Below are positions 1 through 64,000 of a DNA stretch of 64,000 bases, piece after piece. The stretch is taken from positions 372,001 through 436,000 of IMG/VR virus record IMGVR_UViG_3300018080_008436; one strand, 5' to 3'. The position numbers and the translations under genes were made by a program. Positions within the stretch are counted from its first letter, which is position 1, and each line of letters begins with the position of its first letter. The notes under the pieces were generated by a model. It ran no database searches. It worked only from the letters and a program-made list of their open reading frames with translations, and had not been told where the DNA came from.

Positions 1-1
1 C

Positions 2-985
2 ACTTCTTGCATAAATATAAGCCAACCCACCATTTGTTTCATAAGTACCTTGATATGCTCCAATAATAATCCTATCCCCACTCATATAGCATGATACGCC
101 AAAATAATCATCAATATTAGGATCTTGTATAATTTGATGCTGAACCCATGATGATCCATTCCATCTATAAATAAATAGATATCCCTCTTCCCTTTCTGTG
201 GTTATAGCACAATAATTTCCTCCATCATATGCAACCTGCCATCCGAAATGCCGATACAGAGAACTATCTGCTTCGATCATTTGCTTTTGAGTCCAAGAAC
301 CATTTTCCAATTCATAATAAAAAACTTTCCCATATGAGTCCAAACTGTCATAATGACTAGCCCCAACAAACATTTTTTTACCAGAGATCTTTATTTGTGT
401 ACCATATCTGTCACCGTTTATTGGCCCCTCAATGGCTTGTTTGTATTCGAAACACCCATCATTAAAACTTGATGACGAACTATTTGGAAGACAGGCATGT
501 TCACAAACTTCAATTGTTTGCCCCTTCTCGTATTTAGAACTTGCGCTGAGATTGTCAAGGGTAATAACATCCTCTGCACCTTTGTTTACATAAGTTCCTT
601 GATCAACTCCATCTATACAAACAGTTCCTTCAGGTATTACCCCCAAAAATGGAGGTGGAGAGAACCACATAGTGCCGTGAGATTGCGAAATGTTTCCGAT
701 TGCTGTTGTTACACAAATAAGAGAGCTAGAAGAAGAAATATTCTCCAAAGATTCCGAAGATGAAGATTCCCCACCAATAGATTCAGAGCTTTCTGAAATT
801 GAGCTTGGCATGAAGCTATCAGATGACGAACTAACAAGTTCACATTCCAAACAGGTTGAGAAAGTTCCCTCAATACTTAATGGATCAGTATCGACAGGGT
901 CATAGGTTCTCTCAGTGTACGTATAGCACGTCCCCTCTATCCTAACTGTCTTCCCCTGATATTCTTCAAATACTATATGTCCCAT
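2..985 (-). CDS. Putative tail-tip/adhesin protein with Ser-rich linker and FG-GAP-like beta-propeller repeats (partial, runs off left edge; not in ORF track)
   Basis: ATG at 985 after AGGAG RBS. My translation begins MGHIVFEEYQGKTVRIEG, passes a Ser-rich stretch, then FG-GAP-like units (RYGTQIKISGKKMFVGAS, HFGWQVAYDG, YFGVSCYMSGDRIIIGAY...GGLAYIY). Confidence 0.7.
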   Translation of the reverse strand, partial: MGHIVFEEYQGKTVRIEGTCYTYTERTYDPVDTDPLSIEGTFSTCLECELVSSSSDSFMPSSISESSESIGGESSSSESLENISSSSSLICVTTAIGNISQSHGTMWFSPPPFLGVIPEGTVCIDGVDQGTYVNKGAEDVITLDNLSASSKYEKGQTIEVCEHACLPNSSSSSFNDGCFEYKQAIEGPINGDRYGTQIKISGKKMFVGASHYDSLDSYGKVFYYELENGSWTQKQMIEADSSLYRHFGWQVAYDGGNYCAITTEREEGYLFIYRWNGSSWVQHQIIQDPNIDDYFGVSCYMSGDRIIIGAYQGTYETNGGLAYIYARS

Positions 986-998
986 TATTCACTCCTAC

Positions 999-3356
999 TT
1001 ATGGACAGTTCTCATTTCCTGTTGTTGGAACGTAATTCAAAGAGCCATTTTTCCAACTACCCCAAGGTTGTCCTGATCCCGAAATTGGCTCCCACTTAAT
1101 AGTAACTCCCTCTAAGTGACCCGACGTAACAGTACATTTCCCAAACATGATGTCTCTAATGTCAGTGTAAGCCGAAGCGCTACTCCCCCAAACCCCACAC
1201 AATGTTGTTGGAGATACGTTAATCATATTGTCTACATTAAAGTGAGGATTGCAACCAGTTGTTGTACCATATCCTCCACCTTCATTATAGTTCAAACCTA
1301 CATAAAACTGGGCTTGGTTATTTCTTATTATAACTGCTATGTCTGCTTCTCCTGGGCTATATCCACTTCCTTGGTCTACACTGAGTCGAACTGAGTCATC
1401 TATGGCTATTCTCCAAACTTCTCTGCCTGAAGTCCAGTAATTGCTTGGACAAATTATTTTACTCTCCCCATTTTCCCACTCTTCTCTTAAGAAAACCCTA
1501 AGACCTGGACCACTCCAACAAAGTGTCATTTTTACTCTTGGATCGGAATTCCCCTCACAATTTATCTGATCTAACGCATCGCTTTCAGAACTAGAAGAGC
1601 TAATAGAACTACTGCCCAAACTGCTCTCACTTGAGTCAGAACTGAACAAGAGACTGCTTTTACTTGATTCAGATGAAGATGTATTTCCAATACTTTCTGA
1701 GGAACTACTAATTGATTCACTAATTGAACTGATACTTTCAGTAAATAGCTCGCATGCATCATATCGCCAATTTAAGAAACCTGATGAATCTGATGAAGAA
1801 GACGGAGGATCAAAACTAGAACTCGATTCAGAAATGGTTATACTTGATTCACTTGAACTTGAATCAGATCCGACAACCCCAGAACTTGACGACTCAGAAT
1901 TTCCTAAGGAACTTGACTCGGATTGTGAACTGGAAGATTGTGAAATCGAACTTGATGACTCAGAATAATTCTCACTTGAGGAGCTAGACGAAGGACTAGA
2001 TAAACTTGAACCACTCAGAGTTGACTCACTTTGGGTTGACTGACTTTGGGTTGACTGGCTTGTGGAAGATACAGCGCTTACTTCTGATATACTACTAGTA
2101 GAATATCTATCACTAGAGCTACTGGATGAGTCAAGAGATGATGAACTTGACGATTGAGAACTCGAACTTGAGCTTTGATCTAGGTCAGCCTCTCCATAAA
2201 CGGCTCGATACCTGAAAGCTGTATGAGAGGGCATTGTTTGACTAGCAAGATCAATGGCAATTGTGTCATCATTTATCGGCAATCTTTTGAATTCAACTCC
2301 TTCGTCTCTCAAACAAGTAACTAAACCTCCACCAGAATAAATTACAGAAGAATCGTTTCCTCTAGCCTTCAAAAAACCTTGATTCCCAGGAATAATTCTT
2401 GCTGACCACTCTTCAGTATAGGGAATAGAAAACTTAACTGCATCGTCCAAACCTTCGTCTATTAGATAAAAAACATCCATATCACCACTAATATTGGTGA
2501 CATTAGTTCTGCCAGTCGCCAAATATGTCTCATCTAATGTCCCTGAATCAAACCTGCCAAGATATTGATTTCCGAACACAACAAAATAACCGGAATTGCC
2601 TTTGCCTATATCTAGAATAAGATTGGCAGACGTATCAGATGATACAGAGTCAGAGTAATAATCCAATTCAAAAATTTCATACCCTGATAAAGTTTGAGCA
2701 GAAATGACTACATTACCATTTCTTTTGTTTAAGAACTTTCTAACATTACCCGAGATAGAAGATCCTAATAAATACTTCTCCAATACCTTGGCATTCTCTA
2801 AAGACCTCTTGAGTACTTGGGTCTTCTGAACCTGCCAGAAAACGCCTCGACTCCCATCAACGATAATCTCTAAGGCTTCAGATCCCAGATTAAATGATTT
2901 CTTGATTCGAATAGTGTCGGCAGTACCAAAGCAAAATAGTGTTTTGTCATAATAAGAATAGACATTGTTGGTTTTATTGTCTACTGAGAGCATTGACAGG
3001 TCAACACCTGTATCAAATCTCTCAATAATATGGGTGCAATCTCCTGTTAAACGATAAATAATTCCATCGCTAACAGCGAAAACATTCTCACGCATCGCGT
3101 TAACTATTTTAACGCGCATTGTGTAGTCAGTATAGAATTTTACGCCTTCTTCGCCTAAAGGAAAATCAATAAAATTAACGCCATCAAAGCTGTAAAATAT
3201 TGACCCTTTTACTGCATTCTCCCTAAAAGTCGAGAGATTGTACAGCACAGAGCCTTCATTGAGTCTGTAGAACTCAAATTCATAACCAACTGGAACCCCA
3301 ACTTGATCTGGATTTATATTGACATCCCATTCGAAAAATTTTGCTTTGTATGACAT
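999..3356 (-). CDS. Putative tail-associated protein with ~200-aa Ser-rich region
   Basis: 785-aa ORF in tail-tip cluster; beta-rich N-terminus, long poly-Ser tract, small Cys-containing C-terminal domain. Confidence 0.6.
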   Translation of the reverse strand: MSYKAKFFEWDVNINPDQVGVPVGYEFEFYRLNEGSVLYNLSTFRENAVKGSIFYSFDGVNFIDFPLGEEGVKFYTDYTMRVKIVNAMRENVFAVSDGIIYRLTGDCTHIIERFDTGVDLSMLSVDNKTNNVYSYYDKTLFCFGTADTIRIKKSFNLGSEALEIIVDGSRGVFWQVQKTQVLKRSLENAKVLEKYLLGSSISGNVRKFLNKRNGNVVISAQTLSGYEIFELDYYSDSVSSDTSANLILDIGKGNSGYFVVFGNQYLGRFDSGTLDETYLATGRTNVTNISGDMDVFYLIDEGLDDAVKFSIPYTEEWSARIIPGNQGFLKARGNDSSVIYSGGGLVTCLRDEGVEFKRLPINDDTIAIDLASQTMPSHTAFRYRAVYGEADLDQSSSSSSQSSSSSSLDSSSSSSDRYSTSSISEVSAVSSTSQSTQSQSTQSESTLSGSSLSSPSSSSSSENYSESSSSISQSSSSQSESSSLGNSESSSSGVVGSDSSSSESSITISESSSSFDPPSSSSDSSGFLNWRYDACELFTESISSISESISSSSESIGNTSSSESSKSSLLFSSDSSESSLGSSSISSSSSESDALDQINCEGNSDPRVKMTLCWSGPGLRVFLREEWENGESKIICPSNYWTSGREVWRIAIDDSVRLSVDQGSGYSPGEADIAVIIRNNQAQFYVGLNYNEGGGYGTTTGCNPHFNVDNMINVSPTTLCGVWGSSASAYTDIRDIMFGKCTVTSGHLEGVTIKWEPISGSGQPWGSWKNGSLNYVPTTGNENCP

Positions 3357-3362
3357 ATTCCA

Positions 3363-6300
3363 TTATGTACTTAGTAAGACATTACCACTTATCATTGGTC
3401 TAACATCTCTTGGCTTAACCAAGTAATTCTCTCCGAAAGACCATAATATATTTCCCCAAGAATCGACTTTTATCAATCTACTGGTAAAAGGTGACTCCAA
3501 CCCATCGCTCTCCAATATATAATACAAATCTCTTGACGATAATCTTTGTCTTGTGACGTTTATTTTGCCAGTCAGGATATCTGGATATACAAACCAGTCA
3601 AATTCTCCATCATCAATGAACTCAAACGAGTAAGTTTCTCCTGGGTCTAATACAGGAGATGTAAACACCGTACCATACAAAGTGAGGTCTGGGTCTTGTT
3701 GGAATAAATCATAGGTAGTTGTTCCAGAATAAATGGTAATAGGAGAAGAACTGCTATTTCTCCAAACAACAGTAGTACCCTGTCTGACAAATATGTTATT
3801 CTCACTAACAGAATCATTGTATATGTCGATAACTCTTTGCTCCTGAGGAACTATATGGAAATCTGGTATGTATTTATCTGAGTCAAACTGCCATTCAATT
3901 TCTGGAGTCTGAGTTTCTAGGTCAGTATAAACAATAATGGCTCTCTGCCTTATCGAATCACCAATCAACAACTCATATGCTCCGATCTTTTCGGCACTAC
4001 CCAAGATTACTTTGGCCCTTTCCTTGCTTTCTGCAAATCTTGCGGCATTATTTGAGAATACTGTGTCTCCACTCTCATCTAACTGAACAACACTATGGCC
4101 ATTCAAATATTTCGTTCCGAAAATTAACTGATTCGTTGGGACATCTGCCAAATCTGGGTTAGGAGTTAAAAGATCTAGCCCACTCGCTTCTCTTGCAATA
4201 TTTTCTAATCGTAAGGCGAATTCGTCTGCGTTTTCTTGTCCTGCAAGTCCATCAAGCCAAGAAGGAGATCTTAGTTTAGCAACAAGTATAGATAATTCCC
4301 CTCCTGCTAAACCACTTGTATCATCTGGAATGATTTGCAAATCTATTGGAGAATAGATATTCTGTATGAATACATTTGCGACATCAGTATTTGTTCTAGA
4401 AGTTTCAACACTCCTGTCGTCTTCACTAACGATAGCTCCCCTGTTCATATAAAGTTTCAGAAGAGCATTGGAATTTAACCCAACAATAAACTCAGAAGTT
4501 ATATCACCATGGTCATAAACCAATTGGTTTCCATCAGCATCAACAGTATAGATTCTGATTGTATGTTTACCTGGGTCTAAATCTTCAAGAGTAATTGGTT
4601 CTGTAGAATAATAATCGATTGCTGGATCACTATCAATTTGATATTGAACATGCTGACCCGTTGGAACAACAGGAAAATTCTCAGATGTGAATTCGACAAC
4701 GACAGGGTTATTAGAGTAAGTTTGATTTGGTCGGGGGTATTGTATGCTTAGATATGGGTTGGTGTATGTAGATCTACGAACGAAATTTAATGTTGCAGAT
4801 GCCTCGTCATTTGTTTGCTCAACATCATTATAATCCACCAAGATAATATCAACTTCATGATCTCCAGTACTCAATCCAGAAAATGTATAATTATCCTCAT
4901 AGATAATAAAACTAGTACCACCATCAATAGACAACTTAATTCCATACTCCCCTTCATCACTCCCTAATTCTGCATTTCTCAATAAAAAATTCACCTTAAC
5001 AGAACTGCTAGACGTTCTGAAGTTCTGATATGGTGCTCCAACAGCAATTGCTGGATCTGTTTGACTCAAAACGTTATTAAGAGCCGTTTTGTCTGCTCCC
5101 TGTAGTGTGATTTTCAGAACATGAGACTTGAACGAGAAATGACTTGAGAATATCGCTTCTTCATCTGTTGACGTTGATAAATCTCCCCAAATTTCATATT
5201 TCGCTTGAGGGATGCCAACCAATTCAGTTGTAGAGTCCGATAAATTGAATCTGTGCGCTCCAACCTTTAAATAGATCTTGTCCATGTCAAATGTTGCCGA
5301 AGCGTTATAGATATTCGTTAAATTACTGTCAAATACTATGTAAAGTATCCCCTGCTCTTCATTATATATACTATGAAGAACTGTCATGTCATCTTCAGTC
5401 GTTTCTGCTGTCTCTTCAGTTTCTTCAGTTGTCTCTGTTGTATTAGATCCTGGGCCGTTCTCTTCAAATCCATAAGGATCATTTGGAGCTTCCAAGAAAC
5501 TTCCATAAAAACCAATTTCCAAATTTCCATATCTATCCACTTTCACAATTCTATCGTTGTCAGTATCTGCCAACCATAATGAACCTGCGTCCCCTCTTGC
5601 AACTCCAGATAAATAGCCGAATGAAGGAGTAATGTCGTTCATTGCTTGATAAGTCGTTGTTGGTAATGTTGATCCTCCAAAGGCGAAAGCAACATCAAAA
5701 TCACTCTCTAGCTGACCTGCACTTCCATCTGTCGCAAAGTAATAGGTCCCGATATCATCGACATCTGCAACCTGTATTGATCCTGGATCTGTAGTTGTGT
5801 CTATGTTGAAGAGCTTGCCCGTTTCCCAATCTGTTTGAGAAGTAAACTCAAATTCAGCATCTTCATCACTAACATAGAAGTCTAGATAAAGCTTCTTCAT
5901 ACAAGCGGTCCTACTATTTGTAATAGAGGACTCAAAATATGCTTCGATCTCAATATACTTATAAAGTGTTCCGCTTGTAGGGATAGTTGTTCCGCTAACA
6001 GTCGTATATTCTGACCATTCAGCTACAGCCAACCCAGCTTCTGTATTAGAAACTCTACTTCTAACTTTGAAGGCCACTCCAGTTGACGATGTGTCTGTAG
6101 GAATTACTGTATTCCATCTCAGTCTCCAGTAATCGACTAGCAAATCGTTCCCGTAAATAACTCTTACATAACCATCATCTTCATAGAAATTTCCAGTACT
6201 TAAGATAAAGTCATCAATATTAAGGTCGAATGGTTTTGAATTATCCCAACCAAGTTGGGTAGAGGTATATATTGCCATTTGATTTACAGATGATCGAATA

Positions 6301-7730
6301 TACCCTCTTAAATCAACTCTAACTTCCTGCCAACCATTTTCTAAAGTATCAACATTAATGGTTGGAGTGTTTCTTTCAAGAGCCAAGAAATAAGAATTCT
6401 GAATACCTGCAACTGAATCGCTAAAGTAGAAAACCCAGTCTCCATGTTCAACATCTTCTGTCTTCAAATAGAAGGTAAGGAAATCGTAGTCACTCCAGTC
6501 TTGAGCATCGAAATCTTTTCTAATAACCAAAGCCATCTCGGTTTCTTCATTAGTAACGTCTATTTTCCCACTTGTTGGAGCAGAGACATACTCTGAACTA
6601 TCCAGAGACAAATTCCCAGTTGTAGTTGAGCTAAGATCTTCTGTGAATACGGTCCATTCATCAATATTATTAAATTCATCTAGGACTAACTCATTGTTAG
6701 TTGTGGCAAGACAAACTGAATCTCCGTCAATAAATACATTACTGTTGGTACTGTCACTAAAATCATCTTCAGTATCCCAAATTCTTGTGTATGTAGTGAA
6801 TCCAGCGATTGGAGTCATCGTTATAGTGTGTTCACCACCCTCGGAAAATGTTCTATAATCAACTTCAGCAGTTGTATTGATCATGTCAACGAAATCATCT
6901 GGGCTGATACCTGGAATAAAAGCAATCTCATTTACCAAATACTCATCAATATCTGGATAAACGTGTTTCAGAGCCAATATGAGTTGCAACAAATTGATTG
7001 TGGAGACCTCTCCCATCTTTTTGTTGTCAGTAATATTAAGAGTCTCTACAAACGCATCTAATTGAGCATGAGTTAATGTTCCCTGTTCTGTTAATCCTTC
7101 GATATGGTCAATCTTTGGTATTCTATTCTCATCAAGAACCCCAGTTTTGATTTTACTTGCGTCTAAATCTGGAATGTTTTGTTGATTTAAAACTCCTTGG
7201 ACTTCACTTGAAAGATCAATTGGAGATGGATTACCAGTACCACCGATATGCCTATGTTCTTCAACAGCTTGATTGATTAGGGCTTGGAATCCAAGAACTT
7301 CTCGTCCATCTGTTGATATAGCTGTTACAGAAACATCATCAGTTGTGACAGATCCAAGGTAAAGACTTTCATCATCTGTCTCATGGAAGGACAAATATGC
7401 AGAAAAGTTAACATTTTGACTCCAATAACTATCTTCTTGAATCTCAGCGTAGACATACATTGTTGTATTTTGATTCAATCCTTCAATAGTAAATGAATCA
7501 GTTGATTCTACAGCTACAAAAGCCACATGTCCTGATCCTGGGCCAACTGTAATATTAAGACCCTCGGATACGGTAAGGCCCCATCCTGTTTTTATTCCGT
7601 TACCCAGTACATCGAACACTGCAAAAAGCTGAGCATCTAGAGATTCCCATCTCTGCATCTCAGTTGCGGCATCGGTAGTATCATCTTGTTCGAAATACGA
7701 TAACTGATATTTATTAGTTCTTCTACTCAT
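3363..7730 (-). CDS. Large virion structural protein (tail tip/fibre; carbohydrate-binding-like, Ig-like, beta-propeller and cupredoxin-like segments)
   Basis: 1455 aa, very acidic and beta-rich. NHL-like LWLADTDNDRIVKVD; GDHEVDIILVD/GKHTIRIYTVD Ig-like repeats; C-terminal GTTVVWRN...SPVLDPGETYSFEF. Lies downstream of the tape measure. Confidence 0.6.
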   Translation of the reverse strand: MSRRTNKYQLSYFEQDDTTDAATEMQRWESLDAQLFAVFDVLGNGIKTGWGLTVSEGLNITVGPGSGHVAFVAVESTDSFTIEGLNQNTTMYVYAEIQEDSYWSQNVNFSAYLSFHETDDESLYLGSVTTDDVSVTAISTDGREVLGFQALINQAVEEHRHIGGTGNPSPIDLSSEVQGVLNQQNIPDLDASKIKTGVLDENRIPKIDHIEGLTEQGTLTHAQLDAFVETLNITDNKKMGEVSTINLLQLILALKHVYPDIDEYLVNEIAFIPGISPDDFVDMINTTAEVDYRTFSEGGEHTITMTPIAGFTTYTRIWDTEDDFSDSTNSNVFIDGDSVCLATTNNELVLDEFNNIDEWTVFTEDLSSTTTGNLSLDSSEYVSAPTSGKIDVTNEETEMALVIRKDFDAQDWSDYDFLTFYLKTEDVEHGDWVFYFSDSVAGIQNSYFLALERNTPTINVDTLENGWQEVRVDLRGYIRSSVNQMAIYTSTQLGWDNSKPFDLNIDDFILSTGNFYEDDGYVRVIYGNDLLVDYWRLRWNTVIPTDTSSTGVAFKVRSRVSNTEAGLAVAEWSEYTTVSGTTIPTSGTLYKYIEIEAYFESSITNSRTACMKKLYLDFYVSDEDAEFEFTSQTDWETGKLFNIDTTTDPGSIQVADVDDIGTYYFATDGSAGQLESDFDVAFAFGGSTLPTTTYQAMNDITPSFGYLSGVARGDAGSLWLADTDNDRIVKVDRYGNLEIGFYGSFLEAPNDPYGFEENGPGSNTTETTEETEETAETTEDDMTVLHSIYNEEQGILYIVFDSNLTNIYNASATFDMDKIYLKVGAHRFNLSDSTTELVGIPQAKYEIWGDLSTSTDEEAIFSSHFSFKSHVLKITLQGADKTALNNVLSQTDPAIAVGAPYQNFRTSSSSVKVNFLLRNAELGSDEGEYGIKLSIDGGTSFIIYEDNYTFSGLSTGDHEVDIILVDYNDVEQTNDEASATLNFVRRSTYTNPYLSIQYPRPNQTYSNNPVVVEFTSENFPVVPTGQHVQYQIDSDPAIDYYSTEPITLEDLDPGKHTIRIYTVDADGNQLVYDHGDITSEFIVGLNSNALLKLYMNRGAIVSEDDRSVETSRTNTDVANVFIQNIYSPIDLQIIPDDTSGLAGGELSILVAKLRSPSWLDGLAGQENADEFALRLENIAREASGLDLLTPNPDLADVPTNQLIFGTKYLNGHSVVQLDESGDTVFSNNAARFAESKERAKVILGSAEKIGAYELLIGDSIRQRAIIVYTDLETQTPEIEWQFDSDKYIPDFHIVPQEQRVIDIYNDSVSENNIFVRQGTTVVWRNSSSSPITIYSGTTTYDLFQQDPDLTLYGTVFTSPVLDPGETYSFEFIDDGEFDWFVYPDILTGKINVTRQRLSSRDLYYILESDGLESPFTSRLIKVDSWGNILWSFGENYLVKPRDVRPMISGNVLLST

Positions 7731-7948
7731 TCTGCAACCACATCATTTTGTCCCCATTGACTTGCGCCAATGATAAAGACATCTTCATTAAGTTTAGCGT
7801 CCGTTACATTACCTTGTGATAAATCAGATATAGGGTGATCATAAAAAGTCAATGAGCCAGTATCAATGGTCTGTCCAAAGCCACCACCATCGAATGCTTG
7901 TTGCCCTTGCCTGATTGTAGTTACTAAATTTTGCCAATTAACATTCAT
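7727..7948 (-). CDS. Small hypothetical protein (tail module)
   Basis: 73-aa ORF tightly coupled to both neighbours (ATGA overlap with the downstream gene). Confidence 0.55.
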   Translation of the reverse strand: MNVNWQNLVTTIRQGQQAFDGGGFGQTIDTGSLTFYDHPISDLSQGNVTDAKLNEDVFIIGASQWGQNDVVAE

Positions 7949-7951
7949 AAT

Positions 7952-10654
7952 TTAACCATTTAACCATCTTGCTTCATATTCTTGTGAGAAGTCATTGCTA
8001 TCTGCATTGTAGTTTCTTCTCACTGATGTCAACCTATAAGGTAGATCATCCACATCTATAAACTGCAATGGGGTCGCTATTTCTTGCTGAACTCCAACAG
8101 TCTTAAAACTTATTCCTCGAATTGGTTGAAAAACTCTTTCTGCCAATCGATACATATGTGCTCTTGCAACATCAATATCCCCATACGCAGGCTGATCTAT
8201 CATAATTGGTTTCTTAAATAAGATCTTATTGTCTTTGTTCTTAGGTATAGTTGAAACCGCTATAAGATTTCTGGTATCTCTGTCCAAAGTAAATATACTA
8301 ATTAAGTTCGCCGTACTATCAAAAGTAACCTCAATATCTCTTTGGTCTAGAATTGTCGTTTTGTTAACATCTGTAGGATCAGAAGAGAAGTAATGATCTA
8401 TCACACCAGGTCCAAATGTGGCCTTATCATATCCGAGTAACCCTCCAGGCAATCTATCAATATGCATTGTACCATCAGCGTCAAAATATGTAAAAGCCTC
8501 AAATCTTTTCACGATTGTCATTATGCAGTCGAAAATTTTATCAGTTGATTTAAACCTCATCCTTGGGCTAGTAAAAGAATACCCTGAGGGTAAAAAGTAT
8601 TCTTCAATATTAGGAACCCAATCTTTTTGAAAGGAGCCGATCCCTGCTCTTTTAGCGAGATCTCTAACTGCATGATACCCAACCATTCCATCATAAAATG
8701 GACTGTTAACAACTGGAGTGTTTTGCAAAATATAGTTATAATCCTCACAAACAAGTGTTATTGTCTCTTTTCCTGGAACTTCATTTGTGCTAGTAGATAC
8801 AATAACCCCAGTAAATGTTTTTGTGAAATCTTTTGCCGTAGATGTATTGTCAGCATTCCACGTCCATCTTATATCTATGCCATACTGCCTTTGTTTTAAA
8901 GCATCATATTTTCCATTCTCATTATAGAGAACAACAGTAGCACTTTTCTTTATGTGGAAGAAGTCTGGTGCGGATGCTTCTTCTGTAATGTCTATTAAAT
9001 CTTCAGTAACTCCAACTGGGGAAAGTTTTCTAGGTTTCCTTGCTTGGACATCAACTCCTTTAAGTCTGAAGAAATATGGGGTTGCAGAATATCTAAGAGT
9101 TGTATTGTCCCAAACTTTATCATCTGGACGCATAAACAGAAGAAAGAAGTCAGTACCTTTCAAATTACCAATTGCTGGATCACCATATTTCTTAGCAAAT
9201 TCTTTCACGCTAATAAACAATGCACGACCTTCACGATGTAATCCAAATGCCGTAGGTGGTATATTATTGACAGTTTTGTTTATTCCCTCATCTCGGAAAG
9301 ACTCTGCATCAATGCCATATTGCTGTTCTTTAGTTATATTTTGTGGACCAGATGGCAGAAGACTTGTCGCCTCGCCAGTTGGATCACCAGTTTCATCTGC
9401 GGCTGAATATTGAATAATTTCAATTTTGGGATTGTTGGGATCGCCAAGAACAGGAGTCTCTTTTCTATCAACTATTGGGAAGGCCATCGCACTAAGTCTG
9501 GCAAAAGTCATTGGATAAGCGTAAACACTTGCCCTCATATTAGATCCATAAACTCTAATTTTGCCTTTGGCAATATTACATGGTTTTAATTTCCCCTTGT
9601 CATCCTTATTGCCAGTTCTAACAATTCTGGTGTAAATATAGTTGAAGTTATTTATTGTGACTACTAACCTCCCACCAATAGTCATAAACCCAACGTCGAT
9701 TCTCTTGTCGGTTGTTACCAAACGAGTAGACTCATGATCAATTACTCTACCTTGAACAGGAAACGCATTATTCCCGTAGTAGTCCATTAATCTAGGCAGT
9801 TCGTTAAGGCTCAAAACTAAATCAAATCGATCTTGATTGTTGTTCGAATCCACTCCCAAACTAATAATCCAGAATGTTTCATATTGAGCAGGATATGGGG
9901 GCCTTTCGCTCGTCTCTATTGTCACCCAGAATGGCATATTTTCTGTAAGGAAGTCGTCTGACTCCAACCCCCACCACAAACCATCTTGCACTTTACTTTG
10001 ATGGGGACAATCAAGAGTTCTTTTCTCTGGGGGTTGTTCATCAGTGCCAGTTTCGTCTGGTTGGCCAGGAGGTATGGGTTTAGCTGGAAATGAAGCGCCA
10101 AAATTTTGTAGGAATTCTTTGATTTCTGCGTCATCTGTTGTTCCATCTGTTTTCGCTTCTTTGTAGTTAGACATATTCCAGATTGGACCAACATATGTTG
10201 ACCCAGGCTCTGTATCTGGATCAATAGGCTCTCTATAAAGTGTATTATTTTTATTAGTGATATCTGTATAGTATGATGGAAAGTTTTGAGAATCCAATTT
10301 TTCTTCAATCGCCCCTGGAGTTTTTACTCCTTTTAAACTACATGGAGTCCAACTGATACGTCCATCTGCACTTGGAAGTGATGACCCAGCACTTGATGAA
10401 CCTGGAGTAATGTTGCTAAGATAATTGTCCACAAAGAATTTCTTTCTAGCTGGGAAACAAGCGGCAAAATCACTATTGTTGTCTTGAACCTGTTCCGTCA
10501 ACAATGGCTCAACATAAGGAGATTTATTAATAGCAGGCCAATGACGAGCAGTAATGTCAAAATTATACACTTGAGATTCCTGCACGACTTTGGGAAGCCT
10601 ATGCAATATTCTTACTAGTGGTGTTGCTATACCATAATTTTTGTTGTCAGCCAT
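7952..10654 (-). CDS. Putative baseplate hub / tail-tip protein
   Basis: 900 aa. The C-terminal half resembles hub proteins (FTGVIVS...ITLVCEDYNYILQ; YFDADGTMHI; YRLTSVRRNY). AGGAG RBS. Confidence 0.55.
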   Translation of the reverse strand: MADNKNYGIATPLVRILHRLPKVVQESQVYNFDITARHWPAINKSPYVEPLLTEQVQDNNSDFAACFPARKKFFVDNYLSNITPGSSSAGSSLPSADGRISWTPCSLKGVKTPGAIEEKLDSQNFPSYYTDITNKNNTLYREPIDPDTEPGSTYVGPIWNMSNYKEAKTDGTTDDAEIKEFLQNFGASFPAKPIPPGQPDETGTDEQPPEKRTLDCPHQSKVQDGLWWGLESDDFLTENMPFWVTIETSERPPYPAQYETFWIISLGVDSNNNQDRFDLVLSLNELPRLMDYYGNNAFPVQGRVIDHESTRLVTTDKRIDVGFMTIGGRLVVTINNFNYIYTRIVRTGNKDDKGKLKPCNIAKGKIRVYGSNMRASVYAYPMTFARLSAMAFPIVDRKETPVLGDPNNPKIEIIQYSAADETGDPTGEATSLLPSGPQNITKEQQYGIDAESFRDEGINKTVNNIPPTAFGLHREGRALFISVKEFAKKYGDPAIGNLKGTDFFLLFMRPDDKVWDNTTLRYSATPYFFRLKGVDVQARKPRKLSPVGVTEDLIDITEEASAPDFFHIKKSATVVLYNENGKYDALKQRQYGIDIRWTWNADNTSTAKDFTKTFTGVIVSTSTNEVPGKETITLVCEDYNYILQNTPVVNSPFYDGMVGYHAVRDLAKRAGIGSFQKDWVPNIEEYFLPSGYSFTSPRMRFKSTDKIFDCIMTIVKRFEAFTYFDADGTMHIDRLPGGLLGYDKATFGPGVIDHYFSSDPTDVNKTTILDQRDIEVTFDSTANLISIFTLDRDTRNLIAVSTIPKNKDNKILFKKPIMIDQPAYGDIDVARAHMYRLAERVFQPIRGISFKTVGVQQEIATPLQFIDVDDLPYRLTSVRRNYNADSNDFSQEYEARWLNG

Positions 10655-10662
10655 AATAACTC

Positions 10663-13386
10663 CTAGAAATTGTTACTCACCATCCAAGTTTGATTTGTGC
10701 CTTCGGATGAGCAAATCTTTCCATCATCGTCGTAATAAAAAATTCGGAAAACACCTGTATCATCTTCGTGAGCAGTTAATTTCTGCTTCTGTACTGGACC
10801 TGTATTTAGAGGTGTTGTTATTTGAGTATCAAACGTCTCTTGGATTAATTCTATAAAATTAGCGTCACTACCTGCTGTCGCACTCATAGCTTCATTTAAT
10901 AATGTCTCTGTTACAATCTTTGCTTGTATCCCTGTTTCAGTAATATAAAACAACAATCCGCCATCATATATCGCCGCCTCTCCATCTTTAGCAACAATTA
11001 TCTCAGATGAACCCCACTCTTCACCAGAAACCCTTGAAAAAATCATCCTTACTCCATCTAAAGAGTCGTAGAAAACGACGATAGAACCATCAGCAAGACG
11101 TTTCGAAGAAACAACACCAAAGTCCTCAATATTGTCTACAGTAAATTGAGCGACTCCAGTTGATTCTGAAACTATTGGGATGATCTTGTCTTCAAAGAAC
11201 CAATCAGAAAACTTAAAAGTAAAATTATCAACTACAGGATTTGGGTTGTAAGTTGGATTTTCAATTGCTGGTGGCCTCCAAAGAAAATCTTGCCTACTAT
11301 CTTCAGGAACACATGCAAAATTCTGATAACTCAAAGTCAATATATTAACAATAAAGACCCCAAGATATCGGCTTCCATTATCATAGCTAACGAAGAAAAT
11401 ATACATCTTCTCAGAAAGTTCGTCGTAAATAGAACAACAATATAGAGCGTTATCTAAAATCAATAATCCATATTGGTTATCTTTGTTAGTTTCGACTTTA
11501 TCGCTCAACTGTGGATTCCCCCAAAAATATCCACCATTCTTTGATCCAATAACGAATACTCCATTTTTTTCTGGCCACTCGGTTGCTCCAGAGTTACTAA
11601 CTGTTGATACAGAATTCTGAACAGTAAACCCCCTAAAACCCCTGCCCATAAAAATCATAAGCTCTTCATCACTAATAGAAAAGATATCAAAGAGTCTAGC
11701 ATTATCAATCACTTGGTTATTGTTGATATAGTCTATGTTAGCAGAATTAATTAATGGTCCCACATTTACATTAGGATTACTTATAATAATTGGGCCATCT
11801 CCTGTAGCGGCACTAATCATTACTCTTCTAGAATCAGTTCTTGAATATCTGCCAGTCATATATTCGTAAATAGGAGAAACAAGATTACCATCATAAGTAT
11901 ATAAATCTTTATTTTGTGTAACTCCTCCACCTCTCTCAAATCCTATGAGATTCATTTCACCATCTCCACATATGGTAGTCCCATAGTATTCTCCTTGAGA
12001 TCCCAAAGAAAATAATAACACATCATTTCCAGGAGGAATCTCTACCTCTAATAACTTTACTCTATCTTGCCCTGTGTCGAGAGCTATTGTAGAGTTAGTA
12101 CCTTTCGAGATAGAAGCTGTTGCAACCCAAGCAGATTCTCCAATAGAAATGTCATAATGTTTGGGGTATTCAGTATAACCTAAAGTTCCTCGTCTTATCG
12201 CTACATTTTTGCTCTCATAATCATAATAGAGAAGTAAATCTTCATTCGATAGGTAATAGTATGCTGATGAAATTCCAAAGATACCCTCAACAGTTCTCAT
12301 GAATATGATCGCGTTATCATTATCTGGGGCTTGATCTCCCAGCCCCCAATATCTACCCCCACATAATCCGAGTCTAGTTCCACTAGGGATATCTACTTTA
12401 AATTCAGGGGCCAACCAATAACCATCCAAACAAATTCTTACGTTGGTATCTCCTGGAGGAGGTGGTATGTCACTAACGTCAACAGAGTATATTCCATTTA
12501 GCGCCGTCCTTCTCTCTACAGGAGTTCTACTAAAAGTGGCGTAAACAGTATCTCCTACGTTAAAGTTTGTAGGCTCTTCAGTAAATCGGATTATTGCTTC
12601 ATATGACTCACCCTGAGTCCTATTTTGCACTCCAATCCTCTCAATTGGATAACTATCTCCATTTGAATTATGTATATACCAACCTTTATATTTGGAATAG
12701 AGTTTCCTGGGGTTACTATTTATGTCATGGGAATATTGATTCATAAACCTGTCATAGAAACTAATAAATTCTCTAGATCCCATGTTAAAATAACCTTGTC
12801 CATAAGTGGTTGCTATGTTTTCTCCAGTAACCTGAATTCTGATGGATTTTGAGCTTAGGTTTATTGCATTAATCTCTCCACCAAGGAACTGGGTCCGACT
12901 GTCTGACATGTACCACTCAACCGCTTTCCATGCCTTTTGTTGAGGGATTATATAATCTGGATCAGCATCTGGGTTGAATACATATGTCTTAGTAATATCA
13001 TTAATGTACACATCTATAATATGCCCTCCCTCCTGACCTATGATCTCAAAATATCTGTTATTTTGAACCACAAAACTACCAACCAATGCATCATCATGGA
13101 AGTTCGTTCTTGTTGATCTGCCACCTTGACTTATTTCCATTTTTATGTAAGAAGTATCTTCATCAAGCAGAAATTCATTATAGTCAGACTTATCTGCCGT
13201 ATCCATTGGAACCTCTTCTAAGGAAACAGTTCCCTCATCAACAGTCCTAACAATGACATATCGATTATTGTCACTATATATTTCACTCTGACTTGTTCCT
13301 GTTGTAATTGGATAGAACTCCCAATAATGACTCTCAGTAACGGCCATATCTGTATCAGGACTAGGCATGTCAATTGGATTTGGCAT
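10663..13386 (-). CDS. Putative tail structural protein
   Basis: 907-aa beta-rich ORF, TAATG-coupled to the upstream gene in the tail module. Confidence 0.5.
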   Translation of the reverse strand: MPNPIDMPSPDTDMAVTESHYWEFYPITTGTSQSEIYSDNNRYVIVRTVDEGTVSLEEVPMDTADKSDYNEFLLDEDTSYIKMEISQGGRSTRTNFHDDALVGSFVVQNNRYFEIIGQEGGHIIDVYINDITKTYVFNPDADPDYIIPQQKAWKAVEWYMSDSRTQFLGGEINAINLSSKSIRIQVTGENIATTYGQGYFNMGSREFISFYDRFMNQYSHDINSNPRKLYSKYKGWYIHNSNGDSYPIERIGVQNRTQGESYEAIIRFTEEPTNFNVGDTVYATFSRTPVERRTALNGIYSVDVSDIPPPPGDTNVRICLDGYWLAPEFKVDIPSGTRLGLCGGRYWGLGDQAPDNDNAIIFMRTVEGIFGISSAYYYLSNEDLLLYYDYESKNVAIRRGTLGYTEYPKHYDISIGESAWVATASISKGTNSTIALDTGQDRVKLLEVEIPPGNDVLLFSLGSQGEYYGTTICGDGEMNLIGFERGGGVTQNKDLYTYDGNLVSPIYEYMTGRYSRTDSRRVMISAATGDGPIIISNPNVNVGPLINSANIDYINNNQVIDNARLFDIFSISDEELMIFMGRGFRGFTVQNSVSTVSNSGATEWPEKNGVFVIGSKNGGYFWGNPQLSDKVETNKDNQYGLLILDNALYCCSIYDELSEKMYIFFVSYDNGSRYLGVFIVNILTLSYQNFACVPEDSRQDFLWRPPAIENPTYNPNPVVDNFTFKFSDWFFEDKIIPIVSESTGVAQFTVDNIEDFGVVSSKRLADGSIVVFYDSLDGVRMIFSRVSGEEWGSSEIIVAKDGEAAIYDGGLLFYITETGIQAKIVTETLLNEAMSATAGSDANFIELIQETFDTQITTPLNTGPVQKQKLTAHEDDTGVFRIFYYDDDGKICSSEGTNQTWMVSNNF

Positions 13387-14924
13387 TATTGTAAATCCTC
13401 TTCTATTCTATCAATTGGATCATTAGGTGTTGTTCCAATAGGATCGTCAACAGGAATAGTTGGTGTTGTTCCAATAGGATCGTCAACAGGAGTAGTATTT
13501 GCAGGAGGATCAAATACTGCATCTGGGTTATTTGGGGAGAAGTATTCATCGTTTATTTGGTCAAAATCAAATGGATCATCACTAATCGGATCTTGTTCAA
13601 AGTCCGACCTTCTATTTGGAGAGTCAATAGTCTCAGAGATAACTCTTATTGGATCTATTACTTGGACTTCATCAGGTTGATCTTCCTGCTGTCTATCATC
13701 AACAACAAACACCTCATCAACAGATATATTTCTGCCAACTTCACCATTATTGAACTCAATATCTACAACTTCCACTACAAAAAACTGTGGTGGCTGAGTT
13801 TCCTCTTCAGGAGCATCGGGATTTTCGGGACTATCTTGGTTTGGAACATCTTCGTCATTACCTGACTGATCAGTTGCATTTGAGGTAGATGCCGCACTCG
13901 AAGCTGTTGTATTTGAGCTAGATGGGCTTGATCCATTAACCGCCGTAACTGTGCCAGTTTTCCCACTTGACACAACACTATCTCCAACAGCTATATTTCT
14001 TCTTCTAATATATACTCCTGTTGCAGAACCCTCTGATAATTGAGAGTTTTGATCAGTTCGGAATATGGTTTGAGAACCTGTTGGTAAAGCTCCAGTTGAG
14101 ATTCTATTCATCACTCCATCTAACAAATATGGATCTTGTATCCACCAAGATCTTGACAAAACAAAAAAATCACTTGCTTGAAAGTTTGGGTCTGCTGTCC
14201 CTTGGAACTCTACGTCGATTTCTATAGATCCAGTTACTCCCCTTACTTCATTAATGGAAAATGCCATAGAGCTACCATCGTTTCTACTATAGAGAGTAAT
14301 AGTATCGTTTACACTAGAGAAATTTATGGTCCCAACAGATGTCGTTTCTGCTTTAGTGTCGATTGTAACTGTATAGGTTTTCTTAGCCGCATCCAGAACA
14401 GTAAATGATCTAATGATCCCATGATTTAAGTAAAACTGTTCGAATTTCGATCTAAAGATTAGATCTTCTGTGCTCGAACCTAAGAAATCTATGTTGAGGA
14501 TATTTTGGGCGGTTATTTCAGAGTAGACTTTTTCCTTAAAAAGCGTCCCTACACAATATCCCAATTCAGGCCCTACATACTCTCGTCCAAGTCCATAATT
14601 TGCAGAAGACTTTTGAGCGAATGCTTGTTCGACCTGATTTATGCCACTTAAGGCTCCAATGACACTTCCAGGGGCTGAATTGGCTGTTCGTATAAAGTCG
14701 GTCCAAGGGTCGTTAAAACCGCCCCAAGGGGCTATTATGGTACATGTAGTTGTTTCTGCGGCATACTGAGACAGAGATGCAGGAAGAAGTTCGTCTGGCA
14801 TTTCTGCATAAGGAATTGAACGAGCAGTATCTAGGACATCACTTCTTAGTAGAGGAACCCACCTCCATCTTGAATATCCGAGGTCGTTTTCAACTTGTGT
14901 TGCAGTAATAACATTAATAGCCAT
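13386..14924 (-). CDS. Putative tail protein following tape measure
   Basis: 512 aa; Ser/Thr- and Asp/Pro-rich C-terminus with a PVDDPIGTTP repeat. Confidence 0.5.
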   Translation of the reverse strand: MAINVITATQVENDLGYSRWRWVPLLRSDVLDTARSIPYAEMPDELLPASLSQYAAETTTCTIIAPWGGFNDPWTDFIRTANSAPGSVIGALSGINQVEQAFAQKSSANYGLGREYVGPELGYCVGTLFKEKVYSEITAQNILNIDFLGSSTEDLIFRSKFEQFYLNHGIIRSFTVLDAAKKTYTVTIDTKAETTSVGTINFSSVNDTITLYSRNDGSSMAFSINEVRGVTGSIEIDVEFQGTADPNFQASDFFVLSRSWWIQDPYLLDGVMNRISTGALPTGSQTIFRTDQNSQLSEGSATGVYIRRRNIAVGDSVVSSGKTGTVTAVNGSSPSSSNTTASSAASTSNATDQSGNDEDVPNQDSPENPDAPEEETQPPQFFVVEVVDIEFNNGEVGRNISVDEVFVVDDRQQEDQPDEVQVIDPIRVISETIDSPNRRSDFEQDPISDDPFDFDQINDEYFSPNNPDAVFDPPANTTPVDDPIGTTPTIPVDDPIGTTPNDPIDRIEEDLQ

Positions 14925-14979
14925 GACATTTGTTCTGTGTTATTGGTTGGTAAAAGTATTATACATTCGAACAGAAGGA

Positions 14980-17900
14980 TTAGGCCATTTTTTCGAAAGA
15001 CATTCTTAGCCTACTATTCTTTGTCATTTCGGCATCAATTTTATCACTGAGTGTTATTTTAAGCTCACCTAAAACTTCTTTCCCGCCACTTTCACTTGGG
15101 CCTCCATCGAGTCCAGCCATCTCTCTTCCCGAAGATCTTCTGTATTCTGCTTGTGTTGCCGCATCTGATACAATATCGCTTCTTACAACGCCACCCTTCC
15201 CTTTGCCTACTGCTCTAGGAGTTTGGGGTTTAGCTTTACCCCCTCTGTGAACAATAATACCTTGATTTCCACCAAGTGCTGTTGGGACTCTACCTCCAGT
15301 ACTTTCTGGGGCATTCGCTCTAGCATCGGCATAAGCCTTTTCTCTTTCTTTTACTCTAGCGGCTTCGGCTTCGGCTTCAGCTTGTCGATCTGGGTCATAT
15401 CGCACATGTCCACCTAGTGCAGTTGAACCCCACTTAAGTGCAGATTTATCTGCCCCTTTCAATTTTTCTAATTCGGATCTAGCGGCGGCTCTCTCTGCTG
15501 ATGTAGCATCACGATCAAGAGCTTTGCTTTGGAGTTCTTTCATTCGAGTTATGTTTTGGCTATATGGTGTTGCAGGCAGTTTTTTATTAACCTTTGGCAT
15601 ACTAAGATAGTTAACACCTTCTCCCGCTGGCCTTGTATCTCGTCCTGCCCTACTTTTTGCAAGTCCCTTTCTAGCAATTTCTCTTGCTTCCTCATCCGAC
15701 ATTACTTTTTGGCCAATTGACGCTGTTGGGATTTTTGGAACACCCATCTTTTCGATTGGTCCTGTAAGATCCACTGTCCCAATGTCTTCTGGAACTGAAG
15801 CGTATCTGTCCAATACTGGAGTAGGTGTTGGAGTAGGTGTTGGAGTAGGTGTTGGGGCTTTGGAAGAAGGTCTAGTGGCTTTAGTGGATTTAGGTAAAAC
15901 GTTCTTCTTGACTTCTTCTGGAATCGCTTCCTTTCCCATTTGCCTGGCAGTTGCAAGTCTAATCCCTTTTGAACGAGAAAGTTTCCCTTTTTCAGCTTTG
16001 GTCAGGAAGTCCTCCCATTCTATTCCTTTCTTGAATTGAGGTCCTTGAGCCTGTTTGGCAGGTTCCTTCTTAACCCTTCTAGATTGTTGACTTCCTGGCT
16101 CTGGAATGCCTTTTCGTTTTCTATATTCGGCATCCACCTTATCCATATACTCTTCCTCTCTTCTTATGGCTTCAGCACTAGCTTTCTTCCTTTTTTCGGC
16201 TCGATCTTGTCTGTTTTTTCGGATAATTTTCGACACTTTGGCTTTCCCATGAGCGATAGCTTCTTTATCATCAGTATATCCCATAACAGATGCCATTATG
16301 TCTCTAAATTCAGCTTCCTGTTCTTTAAGGCTTTTACTTCTGAAAACCTCTTCTTTCATCAATTCTTCAAAGACATACTCAGCTTGTGCCGCAATAGCGC
16401 TTCTTTTATCTTGTCCTTCTCCTTTTTGTAGGAGAACATGCATCCTTTCTTGTGCCGTGCCAACAAGCGATCCTCTTTTTATAGATAGTGCCTCCCCCAT
16501 GCGAATAGCTTTGCTCATATCCTCTTGTTTCTTAGAACCAGAGGACATACTTACTGCAACCTCTTTATGGGCTTTCATCAACTCTGTCGCATTTTCACTT
16601 ACGGCATGGACTTTTTTAATAATTTCATCCTCTGTCATCCCTAAAGATTTGGCAAGTCTTTCTGTACTTTTCGATATTGTGTAAGCATTAAGGTTACCTT
16701 CTTTAATTAAATTGTCAAGGTGATTCATCTCCTCCTTGACTATTTGAGATTGTATTGTCTCTGCCATTCTACTATCACGTTTGCGCAATTCTTTTATAGC
16801 AGTTCCCATACTATATTCAAGTCCCATCATCTCATAAGAATTTTCTTCAGCATTCTTCATGGAGCTTTGGATATTCATGGCCAAACTAGCAATGGCTTGA
16901 GCCTCTACCCCCTTAAATTCGTTCATCCTTGCATCAAGTTGATTCCACGACTCAATCTGAGTACTCATTATGTATTCCTGCTCTCTGGAAAGCTTCTTTA
17001 TTTCTGATGTCGCAGTAGCAGTTCCCCCTTTAGGAGTGGCTCCTCCAGTTACAGGTTTTGCGGCTGGTTTTCTAGTAGGTCCTGTCGCAGGTGCAGGAGC
17101 GCCTTCCATTGGTCCTCTATGTCCTCCCCATGACAAGAATTGTTTTACATCTACTCCCCAATGCATTGATCCATCTGAAAGCGTTTGACTCGCGCCAGAA
17201 AATCCTTTAGCAATATCTCTTTGCCTTCTAACAATTGCCTTGCTAACTTTGACCTGTTCCTTCTGAAGAGATTTGAGTGTTTTAGAATCGTTTCTCCCAG
17301 AATCGTTAAGCTCTGTCATCTTATTGGAGATCTCTTGGCTATATTTGAGAAGTCCCTGCATTTTTGGATCTTTCTGCATCTGTCTCAACATAACTGGAGG
17401 TATGCCCATTGGACCTGGAGCGGCAGATGGCGCAAAAACATTTGTAGCTTCTGGAGTCGTTCCACGAGATCCACCTGCGACCGCTCCTGCAAAAGCAGTT
17501 ACCGTATTTGCCCCTCTTCTAGTCCTTCTTTCTTGACCTGGAGCACCTTTACCACCTTCTCCTGTTCTTACATCGATCTTAACGGATTGGAGGTTATTGC
17601 CACCACCAGACCAAGTATGAAGTGCTCGACTGAACTCACTTTCCATAAACCCTTGTTTATTGATGTTTTGTTCTAAAATTGCTCCTTTTGTATTCTCATG
17701 CTCTCTATTATCACCTATGTATCCAGCAGTTGGAGCGGCACCTTTGCCCATCATATGTTGTTGGAAAGCCTGGGCAGATCTTCCATAACCAAAGATGTCA
17801 TCAACTTGAGCACCAGCAAATGCTCCCGCTTGGAATCCGCCAATGGTGTATTTTGAAGGTGCGGCCATTCTAGCTTTTGAAGCCTCAGACCCTTGAATAG

Positions 17901-20900
17901 TATATCCACCAAGAGCCATCGTATTAAGAAAGTCAATCCCTGTTACGCCTTTTACAGAATCCATTAACTGAGTTACACCCATCTCCTGGGTTCCGATGAT
18001 AGCCTCAAACTCCCCAGCACCGAACGACATCTCTCTCAAAGCGTCAAGATAACCTTCACGTATATCTTTTGTTAGTTCATAGATTTTATTTTGAGCGCTT
18101 AAAGATTTTTGTTGCAAGTCATTGAAGTCACCTATTTGTTTATTAAGGATACCATGAATCATTCGACGTTTATTATCTGTGACACCCATTTCTTTAAGAG
18201 TAGCCAGCCCTTGGCCAAGAGCCGCTTGTATACCTTCTGTGGTGTCTTGATTCTTTGCGGCATTAAACGTAGAGAGCATGATCATCTTAGCCCTTTCTCG
18301 CTCTTCCTTCGTTAAGCCTTTCATGATCTTTTCATCTGAGACTTCGATGGCAACTCGTTGATCCTGAAGCTGTATTTGTTCTTGAATCGCTTTAATATTA
18401 TCGTATGACAAATTTACTTGTTTCTGCATCATCTGAATTGATGCACCCATACCAAATTGAGCATTTTCCATCAAAGTTCTTTCAGTATCCAACCTGGATT
18501 CCAATACTGAATTCATTTTCAAATGCTCGTCAACCGCTCCTCTAATAACTTTACTAACTGCGTCTGCCGCTGTTTTCTGATTATCGATAACTGTCTTCTG
18601 TTGCTCTGCTATTTTAAGAACTTCTGTTGTTAGACTTCGACGCATGAGTTCGTTAGCATTCAACTCATCCATCTTCTTCTTGACAGCATCTAAGTCATTA
18701 ATCTGTTTCGCCGCTTGAACATCAAGCTCTAACTGAATACCTTCTTCTCCAAGTTGTCGGATTCTATCCTCGATAGCTGAAACAGCTTCATCCAGAGTCC
18801 CTAGACGATTTTTATCAACTCCAAGGCCAATCATAATTTCTCTTCTGGCCCCTAATACTTCATCCAAGTATCTCTGTGCTTCTTCTGTTTCTTTTAAAAT
18901 AACTTGGAATGCTTCACTATATGCCTCTGATGCTTGTTTGGAAGTCATAACAAACATTTCGTTTAATGCGTCGATTTGTGAGTAAATAACATCCCTCTGA
19001 GAAGCTAACAATTTGAGGTTTGCTTCATGAGTTTTCTTAATTCTTTCCCATCTTTTGAGCATTTCTCCAAGAGTATCTGACTCATCTTTGATCCCTGTGA
19101 GTGAACCAGTTCTGAATTTTTTTCTACTTCGTTGATCAGCCTCCTCATTCTTCTTTTTTTCTAGTTCTTCTCTATTAATGGCTTCTGAAATCTTTTGACC
19201 AACAATACCGCCAATAGTAGCTCCAATCATTGTCCCCGCTGGGCCAGCCAAAGATCCAAGCAATCCACCAACAATAGCCCCACCGCCAGCGCCGACACCA
19301 GAAACAGCACTTCTTCTTAAGGAATCCCCTTTGTCAAACCCTGCACTTCTAGATCTTGAATATTCCCCCATCCCACTCATGACAGCCCCAATCACTGCCA
19401 TTGGGATGGCCATCTTCATTCCTGCCATCATTTGAGAGCCTGCACCCCCTGCGCTTCCCGCTCTCATTCCAGCGCCTGCTTCTTGCCCACCTCTTCTTAG
19501 AGCGGATCTGACATATTCCGAATTTCTTCTATCTGCGATCCTTCTGCCTCTATTGGCAATTTGATCACCCCTTATTCGTCTATTGGCCCCTTGCTCAATG
19601 GTGTCTGTCCATCTTCTTGCAGACTCTTCAAAGGCATCTGCTCTACTTCTAGTTGCAGAGGCTACCGCAGAAGCGGCTCTCCCAGCCCCTCCTCTTCCTC
19701 TACCAGCAGAAGCGACACCTTCACCAGCCCTTCCTATGGCATCACTTACATCTTCTGTCTTATCTCTTATTTTTTCTAATGAATCAAGCCAAATCTCAAA
19801 TCTTTTGGGCACTTTACCAATCTGACTAGCGATGCCTGTTCCCATAAGTGTGGTCAATGCTTGGAACGCACCAACAACCAGAAATACCTTTTCTGGCAGA
19901 CTATTCATATATTCCAGTACTTTGGACATACCCTCTGCAATGGTTTTTATATGAGGTTCAAGAGCTTGCCCCATCTTCAATACAGCATCTGCACTTTGTT
20001 GTTGTACTTTGGCTACTGACTTATTGGTTTGTAGAAGATCTTGCTCTTTTTGGTTGGTTTCTGTAGTATATTTTAAGAGACGTTCTCTTTGTTGAGCACT
20101 CATGTTCCCATATTCACCAGCAACCGCCAATGACGTTCTTAGAACCTTCAACCTTTCTCTTGCTCCTGCGGCCTCATCTTTATCACCAGTTCTGATCTCC
20201 TCCATAACCTTACTGACTTCCATCATAGCATCTAAAGCAGGAGGATAGCTCTCAAAAACACCTAACAAATCTTGAGCGACTTCTTTGGCAACTTTTACAT
20301 TAGGTCCGAACTGTGTTTGAAGGATCTTCGCGAATTGAGCTATCTGTTGAACAGTAGGAGTCATTCCAACATAACCAGAAGCAACACTTTGAGCAAAATC
20401 AACGAATTCTTTTTTGGAGAAACTTGTCTCTTTGCTGACATATCGCATGGTGTCGGCCATATTTTTATTGCCAACCCCGAATACTTTATATGTCCTTTCC
20501 AAATCATAAAGAGACTGGTTGTACTCAAGAACACTATTCATTGCATTCCCGATAGAGAATGTCTGAGCGCCAAATGCTCCAAGGAATTTATTAAACTCCG
20601 CGCCAGCGGCCCTCATTGCACTTTGCATTTTGTGAAGTGCTTTTATGTTGTCTTTAATTTTCTCAGAATAAGTTCTAGATTCTTTGGCTATTTTTTCTTT
20701 TGCTAAGGCATGCCTTTTTTCTTCAATCCTTGCTTCTTTGGTTTTCTTAATGCTTTCTTTGATAGCATTGAGTTCTTTTATAATACTTTCCCGACTTCTA
20801 TCAGTGAGTTGGCTATTTCTTCCTTTTTCTTCAGCCTCTTTTCTTATAGCTTTGATAGCTTTGTCAATATTACCAGACATACGTCCGTAACTAATCAAAG

Positions 20901-21213
20901 TGTCTTCAACAGTCTTGTGTAATTCATTTTGAGCTTCGGCACTTTTCTTGGATTGAGATCTAATAGACTCCAGGGCTTCTTTGTATTTTTTGAAAGCACT
21001 ATCTACATCTTTTACGGACTTGATGAAGTCTTTGAGTTTATCTTCACTCATACCGAGAGATTTTGCAAAATCCTTAAGATTTTTTTCGGCCTCTTTAGTG
21101 TTTAAGGAAAGACTGGCGGCTCTTTTAAGAGCTTCAATAAAGTTATTCAACTGAGTCATTTGCTCAGGAGTAACAACCAAATCTTCTATAAAATCTCGTG
21201 AAATGTCTGCCAT
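14980..21213 (-). CDS. Tail tape measure protein
   Basis: 2077 aa, helical/coiled-coil with Gly/Ala-rich hydrophobic segments (GAGGGAIVGGLLGSLAGPAGTMIGATIGG); lies downstream of the tail tube and chaperones. Confidence 0.85.
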   Translation of the reverse strand: MADISRDFIEDLVVTPEQMTQLNNFIEALKRAASLSLNTKEAEKNLKDFAKSLGMSEDKLKDFIKSVKDVDSAFKKYKEALESIRSQSKKSAEAQNELHKTVEDTLISYGRMSGNIDKAIKAIRKEAEEKGRNSQLTDRSRESIIKELNAIKESIKKTKEARIEEKRHALAKEKIAKESRTYSEKIKDNIKALHKMQSAMRAAGAEFNKFLGAFGAQTFSIGNAMNSVLEYNQSLYDLERTYKVFGVGNKNMADTMRYVSKETSFSKKEFVDFAQSVASGYVGMTPTVQQIAQFAKILQTQFGPNVKVAKEVAQDLLGVFESYPPALDAMMEVSKVMEEIRTGDKDEAAGARERLKVLRTSLAVAGEYGNMSAQQRERLLKYTTETNQKEQDLLQTNKSVAKVQQQSADAVLKMGQALEPHIKTIAEGMSKVLEYMNSLPEKVFLVVGAFQALTTLMGTGIASQIGKVPKRFEIWLDSLEKIRDKTEDVSDAIGRAGEGVASAGRGRGGAGRAASAVASATRSRADAFEESARRWTDTIEQGANRRIRGDQIANRGRRIADRRNSEYVRSALRRGGQEAGAGMRAGSAGGAGSQMMAGMKMAIPMAVIGAVMSGMGEYSRSRSAGFDKGDSLRRSAVSGVGAGGGAIVGGLLGSLAGPAGTMIGATIGGIVGQKISEAINREELEKKKNEEADQRSRKKFRTGSLTGIKDESDTLGEMLKRWERIKKTHEANLKLLASQRDVIYSQIDALNEMFVMTSKQASEAYSEAFQVILKETEEAQRYLDEVLGARREIMIGLGVDKNRLGTLDEAVSAIEDRIRQLGEEGIQLELDVQAAKQINDLDAVKKKMDELNANELMRRSLTTEVLKIAEQQKTVIDNQKTAADAVSKVIRGAVDEHLKMNSVLESRLDTERTLMENAQFGMGASIQMMQKQVNLSYDNIKAIQEQIQLQDQRVAIEVSDEKIMKGLTKEERERAKMIMLSTFNAAKNQDTTEGIQAALGQGLATLKEMGVTDNKRRMIHGILNKQIGDFNDLQQKSLSAQNKIYELTKDIREGYLDALREMSFGAGEFEAIIGTQEMGVTQLMDSVKGVTGIDFLNTMALGGYTIQGSEASKARMAAPSKYTIGGFQAGAFAGAQVDDIFGYGRSAQAFQQHMMGKGAAPTAGYIGDNREHENTKGAILEQNINKQGFMESEFSRALHTWSGGGNNLQSVKIDVRTGEGGKGAPGQERRTRRGANTVTAFAGAVAGGSRGTTPEATNVFAPSAAPGPMGIPPVMLRQMQKDPKMQGLLKYSQEISNKMTELNDSGRNDSKTLKSLQKEQVKVSKAIVRRQRDIAKGFSGASQTLSDGSMHWGVDVKQFLSWGGHRGPMEGAPAPATGPTRKPAAKPVTGGATPKGGTATATSEIKKLSREQEYIMSTQIESWNQLDARMNEFKGVEAQAIASLAMNIQSSMKNAEENSYEMMGLEYSMGTAIKELRKRDSRMAETIQSQIVKEEMNHLDNLIKEGNLNAYTISKSTERLAKSLGMTEDEIIKKVHAVSENATELMKAHKEVAVSMSSGSKKQEDMSKAIRMGEALSIKRGSLVGTAQERMHVLLQKGEGQDKRSAIAAQAEYVFEELMKEEVFRSKSLKEQEAEFRDIMASVMGYTDDKEAIAHGKAKVSKIIRKNRQDRAEKRKKASAEAIRREEEYMDKVDAEYRKRKGIPEPGSQQSRRVKKEPAKQAQGPQFKKGIEWEDFLTKAEKGKLSRSKGIRLATARQMGKEAIPEEVKKNVLPKSTKATRPSSKAPTPTPTPTPTPTPVLDRYASVPEDIGTVDLTGPIEKMGVPKIPTASIGQKVMSDEEAREIARKGLAKSRAGRDTRPAGEGVNYLSMPKVNKKLPATPYSQNITRMKELQSKALDRDATSAERAAARSELEKLKGADKSALKWGSTALGGHVRYDPDRQAEAEAEAARVKEREKAYADARANAPESTGGRVPTALGGNQGIIVHRGGKAKPQTPRAVGKGKGGVVRSDIVSDAATQAEYRRSSGREMAGLDGGPSESGGKEVLGELKITLSDKIDAEMTKNSRLRMSFEKMA

Positions 21214-21216
21214 TTA

Positions 21217-22320
21217 TTAAACCGTACTTTTTTCCAAAATACCTTGCTCTAATTTTGCCAATAAGAGTGATACTGATAATATGTATCCTGCATGGACGAT
21301 AGAATTCTCACTAAATTCCATCATTACATTTGGAGGTTCTTCTGTTTCTGGGATTTCAGGATATCCCATATCCCCAAACTCACCTTTTGCTTTATTGTAA
21401 GCATCATAATCCAGTTTTGTTCGTTCGTATTCCATCTCAGAATCTGTCTTTGAAAAGGTTGACAAGTCTAAATTCTCAAGAATCTCTCTTCTGGCATTAT
21501 TAAATGCCCCAACAAGCCCCCCTTTGTTTAGATAAGTTCCACTAATAACACCATTGTATATCTTGTAAACTACTTGATCGACTTTATTCAAACGTGGTAT
21601 ATAAGGTAACGCATTCAGCATTTCCGCATAATCAGAGAGTTCGTTCGATCTTATCAATGCTTTTGTTTTGTCCCAATATTCTTGGTCTCCTAATGCACCT
21701 AGAATCTCGTTTGAGAAATGATGCAGGAAGAAACTAAATGTGTTATGAAGTCTTTCTCTTCTTTCTTTCTCTCTCTTGCCCTTCTCTTTTTGTAAGAATT
21801 CTTTAGCTCCCCAATGACTTTCTAAATCTTTTGTCTCTTGAACATATTTGCTTTCATAAGCATTTACCATTTTTCCCATAGACGTTGCTATGGCATTCTC
21901 TTCTGCTTCTGAAGATTCGACTGAGTCAAATGCTGATAGATATGTTGCGTAATTAGATAGATATTCGCGATATTGCCCTCTAGCTAATAATGTAGACAAT
22001 GTTTTATAAATGAAGGGATATTGCCTGAATTTTGCCGTGTTATTCATTAATGAACCCAACACACTAGAATAAAATTCTGAGACATTGTCAGATCGAGGGT
22101 TCGGTCTTCTAGAGAAAGATTTCCCTGCATTTTCAAAAAGGTAAACTAAAGCTTGAGGGACTTCTTTGACAGACAACTCTCTTGTAGGAAACGTCTTTAC
22201 AAAGTCATGGAAATCTTTTTCTTGACCTTCTGCCAATTTGAGAAAAAGATCTTCAATTTTCTTATTCTTGGAGGTACAAGCTAACTTATTTAGGTCCTGG
22301 AGTAATTCATAGGGGATCAT
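21217..22320 (-). CDS. Hypothetical protein between tail chaperones and tape measure
   Basis: 367-aa helical ORF with an AGG-N19-GAAT motif upstream. Confidence 0.6.
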   Translation of the reverse strand: MIPYELLQDLNKLACTSKNKKIEDLFLKLAEGQEKDFHDFVKTFPTRELSVKEVPQALVYLFENAGKSFSRRPNPRSDNVSEFYSSVLGSLMNNTAKFRQYPFIYKTLSTLLARGQYREYLSNYATYLSAFDSVESSEAEENAIATSMGKMVNAYESKYVQETKDLESHWGAKEFLQKEKGKREKERRERLHNTFSFFLHHFSNEILGALGDQEYWDKTKALIRSNELSDYAEMLNALPYIPRLNKVDQVVYKIYNGVISGTYLNKGGLVGAFNNARREILENLDLSTFSKTDSEMEYERTKLDYDAYNKAKGEFGDMGYPEIPETEEPPNVMMEFSENSIVHAGYILSVSLLLAKLEQGILEKSTV

Positions 22321-22380
22321 AACACAACACCGACAAAAGATTATTTAATCTTTTATTCAAATAAATGAATCACAAGACCT

Positions 22381-22911
22381 TTAGAAAAGTCCGTTGCCAG
22401 CGATTTTTTCAGATACCTTTGCTCTCAAAGCCTTGACAATTTTCGGATGTAGTTGAGCCATATCTGTAAGTGGTCTCTCCATAGTCCATGATCTAACCAA
22501 TGTCATGAGCCTAACATTTTCAAGCTCTATGAAGTCAGCAAATTGAGCATCTTCAATACTTTGAATGGGCCTGGAGTTCATGATATACTCAGTGTCTTTT
22601 TGACTAGGGTATTTAAAAGTCATATTGAAAGAATGAGTTTTCTTGTCAGTACCTTCATACTCTTCGTCAAAATCTTTGATCACTGGTTCTCTTAGATCAT
22701 CAAGATAATACTCAACATCTATCTCGAAAGTGTCACTTTCTGTAATGAAGATGTCGTCATTGTTATCAACCTTAGGCTTTTCAACTTTTGGCTTTTCGGC
22801 CTTAACTTCCTCGACCTTTGGTTCTTCAACCTTTGGTTCTTCAACTTTAACTTCCTCAACCTTTGGTTCTTCAACCTTTGGCTTTTCAACTGTAGGTTTT
22901 TGCTCGTCCAT
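22381..22911 (-). CDS. Tail assembly chaperone-like paralog with KVEEP repeats
   Basis: Likely start MDEQKP at 22911 (AAAGGA upstream); aligns by eye with 23219-23650. Confidence 0.55.
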   Translation of the reverse strand: MDEQKPTVEKPKVEEPKVEEVKVEEPKVEEPKVEEVKAEKPKVEKPKVDNNDDIFITESDTFEIDVEYYLDDLREPVIKDFDEEYEGTDKKTHSFNMTFKYPSQKDTEYIMNSRPIQSIEDAQFADFIELENVRLMTLVRSWTMERPLTDMAQLHPKIVKALRAKVSEKIAGNGLF

Positions 22912-22943
22912 TTTTTTCTTTCCTTTTTGTCTTCTGCGCCTTC

Positions 22944-23650
22944 TCATATTTCTCTCATCATTTTTGTTCCAGGCTTCATTGTTGACCTGGCCTCAGATTT
23001 GAATTTTTGTGCTTGCGCCTTAGCGTCCAATGCGGCATTCTTTACCCTTTTCATGTAATTATGTTTTTGAATCCATTTATAAGGTAAAGATGCAATATAC
23101 GTGGGAGTCCAGCCATATTCTTCAATAAAGCTGAGTTCCACAAGGTCTCTCATAATATCAGGATCTACAGCAGTTGTTATGGACCCCGTGCTCATAAAAT
23201 AGCCTAACAACTGCTCATCTATTTTTTTTCCTCTTCCTCGCTCAAATAAGTTATCTCATCATAGGCGTTGAGGATAGTTTCGGCAATCTCTGGAGCCAAA
23301 CTTTTAATAGATTTCTCTGTCACTCTAACAGGGACTTGATTACCTTTGTTGTCGGTTGCTGTCGCATCCCAACTATGAATCAATTGGACAAGTCGGTTCT
23401 CTTTGTATAACTTATAATTGAATCGACGGTTTCCTTCCCCGTCCAATTCAATCCCACCTTCTTGTAAGTCATTGTAAAGCCCCCAAGTCAACTGTTTCAT
23501 TTTAACAGTAATCTTCTTCAGCTTTTCCTTATCTTCATCTGTTAGGTCTTCAGAAGTTTTGAACTCTTGTTCTGAGTAGGATTGATAATGCAGTCCTATT
23601 TTTTTGTAGTAGATAATGACATCTACTGTGCTGTCTTCTTTGATAAACAT
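22944..23650 (-). CDS. Tail assembly chaperone G (23219-23650) and -1 frameshift product GT (to 22944)
   Basis: G ends GAA AAA AAA TAG. The -1 frame continues ATA GAT GAG CAG TTG TTA GGC into the 88-aa ORF with YGWTPTYIASLP, typical of the T part. Lies between tube and tape measure. Confidence 0.8.
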
Positions 23651-23691
23651 AGCACAACTTTCTCCTATTGTTATGTGTTGGTATTATACAG

Positions 23692-23719
23692 AAAAAAGCC
23701 CTCTAAAAGATAGAGGGCT
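23692..23719 (-). terminator. Intrinsic terminator after tail tube
   Basis: AGCCCTCTA-tctt-ttAGAGGGCT followed by a T-tract; a second hairpin at 23733-23755. Confidence 0.7.
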
Positions 23720-23786
23720 AGAAATAGAAGGTGGTCCCTTTTTATTAAAGGGACCTTGATAAATTGTGCAAATGAGTAACTTGGTA

Positions 23787-24716
23787 TTATGGGGAAGCAG
23801 AAAGATCCCAAGGGAATCCAGTCTGATGGGTAACTCCCGTAAATCCAACTGTTGAAATGACAGGACCCGTATTCAAGGTAGGTTCTACCCTGTGGAATCT
23901 AACTTTCATTTCGGTTGTTGAAGATCCACCCGTACAATTACTGCTCAATCCAAACTGGAGGGTATGTACTCCGTCTGCACAATAATCTTCGAATGTTTCA
24001 GCCCCGTTAAAGTCTGGTGCATTGTAAACAGAAAGCGTTCCAGAGATCTGTCTGATACCAGGAACAATATCGAATGGGAACAAGTCAGCTTGACCCAAAC
24101 CATATACTGTTTCAATGTTGTTGTTCACGGTGAATTCGAAATTACTGAATTTAATATCAGTCAAAACGGCAGGGATGTCGTTATTTACTGGGTCAGTTGC
24201 ACCGCCAGCAATGATTGTGACGTTGACTTTATCCCAAGTAAGCAACTTTTCCGCATCAGTGAAGTGAGGTGGAGGATTGGAACCAAACGCATTTGCGCTT
24301 GTACCAATAACATCCAAAGAAAACTGAGCAACTTCACCAGCCGCTACTGAAAAATTGAAAGTATTTACAAAGAGGTTTTCAAACAATCTGTCTCTGCTAC
24401 AGAAGTAATAAAGCTGGATATCTTTAGTACTGAGACCACCACAAGCATCGCCTGCGTCATCTCTACCAGCGGCCCATTGGATCACGCTGTCTGTTCCAGA
24501 TAGAAATGTTTCGGTGACGGGTCCGCTAATGCTTCCGCCAACCTCGATTTTACCGTATACGTAGGCATCCCTGTCCCAGTCACCTGAAACAAGGTCGGGT
24601 GCCTCGATTTCTTGTCTTGCAGTGATATTAGCATCGGAGAATCGGAGTTGAGTACCACCGATATCTGCAATACCTCTATAACCTGCATTTACTAAACCAT
24701 TAGCTCCTATTGACAT
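23787..24716 (-). CDS. Major tail tube protein
   Basis: 309 aa with IEVGGSISGP, FNFSVAAGEVAQFSLDVIG, FEFTVNNNIE and GIRQISGTLSVY; strong AAGGAG RBS; directly upstream of the chaperones. Confidence 0.8.
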   Translation of the reverse strand: MSIGANGLVNAGYRGIADIGGTQLRFSDANITARQEIEAPDLVSGDWDRDAYVYGKIEVGGSISGPVTETFLSGTDSVIQWAAGRDDAGDACGGLSTKDIQLYYFCSRDRLFENLFVNTFNFSVAAGEVAQFSLDVIGTSANAFGSNPPPHFTDAEKLLTWDKVNVTIIAGGATDPVNNDIPAVLTDIKFSNFEFTVNNNIETVYGLGQADLFPFDIVPGIRQISGTLSVYNAPDFNGAETFEDYCADGVHTLQFGLSSNCTGGSSTTEMKVRFHRVEPTLNTGPVISTVGFTGVTHQTGFPWDLSASP

Positions 24717-24821
24717 ATCATTTATCTCCTTCTTGTCGCAATTGATTTAAGGTTTCTCCCTAAATCTGCACCAATATTAATTATATTCTCTAACTTTTTA
24801 CAAAATCCCTTTGTTACGATA

Positions 24822-25175
24822 CTAAAATGCCATAGGTGCCCTGTACGACACTCCACTGCTGTATAAATCGGCGGCGTGACCATTGACATAATCGTACAAA
24901 TAGTCCTCTATCATATCATTAATATCTGTATACGCAGAGGCCGTATCGGTTCTTCTCTGCTTAACACCATTCAAGACCAATTCATCCAAACTCATAACCA
25001 AAAGTTCAGGAAGATTAACTCCATCAGTATCTCTTGCGCTTGTTCTAATCCTGAAGTAATAGCTTACCTCAGAAATAAAAGTACCAGCACTTTGTGCGAG
25101 AATATTACCTAAGAAATCAACATTAATCGTTCTGGTGTTGTTAGCTGTCTCATCATATATTCTAAATGTGGCCAT
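24822..25175 (-). CDS. Small virion protein (paralog of 25188-25769)
   Basis: 117 aa, GGAGG RBS, similar N-terminal domain to its neighbour. Confidence 0.55.
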   Translation of the reverse strand: MATFRIYDETANNTRTINVDFLGNILAQSAGTFISEVSYYFRIRTSARDTDGVNLPELLVMSLDELVLNGVKQRRTDTASAYTDINDMIEDYLYDYVNGHAADLYSSGVSYRAPMAF

Positions 25176-25187
25176 TCTCTTTCCTCC

Positions 25188-25769
25188 TTAAGCAGACGAA
25201 CTGCTTGACTCAGATTGAGAACTCATACTCTGAGAACTCATACTCTGAGAACTATCACTTTGAGAACTATCAGACTGAGAACTCATACTCTGAGAGCTAC
25301 TAGATTCACTTTGTGAACTTTCAGATTTTGAACTCATACTCTGCGAACTCATACTCTGCGAACTCATGCTTTGAGTACTTGAGCTATTACTTTGTGAGCT
25401 TCCAGATACTCCACCAGAACTACTTGAACTTTCTGAGTAATTTTCAGATGAAGTCGAGCTTTCTGATTGACTGGATGAACTATCACTTGAAGACTGACCA
25501 TATTCTGCTTGATCAACAAAATATTCAATCCAACCATTAACCAACTCTGTGAAGTCAGCGGCAGGTGAGGAGGCTCCAGGAGCCACATCAGCCAAATCTT
25601 TAATTAAATAGGTAGGAAACGTAGATCCATCAACCTTCCTGATACTCGTAGATATAAGAAGATATGAATCTCTCGTCATCAAACCATCAGACAATATGGC
25701 AGTCTGCAAATTTACAGATACTGTCGAAGTACTGCCATCTTCTTCATGAAATATTTGAACAGTTGCCAT
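25188..25769 (-). CDS. Small virion protein with ~100-aa Ser-rich SSQS(M/D/E) tail
   Basis: 193 aa; C-terminal 15-bp tandem repeats. Confidence 0.6.
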   Translation of the reverse strand: MATVQIFHEEDGSTSTVSVNLQTAILSDGLMTRDSYLLISTSIRKVDGSTFPTYLIKDLADVAPGASSPAADFTELVNGWIEYFVDQAEYGQSSSDSSSSQSESSTSSENYSESSSSSGGVSGSSQSNSSSTQSMSSQSMSSQSMSSKSESSQSESSSSQSMSSQSDSSQSDSSQSMSSQSMSSQSESSSSSA

Positions 25770-25854
25770 GTTTACAACCCCTAAATATAAAGTTTTAAGT
25801 CTTATTCTATATCAAATTGCCGAAACCCTTTCAACAATTTGTTATTTTTCCCCT

Positions 25855-26877
25855 TTAATCACTTGAGCTAGAACATTCGCAATCATCGTCAGGATCAAAG
25901 CAAATAACCTTACGATCATGCTGTGGAAATTCAAGTTCGTTGACTTCCTTACCGAACCAACTAAGTTCTGATGCCCTAAGGACTGCGCTACCCTTTTGCT
26001 TAACCCCAAATGTGACATTGTCTACACGGGCATCATAATAATATCTCTTCATCCTGATTGCTACAGCAAATTCAGACAAAGAAAAATCTGCTTCAAATTC
26101 ATGATCAACTTCCAAACGGATCTCACAATCTATGATATCCCTGTTGATAATCTCGTATCGAGAACACCTTGGAGTCTCATTATCTTGAAAAGAATAATTC
26201 TGACTTTCTGTAGTAATGACAAAGTTCTCTCGATTCTCTTCTGTATCACATACATAAAAGTAAACGTCACCCTCCGATACTGGCCTAGTCATAGGTGCTT
26301 GATAATCATTTATGTTAATGTGCAAACTATAATTGAGTACATCATATACTGCTTTTGAATATTTACTGAGGATTCTCATGCCCTCTTCCGTTTCAACTGA
26401 TTGCCCATAAACAGTAACTGTTATTCTGGACTCTTCTGATAATCCACCTTGAAGGTAAATCCATTCATTCGAAATACTGACAGGTTCAACAGTAATTGCT
26501 ACAGCATCTGTTGGAATAACTTCTCTATCCCCAAAAAGAACATTCTCTTCATAAAGAGGATCATGACCTATTGTCTTCTGTATAAAAGCTCCATCAGAAA
26601 CCAACCAATTATCGATAACATCAGTTGTTAACGTAATCGTTGTCGTATCAACAATCTCTTTAATAACCGCATACTCAAATCTTTGATAATGAGGAGATGT
26701 TTCGTCATTGTAACCATAGTCAATAAGAACTATCTCTTGATTAGGATGGAAGTGAAAAGAGTTCTCTACACTAAGAGTAGTATCGCCAGTTGTCGCATCT
26801 GTTGTTAACTTAGTTTTGGCGATCAATTCTTCTTTGATCAAATCAATTATAGCATCAACTACTCCAGTAATTTCCAT
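25855..26877 (-). CDS. Putative tail terminator / tail completion protein
   Basis: Likely start MEITGVVD at 26877 (TAATG overlap); head-tail position; AITVEPVS...RITVTVY...VYDVLN pattern. Confidence 0.5.
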   Translation of the reverse strand: MEITGVVDAIIDLIKEELIAKTKLTTDATTGDTTLSVENSFHFHPNQEIVLIDYGYNDETSPHYQRFEYAVIKEIVDTTTITLTTDVIDNWLVSDGAFIQKTIGHDPLYEENVLFGDREVIPTDAVAITVEPVSISNEWIYLQGGLSEESRITVTVYGQSVETEEGMRILSKYSKAVYDVLNYSLHININDYQAPMTRPVSEGDVYFYVCDTEENRENFVITTESQNYSFQDNETPRCSRYEIINRDIIDCEIRLEVDHEFEADFSLSEFAVAIRMKRYYYDARVDNVTFGVKQKGSAVLRASELSWFGKEVNELEFPQHDRKVICFDPDDDCECSSSSD

Positions 26878-27092
26878 TATCCAGAATATCCCGTTTTTAT
26901 ATCGCGATACCAATCGCCAAGTCGCAATTCCATATCACCACTTTTCTCTTTTTCAATCTCTTCCATGTTTTTTCTAAGTCTAGACATTGGTTTCAAACGC
27001 CCCTGATCCAATGTATCAAAAGATCCATTGACACAAGATTTGTAAATTTCCATTTTTCTAGCATATCTAGCGAATCTGTTCTTTATCCTCAT
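26877..27092 (-). CDS. Small basic hypothetical protein
   Basis: 71 aa, overlapping both neighbours. Confidence 0.5.
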   Translation of the reverse strand: MRIKNRFARYARKMEIYKSCVNGSFDTLDQGRLKPMSRLRKNMEEIEKEKSGDMELRLGDWYRDIKTGYSG

Positions 27093-27787
27093 GGAGACTC
27101 CCTTCCAAATTGAATATCATCAGTAGGTGTTTTGTAAGAATCAAATAAACTATGTCTTGCGAATCTCTTGCCAACATGTTCTTGACCCATCAAGATCACA
27201 TTTCCAGTAATAATACTGTCCATAGAAAACATAGCAAGCTTTCTTTGCTCTGTTCCGTACTGAGAGACATCTGGAGACTGTTCTGCGGCAAATAGGCGGT
27301 CATACGCATACGATACGGCCAATCTAGCTGTAACCAAAGGAATAGGATCTGGATATTCCAATATGCTGATTAAACTATCAGCGTCATAACTGGAAGTAAC
27401 TGAGTTCAGAATCAATTGATCTAAATTAGGAATTGATTCAATAACCGCTTCTTCATAATCACATTCACTTTGAAGTCTAACTAACTGACCTTTGGCGAAT
27501 GGCCCAGTATCATGAACTGAAACTTTTACATTTGTTCCAGAAGAAACATTATTGAGGATCTCTGTTTCATGGATTTTGATTCGCCTCAATGGACATACAT
27601 ATATTGGGCGAAGTCTTGCGTCAACTTCCTGTTGGGCAAACTTAATGAATTCGCAAATCTGATCTGGAGTAAATTTACTCCTATTTGTATTATCACATTT
27701 GCCAGGAACAGGAGTTCCTATGTTTCTGTCGCCAACTGTAACATTCTCAGGTAGTAATGTGATGGCATTTTGAACTGTACAATACAT
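27089..27787 (-). CDS. Head-tail adaptor (Mu gp36/DUF1320-like)
   Basis: MYCTV...AQQEVDARLRPIYVCPL...PIPLVTARLAVSYAY pattern of gp36-like adaptors. Confidence 0.6.
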   Translation of the reverse strand: MYCTVQNAITLLPENVTVGDRNIGTPVPGKCDNTNRSKFTPDQICEFIKFAQQEVDARLRPIYVCPLRRIKIHETEILNNVSSGTNVKVSVHDTGPFAKGQLVRLQSECDYEEAVIESIPNLDQLILNSVTSSYDADSLISILEYPDPIPLVTARLAVSYAYDRLFAAEQSPDVSQYGTEQRKLAMFSMDSIITGNVILMGQEHVGKRFARHSLFDSYKTPTDDIQFGRESP

Positions 27788-27797
27788 ACTTCACTCC

Positions 27798-27848
27798 AAA
27801 AAAAAGCACTCTTGTTATTTATTTCAATAACAGGAGTGCTTTTCCCTA
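27798..27848 (-). terminator. Terminator hairpin overlapping an AGG-N19-GAAAT promoter motif
   Basis: AAAAGCACTCCTGTTATT-gaaata-AATAACAAGAGTGCTTTTTTTT. Confidence 0.65.
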
Positions 27849-27867
27849 TGGAGCTAGGTCTATAGTT

Positions 27868-28083
27868 TTATAGATCGTACAGATAATCCCCGATATTTAT
27901 GAACTCAAAAGCTACATCATTTACTCTGTTCACTTTATCGGTTGTTTCTGAATTCCTTTCACTACATTCACAAATTCCATCATACCAAGGAAAAGTACAT
28001 TGCGTACATAATCCATTCGCTTTTGCCCAAGCGATATGATCTTTAAGATACTTTCGTTTCTCTTTCCGTTCTTGTTTAGTCAT
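27868..28083 (-). CDS. Small Cys-rich (Zn-binding) hypothetical protein
   Basis: CTQC...CEC motif. Confidence 0.5.
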   Translation of the reverse strand: MTKQERKEKRKYLKDHIAWAKANGLCTQCTFPWYDGICECSERNSETTDKVNRVNDVAFEFINIGDYLYDL

Positions 28084-29171
28084 TATTTGTTTTTCTTTTG
28101 GAAATCTGCTTGCGCTCTAATGCAAGAACCCTGAGAAACAGAATAAAATGGACTTTTGGAATGCCTTACTTGCCAGACATCAAATGGAAACTCAGAATCG
28201 TCCAAGCATTCCTTAAACATCTTACAATATCCCTTAGGCATCGAAGTCCCCCCAGAAATTACAATTTCAATTTCACCATCAATCTCTGCGTCTTTGGACC
28301 TAAATTCCTGAGACATATGATGGATAATACGATTGATTGTCTCTTGGTAGTAAATTCTTAAAGCCGCGAGAACTCTATCACTCATATCAAATGATCCAAG
28401 ATCAAGTTTCTTTTCTTTTTGCTTCAGAACTTTACTTGGAGCTACTCCTGTTACTTTTGACGCTTGTTCGTCAATATAATCTCCACTCTTCGTAATTGAG
28501 AATGTGTTTAGACTCATTCCTTTCAAGCAAAGAGCAACATTTGTCATTCCACCTCCGCAACTAATTGCAACGCCAGTCAAAGGCATTTCACCGTCATCAG
28601 TTTTAGCAATAGGAGCGCAGTCATAGGCAACGGCCATACCTTCATTTACAGGTTTGGCATCATATCCCATTTGATCAAAGAAACTTTTAAGAACCATTTC
28701 GTGGAATCTGTTGTCCATATCTCGATCAAGAGGATTGGCAGGAACTGAGAACCTAAGTGGTTCGTTATCTACAATTGGTTCTCCAACAACAGCTTTGATA
28801 ATGTAGAACAACAACTCAGAGGATTCTTTAAGATTTGGATTAAGAATACCATCTTTCATTGGTCGAACAACTTCACCTTTACCAATTGCATTTACAAGTC
28901 TCAAAGCGTCTTCGCCAACGATATAATATTTCTTTCCGACTTTTACATAAAGATAGTCACTTCTATCCAAAAGATCGACAGCTTCTTCTGAAACGTCCAG
29001 TGGATAAAGCATATCTCTATGGAATCTGTTGACAAAAGTTCCATCTTCGGTTTGTCTTGCTACAACGATGTTGCTTGTTCCAACATCAACACCTACTCCA
29101 GGCTTGTACTTCTTTTTACCAGCCTTTTTCTCAACGGGAGTCTCATCTACATCAAGTATATCATCGCTCAT
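28083..29171 (-). CDS. Actin-fold ATPase (MreB/MamK-like)
   Basis: Phosphate-1 GVDVGTSN, connect-1 VNEGMAV, phosphate-2 SCGGGMTNV, SGDYID, adenosine ISGGTSMPKG. Confidence 0.85.
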   Translation of the reverse strand: MSDDILDVDETPVEKKAGKKKYKPGVGVDVGTSNIVVARQTEDGTFVNRFHRDMLYPLDVSEEAVDLLDRSDYLYVKVGKKYYIVGEDALRLVNAIGKGEVVRPMKDGILNPNLKESSELLFYIIKAVVGEPIVDNEPLRFSVPANPLDRDMDNRFHEMVLKSFFDQMGYDAKPVNEGMAVAYDCAPIAKTDDGEMPLTGVAISCGGGMTNVALCLKGMSLNTFSITKSGDYIDEQASKVTGVAPSKVLKQKEKKLDLGSFDMSDRVLAALRIYYQETINRIIHHMSQEFRSKDAEIDGEIEIVISGGTSMPKGYCKMFKECLDDSEFPFDVWQVRHSKSPFYSVSQGSCIRAQADFQKKNK

Positions 29172-29173
29172 TT

Positions 29174-29512
29174 TTAGTCCTCCAGATCAGTTAGTAAATC
29201 GATTGTATTGTTAGTCTGATCATTATCTTTCTTTGTTTCTTTGACTCCACCCAGATCATCAAAGTTAGATGATTTATCACCTCTTTGTATCGTCATTGTT
29301 TTTGCCAATTGGTCCATTGAGGAAGTGTCATCAAATTCATCTTCTTCTTTGGAAGAATCCTTATATATTATACCAGAATTCTTGGGTAAATCTATACCTT
29401 GGGACACTTTATTTGCTATTAAATTAGCCAAAGCTTCGAGGTCAACATTATTGCCCTGTTGATCTTCTTTTGGCAGTTCCGCTGGTTTAGACCTTTTTCT
29501 ATAATCAGCCAT
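29174..29512 (-). CDS. Hypothetical protein upstream of the actin-like gene
   Basis: Likely start MADYRK at 29512 (TAATG overlap); acidic. Confidence 0.55.
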   Translation of the reverse strand: MADYRKRSKPAELPKEDQQGNNVDLEALANLIANKVSQGIDLPKNSGIIYKDSSKEEDEFDDTSSMDQLAKTMTIQRGDKSSNFDDLGGVKETKKDNDQTNNTIDLLTDLED

Positions 29513-29718
29513 TAGAATATCTTTGTTTGTGGTAGTGGGGATTGTTTCTGTTTTTTCTGCCAACCACCAAAATCAAAAATATTTAGGTGATTGCATTTCT
29601 TGTTTCTACACTGGAACGAAAGTGTTTTTTGTTTAAAATCAAATTCTAGGCAAAGGTCATCATCTTTTTGCATAAAAAGATTTGTACAAGCTTCGCATCT
29701 ACAAGCAATTTGCATAAG
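29512..29718 (-). CDS. Small Zn-ribbon protein
   Basis: MQIACRCEAC...CRNKKC; AAAAGGAG RBS before 29718. Confidence 0.6.
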   Translation of the reverse strand, partial: LMQIACRCEACTNLFMQKDDDLCLEFDFKQKTLSFQCRNKKCNHLNIFDFGGWQKKQKQSPLPQTKIF

Positions 29719-29748
29719 GCATCTCCTTTTGGAGATATTATACAAATT

Positions 29749-32700
29749 TTACCAAGCCCCTTCGATACCAACATTCTCTTCTTCAGATGGTGTTTGATTT
29801 TCAGATGGTGTTTGATTTTCAGATGGTGTTTGATTTTCAGATGGTGTTTGATTTTGAGGGGGAGGTTGCTGTTGTTGTGGGTTCCAATAGTGATCATTAA
29901 GATATTTTTCAACAATATTGACCGATCTTTCTAATGTTTCAATCGATCCTTGATTAAATGTAGAAGGATCTTTGCCCAAATAACTCTTTAACACATTCAT
30001 ATGAGATTTAAAATTCCCACTTTCCCCTGCTGAAATCTTTTTTAAGTTAAAAATATGTCGATTTCCCTGAGCTTGATTTCCCTGAGCTTGGGTCAATGTT
30101 TTTAATAAAGCAACATATTCTTTTAAATCGTTAAATGATTCTTGAGTTACTTCATTTATACGATTTGGATCTCCCAATATATCAACAACTTGTTGGGCAG
30201 ATTGTCTTCGTGCAATTAGCTCATTATTTCCAGCCATTTGATTAGATCGTTGCTGTTGTTGTTGTTTAAATTCATTTAATTTAGCAATCACACCATTTCT
30301 GAAGTAATCTAGATTATTCTGGAATTCCTGAGAATTTACATCACCAAATATGTTGAGATTTTCTTGTACGATAGCATCCCCAAGAGTAAAATCGTTAGTC
30401 ATATAATCTATCGCATCATCTGCACTATAACGTGGCATTACTTTTATATCTGTCGTAAACTCATTAAAAGATCTCATTATTAAATGATCTAAATTCTCGT
30501 CAATTATTCGTATAGGTGGCTGTTCTTCAGCAGTCTGCTCTTCAGCAGTCTGCTCTTCAGCAGTTTCTGCACCTTCTGTCACAACAGTAGCTCCATTATT
30601 GATCGCGGTAAAATATGAAAATAGCTTCTGAATTTCATTAAGGTCAAGATTCTGATAGCTACCCATTTTCTTAATAAGATTCTGCAACTCTGTAGTCAAT
30701 TCTACTGTCTGACCGTTTTCAGCGGCCTCAACAATTCTTCTAATGGCACTGGCCGTTTGTTGGTTTGTTAATTTTTCACTGAGTTTATTTAAATAAGAAA
30801 GGACATAGCTTGCCTGCTGTTGATCAACACTCATCGTTGGGTTCTCTTCCAACGTTTCAAGTAGTCTTGTACAATTTGCTTGTTGAGCTAGGGTAACATT
30901 TTCTGAAAGAACTTCAGCAGGAATACCACTTTCTTCTGGTTCAGTCTCAGATTCTGGTTCAGGTTCTGTCTCAACTGACTCAGGAATAGTATCTAAGAAT
31001 CTCAAAATAGCATCTGCTTGAGACTTGGTGATCTTTGTAAATTCCCCTCTTATGAAATCATCTAACCCTGCTACAGTTGAATCAGGAGTGTCTACTGGAG
31101 TTGTGCCAGTTGATCCAGATTCTTCTCCTCCCTCAGGAGCGGTAGGAGCAGTAGGAGTTGTGCCAGTAGATTCATTTCCTCCTGTTCCAGGAGTTGTGCC
31201 AGTAATCTCAGGAGCCGCAATTTTCTCTAACATTTCATTTGAAGACGCAACATTAGGCATTATTCTTGTACCAGTAGGAGTAGATATTTGTTCAGGAGCC
31301 GCAGTGCCTCCAGGCAATGCGACTGGCATATCTGCTCCATCAACAGGTTCCGCTATAGGTATCGGATTATCAATAGTGTGTTTGATTTGTCCAAGGATCT
31401 TCTTGCAAAGCTCAATATTGGCCGCATTCATTCCTGTAACATTTGCACGATTGTTTTCCAAATCTGTCAATGCCGCTCTTATAGATGTTTCATCTGAACC
31501 GATTAGTTGTGCGATGTAATTCATGGTATTCTGGTCAGATCCAGACTCTTCTTCAACTTCTTCAGTACCTTCGGTTTCTTCAGCGCCTTCAGCACCTTCG
31601 GTTTCTTCTCTTTCCCCGCCAAATGTTTCCGCAAAATTCTCTCCCATCAATTCTTTGGTAAAATTGGTATTGAGAATCTTCTGAGCACTTGCTAACATAG
31701 CGTCTGCTTGTTGTTTTAGCTCTTGGATCTTTAATTCATATTCTTCGCCACCATCTCTTCCATGCCATTCTCCTTCAAGGATACCTGCATCTCTAACATA
31801 TCTACCAAAGAAATCAACAAGATTTTCCCAAGATCGTTTCAACCAATCAAGGTCTTCTGTGAATTGTTGATCAACATCCTCTTTATGCCATTGTTCGCCC
31901 TTCTGTTCACCTGGATCAACCAGTTGATAACCTTCTGGGACACCCTGCTTCCCTGTCAAGTTATCCCATGCCCCTCTAAGACGATCTCCGAGGCCCTGTG
32001 CGGTTCGAACGAACACTCTCGACTCTTGATTCAACTTAGCATGTCTAAGCAGAATATTAATCTCCTTAGCGTCATAATAGGCTTGAGGATTGTTGTCTCT
32101 TAGATTCTTAGCATATGAAATGAGTTTCTCAGGTAAAAGTCCATAACCTTCAAGATTGGAAGAAAGACGAATTATGTCTTTTATATAAGCACTAGAAGGG
32201 ACGAGGCTCTGCATGCCACCCATATTGGCCATGTATGCTTCAGCACTATTTAATGTTTGCTCATAAATTACCCGAGCGGCATCGGCATTCTGATTCAACT
32301 GTTGAGCATTATTTTGAATTTCTTCTGTCTGAGTCATCAAAGTATTAACAATATTTTGGAAGATTACTCTGTGCTGTTCTGTCATCATCTGAGCTTGAGG
32401 ATATCTTTTCATGAAATCTGTTAATGTTTGGTCAACATTCAATGAGAAATCATTCAAGCCTGTTTGCATTTCTTCCAATGCGTTATAAATATCTGTATTT
32501 TCTTGAATTGCCGCATCAATTTCACTAGATGGATCTGGCAAATTGGGCTGTTGAGCTATTTTTTTAATTTTCATATTTTTGTTCGCCTTCTTCCACTTTA
32601 AATTCTTGTATCTTGGCGGCAACTTGGTTTTAGCCTTATATCTTGCCTTAAACTCTTCGTCTTTAACGCCATAATGGTCAATCAATTCCATAATCCGTCC

Positions 32701-32895
32701 AATCTCTGCACAAAGTAATTGAACTTCTCTTGGATTTGTATAAACCTTTGTTAACTCTTCAGATGAAGGAAGTTGTCTAATTCTCTCATTAATGGTATCA
32801 AGTGCGTCCGTTTCAACAAAAGCCAATCCAGACATCTTCAGTCCATGAATAATGGACATCATATCTTGTAAATCGATGTTTTGAATTGGCTCCAT
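29749..32895 (-). CDS. Large acidic low-complexity protein, possible internal head protein
   Basis: 1048 aa; several internal (K/R)x(A/S) motifs (MKIKKIAQ, FVRTAQ, LEKIAA, LKKISA) separating domains. Confidence 0.5.
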   Translation of the reverse strand: MEPIQNIDLQDMMSIIHGLKMSGLAFVETDALDTINERIRQLPSSEELTKVYTNPREVQLLCAEIGRIMELIDHYGVKDEEFKARYKAKTKLPPRYKNLKWKKANKNMKIKKIAQQPNLPDPSSEIDAAIQENTDIYNALEEMQTGLNDFSLNVDQTLTDFMKRYPQAQMMTEQHRVIFQNIVNTLMTQTEEIQNNAQQLNQNADAARVIYEQTLNSAEAYMANMGGMQSLVPSSAYIKDIIRLSSNLEGYGLLPEKLISYAKNLRDNNPQAYYDAKEINILLRHAKLNQESRVFVRTAQGLGDRLRGAWDNLTGKQGVPEGYQLVDPGEQKGEQWHKEDVDQQFTEDLDWLKRSWENLVDFFGRYVRDAGILEGEWHGRDGGEEYELKIQELKQQADAMLASAQKILNTNFTKELMGENFAETFGGEREETEGAEGAEETEGTEEVEEESGSDQNTMNYIAQLIGSDETSIRAALTDLENNRANVTGMNAANIELCKKILGQIKHTIDNPIPIAEPVDGADMPVALPGGTAAPEQISTPTGTRIMPNVASSNEMLEKIAAPEITGTTPGTGGNESTGTTPTAPTAPEGGEESGSTGTTPVDTPDSTVAGLDDFIRGEFTKITKSQADAILRFLDTIPESVETEPEPESETEPEESGIPAEVLSENVTLAQQANCTRLLETLEENPTMSVDQQQASYVLSYLNKLSEKLTNQQTASAIRRIVEAAENGQTVELTTELQNLIKKMGSYQNLDLNEIQKLFSYFTAINNGATVVTEGAETAEEQTAEEQTAEEQPPIRIIDENLDHLIMRSFNEFTTDIKVMPRYSADDAIDYMTNDFTLGDAIVQENLNIFGDVNSQEFQNNLDYFRNGVIAKLNEFKQQQQQRSNQMAGNNELIARRQSAQQVVDILGDPNRINEVTQESFNDLKEYVALLKTLTQAQGNQAQGNRHIFNLKKISAGESGNFKSHMNVLKSYLGKDPSTFNQGSIETLERSVNIVEKYLNDHYWNPQQQQPPPQNQTPSENQTPSENQTPSENQTPSEEENVGIEGAW
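29782..29853. repeat. 18-bp tandem repeat x4 (codes NQTPSE)
   Basis: TTCAGATGGTGTTTGATT repeated four times in frame. Confidence 0.9.
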
Positions 32896-32908
32896 CTCAA
32901 TTCTCCTT

Positions 32909-33310
32909 TTATGGAAGTCTTGGGATCGAAGGAACGTTTACCATGCGAATTTTGCCAACTGAAGCGGCTTGAGGTCTGTCACTTACAATCTCTTCAATTG
33001 GTTCTTCATCTAACTCTTCGTCGTCTTCCACAACTTCGTCTTCAATAGCTTCTAACTGTCTTTTGGACTTAATACCGTCTGCGGCCATTGCCAAAAGGAC
33101 TTCTGCCATTTCATCAAGTTTGTCATAGAATACTTCTAGTTGTTGTTTTCTATCAGCCAAATCCTGAGCATCGATACAAGTCTGAACTTTGTCTTGGAAA
33201 TCTCCCAACTCTTTCATAAGAGTCAAGACAGCGCTAGTACCCGCACCTTTTTTCTTCTTGCTTTCAGATCCAGCGATTGTGATAATATTACTGTTCATAT
33301 TATTCTCCAT
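32909..33310 (-). CDS. Hypothetical acidic protein
   Basis: 133-aa ORF with AGG-N19-GAAAA motif upstream. Confidence 0.55.
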   Translation of the reverse strand: MENNMNSNIITIAGSESKKKKGAGTSAVLTLMKELGDFQDKVQTCIDAQDLADRKQQLEVFYDKLDEMAEVLLAMAADGIKSKRQLEAIEDEVVEDDEELDEEPIEEIVSDRPQAASVGKIRMVNVPSIPRLP

Positions 33311-33357
33311 ACTAAATAATCATTTAGATTTTTTCTCAAAAATGCAAAGCCATCCCT

Positions 33358-33507
33358 TCAAATTTCGATGAACTCTCCACAATTCTGACAGATTATAACG
33401 ACATAACTGTCTTCGTCATCAGAGACTTCGTCATCAGAGACTTCCTCTCTAACAACTTCTCTTCCACAATATGGGCATCCGTCTTTTACCCAGTTATCAT
33501 CTTCCAT
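33358..33507 (-). CDS. 49-aa Zn-ribbon protein (not in ORF track)
   Basis: MEDDNWVKDGCPYCGREVVREEVSDDEVSDDEDSYVVIICQNCGEFIEI; TAATG-coupled to the upstream gene. Confidence 0.65.
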   Translation of the reverse strand: MEDDNWVKDGCPYCGREVVREEVSDDEVSDDEDSYVVIICQNCGEFIEI

Positions 33508-35006
33508 TAGTTACCACTCTTATAGAGGTATCTAAACCACCTACTCCTACCTCCAGGTAATGTGTATTCAGGAGTAACTGCAATAGCAATCCCTGGCAAT
33601 CTCTTGGACTTCACATTCTCTGCAAACTTCTCCCAAGTATCTTTATAATCAGCATAAAGATCTTTGAAAGTTTGTTGAGCCGCTCTGGCGGCTTCTTCAG
33701 AGTTAATGTTGTCTGGACCACCAAAAATCAACATAACTTCTTGGAAATTCAATCCAAAAACGAGTCGTCTTAATGCAAGTATAGCCGCCCACAACAAGAT
33801 TCCAGCATCCCACTCTAATGGAGCTTGCTCTAAATTAGCATAATTCTGACTAGCAGGAGGAACGCTGTTCATCATCTGCAATCCAAATTTAAGGAACGAC
33901 AATAGTTCTTCCTCACTAAAATATGCCATACTGTAGCAAACGTTAATATAGTCCTCTGGGGCCATTAGACGATCAAGATAAATCTTCCCTTTATAGTCAG
34001 CATGCCAACCATCATCCACAATTCTCGTATTATTCAAACGAACAATTGGTCTAGGATCTTGATTCCAGTTACGATTCATATTGTAAATACCAAAATCAAA
34101 GATGGTTGAGAACTTACTTGTCTTTTTGGTTACATCTGTAAAATTAATCGATTGAGAACCACATCCTTCAACTAAAGTCAGTTTGCCAGAAGATTGTGGG
34201 TCTCCTGTTCCTACAGTTGTTAGGATACTCGTTGGGACATAAGTTTGATCAGAATCATGATGAAGTCCCTGAGATGTTGAGGATGAAGTTGTTGTTGAGC
34301 TTGAGTCTAAACTAGAAGAACTACTAGATGTACTTGTGCTACTAGAACCGCTGGAATTACTTTGAGAGTTTGAGCTACTGGAATCGATGCTTGAAGAACT
34401 ACTAGAGTCAGTTGACGAAGAAGATTCATTATATAAATCCTGGTGAACGGTATACTTTTGTCCATTGTGGAAGTATATATCTCCAGCCTGAGCATGATAG
34501 TTATTGCCATCCAACTCAAAATAATAGAAATGCTTTCTTCTTTTTTGCTGATTCTCTTGACGGATTCTTCTGCCTTGTTCCCAATAAACAGGAATGTGTT
34601 GGGCTTCATATATGAAGTCATTGTTCAGATCTAATAACAACTGCCTAGCTCTGTTTGATGTCTTAATCGAAAGCCCTTTGCTTAAAAAGTTGATATAAGA
34701 ATTCAAAGAGAAAACACTAAATACATTTGTAATTTCTTGTACGCTGTCGTTCCCACTCCATTGAAAAGTCCATTTGTCATAATACTCTCCTAATGGGAGG
34801 TTTGCAGGAACATACCAGTCTACATAGTAAATACCTGTTGCCTCTAATTGAGCAGAAGCAACATCAAGTACTGTAACACCATCAGTGTCGATAATTTCTA
34901 CCATTGGTTGCCCAGATGGGTTGGCCAAAAGCCCATCGCTAATAAAGCGGGTATGCAACCTGACAATCTCATTCTGTAGTGCATTAGTTCTTGACTGAAC
35001 GGACAT
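33507..35006 (-). CDS. Putative neck/head completion protein with internal Ser-rich insert
   Basis: N-terminal Ig-like (TGIYYVDW...GEYYDKW); C-terminal FSEEELLSFL...NSVPP helical adaptor-like domain. Confidence 0.55.
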   Translation of the reverse strand: MSVQSRTNALQNEIVRLHTRFISDGLLANPSGQPMVEIIDTDGVTVLDVASAQLEATGIYYVDWYVPANLPLGEYYDKWTFQWSGNDSVQEITNVFSVFSLNSYINFLSKGLSIKTSNRARQLLLDLNNDFIYEAQHIPVYWEQGRRIRQENQQKRRKHFYYFELDGNNYHAQAGDIYFHNGQKYTVHQDLYNESSSSTDSSSSSSIDSSSSNSQSNSSGSSSTSTSSSSSSLDSSSTTTSSSTSQGLHHDSDQTYVPTSILTTVGTGDPQSSGKLTLVEGCGSQSINFTDVTKKTSKFSTIFDFGIYNMNRNWNQDPRPIVRLNNTRIVDDGWHADYKGKIYLDRLMAPEDYINVCYSMAYFSEEELLSFLKFGLQMMNSVPPASQNYANLEQAPLEWDAGILLWAAILALRRLVFGLNFQEVMLIFGGPDNINSEEAARAAQQTFKDLYADYKDTWEKFAENVKSKRLPGIAIAVTPEYTLPGGRSRWFRYLYKSGN

Positions 35007-35008
35007 AC

Positions 35009-36019
35009 TTAGTCTTCCTTATCGTTTAACTTTTTTCTTTCTTGGTTTTTGACTTTTTTGACACAACGCTCATATTTTTCAGGATCTTTGTCCTTATCGA
35101 CTGTAGTGTGGCAAACTGCCCAAGGATTGTACTCAAAACTTTCAGCTTCTTCAGTTGACTTTTTCTTGGCGGTACAAACACTACATTGTCCAGCATCGCT
35201 CTCTTTCTTCTTTTTGCCTTTTCTTTTTCTTTTGGCGACATGTTGTGGGTCTTCTTTCTCAAGAAAAATTTGAGAATCGAGCTTACCTGATGGATTCTTG
35301 CCATGAGGTTGGTTCATGATCTTCCCAGGTTTACAAATTTTGATAATCCTGCCCTTACCACTCGCCAATGGGTAGTCTTCTACTCTTGGTGGAACATAAG
35401 ATGCAAACTTATCTCTTATTGTTTTGAGTTTTTCAAGTAGGTTGGTGTATTTTTTGTCATACTCTTCCCAATGTTGGACGAACTTATCATCAACACCTCT
35501 CATCTCTTCCATTTCCTCATCAAGTCCTTCAGTCTCCTCACCAATACTTCTTTCAAGAAGTTTAATGAATTGATTCATGTCAACAAGTTTACTTGAGAAA
35601 AGGTCATAAAGATCTTTGTCGAATTTGTCCCCCATACTACTTTGAGAATGCCAAAGTCGATGATTATCTAGGAACAGAGCTTCTTCAAGAGGCTTCCCAC
35701 TCAAAAGCTTGTAATAAATTCTTCTTGCAAGATAATCAGAACTTTCTGGTGCTTCATGAGAGAAGCCATTGAAGTATTCAGATTCTTGGGCTGTTTCAAC
35801 AAATAACTTAATCAATTTGGTCATTTCTTCGTAAGACACAAACCTTTCCTGACTATTAACCCAATTCTTGATAGTTCCTTCATCTACATACAAGTCACAT
35901 TTTGGGCAATATCTCCCCTTCTCGTAACCATCACCCTCAGGGGTTTTCTTTTTAACCCAATAGGATTTATGATCAAGTATATTGCATCCAGAATCTTGTG
36001 CAGTTCTAATTAGCCTCAT
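35009..36019 (-). CDS. Hypothetical protein with MRLIRTAQ N-terminal tag
   Basis: 336 aa; C-terminal NPWAVCHTTV...KYERCVKKVK motif. Confidence 0.6.
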   Translation of the reverse strand: MRLIRTAQDSGCNILDHKSYWVKKKTPEGDGYEKGRYCPKCDLYVDEGTIKNWVNSQERFVSYEEMTKLIKLFVETAQESEYFNGFSHEAPESSDYLARRIYYKLLSGKPLEEALFLDNHRLWHSQSSMGDKFDKDLYDLFSSKLVDMNQFIKLLERSIGEETEGLDEEMEEMRGVDDKFVQHWEEYDKKYTNLLEKLKTIRDKFASYVPPRVEDYPLASGKGRIIKICKPGKIMNQPHGKNPSGKLDSQIFLEKEDPQHVAKRKRKGKKKKESDAGQCSVCTAKKKSTEEAESFEYNPWAVCHTTVDKDKDPEKYERCVKKVKNQERKKLNDKED

Positions 36020-36030
36020 TCCTGCACCTC

Positions 36031-36774
36031 TTAAGATAGAATTTCTTGATAATCAACTGAGTAGTTGACAGTTAGCCCAGCCGTGTTGGTTTCAATCTTT
36101 ATCGCTTCGTCCAAAGAAAGAAGGTGAGGGTCACTATTGTAATGAGACAAATCAGTATTGGCAGTTTCATCAATTATTGCCGTTTCTGCATCCAAGCCAG
36201 GAACCGCAGTATCACTTGTGATTGATGCGGCGAAGCTTGTGTTCTCATTAAGTCCGAAAAGATGTCCAGCTATACTATACTGATCTGGCAAAGTTCCGTG
36301 CTCGTTAAACTCCAAATATTTAATTGTTCCTGAGCTAGGGGTAACTGTATATTCCCCAGTTGCGGCATCATATGCTACTGTAAAAGTCAAGCCCAATGCA
36401 CTAAATGCTGAATTAGCATCCATTTGAGTTTCGAGTTCAGTTGCAAGTTCAGTACCTGTGTAGAATCCAGTGTCTAATGTGATCTTCTGAGGTAACGTTT
36501 GAGGTGTCTGGAACCAAAGAAAATCATTTAAGTTTTCAAGAACGCTCCTGCCACCAATAATACTTGCAGAATAATCTTTTGCGTTAGCATTGCTGAAGGC
36601 AAACTTAATGCCAACCACTTTCCAGTCGAGATTAGGAGAAAGTACTGTATCAATAGCTGAAGCAGTAATATCAGCAACACCTTTGAGACTTTTTACGGTA
36701 TCTTTCTTAGTTATCGCATCGACAGGAGTTGGCAAAGCTCTGAACACTCTATTAGGATAATATTTTATGGCCAT
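36031..36774 (-). CDS. Putative virion structural protein
   Basis: 247 aa, Thr/Ala/Asp-rich (ITLDTGFYTGTELATELE); AAGGAG RBS; AGG-N19 motif upstream. Confidence 0.55.
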   Translation of the reverse strand: MAIKYYPNRVFRALPTPVDAITKKDTVKSLKGVADITASAIDTVLSPNLDWKVVGIKFAFSNANAKDYSASIIGGRSVLENLNDFLWFQTPQTLPQKITLDTGFYTGTELATELETQMDANSAFSALGLTFTVAYDAATGEYTVTPSSGTIKYLEFNEHGTLPDQYSIAGHLFGLNENTSFAASITSDTAVPGLDAETAIIDETANTDLSHYNSDPHLLSLDEAIKIETNTAGLTVNYSVDYQEILS

Positions 36775-36855
36775 TATATACTCCTTAGGTTAAATGAAAA
36801 TAATGTTCGGTATATATTTCAAGAGATCACCCCCTTTACCCTTCTAGATATTATA

Positions 36856-36889
36856 AAAGAAAACCCCTCCTACGAATGCAGGAGGGGTT
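36856..36889 (-). terminator. Intrinsic terminator of the suppressor-tRNA operon
   Basis: AACCCCTCCTGCA-TTCG-TAGGAGGGGTTTTCTTTT. Confidence 0.8.
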
Positions 36890-36895
36890 CCTATC

Positions 36896-37228
36896 TTACG
36901 CCAGTGGAAATCCTTTAAAGTATTGCTCACCTTGTTCTTTGGTCATCGGATAGAAGGCTACAGCAGTCCAGCCGAATTCTTCGGGATAGTAAGTGTCATA
37001 GAAGAAGCGCATTTTTACGCCATCTTCTTTGGCTTTCTCAACAATGAATTCGGCTCTTCTTTTCTTAGCCTGAACCATGACCAAAGTCTGATCATAATTC
37101 ACCCATTGTCCCATCCCTTCGTCCTATCCGTAGTCAAAGGTCAGCTTAGCCAAAGCATGAGCACCTTGGACTTTTCGCTGATCTCGACTAAGTTCAGATT
37201 TCGTCAATACAAAAACACACGTATCCAT
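36896..37228 (-). CDS. PTH2-like peptidyl-tRNA hydrolase with in-frame TAG at codon 35 (37124-37126)
   Basis: GGAGG RBS then MDTCVFVLTKSELSRDQRKVQGAHALAKLTFDYG*DEGMGQWVNYDQTLVMVQ...GWTAVAFYP...FKGFPLA. The QxxHA and TAVA..P motifs of the PTH2 family lie on either side of the TAG. Confidence 0.75.
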
Positions 37229-37229
37229 C

Positions 37230-37607
37230 TTAGTCCTCCAATCCAGGAATGGTTAAATTGTAGTCAGACAGGATCTTCTTAAGCTCTCGAACGGCGAAAG
37301 AGTTTTCCCATCGTTCTCCACTAAAATCCGTAAGGAATTCCTGGTCAGACTCATAAGAGCCAGTATGGGGGCGATTATGGCGAAGACGATTGTGGATGAT
37401 ATGACAAACAGTGATCCATCCACTACCAGCATAACGATGCTTTTCAAAACCTTTTTTGAAATCTTCGCGTTGTTCTTTGGAGGATTCGTACTTACCATCG
37501 TTCTCAGTAATGTATCCAACGATACAACCTTTGAGATAATCGATAGCTTTTCTTTGGGCGAGTTCTTCTTCGGACAGGATTGGTTGTTCTTTAACTTCAG
37601 TAGTCAT
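37230..37607 (-). CDS. Hypothetical protein of the suppressor-tRNA operon
   Basis: 125 aa, AAGGAG RBS, His/Arg-rich CHIIHNRLRHNRPH. Confidence 0.7.
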   Translation of the reverse strand: MTTEVKEQPILSEEELAQRKAIDYLKGCIVGYITENDGKYESSKEQREDFKKGFEKHRYAGSGWITVCHIIHNRLRHNRPHTGSYESDQEFLTDFSGERWENSFAVRELKKILSDYNLTIPGLED

Positions 37608-37674
37608 TTTTAGTTCTCCTTAATTTGATTTGACTATCTTTCATTACTTCTTTTGAACGAAAACGATAACCAAC

Positions 37675-37731
37675 TCAAGGAGGACCTCGAATTACCTACG
37701 TGAAACCTTTAATTGTAAGAACCTATGTCAT
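37675..37731 (-). CDS. Putative leader/arrest peptide MT*VLTIKGFT*VIRGPP (two in-frame TAG)
   Basis: AAGGATAAGGT-ATG ACA TAG GTT CTT ACA ATT AAA GGT TTC ACG TAG GTA ATT CGA GGT CCT CCT TGA, 16 nt after the tRNA CCA. Confidence 0.6.
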
Positions 37732-37747
37732 ACCTTATCCTTTTTTT

Positions 37748-37822
37748 TGGTGCCCCTGCTGGGACTCGAACCCAGATTAGCAAGGTTAGAGCTTGCCGCT
37801 TTTGCCTTTAAGCTACAGAAGC
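37748..37822 (-). tRNA. Amber suppressor tRNA, anticodon CUA
   Basis: 75-nt cloverleaf GCTTCTG TA GCTT AAAGGCAA AAGC G GCAAG CT-CTA-AC CTTGC TAAT CTGGG TTCGAGT CCCAG CAGGGGC A CCA; anticodon at 37787-37789. Confidence 0.9.
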
Positions 37823-37836
37823 ATCTTCTACAGCCT

Positions 37837-37864
37837 ATTATAACTCATGATTACTTGTTGTCAA
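37837..37864 (-). promoter_or_regulatory. Consensus sigma70/sigmaA promoter for the tRNA operon
   Basis: TTGACA (37859-37864), 16-nt spacer, TATAAT (37837-37842). Confidence 0.85.
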
Positions 37865-37882
37865 ACTACTTTAAGAGATTTT

Positions 37883-39091
37883 TTAGAATCTTCTCCTAGA
37901 GTGTCTGGAAGCAACTGTTTTGGCTCCTTTAGAGTTCCTTCTGGATTGAGTTGGAACCTGCCTGTCGCCTTCTCTAATCGCAAATTCTTCACTGGCATGA
38001 ATGTCAGATGCATACTGAGTTTCCCCCGATCCATGAAAAGATCTTCTAGTGTTGCCAGACAAAGTATTAATACTTCCTCCACTGGCAGTTGCTGGTCTGG
38101 AATTTCCTCCAGCCATCCTTAACATACGCATCTCTTCAGAATCTCCAGCCAAGTCAGTCGCTTCAAGATCAAGCATGGTTGCATTTGTAACGCCTCTTTC
38201 CCCACTTACTGTCGTCCCGTGAGTATAAATGTCATCTTCAGCTTCATATCTTGAATCATAAATCTCTAAACCAGGAACATACACTTCGTTCATATCTCCC
38301 GCGTTCTTAAGTAAATGATTCGCTTCATTTGGAGAAATGATACGGATTAATTTTTGCTTGAACAAATGCCAAAGATCTCGACTACTGGCAAGCTTTCTAG
38401 CTGAAACTGTTCCAAGATTCTTAGGCATATTTAATGGAAGATCTAACCCAATATCGTTAATGGTTAAAGAAGCACAGTTCTCATTAACAACATAAGCATC
38501 CATTCCAATGGATTCCTCCATTGCCTTTCTCTCCATTAGCATTGCCTTCTCTTTCTTTACATTAATAGGGTCATCAGCGAAGATTTCAACTTGAATGTCT
38601 GATCTTTTATCCTTTGAATCTTTCACTGCTGATATCAACTCTTGATACGTCTTGATATAAGATAAGAAACTTGGATCTTGTGTTTGTTCAAACTGTCTGG
38701 GAACTTCCAACTCATCAGGAGTATAATAAGACCTATTGTTTTGACCTGGCTCTGGGGGCTGAGTCGCCGCTAATCTGTCAACAGGAGTCCTCTGTTGGTT
38801 CGAAATAGCTCCAACACCTGCCGTTTGCTGTTGATTATTGGAAAATATGTGAGAAACCGATGCATTCATCCCACCCTGGTCAATTGATGTCGGGGTGATC
38901 ATAATACTAGTTTCCTTACTCATTAAATCATCAGCATTAATCTGATTATTACTATGGTCTGAGAGGATTAATGTCCCTTCTCCCTTACCAGAATTAATTG
39001 AGTCAGCAGTTAAGACAATACTTCCGCCGTTTTGTAAGATGTTTCTCATCTTTTTACTCAAACTTATTTTACACTTTAAAGCAATTTGCAT
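37883..39091 (-). CDS. Hypothetical protein
   Basis: 402 aa, AAGGAG RBS. Confidence 0.65.
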   Translation of the reverse strand: MQIALKCKISLSKKMRNILQNGGSIVLTADSINSGKGEGTLILSDHSNNQINADDLMSKETSIMITPTSIDQGGMNASVSHIFSNNQQQTAGVGAISNQQRTPVDRLAATQPPEPGQNNRSYYTPDELEVPRQFEQTQDPSFLSYIKTYQELISAVKDSKDKRSDIQVEIFADDPINVKKEKAMLMERKAMEESIGMDAYVVNENCASLTINDIGLDLPLNMPKNLGTVSARKLASSRDLWHLFKQKLIRIISPNEANHLLKNAGDMNEVYVPGLEIYDSRYEAEDDIYTHGTTVSGERGVTNATMLDLEATDLAGDSEEMRMLRMAGGNSRPATASGGSINTLSGNTRRSFHGSGETQYASDIHASEEFAIREGDRQVPTQSRRNSKGAKTVASRHSRRRF

Positions 39092-39102
39092 AATTTTTCT
39101 CC

Positions 39103-40578
39103 TTAAGCTCCATTTAACTCCATGATTCTTTTATAGACATTATCTATGGCCTGATCCCAGGTGTAGAACTCTTCTAAATCTGACCTTAAATTATCAGCTT
39201 TGTCCAAAGAATCCTCGTAGTTTTCAAACACATATCTCATATGTGCTTTAGTTTCTTCAATCGCATTCCTTCCAAAATTTGGGAAGGTTTGGTCTTCATA
39301 AAAACGGCAGTGTTTTGCTAGTTTTCTCAGATGACCATTTGTTTCTGCTGTTACAAGACCGTCTGGTGCAACCATATATGCATTGCTGTCGTTTAAGAAA
39401 TCTGAATGACCAGAACAATCGCTTGCAATTACGGGCATTCCACTTGCTCCAGCTTCTGCATATGGAAGTCCAAATCCCTCACCGCGAGAGATTAAAACAA
39501 AGGCATCAGCAGAACCATAGATATTGGGCATATACCTTTCTGGAATCTCGTTATCATACAAAGCGATATGAGGCAACTCATCATCACTTTTATTTATAGA
39601 TTCTCTAATTCCTGCGAAATCTTTCTGGATCTGGTTTTGATCATTAAAAGCTTCTGCTCTGGATACAAGAAGTAATGTGACATTGTCATCTGCCGAAAAT
39701 TCTTCCATAAATGCTTTTAGAAGTATGTCGTAACCTTTTCTATATCCCCATTTGAATACACTTAGAAAGACAAAATCATTTAACTCCTGATTGAAATCGA
39801 AATCTTTTCTGTCAGGAGTGTATCTATCCACATCAACTCCTAAAGGCATAACCAAAACTGGGGGATGAACCCCATTTTGCTTAAACATTTCTTGAGCGAA
39901 TCTAGTTGGAACCCATATCTCATCAAAGAGATTAAGCTTCCCAACATAATCTGGATGCAGAGAACCAGAAGTTTCCATCATTGTGTAAAGAATTCTCCTT
40001 CCACCATGGAACATATTCAAAGGTATCGTAGCTCCAAATATTTTTGGGGCATTGTCAGCAATGGCTGTTCTACTCATTCTTCGAATTTGCTTCTCAGTTT
40101 CTTCATTCACATGAACATCTGACTCCTGAATATCAAGCTTAACTCTTAATCCTCTATTAGCAAGTCCAAATGCAAAGGCTCTATTCATTCGACTAAACCC
40201 TGCATAACTGGTGAAATGCCCGTACCAATGAACACTTGGGTTATTACTCAGGTCATAATTTATGTTGTAGGACTCTTGCACTTTTACCTCCCGTATAGGA
40301 ATTTTTTTGGGCTTTATCTCTCTACTCTCTTTAACTGTGGGTTTATGACCTTTTAAAGCATCATATTCTTCAATTAAAGACACTGTTCCATTTGACCCAT
40401 CCGATTCAATAACTACTGTTTGAAATTCTTGAGGGCCATCTGGATGCTTCCAACACTCAACAAAATCTGGCAGTTCAATATCTGGATCGTCATTTTCAGT
40501 ATTTAGAATCTTCATCTCTGGCTTTGGCACTATGACTCTTTCACATGCCAATTCATATGCCGACTTAATTTTTGACAT
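39103..40578 (-). CDS. Glycosyltransferase family 4 (GT-B)
   Basis: RKGYDILL and SRGEGFGLPYAEAGASGMPVIA motifs; likely start MSKIKS at 40578. Confidence 0.9.
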   Translation of the reverse strand: MSKIKSAYELACERVIVPKPEMKILNTENDDPDIELPDFVECWKHPDGPQEFQTVVIESDGSNGTVSLIEEYDALKGHKPTVKESREIKPKKIPIREVKVQESYNINYDLSNNPSVHWYGHFTSYAGFSRMNRAFAFGLANRGLRVKLDIQESDVHVNEETEKQIRRMSRTAIADNAPKIFGATIPLNMFHGGRRILYTMMETSGSLHPDYVGKLNLFDEIWVPTRFAQEMFKQNGVHPPVLVMPLGVDVDRYTPDRKDFDFNQELNDFVFLSVFKWGYRKGYDILLKAFMEEFSADDNVTLLLVSRAEAFNDQNQIQKDFAGIRESINKSDDELPHIALYDNEIPERYMPNIYGSADAFVLISRGEGFGLPYAEAGASGMPVIASDCSGHSDFLNDSNAYMVAPDGLVTAETNGHLRKLAKHCRFYEDQTFPNFGRNAIEETKAHMRYVFENYEDSLDKADNLRSDLEEFYTWDQAIDNVYKRIMELNGA

Positions 40579-40657
40579 AAGTAGAATTTGCATACCCTTT
40601 TGTGCATTATACATATTTTCAGGGTATAATTTAGTAAACCGCATAGGAGAACAGACA

Positions 40658-40981
40658 ATGAAAAGATGGGAAGCTGTAGGTAAAAATGATAGTGAGATCA
40701 ATGAAGATGACATCAATTGGGAGTTGGTAAAAAACAGAGTCAAGTCTCTCCAATTAAACAACAATGGTCAAATCATCCGTTTGCCTGACAATATGGAATA
40801 TATACAAGGGAAGACTGCCAGTGCCAATCTTATGGGTGGAAAAGTTCAGATTGAATCTAGGTATGTTGGCATAAAAGTTGGAAATAATATAGTTAAGATA
40901 CGAGTGGATGAAAAAACCAACGATATTTCCATAGAGGTAGAAGATGACCCCAATTACATACCTAATCCAAAACAGGACTAG
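40658..40981 (+). CDS. Hypothetical protein
   Basis: Start MKRWEA at 40658 after AGGAG; TATAAT upstream; divergent from the GT gene. Confidence 0.6.
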   Translation: MKRWEAVGKNDSEINEDDINWELVKNRVKSLQLNNNGQIIRLPDNMEYIQGKTASANLMGGKVQIESRYVGIKVGNNIVKIRVDEKTNDISIEVEDDPNYIPNPKQD

Positions 40982-41369
40982 AATTCCCATCAATACTTTG
41001 GATGCAAAGTCCTTAACATTTGGTATGGTGGCTCCAAACGAAACGGCCCAAACCAATATCGTACAGCTTTATGTACCAGATGCCGCCGCAATTACCAATA
41101 TTCGACTTGCATTAATCGATACTGGAGGTATAATGTTTGGATCTACTACTTTTGGAGTAGATAACAGATCGTTTATCGACAATAATGTAGTACCCGAATC
41201 ATTTTTTCAAGGTGTTAGCGACAAAAGCGTAAATTCGCCTTACAATATATCAGTAGCAAACCTAAATAGATTAGCCAGTGAGTACATATATCTGAATGTG
41301 GATATCCCAATTGGTCAAACTTTTATCGCTGGAACAATAAGATATCAATGGCTTTTTGACTATGCATAG
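40944..41369 (+). CDS. Hypothetical beta-rich protein
   Basis: 141 aa, GAGG RBS. Confidence 0.6.
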   Translation: MTPITYLIQNRTRIPINTLDAKSLTFGMVAPNETAQTNIVQLYVPDAAAITNIRLALIDTGGIMFGSTTFGVDNRSFIDNNVVPESFFQGVSDKSVNSPYNISVANLNRLASEYIYLNVDIPIGQTFIAGTIRYQWLFDYA

Positions 41370-41376
41370 GGGTAAT

Positions 41377-43383
41377 ATGAGAGTACAAATACAACCAACA
41401 AAAGACGAACAAGAGCTTTTTGAACTATTAAGGAATACAGTTAAGAAAGTGGCCCCTGGAACTTCATTAAGAGTTGCAGGCGGGTGGGTTCGTGACAATC
41501 TTCTAGGGAAGAAGTCAAATGACATTGATTTCATGGTTGACAACATGTCTGGAGAGCAAATTGCTCGATTAATCACAAATGAGCTTGGTCTAAGTGGACC
41601 CCATGTTGTTCAAGCAAACCCAGATGCCTCCAAACATTTGGAAACCGCTGGAGCAGAAATCCCCATATCAAATGGCAAGGTGTTTGATCTTGATTTTGCC
41701 ATCGCAAGACAAGAAATTTACCATGATGACTCAAGAATTCCTGAGATCAAACCAGCGACTCCAGAAGAAGACGCTTTCAGAAGGGATTTGACCATTAATT
41801 CTATGTTCTACAATATTATGACTGGAGAACTGGAAGATTTCACTGGAAGAGGAATGGAAGATCTTAAGAGTAGAACAATTAAAACTCCTGAAGACCCACT
41901 GAAAACATTCAAAGATGACCCTTTAAGAATTTTCAGAACTATTCGTTTCGCTTCAAGGTACAATGGTAATATTGACCCAGAAACACTTTCTGCTATGAAT
42001 AATCCAGAATTACATAGCGAAATTAGAGAAAAAGTGTCAAAAGAGAGGATTCAAGAGGAACTCTTCAAAACAATGAAGGGACCAAATCCTCTGATGGCCA
42101 TCAATTTGCTGAAAGAAACTGGCATATTCAGAGACATCATAGAAGATGCTGTCAAAGGTAGTAAATTTGAAGGAAAAATCGCTCCACTTGACATGGAGCA
42201 GAACAATCCTCATCATGAGCTAACGGTTTGGGGTCACACCCTAAAAGTTGTCGAAAATCTGTTGATGTACTATCCAGACACAGATCCTGAGAAACGTGCT
42301 ATCATGATCCTAACAGCGGTTATGCATGATTTAGGGAAGCTTTATTACGACATTCATGTCGATAAGGGGGATCAAACTTCTTACTATGGACATGCAGACG
42401 CTAGTGGTGAAATTGCTGAGATGATTATGCGTTACTTGAAGTTTAATAACAAAATGATTGATCAAGTCTCCAAGATGTCAAAGCATCATATGAGAGTTCA
42501 CTTGGTTGAAAATGACAAAAACTTAAGTGGCGAAGGAAAACGTTTGGCATTTTTCAGAAAATTTATTAGAAAGATGCTGGCTGAAGGTATCGATGCGATG
42601 GACATAATGAATCTTTCTATTGCTGATGCTTATAGCAAAGGTCACAAAATTGTTGATCCTTCAGTAGTTAAAAACTATCAACTTTTAAAAACTCAACTTG
42701 AGCAGGCTTTGGCTTCAATAAGTGTTGACCAAAATCAAAAGAAAGTTGTCCCAGTGTTGAATGGACGAGAAATTATGACTATTCTAAACATTAATCCTGG
42801 GTGCATGGTTGGTGATGCGACTAGATTTGTTTATGAGTTAATGGATGAGAATCCTAAAATCACCAAAGATGAGGCCGCAGAAAGATTAGTTGAAGAGTTC
42901 GCACACAAAATTGACAACGAAGAAAAAATTAGGCAAGCTTCTGCATGTCCAAAGCATCTTCTGTTTAGCAAGATTGATGAAATAAAAGAAGCGATTAATG
43001 ATGAGAATTGTGACAGAGCAATTACAATTATGACCACTCTCAAGAAAGAGAATGAAGATGACGAAAGTGTATATGCAGAAATTGCGAACCGTATGCTTGA
43101 TGTCTTGCTTATAGACCGTTCGAAAAGGAACTTTGAACTTCTAGGTTATGTATTTGACAAAGCAATAGATAACTTCTTTGATGTAGAAGTTTGCATACCT
43201 GTTCTTGGAATCTTGTTACTCTTAAAGACAGGTACAAAAGAAGAGCATATAGAAACATTATGTGAAAGAATGAAGAACATGGCGAATGATAAATTACAAG
43301 TCATGTTAAAGAAATTACCTGATGATGCTTATCATAAGAAATTCATAAAAAGGTTAAAGAATGGAAGATGTAACTGCAAATGA
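41377..43383 (+). CDS. cca: Class II CCA-adding tRNA nucleotidyltransferase with HD domain
   Basis: VAGGWVRD, DIDF, ARQEIYHDDSRIP loop, DAFRRDLTINSM, DDPLRIFRTIRFASR, VSKERIQEE, HT...MHDLGK. Confidence 0.9.
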   Translation: MRVQIQPTKDEQELFELLRNTVKKVAPGTSLRVAGGWVRDNLLGKKSNDIDFMVDNMSGEQIARLITNELGLSGPHVVQANPDASKHLETAGAEIPISNGKVFDLDFAIARQEIYHDDSRIPEIKPATPEEDAFRRDLTINSMFYNIMTGELEDFTGRGMEDLKSRTIKTPEDPLKTFKDDPLRIFRTIRFASRYNGNIDPETLSAMNNPELHSEIREKVSKERIQEELFKTMKGPNPLMAINLLKETGIFRDIIEDAVKGSKFEGKIAPLDMEQNNPHHELTVWGHTLKVVENLLMYYPDTDPEKRAIMILTAVMHDLGKLYYDIHVDKGDQTSYYGHADASGEIAEMIMRYLKFNNKMIDQVSKMSKHHMRVHLVENDKNLSGEGKRLAFFRKFIRKMLAEGIDAMDIMNLSIADAYSKGHKIVDPSVVKNYQLLKTQLEQALASISVDQNQKKVVPVLNGREIMTILNINPGCMVGDATRFVYELMDENPKITKDEAAERLVEEFAHKIDNEEKIRQASACPKHLLFSKIDEIKEAINDENCDRAITIMTTLKKENEDDESVYAEIANRMLDVLLIDRSKRNFELLGYVFDKAIDNFFDVEVCIPVLGILLLLKTGTKEEHIETLCERMKNMANDKLQVMLKKLPDDAYHKKFIKRLKNGRCNCK

Positions 43384-43969
43384 AGTCGCTTCATACGTTG
43401 AGGCATTAAATGTAGCCAATATGGATGGCGAGATAAAGAAACCAGAAGTGCTTGGAGTTTTGCAATCTCTTCCATCCCCAAATCACATCAAAAGATACTT
43501 ATCAAATGAAGAAGCAAGAGTCTTGTTTGAAAGCATCCGATGGATTTGGAAAGAAACAAGTGGTAAAGATATTAGTGAGACATTTAATTTCGAGCCTGCT
43601 CCAGAATCATTGCTAGGAAATTACTGGATGCTAAGGAATGGTCTGATCTTTCATGGTATCAACCATTATGGCATCATTAAAAGAAATATGACGCTCTTTT
43701 CTAACGTCCTGAAGTTAGAGCCGTTTGTACTGCATCAGAAGCTTGCAGGCATACCACAAGACCTAATTAAGTACGTTATAGACAATGGGGGGATGAGAAT
43801 CTTCGTTACGGCTGACAAAAGAGCATATTTCCAAATGAATGATCAGGTTTATGCCAATTGGGGTAGGGCCAAAGTTAAAGGACTGGACTTCGGAAACAAA
43901 GTGGTCAAACTTGTTGACCCCACTACCCGATTTGACGGTTGGAACTCTGGAATTACCTTAAAACTCTAG
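43361..43969 (+). CDS. Hypothetical protein
   Basis: 202-aa ORF overlapping the cca 3' end. Confidence 0.6.
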   Translation: MEDVTANEVASYVEALNVANMDGEIKKPEVLGVLQSLPSPNHIKRYLSNEEARVLFESIRWIWKETSGKDISETFNFEPAPESLLGNYWMLRNGLIFHGINHYGIIKRNMTLFSNVLKLEPFVLHQKLAGIPQDLIKYVIDNGGMRIFVTADKRAYFQMNDQVYANWGRAKVKGLDFGNKVVKLVDPTTRFDGWNSGITLKL

Positions 43970-45723
43970 TTCATAAAGAACGGGTCATCATCATCGTCGT
44001 CGTCATCAAATTCTACAGGTGGCAGATCTTCCTCAGGATGTTTTCTCTTAGGTGGCAATGGTTCGTCTTTCGTTGAAGGGCCAAACAATGATGCAAGTTC
44101 TGCTTCAAAATCTACATCATCCCATATCAACTCATCAAGATCTTCTTCTGCACCAGGAGAAAGTGGGTCTGATGGATCAACTTCTGCACCATCGATAGCA
44201 TCTCCAGTACCTTCATCAATGTCACCAGCATCTTTGTCTTCTTCATCTGTTTCGGTTTCCCAGAAACCAGTTTCATCCAACTGATCTTTGAATCGATTCA
44301 GAATTTCTTTCGCTTCTTCTTGATCACTAATAATATAACTTGATGCTTCGAAAAGCTCTTGTACTGGTCCAGCACCCATATATCCAACCAATCCTAATCC
44401 AACGATATCTTCTGGTTTACATTGCATGAATCTTCTGAAGTTCTCAGGACCAATCTGCATTTGCATTTGCTCATTTACCAATTCATCTGATTCTTTTAGA
44501 ATGGCAATCGCCTCTTCCATCTCCAAAGGACGTTGTCCTCTGCTTGCTCTAGACTCATTGTCCAATTGGTGATCAGTTGCTTTTGAGAAAATACCCTTGG
44601 TAAGTTCCTGACAAATAATAATAAAGTTCATACCTTGAGCTACAGTGTTACCTTCATCATCATTATGACTCCAACCAGTTCCTTTTTGGCCTAACTGATC
44701 AGCCATCATCCTAACCATCTCTGGATCGATGTAATAAAAATGCTGACACATCAAATTAGAGAACTTTTCATAAAGTCCTAAGAGTTGAGGATTAATGTCA
44801 TTGATCGCACCTTGGACTTCTTCCATCTCAGTTACATCAAATAATTCATTAAGTCCTGCGCCTTGAGCCAATGAATTCATGATGATGCGTTTGTTAATTT
44901 CACCTTCAAGTTCTGGAGTTATTTCAATATCTACTTCTGGGAAGTCTTCTTCACCTGAAGGACCCATCTCTTCCATATATTTGATTTCTAACTCATCCCT
45001 ATCAACATTCCATTTACGAGAGATAACGTCTTTTGCGAGGTCCATCAACTGCTCTTCATTTCCTTGTTCCAAAGCTTGGATTTCTCTAAGGAGTCCAAGA
45101 ATCTGCATCATAACTTGTTGAATGTTAGTGTTTACAGGGATATCCTTCTCTTCTGCAATATTCGTAATATATTCATAGTTTGCGCGAGCTAGTTCATCAC
45201 CATAATGAGAAAGCACTGGATTTTGAGAAAGGATATTGTTTTGAGGAATATCTTGCCAGAAATTTCTTACACCTCTTTGTACTGAGGCATCGTAATCAGC
45301 GGCGGCGACCTTCTGTTCAAGAAGACGGATTTCGTAACCACTTATCTTTTTTTTTAACTCCGAAGTAATGGTCGGCAAGTTATCAGGGGATACTTGTGCG
45401 GCCAATGGAAGATCTTCTTCTGGTTCTTCAGCTTTAGGTTTTGGTTGTACGATAGGTTTAGGATTACGTGGTCTTCTTTTCCCAGGTTTTCCAGGCTTAG
45501 TCTTTTCTCCTGGTGTAGTTCTGGGTTTGGTTGTTGGAGCGGCTGGAGCAGGTCCTGATCTTTCGGTTGATGGAGCAGGTTCAGCTTCTCTTACCATATC
45601 TTCTGCTTGAACAACTAAATTGCCATCTTCGTCTAGCCATCCAGCTTTTTTACCAAATTCTTCCCAATCTTTTTGAGACAATTTAACGGTCTTTTTGCCA
45701 TTGGCGTTTTTTATAATTTTCAT
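43966..45723 (-). CDS. Hypothetical protein with MKIIKNA...KLSQKDWEEFGKKAGW N-terminal module
   Basis: 585 aa; Pro/Thr linker; acidic tail; AGG-N19-GAATT upstream. Confidence 0.65.
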   Translation of the reverse strand: MKIIKNANGKKTVKLSQKDWEEFGKKAGWLDEDGNLVVQAEDMVREAEPAPSTERSGPAPAAPTTKPRTTPGEKTKPGKPGKRRPRNPKPIVQPKPKAEEPEEDLPLAAQVSPDNLPTITSELKKKISGYEIRLLEQKVAAADYDASVQRGVRNFWQDIPQNNILSQNPVLSHYGDELARANYEYITNIAEEKDIPVNTNIQQVMMQILGLLREIQALEQGNEEQLMDLAKDVISRKWNVDRDELEIKYMEEMGPSGEEDFPEVDIEITPELEGEINKRIIMNSLAQGAGLNELFDVTEMEEVQGAINDINPQLLGLYEKFSNLMCQHFYYIDPEMVRMMADQLGQKGTGWSHNDDEGNTVAQGMNFIIICQELTKGIFSKATDHQLDNESRASRGQRPLEMEEAIAILKESDELVNEQMQMQIGPENFRRFMQCKPEDIVGLGLVGYMGAGPVQELFEASSYIISDQEEAKEILNRFKDQLDETGFWETETDEEDKDAGDIDEGTGDAIDGAEVDPSDPLSPGAEEDLDELIWDDVDFEAELASLFGPSTKDEPLPPKRKHPEEDLPPVEFDDDDDDDDPFFMN

Positions 45724-45785
45724 AATATCAATATCCTCTAAAAACTAATTGATGTTTAATTCCAATTAAGGTAGTAATAATCCTT

Positions 45786-46736
45786 TTATGGATTTACTTC
45801 TAGCCCCATTCTTGCATATTCTTCTAGATTTATCGCTGGATTTGAGGCTTTGACTTTTACAAAAGTCGAATGGTCACATTCTTTCCACAAATCTTCTCTA
45901 TCCTCTCCCCCTTCAAAGATTATCATATCATAATCTATGTGTGCGGGAGTCATCCACTCTCCATTATGCCAAATCTGGAAATCCACATCTGCATCTCTAT
46001 ATTGGTTCAACTTGTTGATATGGACTTCTGCATAAAGGAAATCTGGTGGTTTTTCAATTTTTAATGTATATTTATTATAGCCTGCTGGGACTATCCAAGG
46101 GTTTTGGAAAACAAAATACAAATCTTTTGAAACTTTTAACAAATCACCTCTTTGTTGAACCCAATTCCCCTTTTCATACCAATTCTTATTTTGAGAGAAT
46201 GAAACAATTCCCCTTCTAACAACATTTTGCTTATCCTTATATGTCCCATAATATCCTGATTTAGCAATGGGACTGTAAAAAGTCAGATGACTTCCATCGG
46301 CCTCCACTTGTCTTCGAGCGTTATTAAAGGCTCTAACTTCTTCATCTTCCTCTTCTTCAATAGGATCAGCTTCTTGAGGAGCGTTCGGATCAGCTTCTTG
46401 AGGAGCGTTCGGATCAGCTTCTTGAGGAGCGTTCGGATCTATCCCTGCCAGAAGTTGAGCATTTCGTTCTCTCTCCAATAATTCAAAAAGATCATCTGGT
46501 TCATCTATGTCTGGAATTTTCATTTTTCCATCTTTCAACGCATCGTCTATTTGTTCTGGAGTTAGAGGTTTTTTATAACCTTTTATCTTCCCTTGTTTAT
46601 CAAGTACTGGTTGCCTTTCTTCTTGCGTCCAGCCTATTTCTTTTAGCCTATTCTGATATTCTTTACATTCTATATAGTCTGCTCTTTGAGCCTCTTTAAG
46701 AAAAGAATAAAATTCAAATTGCTTGTACCAACTCAT
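45786..46736 (-). CDS. Hypothetical protein (MSWYKQ...LKEAQ N-terminus)
   Basis: 316 aa; contains DPNAPQEA x3. Confidence 0.6.
   Translation of the reverse strand: MSWYKQFEFYSFLKEAQRADYIECKEYQNRLKEIGWTQEERQPVLDKQGKIKGYKKPLTPEQIDDALKDGKMKIPDIDEPDDLFELLERERNAQLLAGIDPNAPQEADPNAPQEADPNAPQEADPIEEEEDEEVRAFNNARRQVEADGSHLTFYSPIAKSGYYGTYKDKQNVVRRGIVSFSQNKNWYEKGNWVQQRGDLLKVSKDLYFVFQNPWIVPAGYNKYTLKIEKPPDFLYAEVHINKLNQYRDADVDFQIWHNGEWMTPAHIDYDMIIFEGGEDREDLWKECDHSTFVKVKASNPAINLEEYARMGLEVNP
46363..46439. repeat. 24-bp tandem repeat x3 (DPNAPQEA)
   Basis: GGATCAGCTTCTTGAGGAGCGTTC repeated in frame. Confidence 0.9.
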
Positions 46737-46752
46737 AGAATCTCCTAAAAAC

Positions 46753-47160
46753 TTATAACATCATTAAATCACTAAAATCTGTATCTTCTCTTTCAGGTGG
46801 GTTACAAAGTTCCTCAAGCTGTTCTACAGAAAGGCTTGGCTTAATATTGTCAAGTCCTCTGAACTCAACAACTTGATCGGTCCCCTTGTTTTTAAGAACT
46901 ATGGCGTAAAGATCTCCACTAATGAAGTAAACGGATATATCATTTCTAGCAAGATATTCTCTGGCATAAGATTCTGACTGGACACTCCAACCACCTTCTT
47001 GACCCAGTTCCATTAGTCTTTTTACACCTGTAACATCTTCTTTCGTAAAATTGAAGTTTCTGTTTGCAGTTTTTAGCCAACCAGATTTCTGACCCATGAC
47101 CAACCACTCTTTTTTAGACATTTGAACTGTTGTCTTTCCAGCTTTTCTAACTAGTTTCAT
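46753..47160 (-). CDS. Hypothetical protein with MKLVRKA...MSKKEWLVMGQKSGW module
   Basis: 135 aa. Confidence 0.65.
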   Translation of the reverse strand: MKLVRKAGKTTVQMSKKEWLVMGQKSGWLKTANRNFNFTKEDVTGVKRLMELGQEGGWSVQSESYAREYLARNDISVYFISGDLYAIVLKNKGTDQVVEFRGLDNIKPSLSVEQLEELCNPPEREDTDFSDLMML

Positions 47161-47163
47161 TAT

Positions 47164-47442
47164 TTACTCCTCAACATTAGCAACATCTTTTTCAGATGGT
47201 GCTTGGCCATGTTCCAGATGCATTTTCATTGCATCACGTAGCTTGAATTTATCTGTATATCTAACAGTAATTACTCCACCTGGATAAATGAGGTCCCAGC
47301 AGATTTCACCATCACAATCTTTATTCCTAATCATCCCTCCAGCATCACGCCATCTGTCGATTAGTTCTTCCATTTCTCTTCTAAAAACAAAGACATCATT
47401 CTCTCTTTGTAAAAATGGCATCGCTATTTTAATAATCTTCAT
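47164..47442 (-). CDS. Hypothetical protein (MKIIKIA tag)
   Basis: About 92 aa; AGG-N19-GAATA motif upstream. Confidence 0.6.
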   Translation of the reverse strand: MKIIKIAMPFLQRENDVFVFRREMEELIDRWRDAGGMIRNKDCDGEICWDLIYPGGVITVRYTDKFKLRDAMKMHLEHGQAPSEKDVANVEE

Positions 47443-47512
47443 CAAATATCCCCAAATGAATTGCTTATTCTAATTTATTCTTCAATATCAACCATCTAAC
47501 CTTCATTAACAC

Positions 47513-47540
47513 AAAAAAAGCCCCTTGATTTCAAGGGGCA
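47513..47540 (-). terminator. Intrinsic terminator
   Basis: GCCCCTTGA-a-atCAAGGGGC followed by TTTTTTT. Confidence 0.75.
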
Positions 47541-47619
47541 GAAATAATGCTCTGTCATTCAGGGAAGCAAAAATAATGCCTTATTCCCAAACAGCATCCA
47601 TAAGTTCATATATTTATTT

Positions 47620-48195
47620 TTATTTATTCTCGCAGACATCTATTAACTCATAGATTAAATCTTTTTGATCATCTGTGAATTTCCATCGGACATTAACATT
47701 TTTGTCTGCCCAGTCTTTTGCGCTATTACCTTTCTCTTGCCCCATACTGACCCAATCAGCCACCATTTCAGCTATGTCAATGTCCCCCATCTTAGTGCCA
47801 TCAATCATTTTTTCGGGTGGTTTGTCTCTATCATTTCTGTTGATGAGATCGACCGTTTCAGATGAATGAAACTCTGGATGATGCCTATTACTTTTTACAT
47901 GATGCTCAGTAGCTTTATTCATCTTTTCATCCATCCCATCTGGCGGTTCCCAGTCTACACCATCATCTTTGCATTTATAACTCCATGTTACATAAAGATA
48001 TGGTTCATACTCTGGATCTTCAAATTTACTATCGTCATGATGACTGGCCTGTTCGATAAGGTCTTCGAATTTGTCATCGTAGTCAGCAATCTTTTTGCAG
48101 TATTTCTGAACTCGCTTGATATGTTCTCTAGTTCTTTTTTCAAAGAACTCTTCTATTTCTTTCTTCTCACTTTTCGCTGTCCTGATTAATTTCAT
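47620..48195 (-). CDS. HD-like metal-dependent hydrolase (DUF5662-like) with MKLIRTA tag
   Basis: EHIKRV, HHDDSKF, HHVKSNRHHPE, EMVADW; GGAGG RBS before 48195. Confidence 0.65.
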   Translation of the reverse strand: MKLIRTAKSEKKEIEEFFEKRTREHIKRVQKYCKKIADYDDKFEDLIEQASHHDDSKFEDPEYEPYLYVTWSYKCKDDGVDWEPPDGMDEKMNKATEHHVKSNRHHPEFHSSETVDLINRNDRDKPPEKMIDGTKMGDIDIAEMVADWVSMGQEKGNSAKDWADKNVNVRWKFTDDQKDLIYELIDVCENK

Positions 48196-48220
48196 TGTAA
48201 TACCTCCATGATTATTATAC

Positions 48221-48249
48221 AAAAAACCCCTTGTAGAGACAAGGGGTTT
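48221..48249 (-). terminator. Intrinsic terminator
   Basis: AACCCCTTGT-ctct-ACAAGGGGTTTTTT. Confidence 0.75.
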
Positions 48250-48266
48250 AGATGTACACAGAAAGC

Positions 48267-48581
48267 TTATTTTTCTGGTTTGGGTTGTGGAGGTTGGGGT
48301 CTGCCTTTTCCATGGCCTCTCATGCCTTTTCCAGGGCCATTACCATGTCTTCCCCTCATGCCTTCACGATGACGCTTCATCCTTTCTTTCATCATAGCAG
48401 TTAACTCTGAACGATCTAACTTACCATCTTTGTCAACGTCAAAGTTTTCCATGACTCTGTCCAATACCTTTTCCAAACACTTCTCTGGACTTGGACGTTC
48501 AGGGCGTTCGGGTCTCTCGGTTTCTTGGGCTGAAAGAGTGCAGGCAAAAACTAGGGCGAGTAATACGATTAATGCTTTCAT
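48267..48581 (-). CDS. Secreted EF-hand protein with signal peptide
   Basis: Likely start MKALIVLLALVFACTLSA after AAAGGAG; EF-hand DVDKDGKLDRSE; Arg/Gly/Pro-rich tail. Confidence 0.7.
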   Translation of the reverse strand: MKALIVLLALVFACTLSAQETERPERPERPSPEKCLEKVLDRVMENFDVDKDGKLDRSELTAMMKERMKRHREGMRGRHGNGPGKGMRGHGKGRPQPPQPKPEK

Positions 48582-48707
48582 AATAAGATCTCCTTTATTA
48601 AGCAATGAATTTGTTAACGCAAGTGCTGTGCCAAATGTTTTATTGGGTAAATGGTCACTATAGTGCGCAAATATTAGAATTTTGGTAAAAATAGTGCGCA
48701 AAATATG

Positions 48708-49043
48708 CTATCTAAACTCATTTCCCCATTTGTCGAGGTTTTCGTATGGTATTGTAAACAAATAATCTTCAACTTTGCTTGAACGTGTCCCAAAAGAGAC
48801 ATCATAATATATCCCATCACATTTGACTAAAGCGTGGTTAACTCCATCCTTTCTACAAACAACAACATCTGCTTTGTATCCCGCTTCTCTTAATGCTTTG
48901 CAATACCTTCCACACAGATTACTGCAATCATTGGCATTGGGAATCTTCTTTTCTTTATTAAGTGACCAGAAAATATCTGGTAATGGTATTTTTTGAAAAT
49001 TTAGTAATTTGTATAAGAACGATTTGAACCATTTCATGATCAC
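48708..49043 (-). CDS. Transglutaminase/papain-like Cys protease domain protein
   Basis: DCSN...HALV...YYD (Cys-His-Asp). Confidence 0.5.
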   Translation of the reverse strand: MIMKWFKSFLYKLLNFQKIPLPDIFWSLNKEKKIPNANDCSNLCGRYCKALREAGYKADVVVCRKDGVNHALVKCDGIYYDVSFGTRSSKVEDYLFTIPYENLDKWGNEFR

Positions 49044-49460
49044 TTAACATTCGTATGATGTCCTCTTTTCATACTCTGGGCTTCTAGAATAGCTCGTTAT
49101 AAATACATCAGGGTAATTAGCACCGAATTGATCTGCCGTAATGTCAATTATTACCTTATTGTTTAATTCAACCCAGCAATGGTAACTCTTCATACAGTTC
49201 CCGCAAACTTTTTTGGCATCGAACCCTCTTTTATTAAGTTCTGCGCACAATTCTTCGCTCATCATTTCACAGAATGGAGGAGATAGGAATTTTCCCCCGC
49301 TAAGAATTTCGTCTAACCGTTCTCTTTTTTCATCATCGTTGTCATAATCTTCATTAACTTCTTCAAGTAGCTCTGAAACATATTCATCCATCATTCTTTC
49401 TCTGATCTCTGAAGCGATCTCAAAAATAATCCCCATTCTTGCTACTTTAATGATTTTCAT
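49044..49460 (-). CDS. Transglutaminase-like protein with MKIIKVA tag
   Basis: C(EMMSEEL)...HCWVE...IIDITADQF; likely start 49460. Confidence 0.6.
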   Translation of the reverse strand: MKIIKVARMGIIFEIASEIRERMMDEYVSELLEEVNEDYDNDDEKRERLDEILSGGKFLSPPFCEMMSEELCAELNKRGFDAKKVCGNCMKSYHCWVELNNKVIIDITADQFGANYPDVFITSYSRSPEYEKRTSYEC

Positions 49461-49461
49461 A

Positions 49462-49743
49462 TTAACCAAGAGTATCTTGAACTCTGTCCTCTCGTAACCA
49501 AAATTCTCCACTTCCACCAACAGGTTTCAATTTATATTGTGTCCTGCCGAACATTTTACGTTTACTAAGAACTTCAACAGGAAAGAAAACAGAAGTTGAC
49601 CCTCTTCCAATTTCATAAAACTGAGCATATTTTATTTGTCCAACTTCGCTCTCATCCAGTTCCATCTCTTCTGGCACTTTTCTTTCTGGCTCTTCCTTCT
49701 GTGGCATAGGAGGAATTACTTGAGCCGCCTTCATTATTTTCAT
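49462..49743 (-). CDS. Hypothetical protein (MKIMKAAQ tag)
   Basis: 93 aa, SH3-like C-terminal pattern. Confidence 0.55.
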   Translation of the reverse strand: MKIMKAAQVIPPMPQKEEPERKVPEEMELDESEVGQIKYAQFYEIGRGSTSVFFPVEVLSKRKMFGRTQYKLKPVGGSGEFWLREDRVQDTLG

Positions 49744-50168
49744 TATCCATCTCCTTTTATTATCTCGAATCCATTATCTAACCAACCTGCAACTGGAACT
49801 CCTTCAACAGGAGAGATGCCCATGCCAAATTTCAAAGAGACGACATCATATCCAAGCATTCTCAAAAGAACCAAAGCTTGACTGGAAGTATGACCAACAT
49901 AACAAACAAGAAGAATCTTTTTGTCTTTAGGTAATTTATCCAGGTTCTCTTTTTCTAATAAATCTAGCCAGAAAATGTTCTCTGCTCCTTCGATATGCCC
50001 TTCAGCAAAGTCTTCGGGCTTTCTTATGTCTAAGATGAAGAAGTTATCCAAGCCTTTTTCCTTCAACTCAACAGGAGTGATGTAGTTCCAAGTATCGTCT
50101 GTTTTGTCAATGAACTCTTTCAGCTTTTCCGTGAAAGTTAGATCGCATGATATTTTTATGAGCTTCAT
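49743..50168 (-). CDS. Rhodanese-like domain protein (MKLIKIS tag)
   Basis: ILDIRKPEDFAEGHIEGAENI, LLVCYVG, LGYDVVSLKFGM...W. Confidence 0.85.
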   Translation of the reverse strand: MKLIKISCDLTFTEKLKEFIDKTDDTWNYITPVELKEKGLDNFFILDIRKPEDFAEGHIEGAENIFWLDLLEKENLDKLPKDKKILLVCYVGHTSSQALVLLRMLGYDVVSLKFGMGISPVEGVPVAGWLDNGFEIIKGDG

Positions 50169-50233
50169 TCACCCTTCCTTAATTCATAAGTATAGTCTTA
50201 TTATACTTCTAAATAAGGTGTTAGTATCCCTAC

Positions 50234-50318
50234 ACAAAAATACCCCCTGAGGCGAACCTAAGCAAGTCCATCGCAAGCGATATACTCGCTTTGAGACGAA
50301 TCCCAAGGGGCAAATACT
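50234..50318 (-). other. Multi-branched (4-way junction) terminator-like RNA element
   Basis: An outer stem encloses two UUCG hairpins and one long hairpin, followed by a U-tract. Confidence 0.55.
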
Positions 50319-50321
50319 AAG

Positions 50322-50675
50322 TTACCTGTTGGGTTTTATGACTATTACATCAAAAACTCCACTATTTTGATCATTAGCTTCATCTAATGAATCTATGTCA
50401 GGGGACATTCGCTCTACGGAATCTATGTGTCGCTCATCAGGTGTTATTTCCTCTAAGGAATCGACATACTGCTCATCAAACTCTTCTAAACTATCTGTAA
50501 CTTTCATGACAACTTGGCGATTTTCTATTTCATCCCAAATGTCACTAAGATCGTTATGACTTTCTACGAAACCTAAGCTTCCAACTCTCATTTGGGTATT
50601 AGTATCAGTATTGTGTATGTAAATTACCCCAGTTTCATAAACCCTCAGTTCACAATTCCTAATGATTATTTCCAC
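50322..50675 (-). CDS. Hypothetical protein
   Basis: 117 aa, AGGAG RBS, GTG start. Confidence 0.55.
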   Translation of the reverse strand: MEIIIRNCELRVYETGVIYIHNTDTNTQMRVGSLGFVESHNDLSDIWDEIENRQVVMKVTDSLEEFDEQYVDSLEEITPDERHIDSVERMSPDIDSLDEANDQNSGVFDVIVIKPNR

Positions 50676-50705
50676 TTTTGGCTCCTAGTTTATTACAGTA
50701 ATCCT

Positions 50706-50957
50706 TTATTCACCTTCTCTGTACCTTCTTCTTTCCAAACATCTATTGTAATTGTCTCGATAATTTAACTCTATGTCAGGATTTGGCAACAATCTAAGAT
50801 TGACACTAATCTGGGTTATAATATCCTCTATGCTATCCCCAATTAGTACTTGCTTACCTTGTTCAACATTGCACGCAATATAATCTTCCACCAAATTTTC
50901 CTCTATCTCGCCAAGAACCTGAAATCCATTAAAAATAGTTACTAGCGTCTTCTTCAT
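50706..50957 (-). CDS. Hypothetical protein
   Basis: 83 aa, GAGG RBS, TATAAT upstream. Confidence 0.55.
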   Translation of the reverse strand: MKKTLVTIFNGFQVLGEIEENLVEDYIACNVEQGKQVLIGDSIEDIITQISVNLRLLPNPDIELNYRDNYNRCLERRRYREGE

Positions 50958-51091
50958 GATTTAACCTCTTTATGCTACTTACCATAAGGACATTATACAG
51001 ATAACCTTGATTCATTTTTCTCTTGTAAAAAGCAACATTTTTCCACCTGGACTCTTACTATCAGAGATTCTGGTTTTCAAGCAAAATCGAC

Positions 51092-51127
51092 AAAAAAAAT
51101 GCCCCTTGGGACGAATCCCAAGGGGCA
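51092..51127 (-). terminator. Intrinsic terminator (UUCG loop)
   Basis: TGCCCCTTGGGA-TTCG-TCCCAAGGGGCATTTTTTTT. Confidence 0.8.
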
Positions 51128-51167
51128 AATATCTTTTACGAAATATCTACAGAGTAGGTGTAAATAA

Positions 51168-51566
51168 TTAGCTGTCTTGAATTCCTTCTCTTGCTTTTTG
51201 GAGTTTGTCCATTAGCATTTGGTGTTCTTCAGGAGTAGGTTCCTCTGGAACTATGTCTTCCATTTCGTCATGCTCAAACAAATCCCAAAGCCCTTGCCTT
51301 TTTAATTGCTCTTCTATTATAGCCGCACGGAATTTATTGCATTTACCTTCGAAATAATCATCTACTTCAGCCAAATCAAGTGGTTGGTTTATAGCATCTT
51401 GGAAAATTTTTCTGAACCTGGCTAATACAGCTTCTGTACCTCCATCCCAATCTCCTTCCAAATCGTTTGCTTTTTTCATCCACCCAGCCTTCTTCCCCAT
51501 ATCAGTCCACTCTTTGCGAGTCATCTTAATCCTAGTTTTTCCACCAGCAGTTTTAACTATTTTCAT
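51168..51566 (-). CDS. Hypothetical protein with MKIVKTA...MTRKEWTDMGKKAGW module
   Basis: 132 aa; AGG-N18-GAATA upstream. Confidence 0.65.
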   Translation of the reverse strand: MKIVKTAGGKTRIKMTRKEWTDMGKKAGWMKKANDLEGDWDGGTEAVLARFRKIFQDAINQPLDLAEVDDYFEGKCNKFRAAIIEEQLKRQGLWDLFEHDEMEDIVPEEPTPEEHQMLMDKLQKAREGIQDS

Positions 51567-51645
51567 TTTAATCTCTCCATTAAGGTCTTAATTCTAATTT
51601 ATTCAAAATCTTTTCTTTTGATCCTTTAATCAGCAGTAATTGTTA

Positions 51646-52173
51646 TTAAGCCTTTGCCCAAGCCAAGCCTACCCCATTTACACCTAAAGCATTTTTACAT
51701 GCTTCTATCGTTGTACCTTTAGTTATTACATTATCAACAAAATAAACATTCTTGTTGTCTAAATCCATAACGTCTGCATCATCTCTGACAATCATATTGT
51801 GCTCTTCAACCGTGTAATTAGGAAGATTTTGCTTTCTCCTTTGATGAGATGGTTCTATACTAGAAGACCGACCCAATGGATCATATATCTCAGATCCAGT
51901 TATTTTAGCAATTGCCTCGCATAAAAGCATGTTTGACCCCCTATCCCCTGATGATGATGGAACTGGTACTAAGAGGCTATTAGATGCAACATATTTCGCC
52001 ATAGTATCAGCCGCTATCTTAATGGCATCTGAATTTTTGTTCTTTATTTCGTAAGATATCTTTCTAACAAAAGCTTCTTGCTGTGATAGTTCTCTTCTTC
52101 TAGGAGAAATATATTGATAAATGGCTATATTTTTGCCATCATTTAAAAATTGAGCTTTTTTATACCAGTTCAT
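51646..52173 (-). CDS. ComF-like phosphoribosyltransferase-fold protein (MNWYKKAQ tag)
   Basis: LVPVPSS and VYFVDNVITKGTTIEAC PRPP-binding loop. Confidence 0.75.
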   Translation of the reverse strand: MNWYKKAQFLNDGKNIAIYQYISPRRRELSQQEAFVRKISYEIKNKNSDAIKIAADTMAKYVASNSLLVPVPSSSGDRGSNMLLCEAIAKITGSEIYDPLGRSSSIEPSHQRRKQNLPNYTVEEHNMIVRDDADVMDLDNKNVYFVDNVITKGTTIEACKNALGVNGVGLAWAKA

Positions 52174-52219
52174 AACAATATTAATTCAAAAATCTGTTCT
52201 TCTGACCCTTTGTAAACAC

Positions 52220-52253
52220 AAAAATATCCCCTGAGGCGAACCTCAGGGGATAA
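52220..52253 (-). terminator. Intrinsic terminator after major capsid gene
   Basis: TATCCCCTGAGG-TTCG-CCTCAGGGGATATTTTT. Confidence 0.85.
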
Positions 52254-52283
52254 ATACTTTCTACGAGATATCTAAGCTTTCGC

Positions 52284-53147
52284 TTAGCTACCAGCGGTAA
52301 CTGTGACCTTGGCTACTGCGTAGGTATTGATGATTACAATACCAACTTCCTCATAAATTACCCAACCGAGGCGGAGCTTCTTTGGATCGTCTGCTGGGAG
52401 GACGGTGATATCCTGACGAATCGGGAATGCACCAACGTACTCAGCAGGAGCGAGCAAGAAGACGGTATCGGTAGGCATCTTTGAAGATACGTGAATATCA
52501 GCAGTAAAGAGATGTCCGAACAAACCAGTTGTAAGAACTTCTTTCTGTGTTGCTTCATCATAGACAGTCTTACCAAATCCACGAATGTCAGCGTAACGAA
52601 GAGCATGCATAACAAGCTTACCTACTGTGAGGTCGTGCTGTTCGATGGTTGCGAAAGCTTGGTTCAAGGCGTTAAGGGTAAGAGCACCACCAGTTGAAAC
52701 AACGGTATGTGCGGCATCAATTGCGGCGGCGATAGCGTTGAAGATGTTAAGATCTTCTTCCTTCTGAATCGCTTCTTTAGCTTTGATCTGAGCACGGTCT
52801 ACAATGTAGAATCTACGAGCTTTAATCTCACTCAAGCGAATAGTAGGATTGGTTGCAATCTCGAACGTAGGAACGAGAATTTCTTCACCTTCGGTAATAC
52901 CATCAGGTACAGCGCCACGACGAGGAATAACCTGGGCGGTCTGGCGAACGTCTTTCTCGTAACGTGCATAAGCGCCCTGAGGAAGCTCATCCACCATGAG
53001 AAGTTTACGTCCAACTGCTTGATATTCCAATGCTCTACGAATTGGCTCGACCATGGCCTGAGCCAATGCTACTCTACCTTCAGGTGTCTCAAGCGCCTGA
53101 GCGATAAGAGCTTCTCTTTCTGCATTAACAGATCTTTTATTAATCAT
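52284..53147 (-). CDS. Major capsid protein (HK97 fold)
   Basis: 287 aa, downstream of protease/scaffold and decoration genes; strong codon bias; GRVALAQAMVEPIRRALEYQAVGRKLLMVDELPQG pattern of phage capsids. Confidence 0.85.
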   Translation of the reverse strand: MINKRSVNAEREALIAQALETPEGRVALAQAMVEPIRRALEYQAVGRKLLMVDELPQGAYARYEKDVRQTAQVIPRRGAVPDGITEGEEILVPTFEIATNPTIRLSEIKARRFYIVDRAQIKAKEAIQKEEDLNIFNAIAAAIDAAHTVVSTGGALTLNALNQAFATIEQHDLTVGKLVMHALRYADIRGFGKTVYDEATQKEVLTTGLFGHLFTADIHVSSKMPTDTVFLLAPAEYVGAFPIRQDITVLPADDPKKLRLGWVIYEEVGIVIINTYAVAKVTVTAGS

Positions 53148-53217
53148 TTTGTTTCTCTCCTAATTAGTTGTTCTATAGGGGGTAATAGCCTATAAAATAA
53201 ACCTTTTTTACTATACC

Positions 53218-53739
53218 TTATACAAGAAGCTTGTATTCGATATAAGTGTTAGAGTTATCGCCAGCAAGGGCCTGATCGCCATTGATGTCGATGCCAGGTA
53301 CGCCACTTGGGTATGAGCCAGCGGCACGAGTCAAACGAGCAACAGGAGTTCCAGTGGTCAAACCACCTTCATCTGTAGTGTCGAGTACACCAAGGGCATT
53401 ACCATAAAGCAATGCGCCAGGATTGGCGGATGATACGTTTGAAGCGAACTGGTCGGTTGCAAACTCACCACCTGAGTGATAGACAGTCATTTTACCTGAA
53501 GCTTTGGTTTCGTCAAAATAATCGGAAACCCTGTTCTGCCATCCTGCTGAGATGCCAGGCATTGCTGAAGCGCTAGTTGACTTGGTGTCACCAGCTACAC
53601 CGTAAACGGCGGCGTTGGTGCTTGCAAGTACTACTTCGCCAGATGTATTAAGAGAGACAAGCTGTCCTTCTTTAATAGTTTCGCCAGAGGCGACATCCTG
53701 TTCAGCGGCTACTACATGAAATTTTTCTACAAGAGCCAT
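53218..53739 (-). CDS. Capsid decoration/cement protein
   Basis: 173 aa, Gly/Ala-rich beta-tulip-like (GETIKEGQLVSLNTSG; SGKMTVY...EFATDQF); immediately upstream of the MCP. Confidence 0.7.
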   Translation of the reverse strand: MALVEKFHVVAAEQDVASGETIKEGQLVSLNTSGEVVLASTNAAVYGVAGDTKSTSASAMPGISAGWQNRVSDYFDETKASGKMTVYHSGGEFATDQFASNVSSANPGALLYGNALGVLDTTDEGGLTTGTPVARLTRAAGSYPSGVPGIDINGDQALAGDNSNTYIEYKLLV

Positions 53740-53961
53740 TTTTTGTTTCTCCTTTTAGAGTTAATTTTTTGTCAATTTTCATTGACGGTTTTTTAACCAA
53801 TTTGGTAAACGAAAACCAGCTTAACGCTACGATCTTTCTTCATTGATTTACTGAAAAAGTTGCCGTCATCTTATTAATCAAAACTGCAAACATTGAATTA
53901 CTTACCAACTTGTTATATCCCTTTGTTCTATATTAATAAGGTGATTTCCTGCTTACTATAC

Positions 53962-54008
53962 AAAAAAACCACGAAATATTGCTGATAAAAGCCATATTTC
54001 GTGGTTTT
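53962..54008 (-). terminator. Intrinsic terminator
   Basis: AAAACCACGAAATAT...ATATTTCGTGGTTTTTTT. Confidence 0.7.
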
Positions 54009-54028
54009 GGCACAAAAATGATTGTTGT

Positions 54029-54262
54029 TTATTCTTTTAGAGACTTTCTTCTTTGCAATTCTTTTTTCATAGCATCTCTGGTTTTATCTAACTCTTCTAA
54101 GTCATATCCCCAATCGATACCATAATTTTCCTGTTCAATAATTTGATTATCATAATAAAGCCAAGCCAACTCATTTTCTAATTCTTCTGTTGGAATTTCT
54201 TCTATTGGTTCTTTAGATATAATGTATTTATGTTCTTTGTTAGACACTCTTATTAATTTCAT
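54029..54262 (-). CDS. Hypothetical protein (MKLIRVS tag)
   Basis: 77 aa. Confidence 0.6.
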   Translation of the reverse strand: MKLIRVSNKEHKYIISKEPIEEIPTEELENELAWLYYDNQIIEQENYGIDWGYDLEELDKTRDAMKKELQRRKSLKE

Positions 54263-54510
54263 AATTTCCCCAATATTTCATCTAATCTTGTTGAAATCTC
54301 GACATCTGATAATTGTCTGAATGGAGCCTTAAATACAGTCCCAGACGGCAATGTAACCTGCACCTTGTCTCCACCTCCCAACACCTCTCTAAACTCATGA
54401 TAAGTTAATCTATTGGGCTTGGCTCTTAATCCCTTGACATATACGACATTGTTGTTTGAGTCTACCCAAACAATCGATGGAATTTTAGAAGATATCTTGA
54501 TTATTTTCAT
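54259..54510 (-). CDS. Hypothetical protein (MKIIKIS tag)
   Basis: 83 aa; AGG-N19-GAATT directly upstream. Confidence 0.6.
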   Translation of the reverse strand: MKIIKISSKIPSIVWVDSNNNVVYVKGLRAKPNRLTYHEFREVLGGGDKVQVTLPSGTVFKAPFRQLSDVEISTRLDEILGKL

Positions 54511-54554
54511 AACAATTAATTCACTAATATAAAAAGAACTTCCTTTAAGAATAC

Positions 54555-54604
54555 AAAAAAAAGCCGCTCCGGTTTGCTTGCGAACAAGCAGAAGAGCGGC
54601 TTTT
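54555..54604 (-). terminator. Intrinsic terminator after scaffold gene
   Basis: AAGCCGCTC..TGCTTG-TTCG-CAAGCA..GAGCGGCTTTTTTTT. Confidence 0.75.
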
Positions 54605-54618
54605 AGAGTTAACCGAAC

Positions 54619-57600
54619 TTAACGTTGGTCGTTGTCAATCAAGTTGTCATTTAACAACTTGGAACCAATCGTAAACGCTCCAGCGATTTTGTCCTGGAAG
54701 CTAGGCTCCTGGGCAGGCTGTGATTGAATTACGATAGCTGGAAGACCAGTTCCAGCAGTTTTAACTTGCTGTTCAGTAGAAGCAGTTTTAACGGCCTTAA
54801 CTGGGAACATAGTTTCCGCAACTGAAGCAATTTTATCAACTTCAAACTGAGCTAATGCAGTAACAACATTATCAAATGTGCTCTTATCAGAAGCAATTCT
54901 GTTGTTAGCGGCTAACCATGAAGCAGTACGAAGAGCTTCCTCTTTACGTGCTTCCTTGATTCTAGCAAGTTGTTCTTCTCTTTTCTGTTGTACCTGTTTG
55001 AGATACTTATCATTGATGCCAGGCATATCTGACTGAGTTTCCTTCTCAACGCCCATATAAGCGTTATCGATAGGTACATCAGGCTTAGGTGCGTTAACGT
55101 CGATGTTATCTGGTCCTTCCTGTCCCATAGTAGCTTTTGCTCTAGGAACGTCTGGATTTGCCATCTTTACATCGATGTTGTCAGCGCCTTCATGACCCAA
55201 AGAAGCATCGGCTCTAGGAACTCCAGCTTCAACATCACCCTCAACGGTGTCAACTTCTTTCATCTTTTTCGCTAATGCAAGCTGTCTCTGAGCCTCTTTG
55301 AGGTTTTTCTCAGCTTCAGCAATTACAGTACCTTTAATCTCATTATTGATTGCAGGCATATCTGATTGAGTAGCTTTCTCAATTCCCATGTAGGAACTAT
55401 CAACAGCTACGTCTGGCAGACCAGCAGGTGGATTAATGTTATCTGCGCCTTCATGGCCCATGGTAGCATTAGATCTAGGAACCTGAGGTTTGGCCATAGG
55501 AACGTCAATATTATCTGCTCCTTCATTCATCATAGTTGCCTTACTACGAGGTACTCCAGCTTCAACGTCTTTCTCAATAGTTTTGATGAGCTTAGGCTTA
55601 CCTGCCAACTTAATGTTGGACTCAGCGCCAGAGCGTCTTACTCTTGAGGAATTCATTGCCAAAGCCTCTGCAAGTGCGTCGGTATCAAATGTTTCCATAT
55701 CTTCTCCTTCTGGAACTTCTTCAGCTTCAAATGCAACGTCCTCTGCGATGTCCTCTTCCAAGGCTTCATCACCAGTATTTTCAACAACTTCGAGGTTGTC
55801 TCCAGTGATGGTTACAGATTCAACTGCGACTTCTTCTGGTTCTTCAATAATCTCATCAACCTCTACATCGACTGAGTCGAGTGGTTCGAGATCATCTCCG
55901 ATTTCAACTTCTTCCAAGATAGCCTGAGCTTTCTTGGCTAAGTTTTCTTCTTTCTGAATGAACAATTCGTTCATTGTAGCGAGATCGTATTGGCTAAGTG
56001 CAATCTTTCCTTCTTTTGCTTCATCAGCAAAAGCTTGGACGTAAATGTTATCAGATTCTTCTTTAGCGAACTTCTTCTTAATGCAGTTGCAAATTGAAGT
56101 TGCTTGAACAACATCATGTCCTTTGCTCTTTTGATCTTCAATACATTCATCCATTGGATCTACTTGCATTAAAGTGTCAGCCAATTTTTTCATTTGACGG
56201 ACTTTGGTAAAACCAAGTCTCTTCAGTTCTTTGCATACGCATTCAGCCAATGGCTTATCTTTGCAAGGACCGAATCTAGCTACAGTGTTTCCACCATAAG
56301 TTCTAGCAATTCTTTCAACGCAGTTAGCAGTTGGGAACGTATCGGCGTTAGCCTGAGCAGTCTTCAACATTCCAACAACCTTAAGCTTAGAAGCGAACTT
56401 CCTTGCTTCTTCTTTGCATTCTGGGCAACTATTGTCAGGAGAAAGATCCCATTCAACTCTTAACAAGCCGTTTGAAGGATTCTTACTACTAACAATGAGG
56501 TTCTTCTCGAAAGAAGTTCCGCATTGTCCGCATTCGCATTTGGTGCGACCATCGCCGCTTGCGATGACATCACATTTCTTATTTCCGCAAGCTGGGCAGA
56601 CATCGCCATGGGCCTCTCTGTTAGCGGCAATACGAACAATAGAATCTTTATCAATTCTAGTTTGAGCGGCAACTGGAAGTGCTGGCATTTCTTCAGGCTC
56701 TTCAGGGCCTTCAACGTCTTCCATACCTTCTTCGCCAACGCTTTTGGTAGGTTTGATGATTCTAAATTCAATTTCTTTCTTAATGAGAGCTTCGTATTCG
56801 GCTCCGCAATTCTGGCAGTTACCGATAATTCCACCGTCATCTTCTTTAGTTACATCAACATCAGATGAACCACACTCTGGGCAAATGCTCCAAGGAGCTT
56901 GCTTTTCGCCAACAGTTGGGATCTCATCCTCTAACTCATCCTCATTACCAGTGGTGAGAGCTTGAAGAGCAGGATCTTCTCCCATTGGAGGAGCGTCAAG
57001 ACCTTCCTCAGGAGCGCCTGGAGCGGCGACTTCGCCTGCGGCCCCTGGCATTCCGCCACCCATTGGTGACTGAGCAGTTCTTTTCATCTTCTTATTATTA
57101 TAGGCAACCTGATTAAGGTTTTCCATTTCAATATCAGCGTCAAGTCCGTCCTCAATGCCTTCTCCTACGAGATCGCCTTCAGGAACGATTTCTTCTTCAA
57201 TTGGTGCTACTTCTTCGCCAATCGGAATTTCAACTGACTCTTCGCCAGCATCAGTCTGGACAGCGATTTGAATGGTATTACCATCAATAGTAACATTAGT
57301 GATAGAAGCAAGCTTCATATTTTCAGTTGCTAAAGCGCCTTTAGCAAACTTAACGATATCTTTCTTGAAAGTGGCAGAAGTCTTTTGAGAACCAAGTTCT
57401 TCGAAATCGGTTTCAATTACGATGTCTGCTCCATCAAGTTTTTCAGGATTAAGAATTTCTTCCTGAGCCTGGACTCGCTTTCTTGATTCCAAAGAAGCTA
57501 GAATTTCTTCTCTTTCAGCATCTCTTTTAGCCTTTTCGTTTTTAACGACAGCTTTGGTTGATGCTTCTTTAGTTTCTTTCTTCTCTTCTTTTTCTTCGCA

Positions 57601-57711
57601 TTCTTCATCCTCTTCGTCACACTCTTCTTCTCCAGCGACAGCTTGCTTCAGAGCATTTCTAAGTTCGTCCTTAACGTTAACTTTTGCTACTGTAGAGGCT
57701 TCAGCAGTTTT
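54619..57711 (-). CDS. Scaffold-like protein with Zn ribbons and GVPR...GADNID repeats (likely C-terminal part of the protease gene)
   Basis: The frame is open from about 57711, with no ATG/GTG or RBS before the TTG at 57492; several CxxC pairs; C-terminal coiled coil before the capsid genes. Confidence 0.65.
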   Translation of the reverse strand, partial: KTAEASTVAKVNVKDELRNALKQAVAGEEECDEEDEECEEKEEKKETKEASTKAVVKNEKAKRDAEREEILASLESRKRVQAQEEILNPEKLDGADIVIETDFEELGSQKTSATFKKDIVKFAKGALATENMKLASITNVTIDGNTIQIAVQTDAGEESVEIPIGEEVAPIEEEIVPEGDLVGEGIEDGLDADIEMENLNQVAYNNKKMKRTAQSPMGGGMPGAAGEVAAPGAPEEGLDAPPMGEDPALQALTTGNEDELEDEIPTVGEKQAPWSICPECGSSDVDVTKEDDGGIIGNCQNCGAEYEALIKKEIEFRIIKPTKSVGEEGMEDVEGPEEPEEMPALPVAAQTRIDKDSIVRIAANREAHGDVCPACGNKKCDVIASGDGRTKCECGQCGTSFEKNLIVSSKNPSNGLLRVEWDLSPDNSCPECKEEARKFASKLKVVGMLKTAQANADTFPTANCVERIARTYGGNTVARFGPCKDKPLAECVCKELKRLGFTKVRQMKKLADTLMQVDPMDECIEDQKSKGHDVVQATSICNCIKKKFAKEESDNIYVQAFADEAKEGKIALSQYDLATMNELFIQKEENLAKKAQAILEEVEIGDDLEPLDSVDVEVDEIIEEPEEVAVESVTITGDNLEVVENTGDEALEEDIAEDVAFEAEEVPEGEDMETFDTDALAEALAMNSSRVRRSGAESNIKLAGKPKLIKTIEKDVEAGVPRSKATMMNEGADNIDVPMAKPQVPRSNATMGHEGADNINPPAGLPDVAVDSSYMGIEKATQSDMPAINNEIKGTVIAEAEKNLKEAQRQLALAKKMKEVDTVEGDVEAGVPRADASLGHEGADNIDVKMANPDVPRAKATMGQEGPDNIDVNAPKPDVPIDNAYMGVEKETQSDMPGINDKYLKQVQQKREEQLARIKEARKEEALRTASWLAANNRIASDKSTFDNVVTALAQFEVDKIASVAETMFPVKAVKTASTEQQVKTAGTGLPAIVIQSQPAQEPSFQDKIAGAFTIGSKLLNDNLIDNDQR

Positions 57712-60188
57712 TCATCAACTTTCTTACTGATACTCTGTTCACCAAGTTCGCCATCTGAGAGAACATCAACAGCATCAATAATAGTATCTGGATTAATAGT
57801 GTCATCAGATGCAATTACTCTCAACTTGTTAACAAGACAGTGTTCGACTTCAGTTGGGGAAGCAGTTGCAACTTTTACGTTTTTGGCGTTCCAATAGGAT
57901 GATCGCTTCGAAAAAGAAGCAGATTCAGAAGATTGAGGTTCTTCTAACAAAGATCCTGCTAATCTTACACGTTCCTTAGTGGTTGCAACGCAGTTGTTCG
58001 CAATTTCTTGCAATTCTTGTGGGGTTGCTCCAGTTTCAAGGGAAACCTCTGCAAACGCTTCAACGACAGCATCCATGTGTTCCTTAGCGGACTTAAATAG
58101 AGATGCATCTCTGTTGGCCTGACGTGCCCATGCAGGATCGACATTGTCTAACTGCTTCTGGGTGATTACTTCAGGCTCATTGTTGGTACGATAGCCTTCA
58201 CTATCCAATTGTTTTTGGGTGACAGTATGTTTGTCCTCATCCTTACGGGGAGATACACCATTACTATCATTATCCAATTGTTTTTGGGTAATGACTTCAG
58301 GTTCGTCATCCTGTCTGGGGTTCAGCTTCAACTCGCTGTCATCCAACTGTTTCTCAGTGATAACTTCTTTTTCACCTTTTCTTGGACTCGCGTTATCATT
58401 GCTGTCCAGTTGTTTTTGTGTGATGACCTGCTGTTCTTCCCCAGTGCGACCGTGATACAACTCGGATCTGTGATCTTCGAGTTGTTTCTGAGTGATCACT
58501 TCTGGAGTTGCAAGAACGGTATTGGCACCAGCCTCTTTAGTTTCTTTACTCATTCTTTCTACTCCTTCTCTTGGATTTGTTTTGGCGAATAAATCTAAAA
58601 ATTGATGAGCCGCTACTTTTGGCGACTCACTGATTAAATTCTTATCTTGATCTGACAGATCGTCATAGGTCCAAATTTGCATTCTGTCAGAGTTAGTGTC
58701 CTCCGCGACGATGATAAATGAATCGTCTCTATTTTTCACTGCGAGTTTTAAATTACCAATTTGCATTGATGGTACTTCTTTTATATACTCAAAAAAGCTT
58801 TGTTTTTCCTGCCACGAGTCAGATAAAACTTGCATAGCTTTTTCACGTTGTTTTTCTTTACTAGCTACGGTTCGTCTTTTTCCCATAGATTTAACTCCCG
58901 TTTTATTCATTTTATCGCACAGACTCGCGGCCTTTTGCAAAACAGAAGCTCCGAACTCATAATGATCTACGGCCTCATCTGCGACTCTCCTAATTAAATG
59001 TGAACTCTGGGCGGCTGGACGCATAGGTGCGGTAATAGGCATCTGCGGTGTATTTACTGGAGGTTGCCCTGGCGCTCCAGTTGTCGTTCCAACTTCCATC
59101 GCTTGTTCTGAAGCAACTGGCATTGGTGCGGCATCTCTTGGAGCCGTTTCCAATCCCCCTCCTGGTGTTGGTGGTACTTCCCCTGTTGGAGGCATACCTT
59201 CTTCTGGAGCGTTACCCTCGGTTCCAGGAACCTGAGATTCAACACTTCCATATCCAGCCCCTACTAATTCATCTGACCAAGTTTGTAGACTAGCAATAAT
59301 ATCTACTAAATCACTTGCAAATTCAACTTCAACTTGTTGTCGGTTCTTAATCAAGTTAACAGCAATGTTCTCTAATGTTTCAAGAACCTGATTAATCTGA
59401 TCAATTTCTTCCTGACTTGCATTTTTCTCAAGTGCCGCAGTCTTAATCATTCTAAGGTAATTCTCAACATTGGCAACTCTTGCAAGATAATCATCGTTTG
59501 GAATTATACCTTCAATATGGCAACTTGGGCAAGCAGGATCAACAACTCCACTTAACTCAATAAACTTGATCCCATAATTATGTTCAAATACTGGTTCGTC
59601 TTTGAATTCCTTCACTTCGCCAGTTCTAACGTTTCTGGCCCTACCAGTAAATTTTCTGCTCTTTCTATTTCTAATATGTTCGCAGTAATCTTCAGTTCTC
59701 TCAGCTTTGTTTTCGCAAATACTGCAAGTACTGTATTCAACTGAAGCACCCATGGAGACTCCAGTCATATATCCTTGTTCAATACCGCGACAAATATGAG
59801 GATAAGCATCTCTATCTACAAAAGCTATTGTATAAACAGCATTATCATCTTCGTTCCATTCGGCCCAGATGATCTTACCTTTAGCCTTTTCTATATCTTG
59901 ATTTTCATGATTGGTAAAGAAAGGGACACCTTCGAAACTCTTATAAGCTTTAAGCAATTCTTCTTTCGAAAATGAATCACCATTACTATTAGGTTCGTCA
60001 GCTTTGATTGCTTTAGCCCTGAAAAATAAAGCATTTGGATGCTTTGTAATTTCTGCTTGAACAATCTTTTCTTTCTCTGAACCAGGCTCTATCAAAACTC
60101 TGCCAGAGGCAGTTTTAATCATAACCTCGTCTTCCTTAGAAATTTGCTCTACAGGACAAGGTTCGGTTAAAGCAACTTTTATTAACAT
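57687..60188 (-). CDS. Prohead (capsid maturation) protease with Zn finger and EVITQKQLD repeats
   Basis: NSNGDSF, FFTNH, KGKII, GVSMGA, CSICEN...YCEHI, FIELSGVVDPA; upstream of the capsid genes. Confidence 0.8.
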   Translation of the reverse strand: MLIKVALTEPCPVEQISKEDEVMIKTASGRVLIEPGSEKEKIVQAEITKHPNALFFRAKAIKADEPNSNGDSFSKEELLKAYKSFEGVPFFTNHENQDIEKAKGKIIWAEWNEDDNAVYTIAFVDRDAYPHICRGIEQGYMTGVSMGASVEYSTCSICENKAERTEDYCEHIRNRKSRKFTGRARNVRTGEVKEFKDEPVFEHNYGIKFIELSGVVDPACPSCHIEGIIPNDDYLARVANVENYLRMIKTAALEKNASQEEIDQINQVLETLENIAVNLIKNRQQVEVEFASDLVDIIASLQTWSDELVGAGYGSVESQVPGTEGNAPEEGMPPTGEVPPTPGGGLETAPRDAAPMPVASEQAMEVGTTTGAPGQPPVNTPQMPITAPMRPAAQSSHLIRRVADEAVDHYEFGASVLQKAASLCDKMNKTGVKSMGKRRTVASKEKQREKAMQVLSDSWQEKQSFFEYIKEVPSMQIGNLKLAVKNRDDSFIIVAEDTNSDRMQIWTYDDLSDQDKNLISESPKVAAHQFLDLFAKTNPREGVERMSKETKEAGANTVLATPEVITQKQLEDHRSELYHGRTGEEQQVITQKQLDSNDNASPRKGEKEVITEKQLDDSELKLNPRQDDEPEVITQKQLDNDSNGVSPRKDEDKHTVTQKQLDSEGYRTNNEPEVITQKQLDNVDPAWARQANRDASLFKSAKEHMDAVVEAFAEVSLETGATPQELQEIANNCVATTKERVRLAGSLLEEPQSSESASFSKRSSYWNAKNVKVATASPTEVEHCLVNKLRVIASDDTINPDTIIDAVDVLSDGELGEQSISKKVDEKLLKPLQ

Positions 60189-60189
60189 A

Positions 60190-63100
60190 TTATCTTCCTT
60201 TTCTAAGATTCTTCGAGAACTTCTTTGCTAACCTTAAGAGTTCTAAAGATTCATGTGATTTTCCTTCATTGTCCAATTCTTGGGACAACTTTATGATGTT
60301 TTTAAGAGCGTCAGTCGATGCCTGTGGGCCATCATCATCGTCATCATCCACATCAAAATCTTCTTGAAGACCATCAAGAAGTCCAGGCAATGCAGGTGTT
60401 GCAGGTTGTTTTGCAGGAGGTTGCTCCCTTCTTTCCCCAGGTTGTTCTACGACATCGACTTCTCTGTCAATAACAACCTCTGGCAAATCAGGTGTTACTT
60501 CTTCAGGACCTTCAGGACCTTCAGGAACAACCTCTTCAGCGCCATCACCAACATCATTTATTTCGAAATCTTCTTGATCCAACAAATCTCCTTCATCAAG
60601 TACCTGTTCAAGCTCAAGTGCAACCTGATCCAACATATCTTGATCAACATCATGAACTCCTCTCATATAAGCGAGGTCTTCTGTGTTAATTCTAATCATT
60701 GCTTCGTCACCATATATCTCTTCGAAATATTTTCTCATGGTTTCATCACTTCTGATTGTTCTGTATAACTTTCTTTGAGCAGGTGTTCTGGCATAGAATT
60801 CATATGCCAATTGATTTGAAGTTACATTGTCTGCTGGAGGTCTCTGGAATACCAACGCAATTCTTTGAATATTCTTGTCCCCATTCTCATCCATAGATAT
60901 CAGTGGAGTCTTGGTCCCTGGATCTGTAAGTCTCGTTCCTTTCTCAACAAACTCAAAAGCCATTGTTTCAGTTATTTCTCCAACATCAAGAAATGCATCT
61001 AACAAACTATTATGAACTCCAAATTGACTCATTTCTTGTTTATCTTCATCCCAAACAATACTAACAGCATTGCCAACATCTTCATCGGCACCTTTCTTTG
61101 TTCTCTTGCCATCAATTTGTTTTTGTCGTCTATAAACCTTTTCCATTTCATGAGCATAACTTCTTGCTTTCTTGGCTATGTCTTTTATTTCAGAATCAAT
61201 TTGAATTTGTTCCCCATTTTCCCCTTCTTCAACATATGGTCTAAATGGCTCCAATTCTTTTATTTGTAAAGGTACATCTAATTGCCTTGCTCGAATAGCC
61301 CTTGTCATCATTGCTCTAACCTGACTTGGGAGAAACTTATTGGCATGTCCATTCTCATTAAGGAAGATTCGGCCCCTTTCTACAGAATCTTTATCTATCT
61401 GTTCTCTGGTGGTAATATTGTTCTCACCCATGAACTCAGCCAAAGTGTCTAAAGCATTTTTCTTATCGAAGAATTGCAATACTTTCTCCATAGGAGTTCT
61501 AACTGTATTCTCATTAAAGCATCTTGGGAAACCATTGGCATCCAAAAATCGGACTACAGTTTCGGCAGTACCTTGACCAACATGAGCAAAGTTATTTGCC
61601 TCCATACACTCAGCAACCTTCTTTTTAACAACTCTGTCCAAAACTTTAATCATTAATGGCTTTACATTACCCTTATTAAATAATGGAGTATAATTGTTAA
61701 ACTCATCTTTGTGTTTCTTTCTCTTACCCCTACCACTAGCACTTCCACCTGGGCCTTTGGGATCTCCACCAGCATTTAAGAAATCAACTACAACTTGCAT
61801 TGAGTCTTCACTTATCTCTTCTATATTTCTAGAAGCCATAAATTCAGCAATTTCAGCAATAAGATTCTTCTCATTCTTCACATTTGATTTAATCTGAAGG
61901 GCTGAGTTTCTTAAAGCGCTACTAGGTTTAATGAATGCATGAGTCTCACTCATTCTTTTGAAGTTCTTTCGCATAACATCAATACTTAATAACTTATCAA
62001 TGTCTTCTTCTGCCAATTCTCTCTCTTCTTCTGTAGAGTCAGGGTCGCTAATAATATCTTTGCGGTTTTTGATTTTTTCTTCAATTATGTTTTCATAGAA
62101 AGCAAATATATGAGTGACTAACTTATTAAAGATTCTGTTCCCACTATATCCATTAAGAGCGCCATCTTTAGAGAAGTTAAAGTTATCTAGGTTAAGAACT
62201 CCACCATTAGTAACCTGTTGTCTTGGATCTGGGTTATCTGCCTGTCGTTGACCTTCTTCCCATTCGTTCAGAGCTTCCTGCCTATCTTCAGAAACGCCAC
62301 CAATTCCAGTTAGGAAATTAACAAATGTTCTAAAATCACTTGTAAAATCAAACCCTGCTTGACCTGCTTGAGGGATTCCCCCAAGAAGTCTGTATCGGTA
62401 TCTCTCTCCACCAGTTATATTTTGATCTTGGAGATAGGATCTCACATAATGTAAAAGATCTTCATTGTATTGTTTGAACTCTTCCATTCCCATCATGTTA
62501 GCCAAAAGTTTCCTTAAACCATTTCTATTTAAGAACATTCTTGTTCCATTTGGAGAAATGATCATGTTATTCTCAGCGGCTTGATTGTAATTAGCGAAAG
62601 AATAGATCTGACAATCAGGATCATTCATATAATTTGCGGGTAAAGTAGAATCTCTTTTAAGAAGACGATTGTCTACCATAGGACCAACAGCTTTTTTCTG
62701 GAAGAATCTTGGACCTTCTGTCTTCTTATCAAGATTATAAATAGTTCTATAGTTAAAGATGTAGGAATAGTCATCCAATCCGAACTTCTGAATAAGAGGT
62801 GATGGACTCTCGGGATTGGTTAAGCTTTCCACTTGTTGTTCCTGAGTAACATGATCTTCTCCTAGATCTTGGAACATATCAAGTTTATGAATTTTGAGAT
62901 TCTTTTCTAATTCTTCATTCTCTCTGTTTGGAGCAGGGACTGGATAGGATCTATGGAATGCTTGGAATTTCCCAAATGCGTCTGCGTAATACAAACCTGC
63001 TAGGTTAAGAACTTGATCTCCTTGTATCTTTTTCCCTCTAACTTTTGCAAATGCGGCATCCTTAGCTTTTCTTTTAGCCACTTCATCGGCGGCTTCCTGA

Positions 63101-63999
63101 TCTTCATGTTTTGGATTTCTACGTTCTTCTTCTTGAATGTTTGGCAATAACATTTGATAGAAGTGATCTTGAACCATCCCTTGAATTTGTCCAGATGACT
63201 TTTTGAGAAGTTGTATGATTGTTCCCATAGGGATATCTTCCCCATTTTCTGCATGGGGGTACATTCCCATAATACGCAATGCGTCACACAATCTACCGTT
63301 ATCCTCTGGGGCCATTAAATAAGGCCCAACATAAATAGCATGAAGACCATGATGTTTACTAAATCCGACATAAGTCTTAAAAATCTTTCTCATTTCTGCG
63401 GCACCAGCAGGATCAACTAATTCATCATCTTGACCCTCTTTCGCATCTCCATATCCATACTTTCTTTTATAGTATGCATATCTCTTCCTCTTCTCATCTT
63501 TGATGTCTTGTAATGCGCCTTCGAATGACGGGTTGTCTGCTATAAACTCTTTCAAGTCATCAGCTTCGTCTAGCATAATCGCTTCATATGGAACCCAAAT
63601 ATAATCGACTCTGTATCTAAGAGCGTCTGCGCCCATAGCTTCTTTAATAATTACATCGATATTGAACGATTCTAGTTTCTTTTCTCTCTCTTCTTCCCTC
63701 TCTTCCTTTTTCTCTCTCTTGGCTTTCCAATCATTCACTTTCTGAGAAAGTCCATGGAGTTGTTTTGAGGTATAAGGTTTCAAGCTACTGGGGGTGGGGA
63801 CTCCCCAAGTTTCTTTAGCATATTTAGCGGCTGAGTCTAAACTGTCGAAATATTTTCCACCAGCAGAGTAAGTAGCGGGTAGCTTTCTTACGCCTGCGAA
63901 GAATTTAGCTCTAGGAGCGTGTACTTTAGCTGGTCCAATAATACAATAGTATCCGTCACCATTTGGGGCTTGCCCTTCAAAACGGAAATAACTGCCTGG
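60190..63999 (-). CDS. Large hypothetical head-associated protein (partial; frame open to right edge)
   Basis: The frame continues upstream of the TTG at 63783 without stops (PGSYFRFEGQAPNGDGYYCIIGP...); C-terminal LKNIIKLSQELDNEG. Confidence 0.65.
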   Translation of the reverse strand, partial: PGSYFRFEGQAPNGDGYYCIIGPAKVHAPRAKFFAGVRKLPATYSAGGKYFDSLDSAAKYAKETWGVPTPSSLKPYTSKQLHGLSQKVNDWKAKREKKEEREEEREKKLESFNIDVIIKEAMGADALRYRVDYIWVPYEAIMLDEADDLKEFIADNPSFEGALQDIKDEKRKRYAYYKRKYGYGDAKEGQDDELVDPAGAAEMRKIFKTYVGFSKHHGLHAIYVGPYLMAPEDNGRLCDALRIMGMYPHAENGEDIPMGTIIQLLKKSSGQIQGMVQDHFYQMLLPNIQEEERRNPKHEDQEAADEVAKRKAKDAAFAKVRGKKIQGDQVLNLAGLYYADAFGKFQAFHRSYPVPAPNRENEELEKNLKIHKLDMFQDLGEDHVTQEQQVESLTNPESPSPLIQKFGLDDYSYIFNYRTIYNLDKKTEGPRFFQKKAVGPMVDNRLLKRDSTLPANYMNDPDCQIYSFANYNQAAENNMIISPNGTRMFLNRNGLRKLLANMMGMEEFKQYNEDLLHYVRSYLQDQNITGGERYRYRLLGGIPQAGQAGFDFTSDFRTFVNFLTGIGGVSEDRQEALNEWEEGQRQADNPDPRQQVTNGGVLNLDNFNFSKDGALNGYSGNRIFNKLVTHIFAFYENIIEEKIKNRKDIISDPDSTEEERELAEEDIDKLLSIDVMRKNFKRMSETHAFIKPSSALRNSALQIKSNVKNEKNLIAEIAEFMASRNIEEISEDSMQVVVDFLNAGGDPKGPGGSASGRGKRKKHKDEFNNYTPLFNKGNVKPLMIKVLDRVVKKKVAECMEANNFAHVGQGTAETVVRFLDANGFPRCFNENTVRTPMEKVLQFFDKKNALDTLAEFMGENNITTREQIDKDSVERGRIFLNENGHANKFLPSQVRAMMTRAIRARQLDVPLQIKELEPFRPYVEEGENGEQIQIDSEIKDIAKKARSYAHEMEKVYRRQKQIDGKRTKKGADEDVGNAVSIVWDEDKQEMSQFGVHNSLLDAFLDVGEITETMAFEFVEKGTRLTDPGTKTPLISMDENGDKNIQRIALVFQRPPADNVTSNQLAYEFYARTPAQRKLYRTIRSDETMRKYFEEIYGDEAMIRINTEDLAYMRGVHDVDQDMLDQVALELEQVLDEGDLLDQEDFEINDVGDGAEEVVPEGPEGPEEVTPDLPEVVIDREVDVVEQPGERREQPPAKQPATPALPGLLDGLQEDFDVDDDDDDGPQASTDALKNIIKLSQELDNEGKSHESLELLRLAKKFSKNLRKGR

Positions 64000-64000
64000 A

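What the first reader, a model, noticed from the sequence alone, without database searches (positions are those of the whole stretch)
22354..54545. Thirteen sigma-H-like AGG-N19-GAAT promoters define a late regulon
Seen: fixed spacing (19 nt in 12 sites, 18 in one) between (A)AGG and GAA(T/A/C/G). The sites lie upstream of the capsid, tail tube and adaptor genes and most tag-bearing accessory genes. Established: the B. subtilis sigma-H consensus is AGGA...GAAT with this spacing. Inference: late transcription uses a phage-encoded or host sigma-H/ECF-like factor. The suppressor operon instead uses a housekeeping-sigma promoter, so it is probably early or constitutive.
Basis: partly seen in the sequence, partly recalled or inferred. 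Interest (0 to 1): 0.6.

Follow-up and report, generated by a model that had tools for sequence, protein, structure and literature searches.

The report
Sigma-H-type late promoters of a megaphage
A 476-kb uncultivated phage carries about 40-50 promoter-like sites of the bacterial sigma-H type in front of its capsid, tail and packaging genes, and it encodes its own sigma-H-like factor that most likely reads them.

Summary
All 13 sites (12 with AGG-N19-GAA, one N18) lie on the coding (-) strand, in 13 of the window's 24 intergenic gaps. The whole-window count is at chance. The signal is in placement and spacing: 11.7-fold denser between genes than within them (p=1.4e-9), at N19 only.

Genome-wide (476 kb) there are about 40-50 such sites, with consensus RWAGGwww...TnTnGAATWA. 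That matches TSS-mapped C. difficile SigH promoters. The sites sit a median 35 nt before start codons, and 30% directly follow a terminator. Related phages keep both boxes while the spacer diverges.

The phage has no RNA polymerase core genes but four sigma genes. One of them (280 aa, outside the window) matches SigH models best and is 32% identical to Listeria SigH. Its -35-reading helix is nearly the same. It therefore most likely directs these promoters, although host sigma-H is not excluded and no RNA data could be obtained.

Refinements:
- The regulon is much larger than 13 sites.
- Five other gaps in the window carry TGTATAAT instead.
- The link to TAG-bearing genes is not supported.

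The sigma gene lies between clamp-loader and sliding-clamp genes. It ends in a conserved clamp-motif-like tail, which hints at replication-coupled late transcription.

The parts
54519..54544 (-). Sigma-H-type promoter (AGG 54544-54542, GAAT 54522-54519). It follows a terminator hairpin at 54602-54561. The ATG of the 83-aa ORF (54510) falls at the predicted start site, so the transcript may be leaderless.
   Evidence: PWM 25.4 bits; layout
53925..53950 (-). Sigma-H-type promoter (GAAC variant) after a terminator at 54007-53966. It drives the 173-aa gene 53218-53739 and the major capsid gene through a 185-nt leader.
   Evidence: orthologous site kept in 9 related phages
52184..52209 (-). Sigma-H-type promoter directly after the capsid-gene terminator (52252-52225). 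It drives 51646-52173, and the ATG lies 10 nt after GAAT.
51601..51625 (-). Sigma-H-type promoter with N18 spacing, upstream of 51168-51566.
50206..50231 (-). Sigma-H-type promoter (GAAG variant) after a hairpin at 50282-50241. It drives the 49743-50168 operon, which includes the TAG-split gene 48267-49043.
47477..47502 (-). Sigma-H-type promoter after the terminator at 47539-47520. It drives 47164-47445, 46753-47160 and 45786-46736.
45759..45784 (-). Sigma-H-type promoter upstream of 43966-45723 (585 aa).
   Evidence: PWM 22.0
36817..36842 (-). Weaker sigma-H-type site (GAAA, PWM 11.1) after a hairpin at 36891-36860, upstream of 36031-36774.
33332..33357 (-). Sigma-H-type promoter (GAAA) upstream of 32909-33310 and the 1048-aa gene.
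   Evidence: PWM 19.3
27822..27847 (-). Sigma-H-type promoter (GAAA) upstream of 27089-27787.
   Evidence: PWM 20.5
25804..25829 (-). Sigma-H-type promoter upstream of 25188-25769. A weaker overlapping AGG-N19-GAAA starts at 25854.
   Evidence: PWM 20.8
24785..24810 (-). Sigma-H-type promoter upstream of the tail tube gene 23787-24716.
   Evidence: PF18906 E 1e-11
22355..22380 (-). Strongest sigma-H-type promoter (27.7 bits), upstream of 21217-22320 and the 2077-aa tape measure gene 14980-21213.
   Evidence: phrog_167 E 6e-18
52284..53147 (-). Major capsid protein gene.
   Evidence: phrog_2522 E 1.8e-72
37837..37864 (-). Housekeeping-type promoter TTGACA-N16-TATAAT in front of the suppressor tRNA.
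37748..37822 (-). tRNA with anticodon CUA (amber suppressor).
14958..14965 (-). TGTATAAT element (second promoter-like class) in a gap that lacks the sigma-H motif. Others lie at 23683-23690, 29737-29744, 48214-48221 and 50992-50999.
   Evidence: 9 in the window against 2.8 expected

Best explanation
The sites are promoters of the sigma-H type. Their -35 box is RWAGGwww and their -10 box is TnTnGAATWA, with 19 nt (rarely 18) between AGG and GAAT. They are most likely read by host core RNA polymerase carrying a phage-encoded sigma-H-like factor. That factor is 280 aa and is encoded at genome position 163,344-164,186, about 208 kb before the window.

The sigma gene sits in the replication module, between a DnaX-like clamp loader and a beta-clamp gene. 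That operon is preceded by a TGTATAAT element, so the factor would be made together with the replication proteins. It would then switch on about 40-50 transcription units. These hold the capsid, decoration-like, tail tube, tape measure, terminase, protease and tail genes, plus homing endonucleases and other accessory genes.

Many units are insulated, with an intrinsic terminator immediately followed by the next promoter.

Shown here: the motif, its spacing-specific intergenic enrichment, its orientation and its distance to genes. Also shown: its conservation in relatives, the presence and sigma-H affinity of the sigma gene, and the absence of recognisable phage RNA polymerase core genes. Inferred: which sigma binds, the start sites (expected 8-10 nt after GAAT) and the late timing.
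For: - Spacing-specific intergenic enrichment in the window and the genome, and an unbiased dyad scan.
- PWM hits above 14 bits: 37 in about 50 kb of intergenic sequence against 5 in 426 kb of coding sequence on the sense strand.
- The median distance from GAAT to the start codon is 35 nt. 11 of 37 sites follow a hairpin plus T-run, against 15 of 479 control positions.
- Close relatives show the N19 spike and mid-distance relatives show N18 plus N19.
- The promoter of the capsid operon keeps AGG and TAGAA(T/C) in 10 phages while the spacer diverges; mean column identity is 56%.
- A distant 548-kb relative has 13 intergenic AGG-N18-GAAT against 0-6 at other spacings.
- The motif equals TSS-mapped C. 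difficile SigH promoters (PMC7438776 Table 3).
- The phage sigma's top five NCBIfam hits are all SigH-group (PRK08295/TIGR02859) models, E 2e-25 to 2e-17; the next families are at 3e-8 or weaker.
- Its only PDB match is 3MZY, a sigma-H factor.
- It is 32% identical, E 6e-24, over regions 2-4 to the SigH of the canonical Listeria sigH locus. The helix is KAVDNALWRIRKK against KAIDNALQRVKKK, and 108 of 120 homologues keep it.
- The other three phage sigmas have RpoD-type 4.2 helices (RERIRQIE-like).
- No RNA polymerase beta, beta-prime or T7-type genes were found.
- Downstream genes are morphogenetic.
Against:
- The sigma scores far below the SigH equivalog cut-offs (best 89.5 bits against 212). 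It has a 16-aa insertion in the region-4 helix-turn-helix, so its true specificity is untested.
- A Firmicute host's own sigma-H would recognise the same sequences.
- Some sites are weak (36842 scores 11 bits).
- Five gaps in the structural region carry TGTATAAT instead, so the motif is not the only late-region signal.
- The PWM statistics are partly circular, because the PWM was trained on intergenic sites. The spacing tests are not.
Confidence: 0.7

Rival explanations
1. The sites are real sigma-H-type promoters but are read by the host's own sigma-H. The phage would then tie late gene expression to the host's transition or stationary state. Its sigma-H-like protein would serve another purpose, for instance manipulating host development as shown for phage SigF/G homologues.
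For: The motif cannot be told apart from C. difficile SigH promoters. Phage-borne sporulation-type sigmas can act on host regulons (bioRxiv 10.1101/2021.11.12.468384). The phage sigma is divergent and carries an insertion in region 4.
Against: All five whole genomes of distant relatives that were searched encode a homologue. One of them (G001), the only one scanned for the motif, has it at N18. Its gene sits in the replication module, not among host-interaction genes. The host is unknown, and a lytic megaphage that depended on a stationary-phase host factor for all its structural genes would be fragile.
Confidence: 0.17
2. The sites are promoters read by another factor: one of the three RpoD-like phage sigmas, or host sigma-A modified by a phage protein. 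The similarity to sigma-H promoters would then be a coincidence.
For: Three further sigma genes exist. Two other promoter-like classes show that the phage uses several specificities.
Against: Those three sigmas carry sigma-70-type region 4.2 helices, which fit TTGACA and not AGG. The TTGACA/TGCTAT and TGTATAAT classes already supply plausible targets for them.
Confidence: 0.06
3. The sites are not promoters. They could be a binding site for a dimeric regulator, an RNA-level signal in 5' leaders, or a compositional by-product of AT-rich intergenic DNA next to Shine-Dalgarno-like AGG.
For: The words are short and the whole-window count is at chance.
Against: - The spacing is strictly specific.
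- The two boxes are asymmetric, not palindromic.
- The orientation is fixed and the distance to start codons is about 35 nt.
- Sites sit immediately after terminators.
- The boxes are conserved with divergent spacers across phages.
Confidence: 0.05

Closest known systems
Sigma-H (Spo0H) of Firmicutes and its promoters (B. subtilis, C. difficile, Listeria)
   Same: The promoter architecture is the same: AGG-N18/19-GAAT with RW before AGG and T-x before GAAT. The sigma has regions 2 and 4, with the same FA-MCI-R-L motif and a nearly identical KA(V/I)DNAL-R(I/V)(R/K)KK helix.
   Different: - The phage protein is only 32% identical and lies below all equivalog cut-offs.
- It has an N-terminal extension of about 45 aa before the stretch that aligns with Listeria SigH (residue 46 aligns with residue 7).
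- It has a 16-aa insertion in the region-4 helix-turn-helix.
- It has a conserved acidic-hydrophobic C-terminal tail.
- Its gene lies between clamp-loader and clamp genes instead of in the yacP-sigH-rpmG-secE context.
- Its targets are virion genes, not transition-state genes.
Bacillus phage SPO1 gp28 and gp33/34 sigma cascade
   Same: Phage-encoded sigma factors redirect host core polymerase from host-sigma early promoters to later classes. By my recollection the gp28 -35 box is AGGAGA, which also contains AGG. In a published sigma tree, gp28 groups with sigH, sigD and sigI.
   Different: The SPO1 middle -10 box (TTTNTTT, from memory) differs from GAAT. No sequence relation to gp28 was tested here. 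PHROGs places all four sigmas of this phage in the general phrog_351.
Phage T4 late transcription (gp55, gp33, sliding clamp gp45); phage Mu MuC with the host beta clamp
   Same: A late promoter-specificity factor carries a short conserved hydrophobic and acidic C-terminal tail behind a variable linker (PMC2988020). The phage encodes its own clamp and clamp loader. For Mu, a late activator uses QL[SD]LF-like clamp-binding motifs (PMC12867686).
   Different: Here the factor is a full two-domain sigma and the promoters have both -35 and -10 boxes. Binding to the clamp is not shown. The tail (ED-LPLF) is only loosely like the polymerase tail (GSLFD). More distant relatives keep the gene order but lack the tail.
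Sporulation-type (SigF/SigG-like) sigma genes of Bacillus phages
   Same: These are phage-borne homologues of Firmicute alternative sigmas. JGI annotates the present family as 'sporulation-specific sigma factor'.
   Different: Those factors appear dispensable for lytic growth and act on host genes. Here a matching promoter set sits in front of the phage's own structural genes.

Membership tests
Sigma-H (Spo0H) sigma factors, TIGR02859 / PRK08295 | Scores above the curated equivalog cut-off | tested here: not met
   Best score 89.5 bits against a cut-off of 212 (NF006147); TIGR02859 scores 68.7 against 294.8
Sigma-H (Spo0H) sigma factors, TIGR02859 / PRK08295 | SigH models are the best-matching sigma subfamily | tested here: met
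   The top five hits are all SigH-group models, E 2e-25 to 2e-17; the next is generic sigma-70/ECF at 3e-8. The sole PDB hit is 3MZY, a sigma-H factor
Sigma-H (Spo0H) sigma factors, TIGR02859 / PRK08295 | Regions 2 and 4 with a SigH-type recognition helix | tested here: met
   Aligns across almost the whole of Listeria SigH, residues 7-198 of 201 (32% identity, E 6e-24). The KAVDNALWRIRKK helix is invariant or nearly so in the family, but the turn holds a 16-aa insertion
Sigma-H (Spo0H) sigma factors, TIGR02859 / PRK08295 | Chromosomal context yacP-sigH-rpmG-secE-nusG and a role at the transition state | tested here: not met
   The phage gene lies between a DnaX-like clamp loader and a beta clamp. 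The Listeria comparison locus shows the canonical upstream context
Sigma-H-dependent promoters | -35 RWAGGA and -10 GAAT with 18-19 nt between AGG and GAAT | tested here: met
   PWM; comparison with 40 listed C. difficile SigH promoters
Sigma-H-dependent promoters | Placed upstream of genes in sense orientation at promoter-like distance | tested here: met
   Median 35 nt to the start codon; 37 intergenic against 5 coding hits; terminator-promoter pairs
Sigma-H-dependent promoters | Transcription starts 8-10 nt after GAAT and depends on the sigma | not testable with these tools
Sliding-clamp-activated late transcription (T4 type) | Phage-encoded clamp and clamp loader | tested here: met
   PF00712 and PF02767 above cut-off; PF13177 at E 1.5e-38
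Sliding-clamp-activated late transcription (T4 type) | The specificity factor ends in a conserved hydrophobic/acidic clamp-binding tail behind a variable linker | tested here: inconclusive
   119 of 120 homologues end in [DE][DEG]-[LIMV]P[LIM]F within a few residues of the C-terminus. It is the only protein of this genome with that C-terminal motif. The function of the tail is untested
Sliding-clamp-activated late transcription (T4 type) | Physical binding of the factor to the clamp | tested here: inconclusive
   The complex prediction gave no verdict

The most novel reading that the evidence does not exclude
In this clade of megaphages the late sigma is a full-length sigma-H-like factor that is physically tethered to the phage's own beta-type sliding clamp through its conserved C-terminal (D/E)x-LPLF tail. 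Late (virion) transcription would then be licensed by ongoing phage DNA replication. This would be a T4-like clamp-activated mechanism that arose independently, on a bacterial-type Pol III/beta-clamp replisome and with a two-domain sigma.
Probability: 0.25. Interest if true: 0.8.

Novelty: new variant of a known kind. Interest (0 to 1): 0.6.

Why it matters
Huge uncultivated phages are known almost only from gene lists, and their transcription programmes are unknown. This window, together with the rest of the genome, gives a readable programme with three promoter-like classes:
- about 25-30 TTGACA/TGCTAT sites, mostly in the first 135 kb;
- about 50 TGTATAAT elements spread genome-wide;
- about 40-50 sigma-H-type sites in front of virion genes.

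The last class comes with a cognate phage-encoded sigma. That makes several things directly testable: annotation of transcription units, in vitro work with a purified factor and core polymerase, and prediction of the host phylum, since sigma-H is a Firmicute-type factor. The position of the sigma gene between clamp loader and clamp, and its clamp-motif-like tail, raise the prospect of a second, independent case of replication-coupled late transcription.

Tried and rejected
- Complex prediction on the clamp plus the sigma C-terminus (residues 236-280): busy six times, then returned no verdict (score 0.01). This counts neither for nor against binding.
- Megablast of 24 kb against the phage collection: no match.
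- Scan of genome contigs with the sigma: nothing. The host therefore stays unidentified.
- A paper search for literal consensus strings returned only noise. PMC2869324 held no consensus.
- The generic sigma-70 scan of 44-55 kb showed no excess (30 found, 29.5 expected), so sigma-70-type signals do not explain those gaps.
- Rfam found only the tRNA in the window.
- TAG-bearing genes: only 9 same-frame ORF pairs split by TAG exist in the genome.
- PHROGs and Pfam left most first genes behind the promoters unnamed.
- A quantitative PWM comparison with the C. difficile table was not run, because it would have required typing many sequences. The comparison was made by reading the table.


Full report
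**Setting.** The window is positions 372,001-436,000 of a 476,248-bp virus record (CheckV completeness 98%, 39% G+C). By a simple gene call of my own, about 91% of genes lie on the - strand. The record holds 58 tRNA genes, a tmRNA and one tRNA with anticodon CUA, which lies in the window at 37748-37822. The window is the morphogenetic region. It contains the major capsid gene at 52284-53147 (phrog_2522, E 1.8e-72) and a head-protease domain in 57687-60188. It also contains the tail tube gene at 23787-24716 (PF18906) and the tape measure gene at 14980-21213 (phrog_167).

**The observation.** All thirteen sites exist, on the - strand. N19 sites are at 54544, 53950, 52209, 50231, 47502, 45784, 36842, 33357, 27847, 25829, 24810 and 22380; the N18 site is at 51625.
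- The bare word is too short to be rare: 11 exact AGG-N19-GAAT in the window against 12.5 +/- 3.6 in shuffles.
- Placement and spacing are far from chance. There are 14 AGG-N19-GAA in 3,455 intergenic bases against 21 in 60,545 coding bases (11.7-fold, p=1.4e-9). Spacings 17, 18 and 20 show no enrichment.
- 13 of the 24 gaps of at least 35 nt hold a site.
- In the whole genome, intergenic sense-strand counts of AGG-Nx-GAAT are 22 at x=19 and 1-7 at all other x from 14 to 24. Coding counts are flat at 29-55.
- A scan of all trimer dyads at spacings 8-25, made without reference to the motif, ranks AGG-N19-GAA 28th of 4,096 (p about 4e-9). The better-ranked dyads seen trace to a TTGACA/TGCTAT class and to a CRISPR repeat.

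**Anatomy.** An iterated weight matrix gives RWAGG(a/g/t)ww, an unconserved spacer, then T-n-T-n-GAA(T/a/c)-W-A.
- At 14 bits or more there are 37 intergenic and 5 coding hits on the sense strand. These are concentrated at 394-471 kb (the virion module) and 221-307 kb, with few in the first 220 kb.
- The median distance from GAAT to the start codon is 35 nt.
- 11 of 37 sites directly follow a stable hairpin plus T-run, against 15 of 479 control positions. Seven of the thirteen window sites do so. An example is the capsid-gene terminator at 52252-52225, followed by the promoter at 52209.
- Two window sites (54544 and 52209) place the ATG at or within 3 nt of the expected start site, which suggests leaderless messages.

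**Conservation.** Eighty related loci were fetched with the capsid protein (63-93% identity).
- Close relatives show the same N19 spike in intergenic DNA: 31 against 2-9 at other spacings. Mid-distance relatives show spikes at N18 and N19, and the most distant ones only a weak signal.
- At the orthologous position upstream of the capsid operon, nine relatives and the window keep AGG and TAGAA(T/C) at fixed spacing. The spacer and flanks diverge, with a mean column identity of 56%.
- In 400 kb of a distant 548-kb relative, there are 13 intergenic AGG-N18-GAAT against 0-6 at other spacings. Its consensus is AAAGGATTTT...TATCGAATATATA.

**What reads the sites.** No RNA polymerase beta, beta-prime or single-subunit polymerase gene was found, so host core enzyme must be used.
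- The genome encodes four sigma-70-family proteins. Three are RpoD/RpoS-like, with region 4.2 helices of the RERIRQIE type.
- The fourth (280 aa, genome 163,344-164,186) has all its top five NCBIfam hits in the SigH group, at E 2e-25 to 2e-17. The next families score 3e-8 or weaker, but the protein lies well below the equivalog cut-offs.
- Its only match among solved structures is 3MZY, 'RNA polymerase sigma-H factor'.
- A tblastn hit led to a Listeria contig with the canonical mrnC-rlmB-yacP-sigH gene order. The phage protein aligns with that SigH over regions 2-4, at 32% identity and E 6e-24. It shares SF-FA-MCI-R-L in region 2 and has KAVDNALWRIRKK against KAIDNALQRVKKK in the -35-reading helix. 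A 16-residue insertion interrupts the helix-turn-helix.
- At least 441 homologues exist in metagenomes, many on long contigs. 108 of the best 120 keep the helix.

**The promoter side.** The table of SigH promoters of C. difficile with mapped starts shows AGG-N18/19-GAAT. A-rich bases precede AGG, T-x precedes GAAT, and starts fall 8-10 nt after GAAT (PMC7438776). Sigma and sites therefore match on both sides. The cognate pairing is an inference, not a measurement.

**The wider programme.** Two other promoter-like classes appeared.
- cTTGACAt-N13-TGCTAtgTT: about 25-30 copies, most of them between 2.5 and 135 kb.
- TGTATAAT(A) without a -35 box: 52 sense-strand copies, of which 30 are intergenic, spread over the genome.
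- The TGTATAAT class includes the gap before the operon that runs topoisomerase, tube-like gene, clamp loader, sigma-H-like gene, clamp.
- In the window TGTATAAT occurs 9 times against 2.8 expected. It fills five of the eleven gaps that lack the sigma-H motif (14965, 23690, 29744, 48221, 50999).
- A plausible order is host-sigma early promoters, then TGTATAAT-driven replication genes including the sigma-H-like factor, then sigma-H-type late units. That order is inferred from gene content only.
- Genes behind sigma-H-type sites outside the window include the large terminase, a trypsin-like protease and a beta-helix tail protein. They also include LAGLIDADG and HNH-like endonucleases, an NHL-repeat protein and a DUF285 protein.

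**An unexpected lead.**
- The sigma-H-like gene lies between a DnaX-like clamp loader (PF13177, E 1.5e-38) and a beta-clamp homologue (PF00712 and PF02767, above cut-off).
- The order loader, sigma, then a 394-437-aa gene whose product mostly starts MKF... recurs in five distant relatives. That gene occupies the clamp's position, but tblastn with the clamp did not match it.
- 119 of 120 homologues end in an acidic pair followed by [LIMV]-P-[LIM]-F within a few residues of the C-terminus, behind a variable linker. Listeria SigH lacks this tail, and no other protein of this genome has it at its C-terminus.
- The phage's Pol III alpha ends in a conserved Q(Y/F)(S/G)GS(L/I)FD tail.
- This architecture recalls T4 gp55 and gp33, and the QL[SD]LF motifs of Mu MuC.
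- A complex prediction gave no verdict, and four more distant sigmas lack the tail. Clamp coupling therefore remains a hypothesis.

**Verdict.** The count of thirteen is a window effect. 'Late' is inferred from gene content. The structural region uses a second signal as well, and the TAG association is not supported. The arrangement is a new variant of the known theme of phage sigma cascades. I found no paper that describes a sigma-H-type regulon in a phage. However, annotation pipelines already label such proteins 'sporulation-specific sigma factor'.

Noticed in passing
outside the window: genome C1:121,444-123,185 (- strand): A CRISPR-like array of about 28 copies of a 36-nt repeat (GGTACAGGCTCAAGAAAAACTTGAGCC.A.TGTGAC) with unique spacers mostly of about 36 nt. 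A sigma-H-type site (121360) lies just downstream.
   Followed up: no
genome C1:2,500-135,000, e.g. 13293, 10112, 8999 (- strand); in the window only the tRNA promoter at 37837-37864: An early-looking promoter class, cTTGACAt-N13-TGCTAtgTT, with an A/T-rich upstream stretch; about 25-30 copies.
   Followed up: partly
window 14958-14965, 23683-23690, 29737-29744, 48214-48221, 50992-50999 (- strand); 52 copies genome-wide: TGTATAAT(A), an extended -10-like element without a -35 box. It is strongly enriched before genes, including the operon that holds the sigma-H-like gene (C1:168832).
   Followed up: partly
outside the window: C1:161,944-165,410 (locus L100): The sigma-H-like gene is sandwiched between DnaX-like clamp-loader and beta-clamp genes. 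The loader-sigma order recurs in five distant relatives, each followed by a 394-437-aa gene that tblastn did not match to the clamp. The sigma family ends in a conserved (D/E)(D/E/G)-LPLF tail.
   Followed up: partly
outside the window: C1:184,467-187,397: A Pol III alpha-type polymerase whose homologues end in a conserved Q(Y/F)(S/G)GS(L/I)FD tail, a likely clamp-binding motif. No family B polymerase was found.
   Followed up: partly
window 54508-54544 and 52171-52209 (- strand): At two promoters the ATG lies 9-11 nt after GAAT, at or within 3 nt of the predicted start site, with no Shine-Dalgarno sequence. These are possible leaderless mRNAs.
   Followed up: no
window about 53907-53915 (- strand) and orthologous positions in L008-L016: An invariant block AA(G/A)TTGG(C)A lies about 17-20 nt after the -10 box, in the 185-nt leader of the capsid operon, in all ten aligned phages. 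Its function is unknown.
   Followed up: no
window 28083-29171 (- strand): An actin-like protein (Volactin PF25216, E 3e-63; MreB-like) among the structural genes.
   Followed up: no
window 41356-43383 (+) and 39103-40764 (-): A CCA-adding/poly(A) polymerase-type enzyme with an HD domain lies on the minority strand beside the suppressor tRNA region. Next to it is a GT4 glycosyltransferase. A TTGGCA-N16-TATAGT candidate promoter is at 40866.
   Followed up: no
outside the window: C1:165,743-166,795: A second tail-tube-like gene (PF18906) inside the replication module, just upstream of the clamp loader.
   Followed up: no
whole genome; window 48267-49043: Only 9 same-frame ORF pairs are separated by a single TAG, while 82 of 564 genes end in TAG. 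Amber read-through therefore seems to affect few genes, despite the suppressor tRNA.
   Followed up: partly
outside the window: C1:267,355-267,663: A 102-aa protein ending in ...DDKLDVFEE, another acidic-hydrophobic C-terminal tail of the clamp-binding kind. It matched no family.
   Followed up: no

What the first reader, a model, noticed from the sequence alone, without database searches (positions are those of the whole stretch)
36856..37864. Self-contained amber-readthrough operon: suppressor tRNA(CUA), amber-containing RGPP leader and amber-interrupted PTH2
Seen in sequence: one ~1-kb unit bounded by a perfect TTGACA-N16-TATAAT promoter and a terminator. It encodes a tRNA with anticodon CUA, a leader ORF MT*VLTIKGFT*VIRGPP(TGA), a 125-aa protein, and a PTH2-like peptidyl-tRNA hydrolase split by one TAG at codon 35. 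The three in-frame TAGs I found in the window all sit within 630 nt of the suppressor tRNA. The long structural genes carry no internal TAG, and several end on TAG. Established: suppressor tRNAs compete with RF1 at UAG, and PTH2 recycles peptidyl-tRNA. Inference: this is a local genetic switch, not genome-wide recoding. Hydrolase output would depend on UAG readthrough, so it could sense RF1 activity, suppressor charging or host attack on translation, and supply peptidyl-tRNA rescue only when needed.
Basis: partly seen in the sequence, partly recalled or inferred. Interest (0 to 1): 0.92.

Follow-up and report, generated by a model that had tools for sequence, protein, structure and literature searches.

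The report
Amber-gated suppressor tRNA–PTH2 phage operon
A 525-kb phage carries a 1-kb operon, kept in at least 13 diverged relatives, in which a tRNA that reads the UAG stop codon sits beside a ribosome-stalling leader peptide and a peptidyl-tRNA-hydrolase-like gene that both contain conserved in-frame UAGs, so the operon's output probably depends on its own tRNA.

Summary

**What is there**
- The minus-strand unit 37864→36860 holds a perfect sigma-70 promoter, a tRNA(CUA), an 18-codon leader with UAG at codons 3 and 12 ending RGPP-UGA, a 125-aa gene, a PTH2-fold gene with UAG at codon 35, and a terminator.
- Thirteen diverged lineages (28–68% protein identity) keep TAG at exactly this PTH2 codon, while the Gly codon before it varies synonymously.
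- Wherever the contig reaches far enough upstream, a tRNA(CUA) is found.
- Nine lineages keep a leader starting M-x-UAG, and ten keep R-G/A-P-P, spelled with five different Arg codons.
- About 100 kb of this genome is standard code and uses TAG as a real stop, so recoding is local as far as sampled.

**Best reading**
- This is an arrest-peptide-controlled operon gated by amber suppression.
- Its output should rise steeply with UAG readthrough.

**Not shown**
- Arrest, control of the downstream genes, enzyme activity, the inserted residue and the biological purpose are inferred, not tested.
- I found no published description.

The parts
37837..37864 (-). Sigma-70 consensus promoter TTGACA-N16-TATAAT, 14 nt upstream of the tRNA 5' end
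   Evidence: 12/12 matches. The same perfect promoter lies 13-14 nt before the tRNA in L001, L009 and L020, and with 1-2 mismatches in L021 and L023.
37748..37822 (-). Amber suppressor tRNA: anticodon CUA, G1:C72, A73, short variable loop, encoded CCA
   Evidence: ARAGORN; Rfam RF00005 62 bits; cloverleaf fold. Relatives are aligned. The amino-acid identity is unresolved.
37675..37731 (-). Leader ORF MT*VLTIKGFT*VIRGPP-TGA. UAGs at 37725-37723 and 37698-37696; RGPP codons at 37689-37678.
   Evidence: Conserved as a peptide in relatives: Arg is spelled CGA/AGA/CGC/AGG/CGT, and one lineage has RAPP..
37671..37694 (-). Hairpin over the RGPP codons and stop, followed by a U-rich tract. It contains CCUCCUU, an anti-Shine-Dalgarno mimic.
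   Evidence: Terminator-like hit. Fold -17.4 kcal/mol, z -3.35 in the window, but weak in several relatives. One covarying pair. Predicted pairing with the downstream SD.
37616..37621 (-). Shine-Dalgarno AAGGAG of the 125-aa gene, the predicted partner of the CCUCCUU in the leader
37230..37607 (-). 125-aa protein of unknown function: all-helical, no internal TAG, invariant H-x3-NRxRH-x3-H stretch
   Evidence: 28 homologs. Alignment. AlphaFold pLDDT 89, with no PDB or BFVD fold match. No Pfam, NCBIfam or PADLOC hit, and only a 12-residue PHROG match at E 0.01.
37127..37228 (-). PTH2-like gene, N-terminal piece (codons 1-34)
   Evidence: hhalign to residues 1-33 of uninterrupted relatives, probability 97.8%.
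37124..37126 (-). Conserved in-frame TAG, codon 35 of the PTH2-like gene
   Evidence: TAG in 13 of 13 lineages, while the preceding Gly is GGA/GGC/GGT. It maps to the loop between helices 1 and 2 of the fold.
36896..37123 (-). PTH2-like gene, C-terminal piece (75 codons) plus TAA stop
   Evidence: Pfam PTH2 is the top hit for all 4 C pieces tested, best E 3.3e-4. hhalign to residues 36-107 of uninterrupted relatives, probability 99.7%.
36860..36891 (-). Intrinsic terminator closing the unit
   Evidence: A hairpin plus T run sits at the same place in relatives, with different stem sequences.

Best explanation
This is a conserved phage operon whose expression is gated by its own amber suppressor tRNA, through an RGPP-type ribosome-arrest leader.

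**Proposed sequence of events**
1. Host sigma-70 RNA polymerase transcribes the tRNA(CUA), the leader, the 125-aa gene and the PTH2-fold gene as one unit.
2. A ribosome on the leader meets UAG at codon 3 and, in most lineages, a second UAG just before x-x-R-G-P-P.
3. If RF1 wins, the ribosome leaves.
4. If the suppressor tRNA wins both times, the ribosome reaches R-G-P|P and arrests, as published for RAPP/RGPP peptides.
5. The arrested ribosome covers the GGUCCUCCUU stretch. That stretch otherwise forms a small hairpin or pairs with the AAGGAG ribosome-binding site 70 nt downstream. Translation of the 125-aa gene is thereby switched on, as in SecM-type logic.
6. The adjoining PTH2-fold gene needs a third readthrough, in a surface loop, to be made full length.

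Output would therefore rise roughly with the second to third power of suppression efficiency.

**Shown:** the parts, their co-occurrence, peptide-level selection on the leader, selection for the three UAGs, the PTH2 fold, and standard code around the unit.

**Inferred:** arrest, unmasking of the ribosome-binding site, hydrolase activity, the residue inserted, and the purpose.

**Purpose, my best guess:** a delay or homeostat tied to UAG decoding. The downstream products would act on tRNA or peptidyl-tRNA once suppression is high.
For: - **Anatomy in the window:**
- **Same module in relatives at 28-68% identity:** tRNA(CUA) upstream wherever the contig reaches.
- **PTH2 TAG:** 13 of 13 lineages at the same codon, with synonymous variation beside it. 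Three database proteins showing 'Q' there have TAG in the DNA.
- **Uninterrupted relatives:** they exist, with Trp, His, Thr or Ser at that site, so the codon could be lost but is kept.
- **Leader conservation:** M-x-UAG in all 9 lineages where the leader's start is on the contig, and R-G/A-P-P in all 10. Five Arg codons are used, and the only amino-acid change gives RAPP.
- **Arrest motif in the literature:** RGPP gives the most robust, EF-P-refractory arrest and is the most avoided tetrapeptide in bacterial proteomes (PMC12992588). [quoted passage not shown]
- **RNA pairing:** RNAalifold pairs the G-P-P codons with the downstream SD. Duplex energies are -6.4 to -12.4 kcal/mol, ranking 4-168 of 384 synonymous spellings. 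Codon-usage-weighted P is 0.014-0.65.
- **Spacing:** the leader stop lies 66-74 nt from the next ATG in seven lineages.
- **PTH2 fold:** 7 of 10 uninterrupted relatives pass Pfam's PTH2 cut-off. The two pieces are collinear halves of one domain. The model has pLDDT 98 and TM 0.84 to archaeal Pth2 and human Bit1.
- **Code usage:** standard code, with TAG used as a stop, in 100 kb of the genome.
Against: - There are no expression data of any kind.
- The RNA features are only moderately supported. The hairpin is strong in the window but weak in L018, L021, L023 and L012.
- The pairing statistics are modest and the lineages are not independent.
- Third-position changes in L001 and L009 weaken the anti-SD pairing.
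- In L024 and L036 the leader runs on past RGPP, and L036 has only one UAG.
- In L031 the tRNA lies 14 nt before the PTH2 gene, with no leader or 125-aa gene between them. The tRNA-PTH2(UAG) pair can therefore exist without the leader.
- Known RAPP-type peptides are much longer than this leader. Whether 14-17 residues suffice for arrest is untested.
- The 125-aa protein has no recognisable function.
- About 81% of the 525-kb genome was not read.
Confidence: 0.55

Rival explanations
1. Partial genome recoding. The suppressor exists to decode TAG-containing genes elsewhere in the unread 420 kb, for example a lysis block as in code-15 phages. The three nearby TAGs would then be ordinary recoded codons with no sensing role.
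For: Phages with suppressor tRNAs often recode only late genes, and 'code change modules' are known. Only about 19% of the contig was read. TAA dominates the stops, 41 of 55, as in relatives of recoded phages.
Against: No other in-frame TAG turns up in 100 kb that includes large structural-type genes. TAG ends 8 of 55 genes in the window and 4 of 9 in one flank. The three sites are positionally fixed across 28-68% identity. Two of them lie in an 18-codon leader next to an arrest motif, which ordinary recoding does not predict.
Confidence: 0.2
2. Linkage or addiction. The in-frame TAGs persist because they make the downstream genes useless without the neighbouring tRNA. This keeps a mobile tRNA-PTH2 cassette together, with no quantitative regulatory role.
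For: The tRNA-PTH2(UAG) pair occurs in different arrangements: directly adjacent in L031, and with extra ORFs or tRNA-like genes between in L009, L018 and L024.
Against: It explains neither the conserved arrest motif nor the UAG at codon 3 of a leader. In most lineages the unit sits at the same syntenic place, between a glycosyltransferase or phosphatase and the 247-aa gene.
Confidence: 0.1
3. The leader is conserved as RNA only, as a hairpin or anti-SD element, and is not translated. Its reading frame and UAGs are incidental.
For: GG-N-CC-N-CC is self-complementary and contains CCUCC. One covarying pair is seen, and pairing with the SD is predicted.
Against: Arg switches between CGN and AGR, a first-position change that keeps the amino acid. 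ATG-NNN-TAG and G-F-T-TAG are kept in frame with synonymous changes. An SD-like AAGGA precedes the ATG in most lineages. The hairpin is weak in half of the lineages.
Confidence: 0.1
4. Artefact or decay: an assembly error, a pseudogene, or a pyrrolysine system.
For: ARAGORN labels the tRNA 'Pyl'. A single TAG could be a sequencing error.
Against: The same TAGs occur in independent assemblies from JGI, ENA and Logan samples. Both halves of the gene are under purifying selection. The 'Pyl' label is only ARAGORN's name for anticodon CTA, and the tRNA fits the general tRNA model end to end.
Confidence: 0.02

Closest known systems
RAPP-like ribosome arrest peptides (SecM RAGP; ApdA/ApdP RAPP; RGPP variants). 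PMC10951233, PMC12992588.
   Same: A C-terminal R-G/A-P-P motif in a small ORF placed upstream of the genes it would control. Published logic: the arrested ribosome unmasks the downstream ribosome-binding site.
   Different: This leader has 17-18 codons and no signal or membrane segment, so no pulling force can release it. It is encoded by a phage. Reaching the motif requires reading one or two UAG codons. The downstream genes are tRNA-related, not Sec/YidC.
Stop-codon-recoded (code 15) phages and the Jade-phage 'code change module' (bioRxiv 10.1101/2021.08.26.457843)
   Same: A phage-encoded suppressor tRNA(CUA) in a standard-code setting, with expression of some genes dependent on it.
   Different: [quoted passage not shown] Here only three UAGs are found in 100 kb, all inside the tRNA's own operon, and TAG still ends genes.
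prfB (RF2) autoregulation through an in-frame UGA
   Same: An early in-frame stop codon inside a translation-related gene makes its synthesis depend on how that stop is decoded.
   Different: prfB uses +1 frameshifting and senses RF2. Here the codon would be read through by a co-encoded tRNA, in competition with RF1.
PepNL arrest peptide of E. coli (PMC11890864)
   Same: Stop-codon readthrough and nascent-peptide arrest are coupled in a short upstream ORF.
   Different: In PepNL, readthrough cancels an arrest that occurs at the stop codon. Here readthrough would be the precondition for reaching the arrest motif.
Archaeal and eukaryotic Pth2 (PF01981; PDB 3erj, 1xty, 1q7s)
   Same: Same fold in the family (TM 0.84). 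The Q..HA and D...TA(V/I)AF.P motifs are collinear.
   Different: Distant in sequence. The window's own pieces fall below Pfam's cut-off. The gene is phage-borne and split by a conserved UAG. Activity is untested.
Phage lambda bar minigenes (from my own knowledge, not checked here)
   Same: AUG-NNN-stop at the leader's start is formally a two-codon minigene. That kind causes peptidyl-tRNA drop-off and makes cells depend on peptidyl-tRNA hydrolase.
   Different: There is no evidence here that the leader acts this way. This is a lead only.

Membership tests
tRNA (Rfam RF00005), amber suppressor | Cloverleaf that fits the tRNA covariance model above the gathering score | tested here: met
   62 bits against a gathering score of 29, model positions 1-71 of 71; ARAGORN
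tRNA (Rfam RF00005), amber suppressor | Anticodon CUA with U33 and a purine at 37 | tested here: met
   C-U-C-U-A-A-C loop. CUA is invariant in 7 aligned relatives.
tRNA (Rfam RF00005), amber suppressor | It is charged and inserts an amino acid at UAG | not testable with these tools
   BLAST to annotated phage tRNAs gives mixed Met, Lys, Leu and Glu neighbours. Acceptor stems differ between lineages.
PTH2 peptidyl-tRNA hydrolase (PF01981) | Sequence match above Pfam's gathering score | tested here: inconclusive
   The window's C piece scores 16.3 bits against a cut-off of 23. PTH2 is the top hit for all 4 C pieces (best E 3.3e-4), and the N pieces alone give no hit. Seven of 10 uninterrupted relatives found with the C-piece profile pass, at 24.8-46.1 bits.
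PTH2 peptidyl-tRNA hydrolase (PF01981) | Pth2 alpha/beta fold over the full domain | tested here: met
   Tested on an uninterrupted relative, L033:352-672. pLDDT 98; Foldseek E 5e-8 and TM 0.84 to 3erj, 1xty and 1q7s. The window's N and C pieces align to its residues 1-33 and 36-107.
PTH2 peptidyl-tRNA hydrolase (PF01981) | Hydrolysis of peptidyl-tRNA | not testable with these tools
   Needs an enzyme assay or complementation of an E. coli pth(ts) strain.
RAPP-like arrest peptides | R-A/G-P-P core at or near the C terminus of a small ORF | tested here: met
   RGPP in 9 lineages and RAPP in 1. The motif is directly followed by a stop in 8 of 10.
RAPP-like arrest peptides | Located upstream of, and co-oriented with, the regulated gene | tested here: met
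   66-74 nt before the 125-aa gene in seven lineages. It overlaps that gene's start in L036.
RAPP-like arrest peptides | Demonstrated elongation arrest with peptidyl-RAP/RGP-tRNA in the P site | not testable with these tools
   Needs toeprinting or peptidyl-tRNA gels.
RAPP-like arrest peptides | N-terminal secretion or membrane segment that releases the arrest (monitoring substrate) | tested here: not met
   The leader has 17-18 codons, too short to leave the exit tunnel.
Code-15 (TAG-recoded) phage | In-frame TAG in many genes, with higher coding density when TAG is read as sense | tested here: not met
   Coverage is 0.943 under standard code and 0.946 with TAG as sense. The flanks behave alike. 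TAG is used as a stop. This covers only 19% of the genome.
Classical transcription attenuator (leader peptide plus terminator/antiterminator) | A conserved terminator hairpin with a U run after the leader, plus an alternative structure | tested here: inconclusive
   The window has a terminator-like hairpin. It is weak or absent in L012, L018, L021 and L023, and L021 lacks the U tract.

The most novel reading that the evidence does not exclude
The leader is the first arrest peptide gated by stop codons, and it works as a monitoring substrate for UAG decoding or peptidyl-tRNA turnover. Ribosomes arrest at RGPP only after the phage's own tRNA has beaten RF1 twice. The arrested short peptidyl-tRNA(Pro) complex switches on the 125-aa and PTH2-fold genes, and their products resolve the arrest or act on the suppressor tRNA. 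That closes a feedback loop which holds amber suppression within bounds in a phage that still uses TAG as a stop.
Probability: 0.25. Interest if true: 0.9.

Novelty: new variant of a known kind. Interest (0 to 1): 0.85.

Why it matters
Phage suppressor tRNAs are usually read as tools for whole-genome recoding or for codon supply. Here a suppressor appears to serve first as the input of a small circuit built from three conserved UAG codons and the strongest known ribosome-arrest motif.

If the model holds, four things follow:
- It would be a natural example of stop-codon readthrough used as a graded, multiplicative gate.
- It would extend RAPP/RGPP arrest peptides to phages and to very short leaders.
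- It would point to a function for phage PTH2-fold proteins and for a new 125-aa helical family.
- It would offer a possible intermediate stage on the route to recoding.

The parts are small and portable, so the model can be tested directly in laboratory E. coli or in a PURE in vitro translation system.

Tried and rejected
**Searches that found nothing**
- DNA and protein searches of the INPHARED phage set with the module and the C piece: no match.
- A scan of 185,579 bacterial and archaeal genomes with the C-piece profile: no relative, so no host clue.
- PDB sequence searches with each PTH2 piece: nothing.
- Four literature searches for a suppressor-tRNA/PTH2 or amber-gated phage leader: none found.

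**tRNA identity**
- BLAST gave inconsistent neighbours, so identity is unresolved.

**The 125-aa protein**
- The model is confident, but nothing in PDB or BFVD matches it.
- There is no Pfam, NCBIfam or PADLOC hit, and only a 12-residue PHROG match at E 0.01.
- I considered a HEPN-like R-x4-H reading of RHNRPH. I dropped it because no HEPN hit appears and the distant homolog in L032 lacks the motif.

**Other candidate readthrough sites**
- TAG at 48710: rejected, because the next gene has its own start and signal peptide.
- A TAG-joined frame at the start of L040: looks like chance.

**RNA models**
- Pairing between leader codons 4-5 and the SD appears in the window's MFE fold. By eye it has no counterpart in L009.
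- An intrinsic-terminator attenuator model is not supported across lineages.

**Constraint followed**
Its pieces were searched apart, and the fold test used a naturally uninterrupted relative.
Full report
**1.

- The scan finds TTGACA-N16-TATAAT at 37864-37837, with 12 of 12 matches. It also finds a 14-pair hairpin with a T run at 36891-36860.
- ARAGORN calls a 75-nt tRNA at 37822-37748 with anticodon CTA.
- Rfam's tRNA model matches it end to end at 62 bits. It folds as a cloverleaf and encodes its CCA end.
- The sequence then reads ATG ACA TAG ... ACG TAG GTA ATT CGA GGT CCT CCT TGA at 37731-37675.
- A 125-aa ORF follows at 37607-37230.
- Two bases later comes a frame of 34 codons, one TAG at 37126-37124, 75 codons and TAA.

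**2. The code around the unit is standard**

- Standard-code ORFs cover 94.3% of the window. Reading TAG as sense changes this to 94.6%, no more than the TGA or TAA controls.
- Eight of 55 ORFs of at least 60 aa, picked greedily, end in TAG. They include ORFs of 907, 833 and 585 aa.
- The one other sizeable TAG-joined frame, at 48710, is two genes. The second starts at its own ATG with a signal peptide.

**3. Source of the window**

- The window is part of a 524,692-bp metagenomic contig, Ga0180433_10000003. The same phage is in IMG/VR as contigs of 476 kb and 296 kb.
- Walking out on both sides added 36.6 kb. This is also standard code, with no tRNA, and TAG ends 4 of 9 genes in one flank.
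- So 100.6 kb, 19% of the genome, shows in-frame TAG only inside this unit. The rest was not read.

**4. The comparative test**

The C piece of the split gene finds relatives. Reading the DNA around them gives the following.
- Loci L001-L003, L005-L010, L012, L017 and L018 hold the same unit.
- Homologs of the 125-aa protein led to L020, L021, L023 and L024.
- A profile search of 1.8 billion representatives with the C pieces led to L030, L031 and L032. An IMG/VR scan led to L036.
- Across these lineages (28-68% identity) the codon after ..[Y/F]-G is TAG in 13 of 13. The invariant Gly before it is spelled GGA, GGC or GGT, and other neighbouring codons vary freely.
- Three database proteins that show Gln at this site were called under another code. 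Their DNA has TAG.
- Naturally uninterrupted relatives exist, with Trp, His, Thr or Ser there. The TAG could therefore be lost, yet it is kept.
- A tRNA with anticodon CTA lies upstream in every locus whose contig reaches far enough. In L031 it is only 14 nt from the gene.
- The perfect promoter recurs 13-14 nt before the tRNA in four lineages, and nearly perfect in two more.

**5. The leader is conserved as a peptide**

Leader sequences by lineage:

| Lineage | Leader |
|---|---|
| Window | MT*VLTIKGFT*VIRGPP |
| L001 | ML*IFKTGFT*GARGPP |
| L009, L020 | ML*IFKSGFT*VARGPP |
| L018 | ML*ILKSGFT*KIRGPP |
| L023 | ML*IYKSGFT*GIRGPP |
| L021 | MT*IFKSRFT*GARAPP |
| L012 (cut by contig end) | ..RGPP |
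| L024 | MM*VEEGFT*NARGPP, then 27 more codons |
| L036 | MM*..GFFVFTRGPP.., with one TAG, running into the next gene |

- Arg is written CGA, AGA, CGC, AGG or CGT. Gly and both Pro codons vary at the third position. The only amino-acid change in the motif gives RAPP.
- That pattern is selection on the peptide.
- Of the 30 UAGs in the module across lineages, 28 are followed by a purine.

**6. What R-G/A-P-P means**

- In SecM-type operons the arrested ribosome exposes the ribosome-binding site of the next gene (PMC10951233).
- RGPP gives the most robust arrest, is not rescued by EF-P, and works with varied N-terminal contexts.
- It is the most under-represented tetrapeptide in many bacterial phyla (PMC12992588).
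- The arrest is at Pro-Pro, not at the stop. That fits L024 and L036, where sense codons follow the motif.

**7. How the arrest could act**

- The G-P-P codons spell GGUCCUCCUU, which contains the anti-Shine-Dalgarno sequence.
- RNAalifold pairs it with the AAGGAGAAC site of the 125-aa gene about 70 nt downstream.
- Duplex energies are -6.4 to -12.4 kcal/mol.
- The natural spelling ranks 4 to 168 among the 384 synonymous spellings.
- Weighted by the phage's codon usage, P is 0.014-0.65 per lineage, and 0.0026 combined if the lineages are wrongly treated as independent.
- A local hairpin over the same codons is strong in the window (z -3.35) but weak in half of the relatives. It shows one covarying pair, with AU, CG and UG forms.
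- I rate these RNA features as suggestive. A conserved intrinsic-terminator attenuator is not supported.

**8. The split gene belongs to the PTH2 fold**

- All four C pieces tested have PTH2 as their top Pfam hit, below the cut-off. The N pieces alone give nothing.
- Uninterrupted relatives found with the C-piece profile pass the cut-off in 7 of 10 cases.
- Profile-profile alignment puts the N piece on residues 1-33 and the C piece on residues 36-107 of such a relative. The TAG therefore stands for one residue.
- That relative's model (pLDDT 98) matches archaeal Pth2 and human Bit1 at TM 0.84.
- The TAG site falls in the loop between helices 1 and 2, a position likely to tolerate any residue.

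**9. The 125-aa protein**

- It is a confident five-helix model with no match in PDB or BFVD. It has no Pfam, NCBIfam or PADLOC hit, and only a 12-residue PHROG match at E 0.01.
- It accompanies the PTH2-fold gene in most lineages and contains no TAG.

**10. Interpretation**

- Shown: a conserved operon in which a suppressor tRNA is linked to three conserved UAGs, one arrest-type leader and one PTH2-fold gene, inside an otherwise standard-code region.
- Inferred: readthrough-dependent arrest, unmasking of the next gene's ribosome-binding site, and a steep dependence of output on suppression.
- The purpose is open. Candidates are a timer that follows tRNA build-up from a strong early promoter, a homeostat limiting suppression in a phage that still uses TAG stops, or a response to changes in RF1 or tRNA state.
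- The neighbourhood is tRNA-oriented. It holds a CCA-adding enzyme, and in relatives a His phosphatase and a 2',5' RNA ligase-like gene.
- Rivals are given with their weights in the Rival explanations section.

**11. Novelty**

- The parts are known kinds: phage suppressor tRNAs, RAPP-type arrest peptides, and in-frame stops used as sensors, as in prfB.
- I found no paper that describes their combination. The library searched is incomplete, so this is not proof of absence.

Noticed in passing
L004:1-1520: In one relative an IS200/IS605-type element (a TnpB/OrfB gene plus a small ORF) is inserted in the PTH2-like gene. It sits directly after TTAC, two codons before the conserved TAG, and its right end reads ..TCAA. 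This resembles IS608 target choice, as I recall it.
   Followed up: partly
L024:3321-3505 and 3511-3645; also 6555-8226: Two tRNA-like genes with long internal inserts lie between the suppressor tRNA and the leader (Rfam tRNA 39 and 32 bits over 185 and 135 nt). They may contain introns. A 15-tRNA array lies downstream.
   Followed up: partly
window 36830-36870 (minus strand); L001:5255-5290; L006:1280-1320: Right after the module's terminator, every lineage has TTTTATAAT(A) and then a G-rich GGGTAAA-like box ahead of the conserved 247-aa gene. This may be a phage-specific promoter for a highly expressed gene.
   Followed up: no
window 41356-43383 (+); relatives L001:3670-4203 and 8105-8737, L009:8299-8910: tRNA-repair-like neighbourhood: a CCA-adding enzyme with an HD domain in the window. 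In relatives, a His_Phos_1 phosphatase lies directly before the suppressor tRNA, and there is a 2',5' RNA ligase-like gene.
   Followed up: partly
window 39103-40764 (-); L001:1-2299, L009:4028-6808, L021:1-1867: The GT4 glycosyltransferase upstream of the module carries an intein with a LAGLIDADG endonuclease in several relatives, but not in the window.
   Followed up: no
L009:9013-9285, L017:2603-2875, L018:1-470: Some lineages have one or two small ORFs inserted between the tRNA and the leader. One is a 90-aa protein with two CxxC pairs and a hydrophobic tail. The tRNA-leader adjacency is therefore not strict.
   Followed up: no
window 37678-37689 and the same codons in L009, L020, L021, L024, L036: The leader uses rare codons. 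Arg is CGA, CGC or CGT where the phage uses AGA 64% of the time. The second Pro is CCG (2% usage) in four lineages. The third bases of the Arg codon and the second Pro codon covary.
   Followed up: partly
L030:463-537: Downstream of another TAG-split PTH2 gene, ARAGORN calls a tRNA of undetermined type with a four-base anticodon (tatg).
   Followed up: no
window 14980-21213 (-) and 3363-7730 (-): Very large ORFs (2077 and 1455 aa) in a long co-oriented block. Several large proteins gave no PHROG match. The 833-aa protein at 57687-60188 matches a head-maturation-protease family at its N terminus.
   Followed up: no

What the first reader, a model, noticed from the sequence alone, without database searches (positions are those of the whole stretch)
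37675..37731. Hidden 18-codon leader ending R-G-P-P-stop, reachable only after two amber readthroughs
Seen: an RBS-like AAGGA and ATG just after the tRNA CCA, TAG at codons 3 and 12, and a C-terminal IRGPP-TGA 67 nt before the next gene start. Established: RAPP/RAGP-type C-terminal motifs (ApdA, ApdP, SecM) arrest ribosomes, and Pro-Pro before a stop slows termination. Inference: only ribosomes that suppress both ambers reach the arrest motif and stall. Stalling could control downstream expression or generate the peptidyl-tRNA that the PTH2 acts on. Two TAGs would sharpen the response.
Basis: partly seen in the sequence, partly recalled or inferred. Interest (0 to 1): 0.85.

Follow-up and report, generated by a model that had tools for sequence, protein, structure and literature searches.

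The report
Amber-gated ribosome-arrest leader in huge phages
A tiny conserved upstream reading frame in a family of huge phages can be read to its ribosome-stalling R-G-P-P end only if one or two UAG stop codons are decoded by the phage's own suppressor tRNA, so it probably acts as a natural sensor that switches on the next two genes only when UAG is being read as an amino acid.

Summary
On the minus strand, 37731-37675 reads MT*VLTIKGFT*VIRGPP*. It starts 16 nt after a tRNA-CUA and ends 67 nt before the next gene.

It is not a chance ORF. All 11 lineages found only through homology of the downstream protein carry the same design, as do 4 found by DNA pattern. The design is an RBS and ATG, one or two in-frame TAGs, usually G-F-T-TAG, then R-(G/A)-P-P. 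All third codon positions vary. CGN and AGR both encode the Arg. One lineage has RAPP instead of RGPP.

RGPP and RAPP are the strongest published bacterial arrest cores. The stop after PP is absent in five lineages, so the stall is an elongation arrest, not slow termination.

In 15 of 15 leaders the predicted fold pairs the R..PP region with the downstream Shine-Dalgarno. A ribosome parked on RGPP frees it. Two independent tests support selection for this pairing.

This genome region otherwise uses TAG as a stop. The only sense TAGs are the two in the leader and one conserved TAG in the second downstream gene, which is PTH2-like.

Best reading: a UAG-suppression-gated arrest leader. All evidence is computational. 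The function of gene 1 is unknown.

The parts
37837..37864 (-). Sigma-70-type promoter of the unit, TTGACA-16 nt-TATAAT, 12 of 12 matches
   Evidence: The same perfect consensus precedes the tRNA-CUA in L006 and L008.
37748..37822 (-). tRNA with anticodon CUA (amber suppressor) and encoded CCA. The amino acid it carries is unknown.
   Evidence: ARAGORN; Rfam tRNA 62 bits. A tRNA-CUA is present in 12 of the 15 leader lineages; the other three contigs are short (L016, L027) or end inside the leader (L005) (alignment A6).
37738..37742 (-). AAGGA ribosome-binding site of the leader, 6 nt before its ATG
   Evidence: An AAGGA, GGAG or AAGG motif lies 6-10 nt before the leader ATG in nearly all relatives.
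37675..37731 (-). Leader ORF: 18 codons plus TGA, MT*VLTIKGFT*VIRGPP*
   Evidence: Conserved in 15 lineages.
37723..37725 (-). First gating TAG (codon 3)
   Evidence: A TAG lies early in the frame in every lineage and is followed by a purine.
37696..37698 (-). Second gating TAG (codon 12), in the conserved G-F-T-TAG-G context. Predicted to pair with the ACUAC at the start of gene 1 (helix B).
37678..37689 (-). R-G-P-P arrest core (CGA GGT CCT CCT). [quoted passage not shown] The CCUCCU also serves as the anti-SD strand (helix C).
   Evidence: Literature; codon-position pattern; pairing.
37659..37674 (-). Non-coding segment after the stop that pairs with the sequence just upstream of the SD (helix D). 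It also holds a T-rich tract after a weak hairpin at 37694-37671.
   Evidence: cognate versus non-cognate duplex test; terminator-like hit.
37616..37621 (-). AAGGAG Shine-Dalgarno of gene 1, sequestered in the free leader
   Evidence: P(unpaired) 0.02 free, 0.58 with the arrest footprint masked. One search gives the background.
37230..37607 (-). Gene 1: 125-aa helical protein of unknown function with the conserved motif TVCHIIHNRLRHNRPHTxSYESDQ. This is the regulated gene.
   Evidence: pLDDT 86.6; no fold match; 74 clusters at 50% identity.
36896..37228 (-). Gene 2: 110-aa PTH2-like protein with a conserved in-frame TAG at codon 35 (37126-37124). Its start abuts the gene 1 stop (TAA-G-ATG), which suggests translational coupling.
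36860..36891 (-). Strong intrinsic terminator (14-bp stem, 7 G-C pairs, T tail) that ends the unit
   Evidence: A homologous terminator follows gene 2 in L006.

Best explanation
The feature is a translated regulatory leader peptide that combines two things: a RAPP-type ribosome-arrest core (R-G-P-P), and one or two UAG codons placed upstream of it in the same frame.

The transcription unit is: consensus promoter, tRNA-CUA, leader, gene 1, gene 2, terminator.

In the resting mRNA, the 3' two-thirds of the leader base-pairs with the translation-initiation region of gene 1, so gene 1 is off. The pairing runs from the G-F-T-UAG codons through the Pro-Pro codons and a few bases beyond. Its partner runs from about 16 nt before the SD to about codon 6 of gene 1.

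A ribosome that starts on the leader normally meets UAG and is released by RF1 before it reaches the SD-masking helix. [quoted passage not shown] It cannot make the peptide bond.

The parked ribosome covers the Pro-Pro codons and the downstream strand. This frees the SD and AUG of gene 1, so many ribosomes can initiate. Gene 2 follows by translational coupling, but needs suppression again at its own UAG.

Output therefore rises steeply with suppression efficiency, roughly as its square for two UAGs. The element reports whether UAG is currently being decoded in the infected cell.

What is shown:
- the sequence features;
- their conservation with a coding-type substitution pattern;
- the association with tRNA-CUA;
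- the predicted and covarying pairing.

What is taken from the literature: RGPP and RAPP arrest bacterial ribosomes.

What is inferred:
- that the leader is translated;
- that the tRNA suppresses;
- that arrest occurs with this short peptide;
- that arrest activates rather than represses.
For: 1. Conservation without ascertainment bias. All 11 lineages reached only through homology of gene 1 have the leader. These are the window, L006, L008, L009, L021, L023, L024, L026, L027, L029 and L030, with protein identity down to about 33% and HMM E-values to 1e-11. Four further lineages came from a DNA pattern scan.

2. Coding signature in the 9 homology-found lineages tabulated. Each of the four third positions of R-(G/A)-P-P carries 3-4 different bases. 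The only first- or second-position changes are CGN/AGR, both Arg, and one Gly to Ala, giving RAPP. The frame and the RBS-ATG are kept although the spacing before the core differs by whole codons.

3. RGPP and RAPP are the two strongest, most context-tolerant arrest cores. They resist EF-P, and RGPP is the most avoided tetrapeptide in bacteria (PMC12992588). [quoted passage not shown] RGPP, RAPP and GPP occur 0 times in 14,980 codons of the window's genes.

4. TAG is otherwise a stop here. The leader's TAGs are never replaced by sense codons in any lineage. 23 of 24 are followed by a purine. A tRNA-CUA lies within about 1.2 kb in 12 of 15 lineages; the other three contigs are short or end inside the leader.

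5. RNA structure:
- P(SD paired with the R..PP region) is 0.36-1.0 in 15 of 15 leaders. SD accessibility rises when a 30-nt footprint at the arrest site is masked, but not when a ribosome sits at the first TAG.
- Natural RGPP codons give more SD masking than the median of 384 synonymous recodings in 8 of 8 leaders.
- The unconstrained helix D is stronger for cognate than for non-cognate partners: -7.8 versus -4.7 kcal/mol, p = 0.002, and 0 of 265 clade-level permutations reach the observed value.

6. Gene 2 carries a conserved sense TAG in every lineage that has gene 2. UAG is therefore decoded in this operon.
Against: - There is no expression, ribosome-profiling or biochemical evidence. No RNA run was listed.
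- Published work says the RAPP-like core alone is insufficient and needs an adjacent N-terminal segment. Arrest by a nascent chain of only 13-35 residues, one or two of them inserted at UAG, is untested.
- The window leader's fold is not unusually stable (z = -1.1). Its minimum-free-energy structure changes with the chosen 5' boundary: a local hairpin forms over RGPP-stop and the SD pairs with codons 4-5 instead.
- 4 of 33 genes in the window have an SD as masked as this one.
- CCUCC is an anti-SD by its nature, so some SD pairing is expected for any CCU-CCN Pro-Pro pair.
- The 15 lineages are related, so the combined p-values overstate independence.
- What ends the arrest is unknown. The function of gene 1 is unknown. 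The amino acid inserted at UAG is unknown.
Confidence: 0.72

Rival explanations
1. The sensor is the same (UAG readthrough, then arrest at RGPP), but the output is transcriptional. A weak hairpin over the I-R-G-P-P-stop codons followed by a T-rich tract acts as an attenuator. A ribosome arrested on RGPP prevents the hairpin and lets RNA polymerase continue into gene 1. This may act together with SD unmasking.
For: Terminator-like hits lie exactly over the RGPP-stop codons in the window (37694-37671) and in L008. A T-rich tract follows the leader in most lineages. The local hairpin is the minimum-free-energy fold under some boundaries. The synthetic precedent, a UAG in the tna leader, works through transcription.
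Against: The hairpins are weak: 6-10 bp with several G-U pairs. They are disrupted where Arg is AGA, as in L006, L018 and L020 (sequence inspection). The scan found no such site in L006 or L020. The T tracts are interrupted. The long-range SD pairing and helix D covariation are not needed in this model.
Confidence: 0.15
2. The region is an untranslated structured 5' leader. The RGPP codons are conserved only because GG..CCUCC forms the anti-SD and a hairpin. The TAGs and the reading frame are incidental.
For: The pairing of this segment with the SD is conserved and covaries. Codon choice within RGPP is biased toward pairing. GGAUUCAC also pairs with the start of gene 1.
Against: Variation falls on third codon positions whether they lie in a stem or a loop. 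The CC of the first Pro codon is invariant although it is predicted to be in a loop. CGN and AGR interchange although that breaks a predicted pair. The one second-position change gives RAPP, the other known arrest core. An RBS and ATG are kept in frame across indels of whole codons. Every lineage keeps a TAG and never TAA or TGA before the core. No Rfam family, including T-box, matches.
Confidence: 0.06
3. The leader is translated and arrests, but it acts negatively or as a substrate generator. The stall might recruit rescue or cleavage factors that destroy the mRNA. It might titrate ribosomes. Or it might supply a defined peptidyl-tRNA for the PTH2-like product. Suppression would then lower gene 1 expression, or would not regulate it.
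For: Gene 2 is PTH2-like. A 17-codon leader leaves room for a second ribosome, so collisions are conceivable (inference). AMD1 in mammals uses readthrough followed by arrest to limit expression (PMC13025110).
Against: The default fold masks the SD and the arrested state opens it. That is the architecture of activating leaders. Gene 2 itself needs suppression, so it would be made only when the leader is being read through. In L024 the leader and gene 1 occur without gene 2, so the leader does not exist to feed a PTH2.
Confidence: 0.06
4. It is a chance open frame with no function.
For: On the window alone the frame length and a single RGPP site are within chance (and my composition estimate).
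Against: The frame is conserved in 15 lineages with a coding substitution pattern.
Confidence: 0.01

Closest known systems
RAPP-like arrest peptides (ApdA, ApdP, ApcA, SecM; RAPP/RGPP peptides of Streptomyces lividans)
   Same: The core is the same (RGPP, or RAPP in L027). The position is the same: near the end of a small ORF, co-directional with and just upstream of the regulated gene. [quoted passage not shown] The expected output is the same: unmasking of the downstream SD.
   Different: The known peptides are about 100-200-residue secreted or membrane proteins. Their arrest is always reached and is then released by a pulling force or by a ligand. Here the peptide is 13-35 residues, has no targeting signal, and cannot leave the exit tunnel before the stall. 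The regulated step is whether the ribosome gets to the arrest site at all, set by UAG decoding. All known examples are cellular; this one is in phages.
Attenuation leader peptides that sense charged tRNA (trpL, hisL, pheL)
   Same: A short leader whose translation through special codons reports the supply of one charged tRNA and resets an mRNA structure that controls downstream genes (established knowledge).
   Different: Those use runs of sense codons, where scarcity slows the ribosome, and alternative terminator and antiterminator hairpins. Here the special codons are stops and the competitor is a release factor. The ribosome is held by an arrest motif, and abundance of the tRNA, not scarcity, switches the genes on.
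Synthetic UAG-in-leader switch (Liu, Qi, Yanofsky and Arkin 2011, as described in PMC6412442)
   Same: An amber codon placed in a regulatory leader peptide (tna) makes downstream expression depend on suppression by a tRNA-CUA.
   Different: That is an engineered construct acting through Rho-dependent termination. This one is natural, is linked to its own tRNA-CUA, uses a different arrest core, and usually has two UAGs.
prfB (RF2) autoregulatory in-frame UGA
   Same: A natural in-frame stop codon used as a sensor of the competition between termination and an alternative decoding event (established knowledge).
   Different: prfB resolves the competition by +1 frameshifting inside the coding gene and senses RF2. 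Here the alternative event is suppression by a dedicated tRNA, in a separate leader, read out by ribosome arrest.
AMD1 C-tail (mammals)
   Same: Stop-codon readthrough followed by a conserved arrest peptide (PMC13025110).
   Different: It lies at the 3' end of a eukaryotic coding sequence, readthrough is by near-cognate tRNA, it limits expression of the same mRNA, and the arrest sequence is unrelated.
Code-change modules of stop-codon-recoded phages (Borges et al., bioRxiv 10.1101/2021.08.26.457843)
   Same: A phage-encoded suppressor tRNA is expressed from standard-code DNA, and the idea is that stop-codon decoding times gene expression.
   Different: Those phages scatter recoded stops through structural and lysis genes, and no cis-acting sensor was described. 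Here the visible genome is standard code, and the sense TAGs are confined to a leader and one gene beside the tRNA.

Membership tests
RAPP-like ribosome arrest peptides | C-terminal core R-A-P-P, R-G-P-P or a close permitted variant | tested here: met
   RGPP in 14 lineages and RAPP in one. The Arg, both Pro and the small second residue are invariant. Permitted variants are listed in PMC12992588.
RAPP-like ribosome arrest peptides | Small ORF directly upstream of, and co-directional with, the regulated gene | tested here: met
   The distance from the PP codons to the gene 1 ATG is 54-79 nt in 14 lineages and 136 nt in L030.
RAPP-like ribosome arrest peptides | An adjacent N-terminal segment that supports the arrest, because the core alone is insufficient | tested here: inconclusive
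   G-F-T-UAG-x-(A/I) is conserved before the core in 13 of 15 lineages. It is absent in L023 and L024. Whether it supports arrest cannot be judged from sequence.
RAPP-like ribosome arrest peptides | Demonstrated ribosome stalling (toeprint, peptidyl-tRNA accumulation) | not testable with these tools
   No RNA or ribosome-profiling data exist for this uncultivated phage.
RAPP-like ribosome arrest peptides | Targeting signal or ligand-binding N-terminal domain that releases the arrest (monitoring-substrate behaviour) | tested here: not met
   The nascent chain at the stall is 13-35 residues with no hydrophobic signal. That is too short to emerge from the exit tunnel.
SD-unmasking leaders (secM-secA, ermCL-ermC type) | The leader's 3' part pairs with the downstream initiation region, and a stalled ribosome disrupts the pairing | tested here: met
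   Met by prediction only. 15 of 15 leaders show it. It is supported by the synonymous-recoding test and by helix D covariation. The caveat is the alternative fold.
Classical transcription-attenuation leaders | Intrinsic terminator immediately after the leader, with a mutually exclusive antiterminator | tested here: inconclusive
   A weak hairpin plus a T-rich tract is present in the window and L008 but not in L006 or L020. No clear antiterminator was seen.
TAG-recoded (code 15-like) phage genome | In-frame TAG codons spread through many genes, especially structural and lysis genes | tested here: not met
   28 confident genes (14,980 codons) have no internal TAG. At least 5 genes end in TAG. 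The neighbourhoods of L029 and L030 are likewise not recoded. Only 64 of about 524 kb were visible.
T-box or other known cis-regulatory RNA | Match to an Rfam covariance model | tested here: not met
   Only the tRNA matched. Nothing matched in the leader at E up to 1.
PTH2 peptidyl-tRNA hydrolase (gene 2) | Match to Pfam PF01981 above the gathering score | tested here: inconclusive
   The C-terminal pieces of 4 of 6 relatives match (best E = 1e-4). The window piece scores 16.3 bits against a cut-off of 23. The pieces align to profile positions 42-114 of 115, as expected if the TAG lies inside one domain. Two public gene calls also carry a weak PTH2 hit. No PDB sequence match was found.

The most novel reading that the evidence does not exclude
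The four-part unit (tRNA-CUA, UAG-gated arrest leader, gene 1, UAG-containing PTH2-like gene) may be a self-contained genetic-code switch. The leader would measure the balance between suppressor tRNA and RF1. Its output, gene 1 or gene 2 or both, would act back on that balance. One possibility is antagonising RF1 or stabilising the suppressor. Another is limiting readthrough. The result would be a sharp, feedback-controlled change in how UAG is read during infection by an otherwise standard-code huge phage. That would be a natural cis-acting sensor of the cell's decoding state and a new input class for arrest peptides.
Probability: 0.25. Interest if true: 0.95.

Novelty: new variant of a known kind. 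Interest (0 to 1): 0.86.

Why it matters
Arrest peptides are known as monitors of protein export, membrane insertion, antibiotics or metabolites. In all of them the ribosome always reaches the arrest site, and regulation acts on release. Here the regulated step would be arrival, gated by stop-codon suppression.

That would be:
- the first natural leader that reports whether a stop codon is being read as sense;
- the first RAPP-type arrest peptide seen in phages;
- a natural counterpart of an engineered UAG leader switch.

It bears directly on an open question: how phages that carry suppressor tRNAs time or control the change of genetic code inside a standard-code host. It also points to two candidate effectors, gene 1 (74 sequence clusters, no known fold) and a PTH2-like protein that itself needs suppression.

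The element is short and portable. RGPP stalls both E. coli and B. subtilis ribosomes in published work. The hypothesis can therefore be tested with ordinary reporter assays, and the element could serve as a compact readout of amber suppression.

Tried and rejected
**Searches that found nothing further**
- Megablast of the locus against annotated phage genomes: no match.
- IMG/VR scans with protein and DNA patterns: only the window's own phage.
- Reference bacterial and archaeal genomes: no relative of gene 1.
- Rfam at a permissive threshold: only the tRNA, so T-box or another known riboregulator is rejected.
- Three high-GC hits of the metagenome pattern scan (L013, L014, L019) have no ATG, no RBS and no phage context. 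I set them aside as chance matches.

**Ideas abandoned**
- I first took the in-frame TAGs in long frames as evidence of genome-wide recoding. Inspection showed they are C-terminal and act as real stops.
- PP-stop slow termination as the conserved feature is rejected. The stop is missing or replaced in L005, L016, L020, L021, L023, L029 and L030; in L024 two sense codons precede the stop.

**Gene function attempts**
- Gene 1: Pfam and PHROGs gave nothing. The ESM Atlas gave only unnamed viral clusters. A good AlphaFold model had no PDB match.
- Gene 2: profile searches of the two pieces against PDB sequences gave nothing.

**Expression and polymorphism**
- No RNA run was listed.
- Laying contigs of three DNA runs showed identical sequence and no polymorphism.

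**Weak or failed controls**
- The single-sequence folding z-score is unremarkable.
- SD masking is not rare among the window's genes. I therefore rest the structural claim on the comparative tests only.
Full report
**1. What is in the window**

The genes around the finding lie on the minus strand. Read on that strand, the order is:
- a perfect sigma-70 consensus promoter (TTGACA, 16 nt, TATAAT; 37864-37837);
- a tRNA with anticodon CUA and an encoded CCA (37822-37748);
- eight A's, then AAGGA, then six bases;
- an 18-codon frame, 37731-37675: M T * V L T I K G F T * V I R G P P, followed by TGA.

Both asterisks are TAG, at codons 3 and 12. Sixty-seven bases further on, AAGGAG and an ATG open a 125-codon gene (37607-37230).

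No alternative start codon lies in frame after either TAG. The four last codons can therefore be reached only by reading through both.

**2. Is it more than chance?**

Not on this sequence alone. With TAG open, frames of this length are common. One RGPP-coding site in six frames of 64 kb is about what base composition predicts; it is the only one found. The case rests on relatives.

The window belongs to an uncultivated huge phage. Identical stretches occur on contigs of 296, 476 and 524 kb. It is present in three sediment and seawater metagenomes. It has no match among annotated phages.

I searched with the downstream 125-aa protein (gene 1), not with the leader. That gave homologues at 33-54% identity. 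A profile search then gave 74 clusters at 50% identity. I fetched every contig I could.

All 11 lineages reached this way have the same small frame upstream of gene 1:

| Lineage | Leader peptide |
|---|---|
| window | MT*VLTIKGFT*VIRGPP* |
| L006 | ML*IFKTGFT*GARGPP* |
| L008 | ML*IFKSGFT*VARGPP* |
| L009 | ML*IYKSGFT*GIRGPP* |
| L021 | ML*ISRKLYLQEGFT*VARGPPQNT... |
| L023 | MDKRDKL*IFARGPPW... |
| L024 | MM*HYQFYEARGPPLT* |
| L026 | MNKRLDKL*NHGFT*ARGPP* |
| L027 | MNMM*TVNLIKTGFT*GARAPP* |
| L029 | MNKFNKM*VFPSGFT*LRHARGPPLVR... |
| L030 | MM*VEEGFT*NARGPPTMF... |

A DNA pattern scan of metagenomes added L015, L018, L016 and L020. L020 has a longer frame and a different downstream gene. 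The scan also gave three high-GC chance hits, which I discarded.

**3. Peptide or RNA?**

The substitution pattern is that of a translated sequence. In the nine homology-found lineages tabulated:
- each third position of R-(G/A)-P-P carries three or four different bases;
- the Arg is written both as CGN and as AGR;
- all other first and second positions are invariant, except one GGN to GCG change.

That one change turns RGPP into RAPP. The start codon, a purine-rich RBS 6-10 nt before it, and the frame are all kept, while the distance from the first TAG to the core varies by whole codons (3 to 15). No lineage has TAA or TGA before the core. No lineage has lost all TAGs. Of the 24 TAGs, 23 are followed by a purine, and the second TAG is always followed by G.

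**4. Why R-G-P-P matters**

Fujiwara et al. [quoted passage not shown] They work in both E. coli and B. subtilis systems and resist EF-P. RGPP gives the most stable arrest and is the most strongly avoided tetrapeptide in bacterial proteomes.

Morici et al. (Nat Commun 2024, PMC10951233) showed the stalled state. Peptidyl-R-A-P-tRNA sits in the P site and an accommodated Pro-tRNA sits in the A site, but it cannot attack. No stop codon is involved.

This fits the comparative data. The codon after PP is TGA or TAA in eight lineages. It is TAG in L016, and a sense codon in L005, L020, L021, L023, L024, L029 and L030.

In the window's own genes, RGPP, RAPP and even GPP never occur in 14,980 codons.

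**5. The genetic-code context**

I expected a TAG-recoded phage and found the opposite. In 28 confident genes there is no internal TAG. The in-frame TAGs of the first crude scan all sit at C-terminal ends and are real stops. Examples are 57687-57689, 48708-48710, 43966-43968, 10663-10665 and 23219-23221. The 12-kb neighbourhoods of L029 and L030 look the same.

Against a TAG frequency of 0.05% in these frames, two TAGs in 17 codons has a probability of about 3e-5.

There is one more sense TAG. The gene that immediately follows gene 1 (37228-36896, start abutting the gene 1 stop) has TAG at codon 35 (37126-37124). This TAG is conserved at the same (F/Y/H)-x-(Y/H)-G-TAG-(D/E/V) position in every lineage that has the gene, with well-conserved protein on both sides.

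The C-terminal pieces of this gene hit Pfam PTH2 weakly but consistently. Four of six match, the best E is 1e-4, and they align to profile positions 42-114 of 115. It is PTH2-like at best.

A strong terminator follows it (36891-36860; also in L006). The unit is therefore promoter, tRNA-CUA, leader, gene 1, gene 2, terminator, about 1 kb in all.

A tRNA-CUA lies within about 1.2 kb of the leader in 12 of 15 lineages. The other three contigs are short or end inside the leader. Its position varies:
- directly before the leader (window, L006);
- separated from it by one or two small genes (L008, L009) or by a whole gene (L020);
- after gene 1 (L024).

The leader, by contrast, always sits just before gene 1. 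It belongs to gene 1, not to the tRNA.

**6. How the stall could act**

I folded each leader from 20 nt before its ATG to 21 nt into gene 1. In 15 of 15 the Shine-Dalgarno of gene 1 is predicted to pair with the R..PP region, with probability 0.36-1.0.

The map of pairs shows four stacked helices:
- A: the G-F-T codons pair with codons 4-6 of gene 1.
- B: the second UAG and the next two codons pair with AUG-ACU-AC.
- C: the Pro-Pro(-stop) codons pair with GGAG.
- D: the bases after the leader pair with the bases before the SD.

I masked a 30-nt footprint with the first Pro codon in the P site. This raises SD accessibility in every case, for example from 0.02 to 0.58 in the window and from 0.13 to 0.87 in L021. 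A ribosome sitting at the first TAG does not change it.

Because CCUCC is an anti-SD by nature, I ran two controls.
- Replacing the R-G-P-P codons by all 384 synonymous versions shows that the natural choice masks the SD better than the median in 8 of 8 leaders. Ranks are 1-28%, and the combined p is about 1e-3 if the leaders were independent.
- Helix D is free of peptide and SD constraints and differs completely in sequence between lineages. It is stronger for cognate than for non-cognate partners: -7.8 versus -4.7 kcal/mol, p = 0.002. None of 265 clade-level partner permutations reaches the observed mean.

Cautions:
- The window leader is not unusually stable (z = -1.1).
- With another 5' boundary its best fold has a local hairpin over RGPP-stop and pairs the SD with codons 4-5 instead.
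- 4 of 33 genes in the window have an SD as masked as this one.

That hairpin, followed by a T-rich tract, is also a weak terminator-like site in the window and in L008. A transcriptional output is therefore possible. The logic is the same either way.

**7. Model**

The default state is that the gene 1 initiation region is closed. Ribosomes on the leader are released by RF1 at the first UAG, before they touch the closing helices. Those that pass the first may be released at the second UAG, after opening only helices A and B.

[quoted passage not shown] It then covers helices C and D and exposes the SD and AUG for repeated initiation. Gene 2 is coupled to gene 1 and needs suppression once more.

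The response should be steep. The nascent chain at the stall is only 13-35 residues. It cannot be pulled from outside the tunnel as in SecM, MifM or ApdA. Regulation must therefore lie in arrival at the arrest site, not in release from it.

Three things are not known:
- how the stall ends;
- whether this short peptide stalls at all, given that the literature says an N-terminal neighbour segment is needed and that G-F-T-UAG-x-(A/I) is conserved in 13 of 15 lineages;
- which amino acid UAG encodes.

**8. What is regulated**

Gene 1 is a confidently modelled all-helical protein (pLDDT 86.6) with an invariant His/Arg-rich motif. It has no family, no fold match and no informative Atlas neighbour.

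The surroundings are tRNA-related:
- a CCA-adding enzyme at 41341-43383 on the plus strand;
- histidine-phosphatase and 2',5'-RNA-ligase-like genes in relatives;
- large tRNA arrays.

A role of gene 1 or gene 2 in UAG decoding itself, as feedback, is attractive but untested.

**9. Comparison with what is known, and novelty**

By its core and placement, the element works like a RAPP-type arrest leader with SD unmasking. It fails the monitoring-substrate feature of that family, because it has no targeting domain and allows no force release.

It resembles attenuation leaders in sensing one tRNA. It resembles prfB in using an in-frame stop as a sensor. It resembles AMD1 in coupling readthrough to arrest. 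It resembles the engineered UAG-in-tna-leader switch in design.

Borges et al. proposed code-change modules and recoding as a timer, but described no cis sensor. Six literature searches found no natural UAG-gated arrest leader. No paper in the library mentions both RGPP and phage.

I class it as a new variant of a known kind, with high interest. All evidence is computational.

Noticed in passing
window 57687-57689, 48708-48710, 43966-43968, 10663-10665, 23219-23221 (minus strand): At least five genes end in TAG although the phage expresses a tRNA-CUA. Several have further in-frame stops a few codons on; the gene ending at 10663 is followed by TAG, TAG and TAA within 17 codons. These may be back-up stops against readthrough.
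   Followed up: partly
window 41341-43383 (+): A CCA-adding enzyme or poly(A) polymerase head domain with an RNA-binding region and an HD domain, on the opposite strand 3.5 kb from the tRNA-CUA. GC skew flips locally over this plus-strand block.
   Followed up: partly
window 28083-29171 (-): A strong match to the Pfam Volactin family (actin/MreB-like; E = 3e-63) in a huge phage.
   Followed up: no
window 37230-37607 (-) and 74 related clusters: Gene 1 defines an uncharacterised helical protein family with the invariant motif H-I-(I/L)-H-N-R-x-R-H-x-(R/K)-P-H. It has no Pfam, PHROG or PDB relative. In every case examined it follows a UAG-gated leader.
   Followed up: partly
L005:30-45 versus L015 (same lineage): A single base difference turns the leader's TGA stop (L015) into TGT (L005). 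The frame then runs on into gene 1. This is either a natural variant or an assembly error.
   Followed up: no
L024:889-961 and L025:1219-1291: In this lineage the tRNA-CUA lies immediately after gene 1 rather than before the leader. The PTH2-like gene is absent, and a 757-aa DnaJ-domain protein follows.
   Followed up: no
L029:4458-5663: An IS605 OrfB/TnpB (Cas12f-like) gene sits directly upstream of the tRNA-CUA and leader module in a 340-kb phage contig.
   Followed up: no
L030:8555-10226: An array of 15 tRNA genes lies 2 kb downstream of the module. L027 and L028 have tRNA-Gly genes just after gene 2.
   Followed up: no
L006:1-1834: The glycosyltransferase homologous to window 39103-40764 carries an intein here (Hint, intein-splicing and LAGLIDADG hits) that the window's copy lacks.
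   Followed up: no
L020:1251-1278: A perfect 12/12 sigma-70 consensus promoter lies between the RGPP codons and the downstream gene, whose SD it would partly exclude from the transcript. The downstream gene is unrelated to gene 1. This lineage may use the leader differently.
   Followed up: no
L023:429-502: ARAGORN reports this tRNA with an irregular anticodon loop (anticodon given as 'ct'). The alignment shows CTA followed by G at position 37.
   Followed up: no
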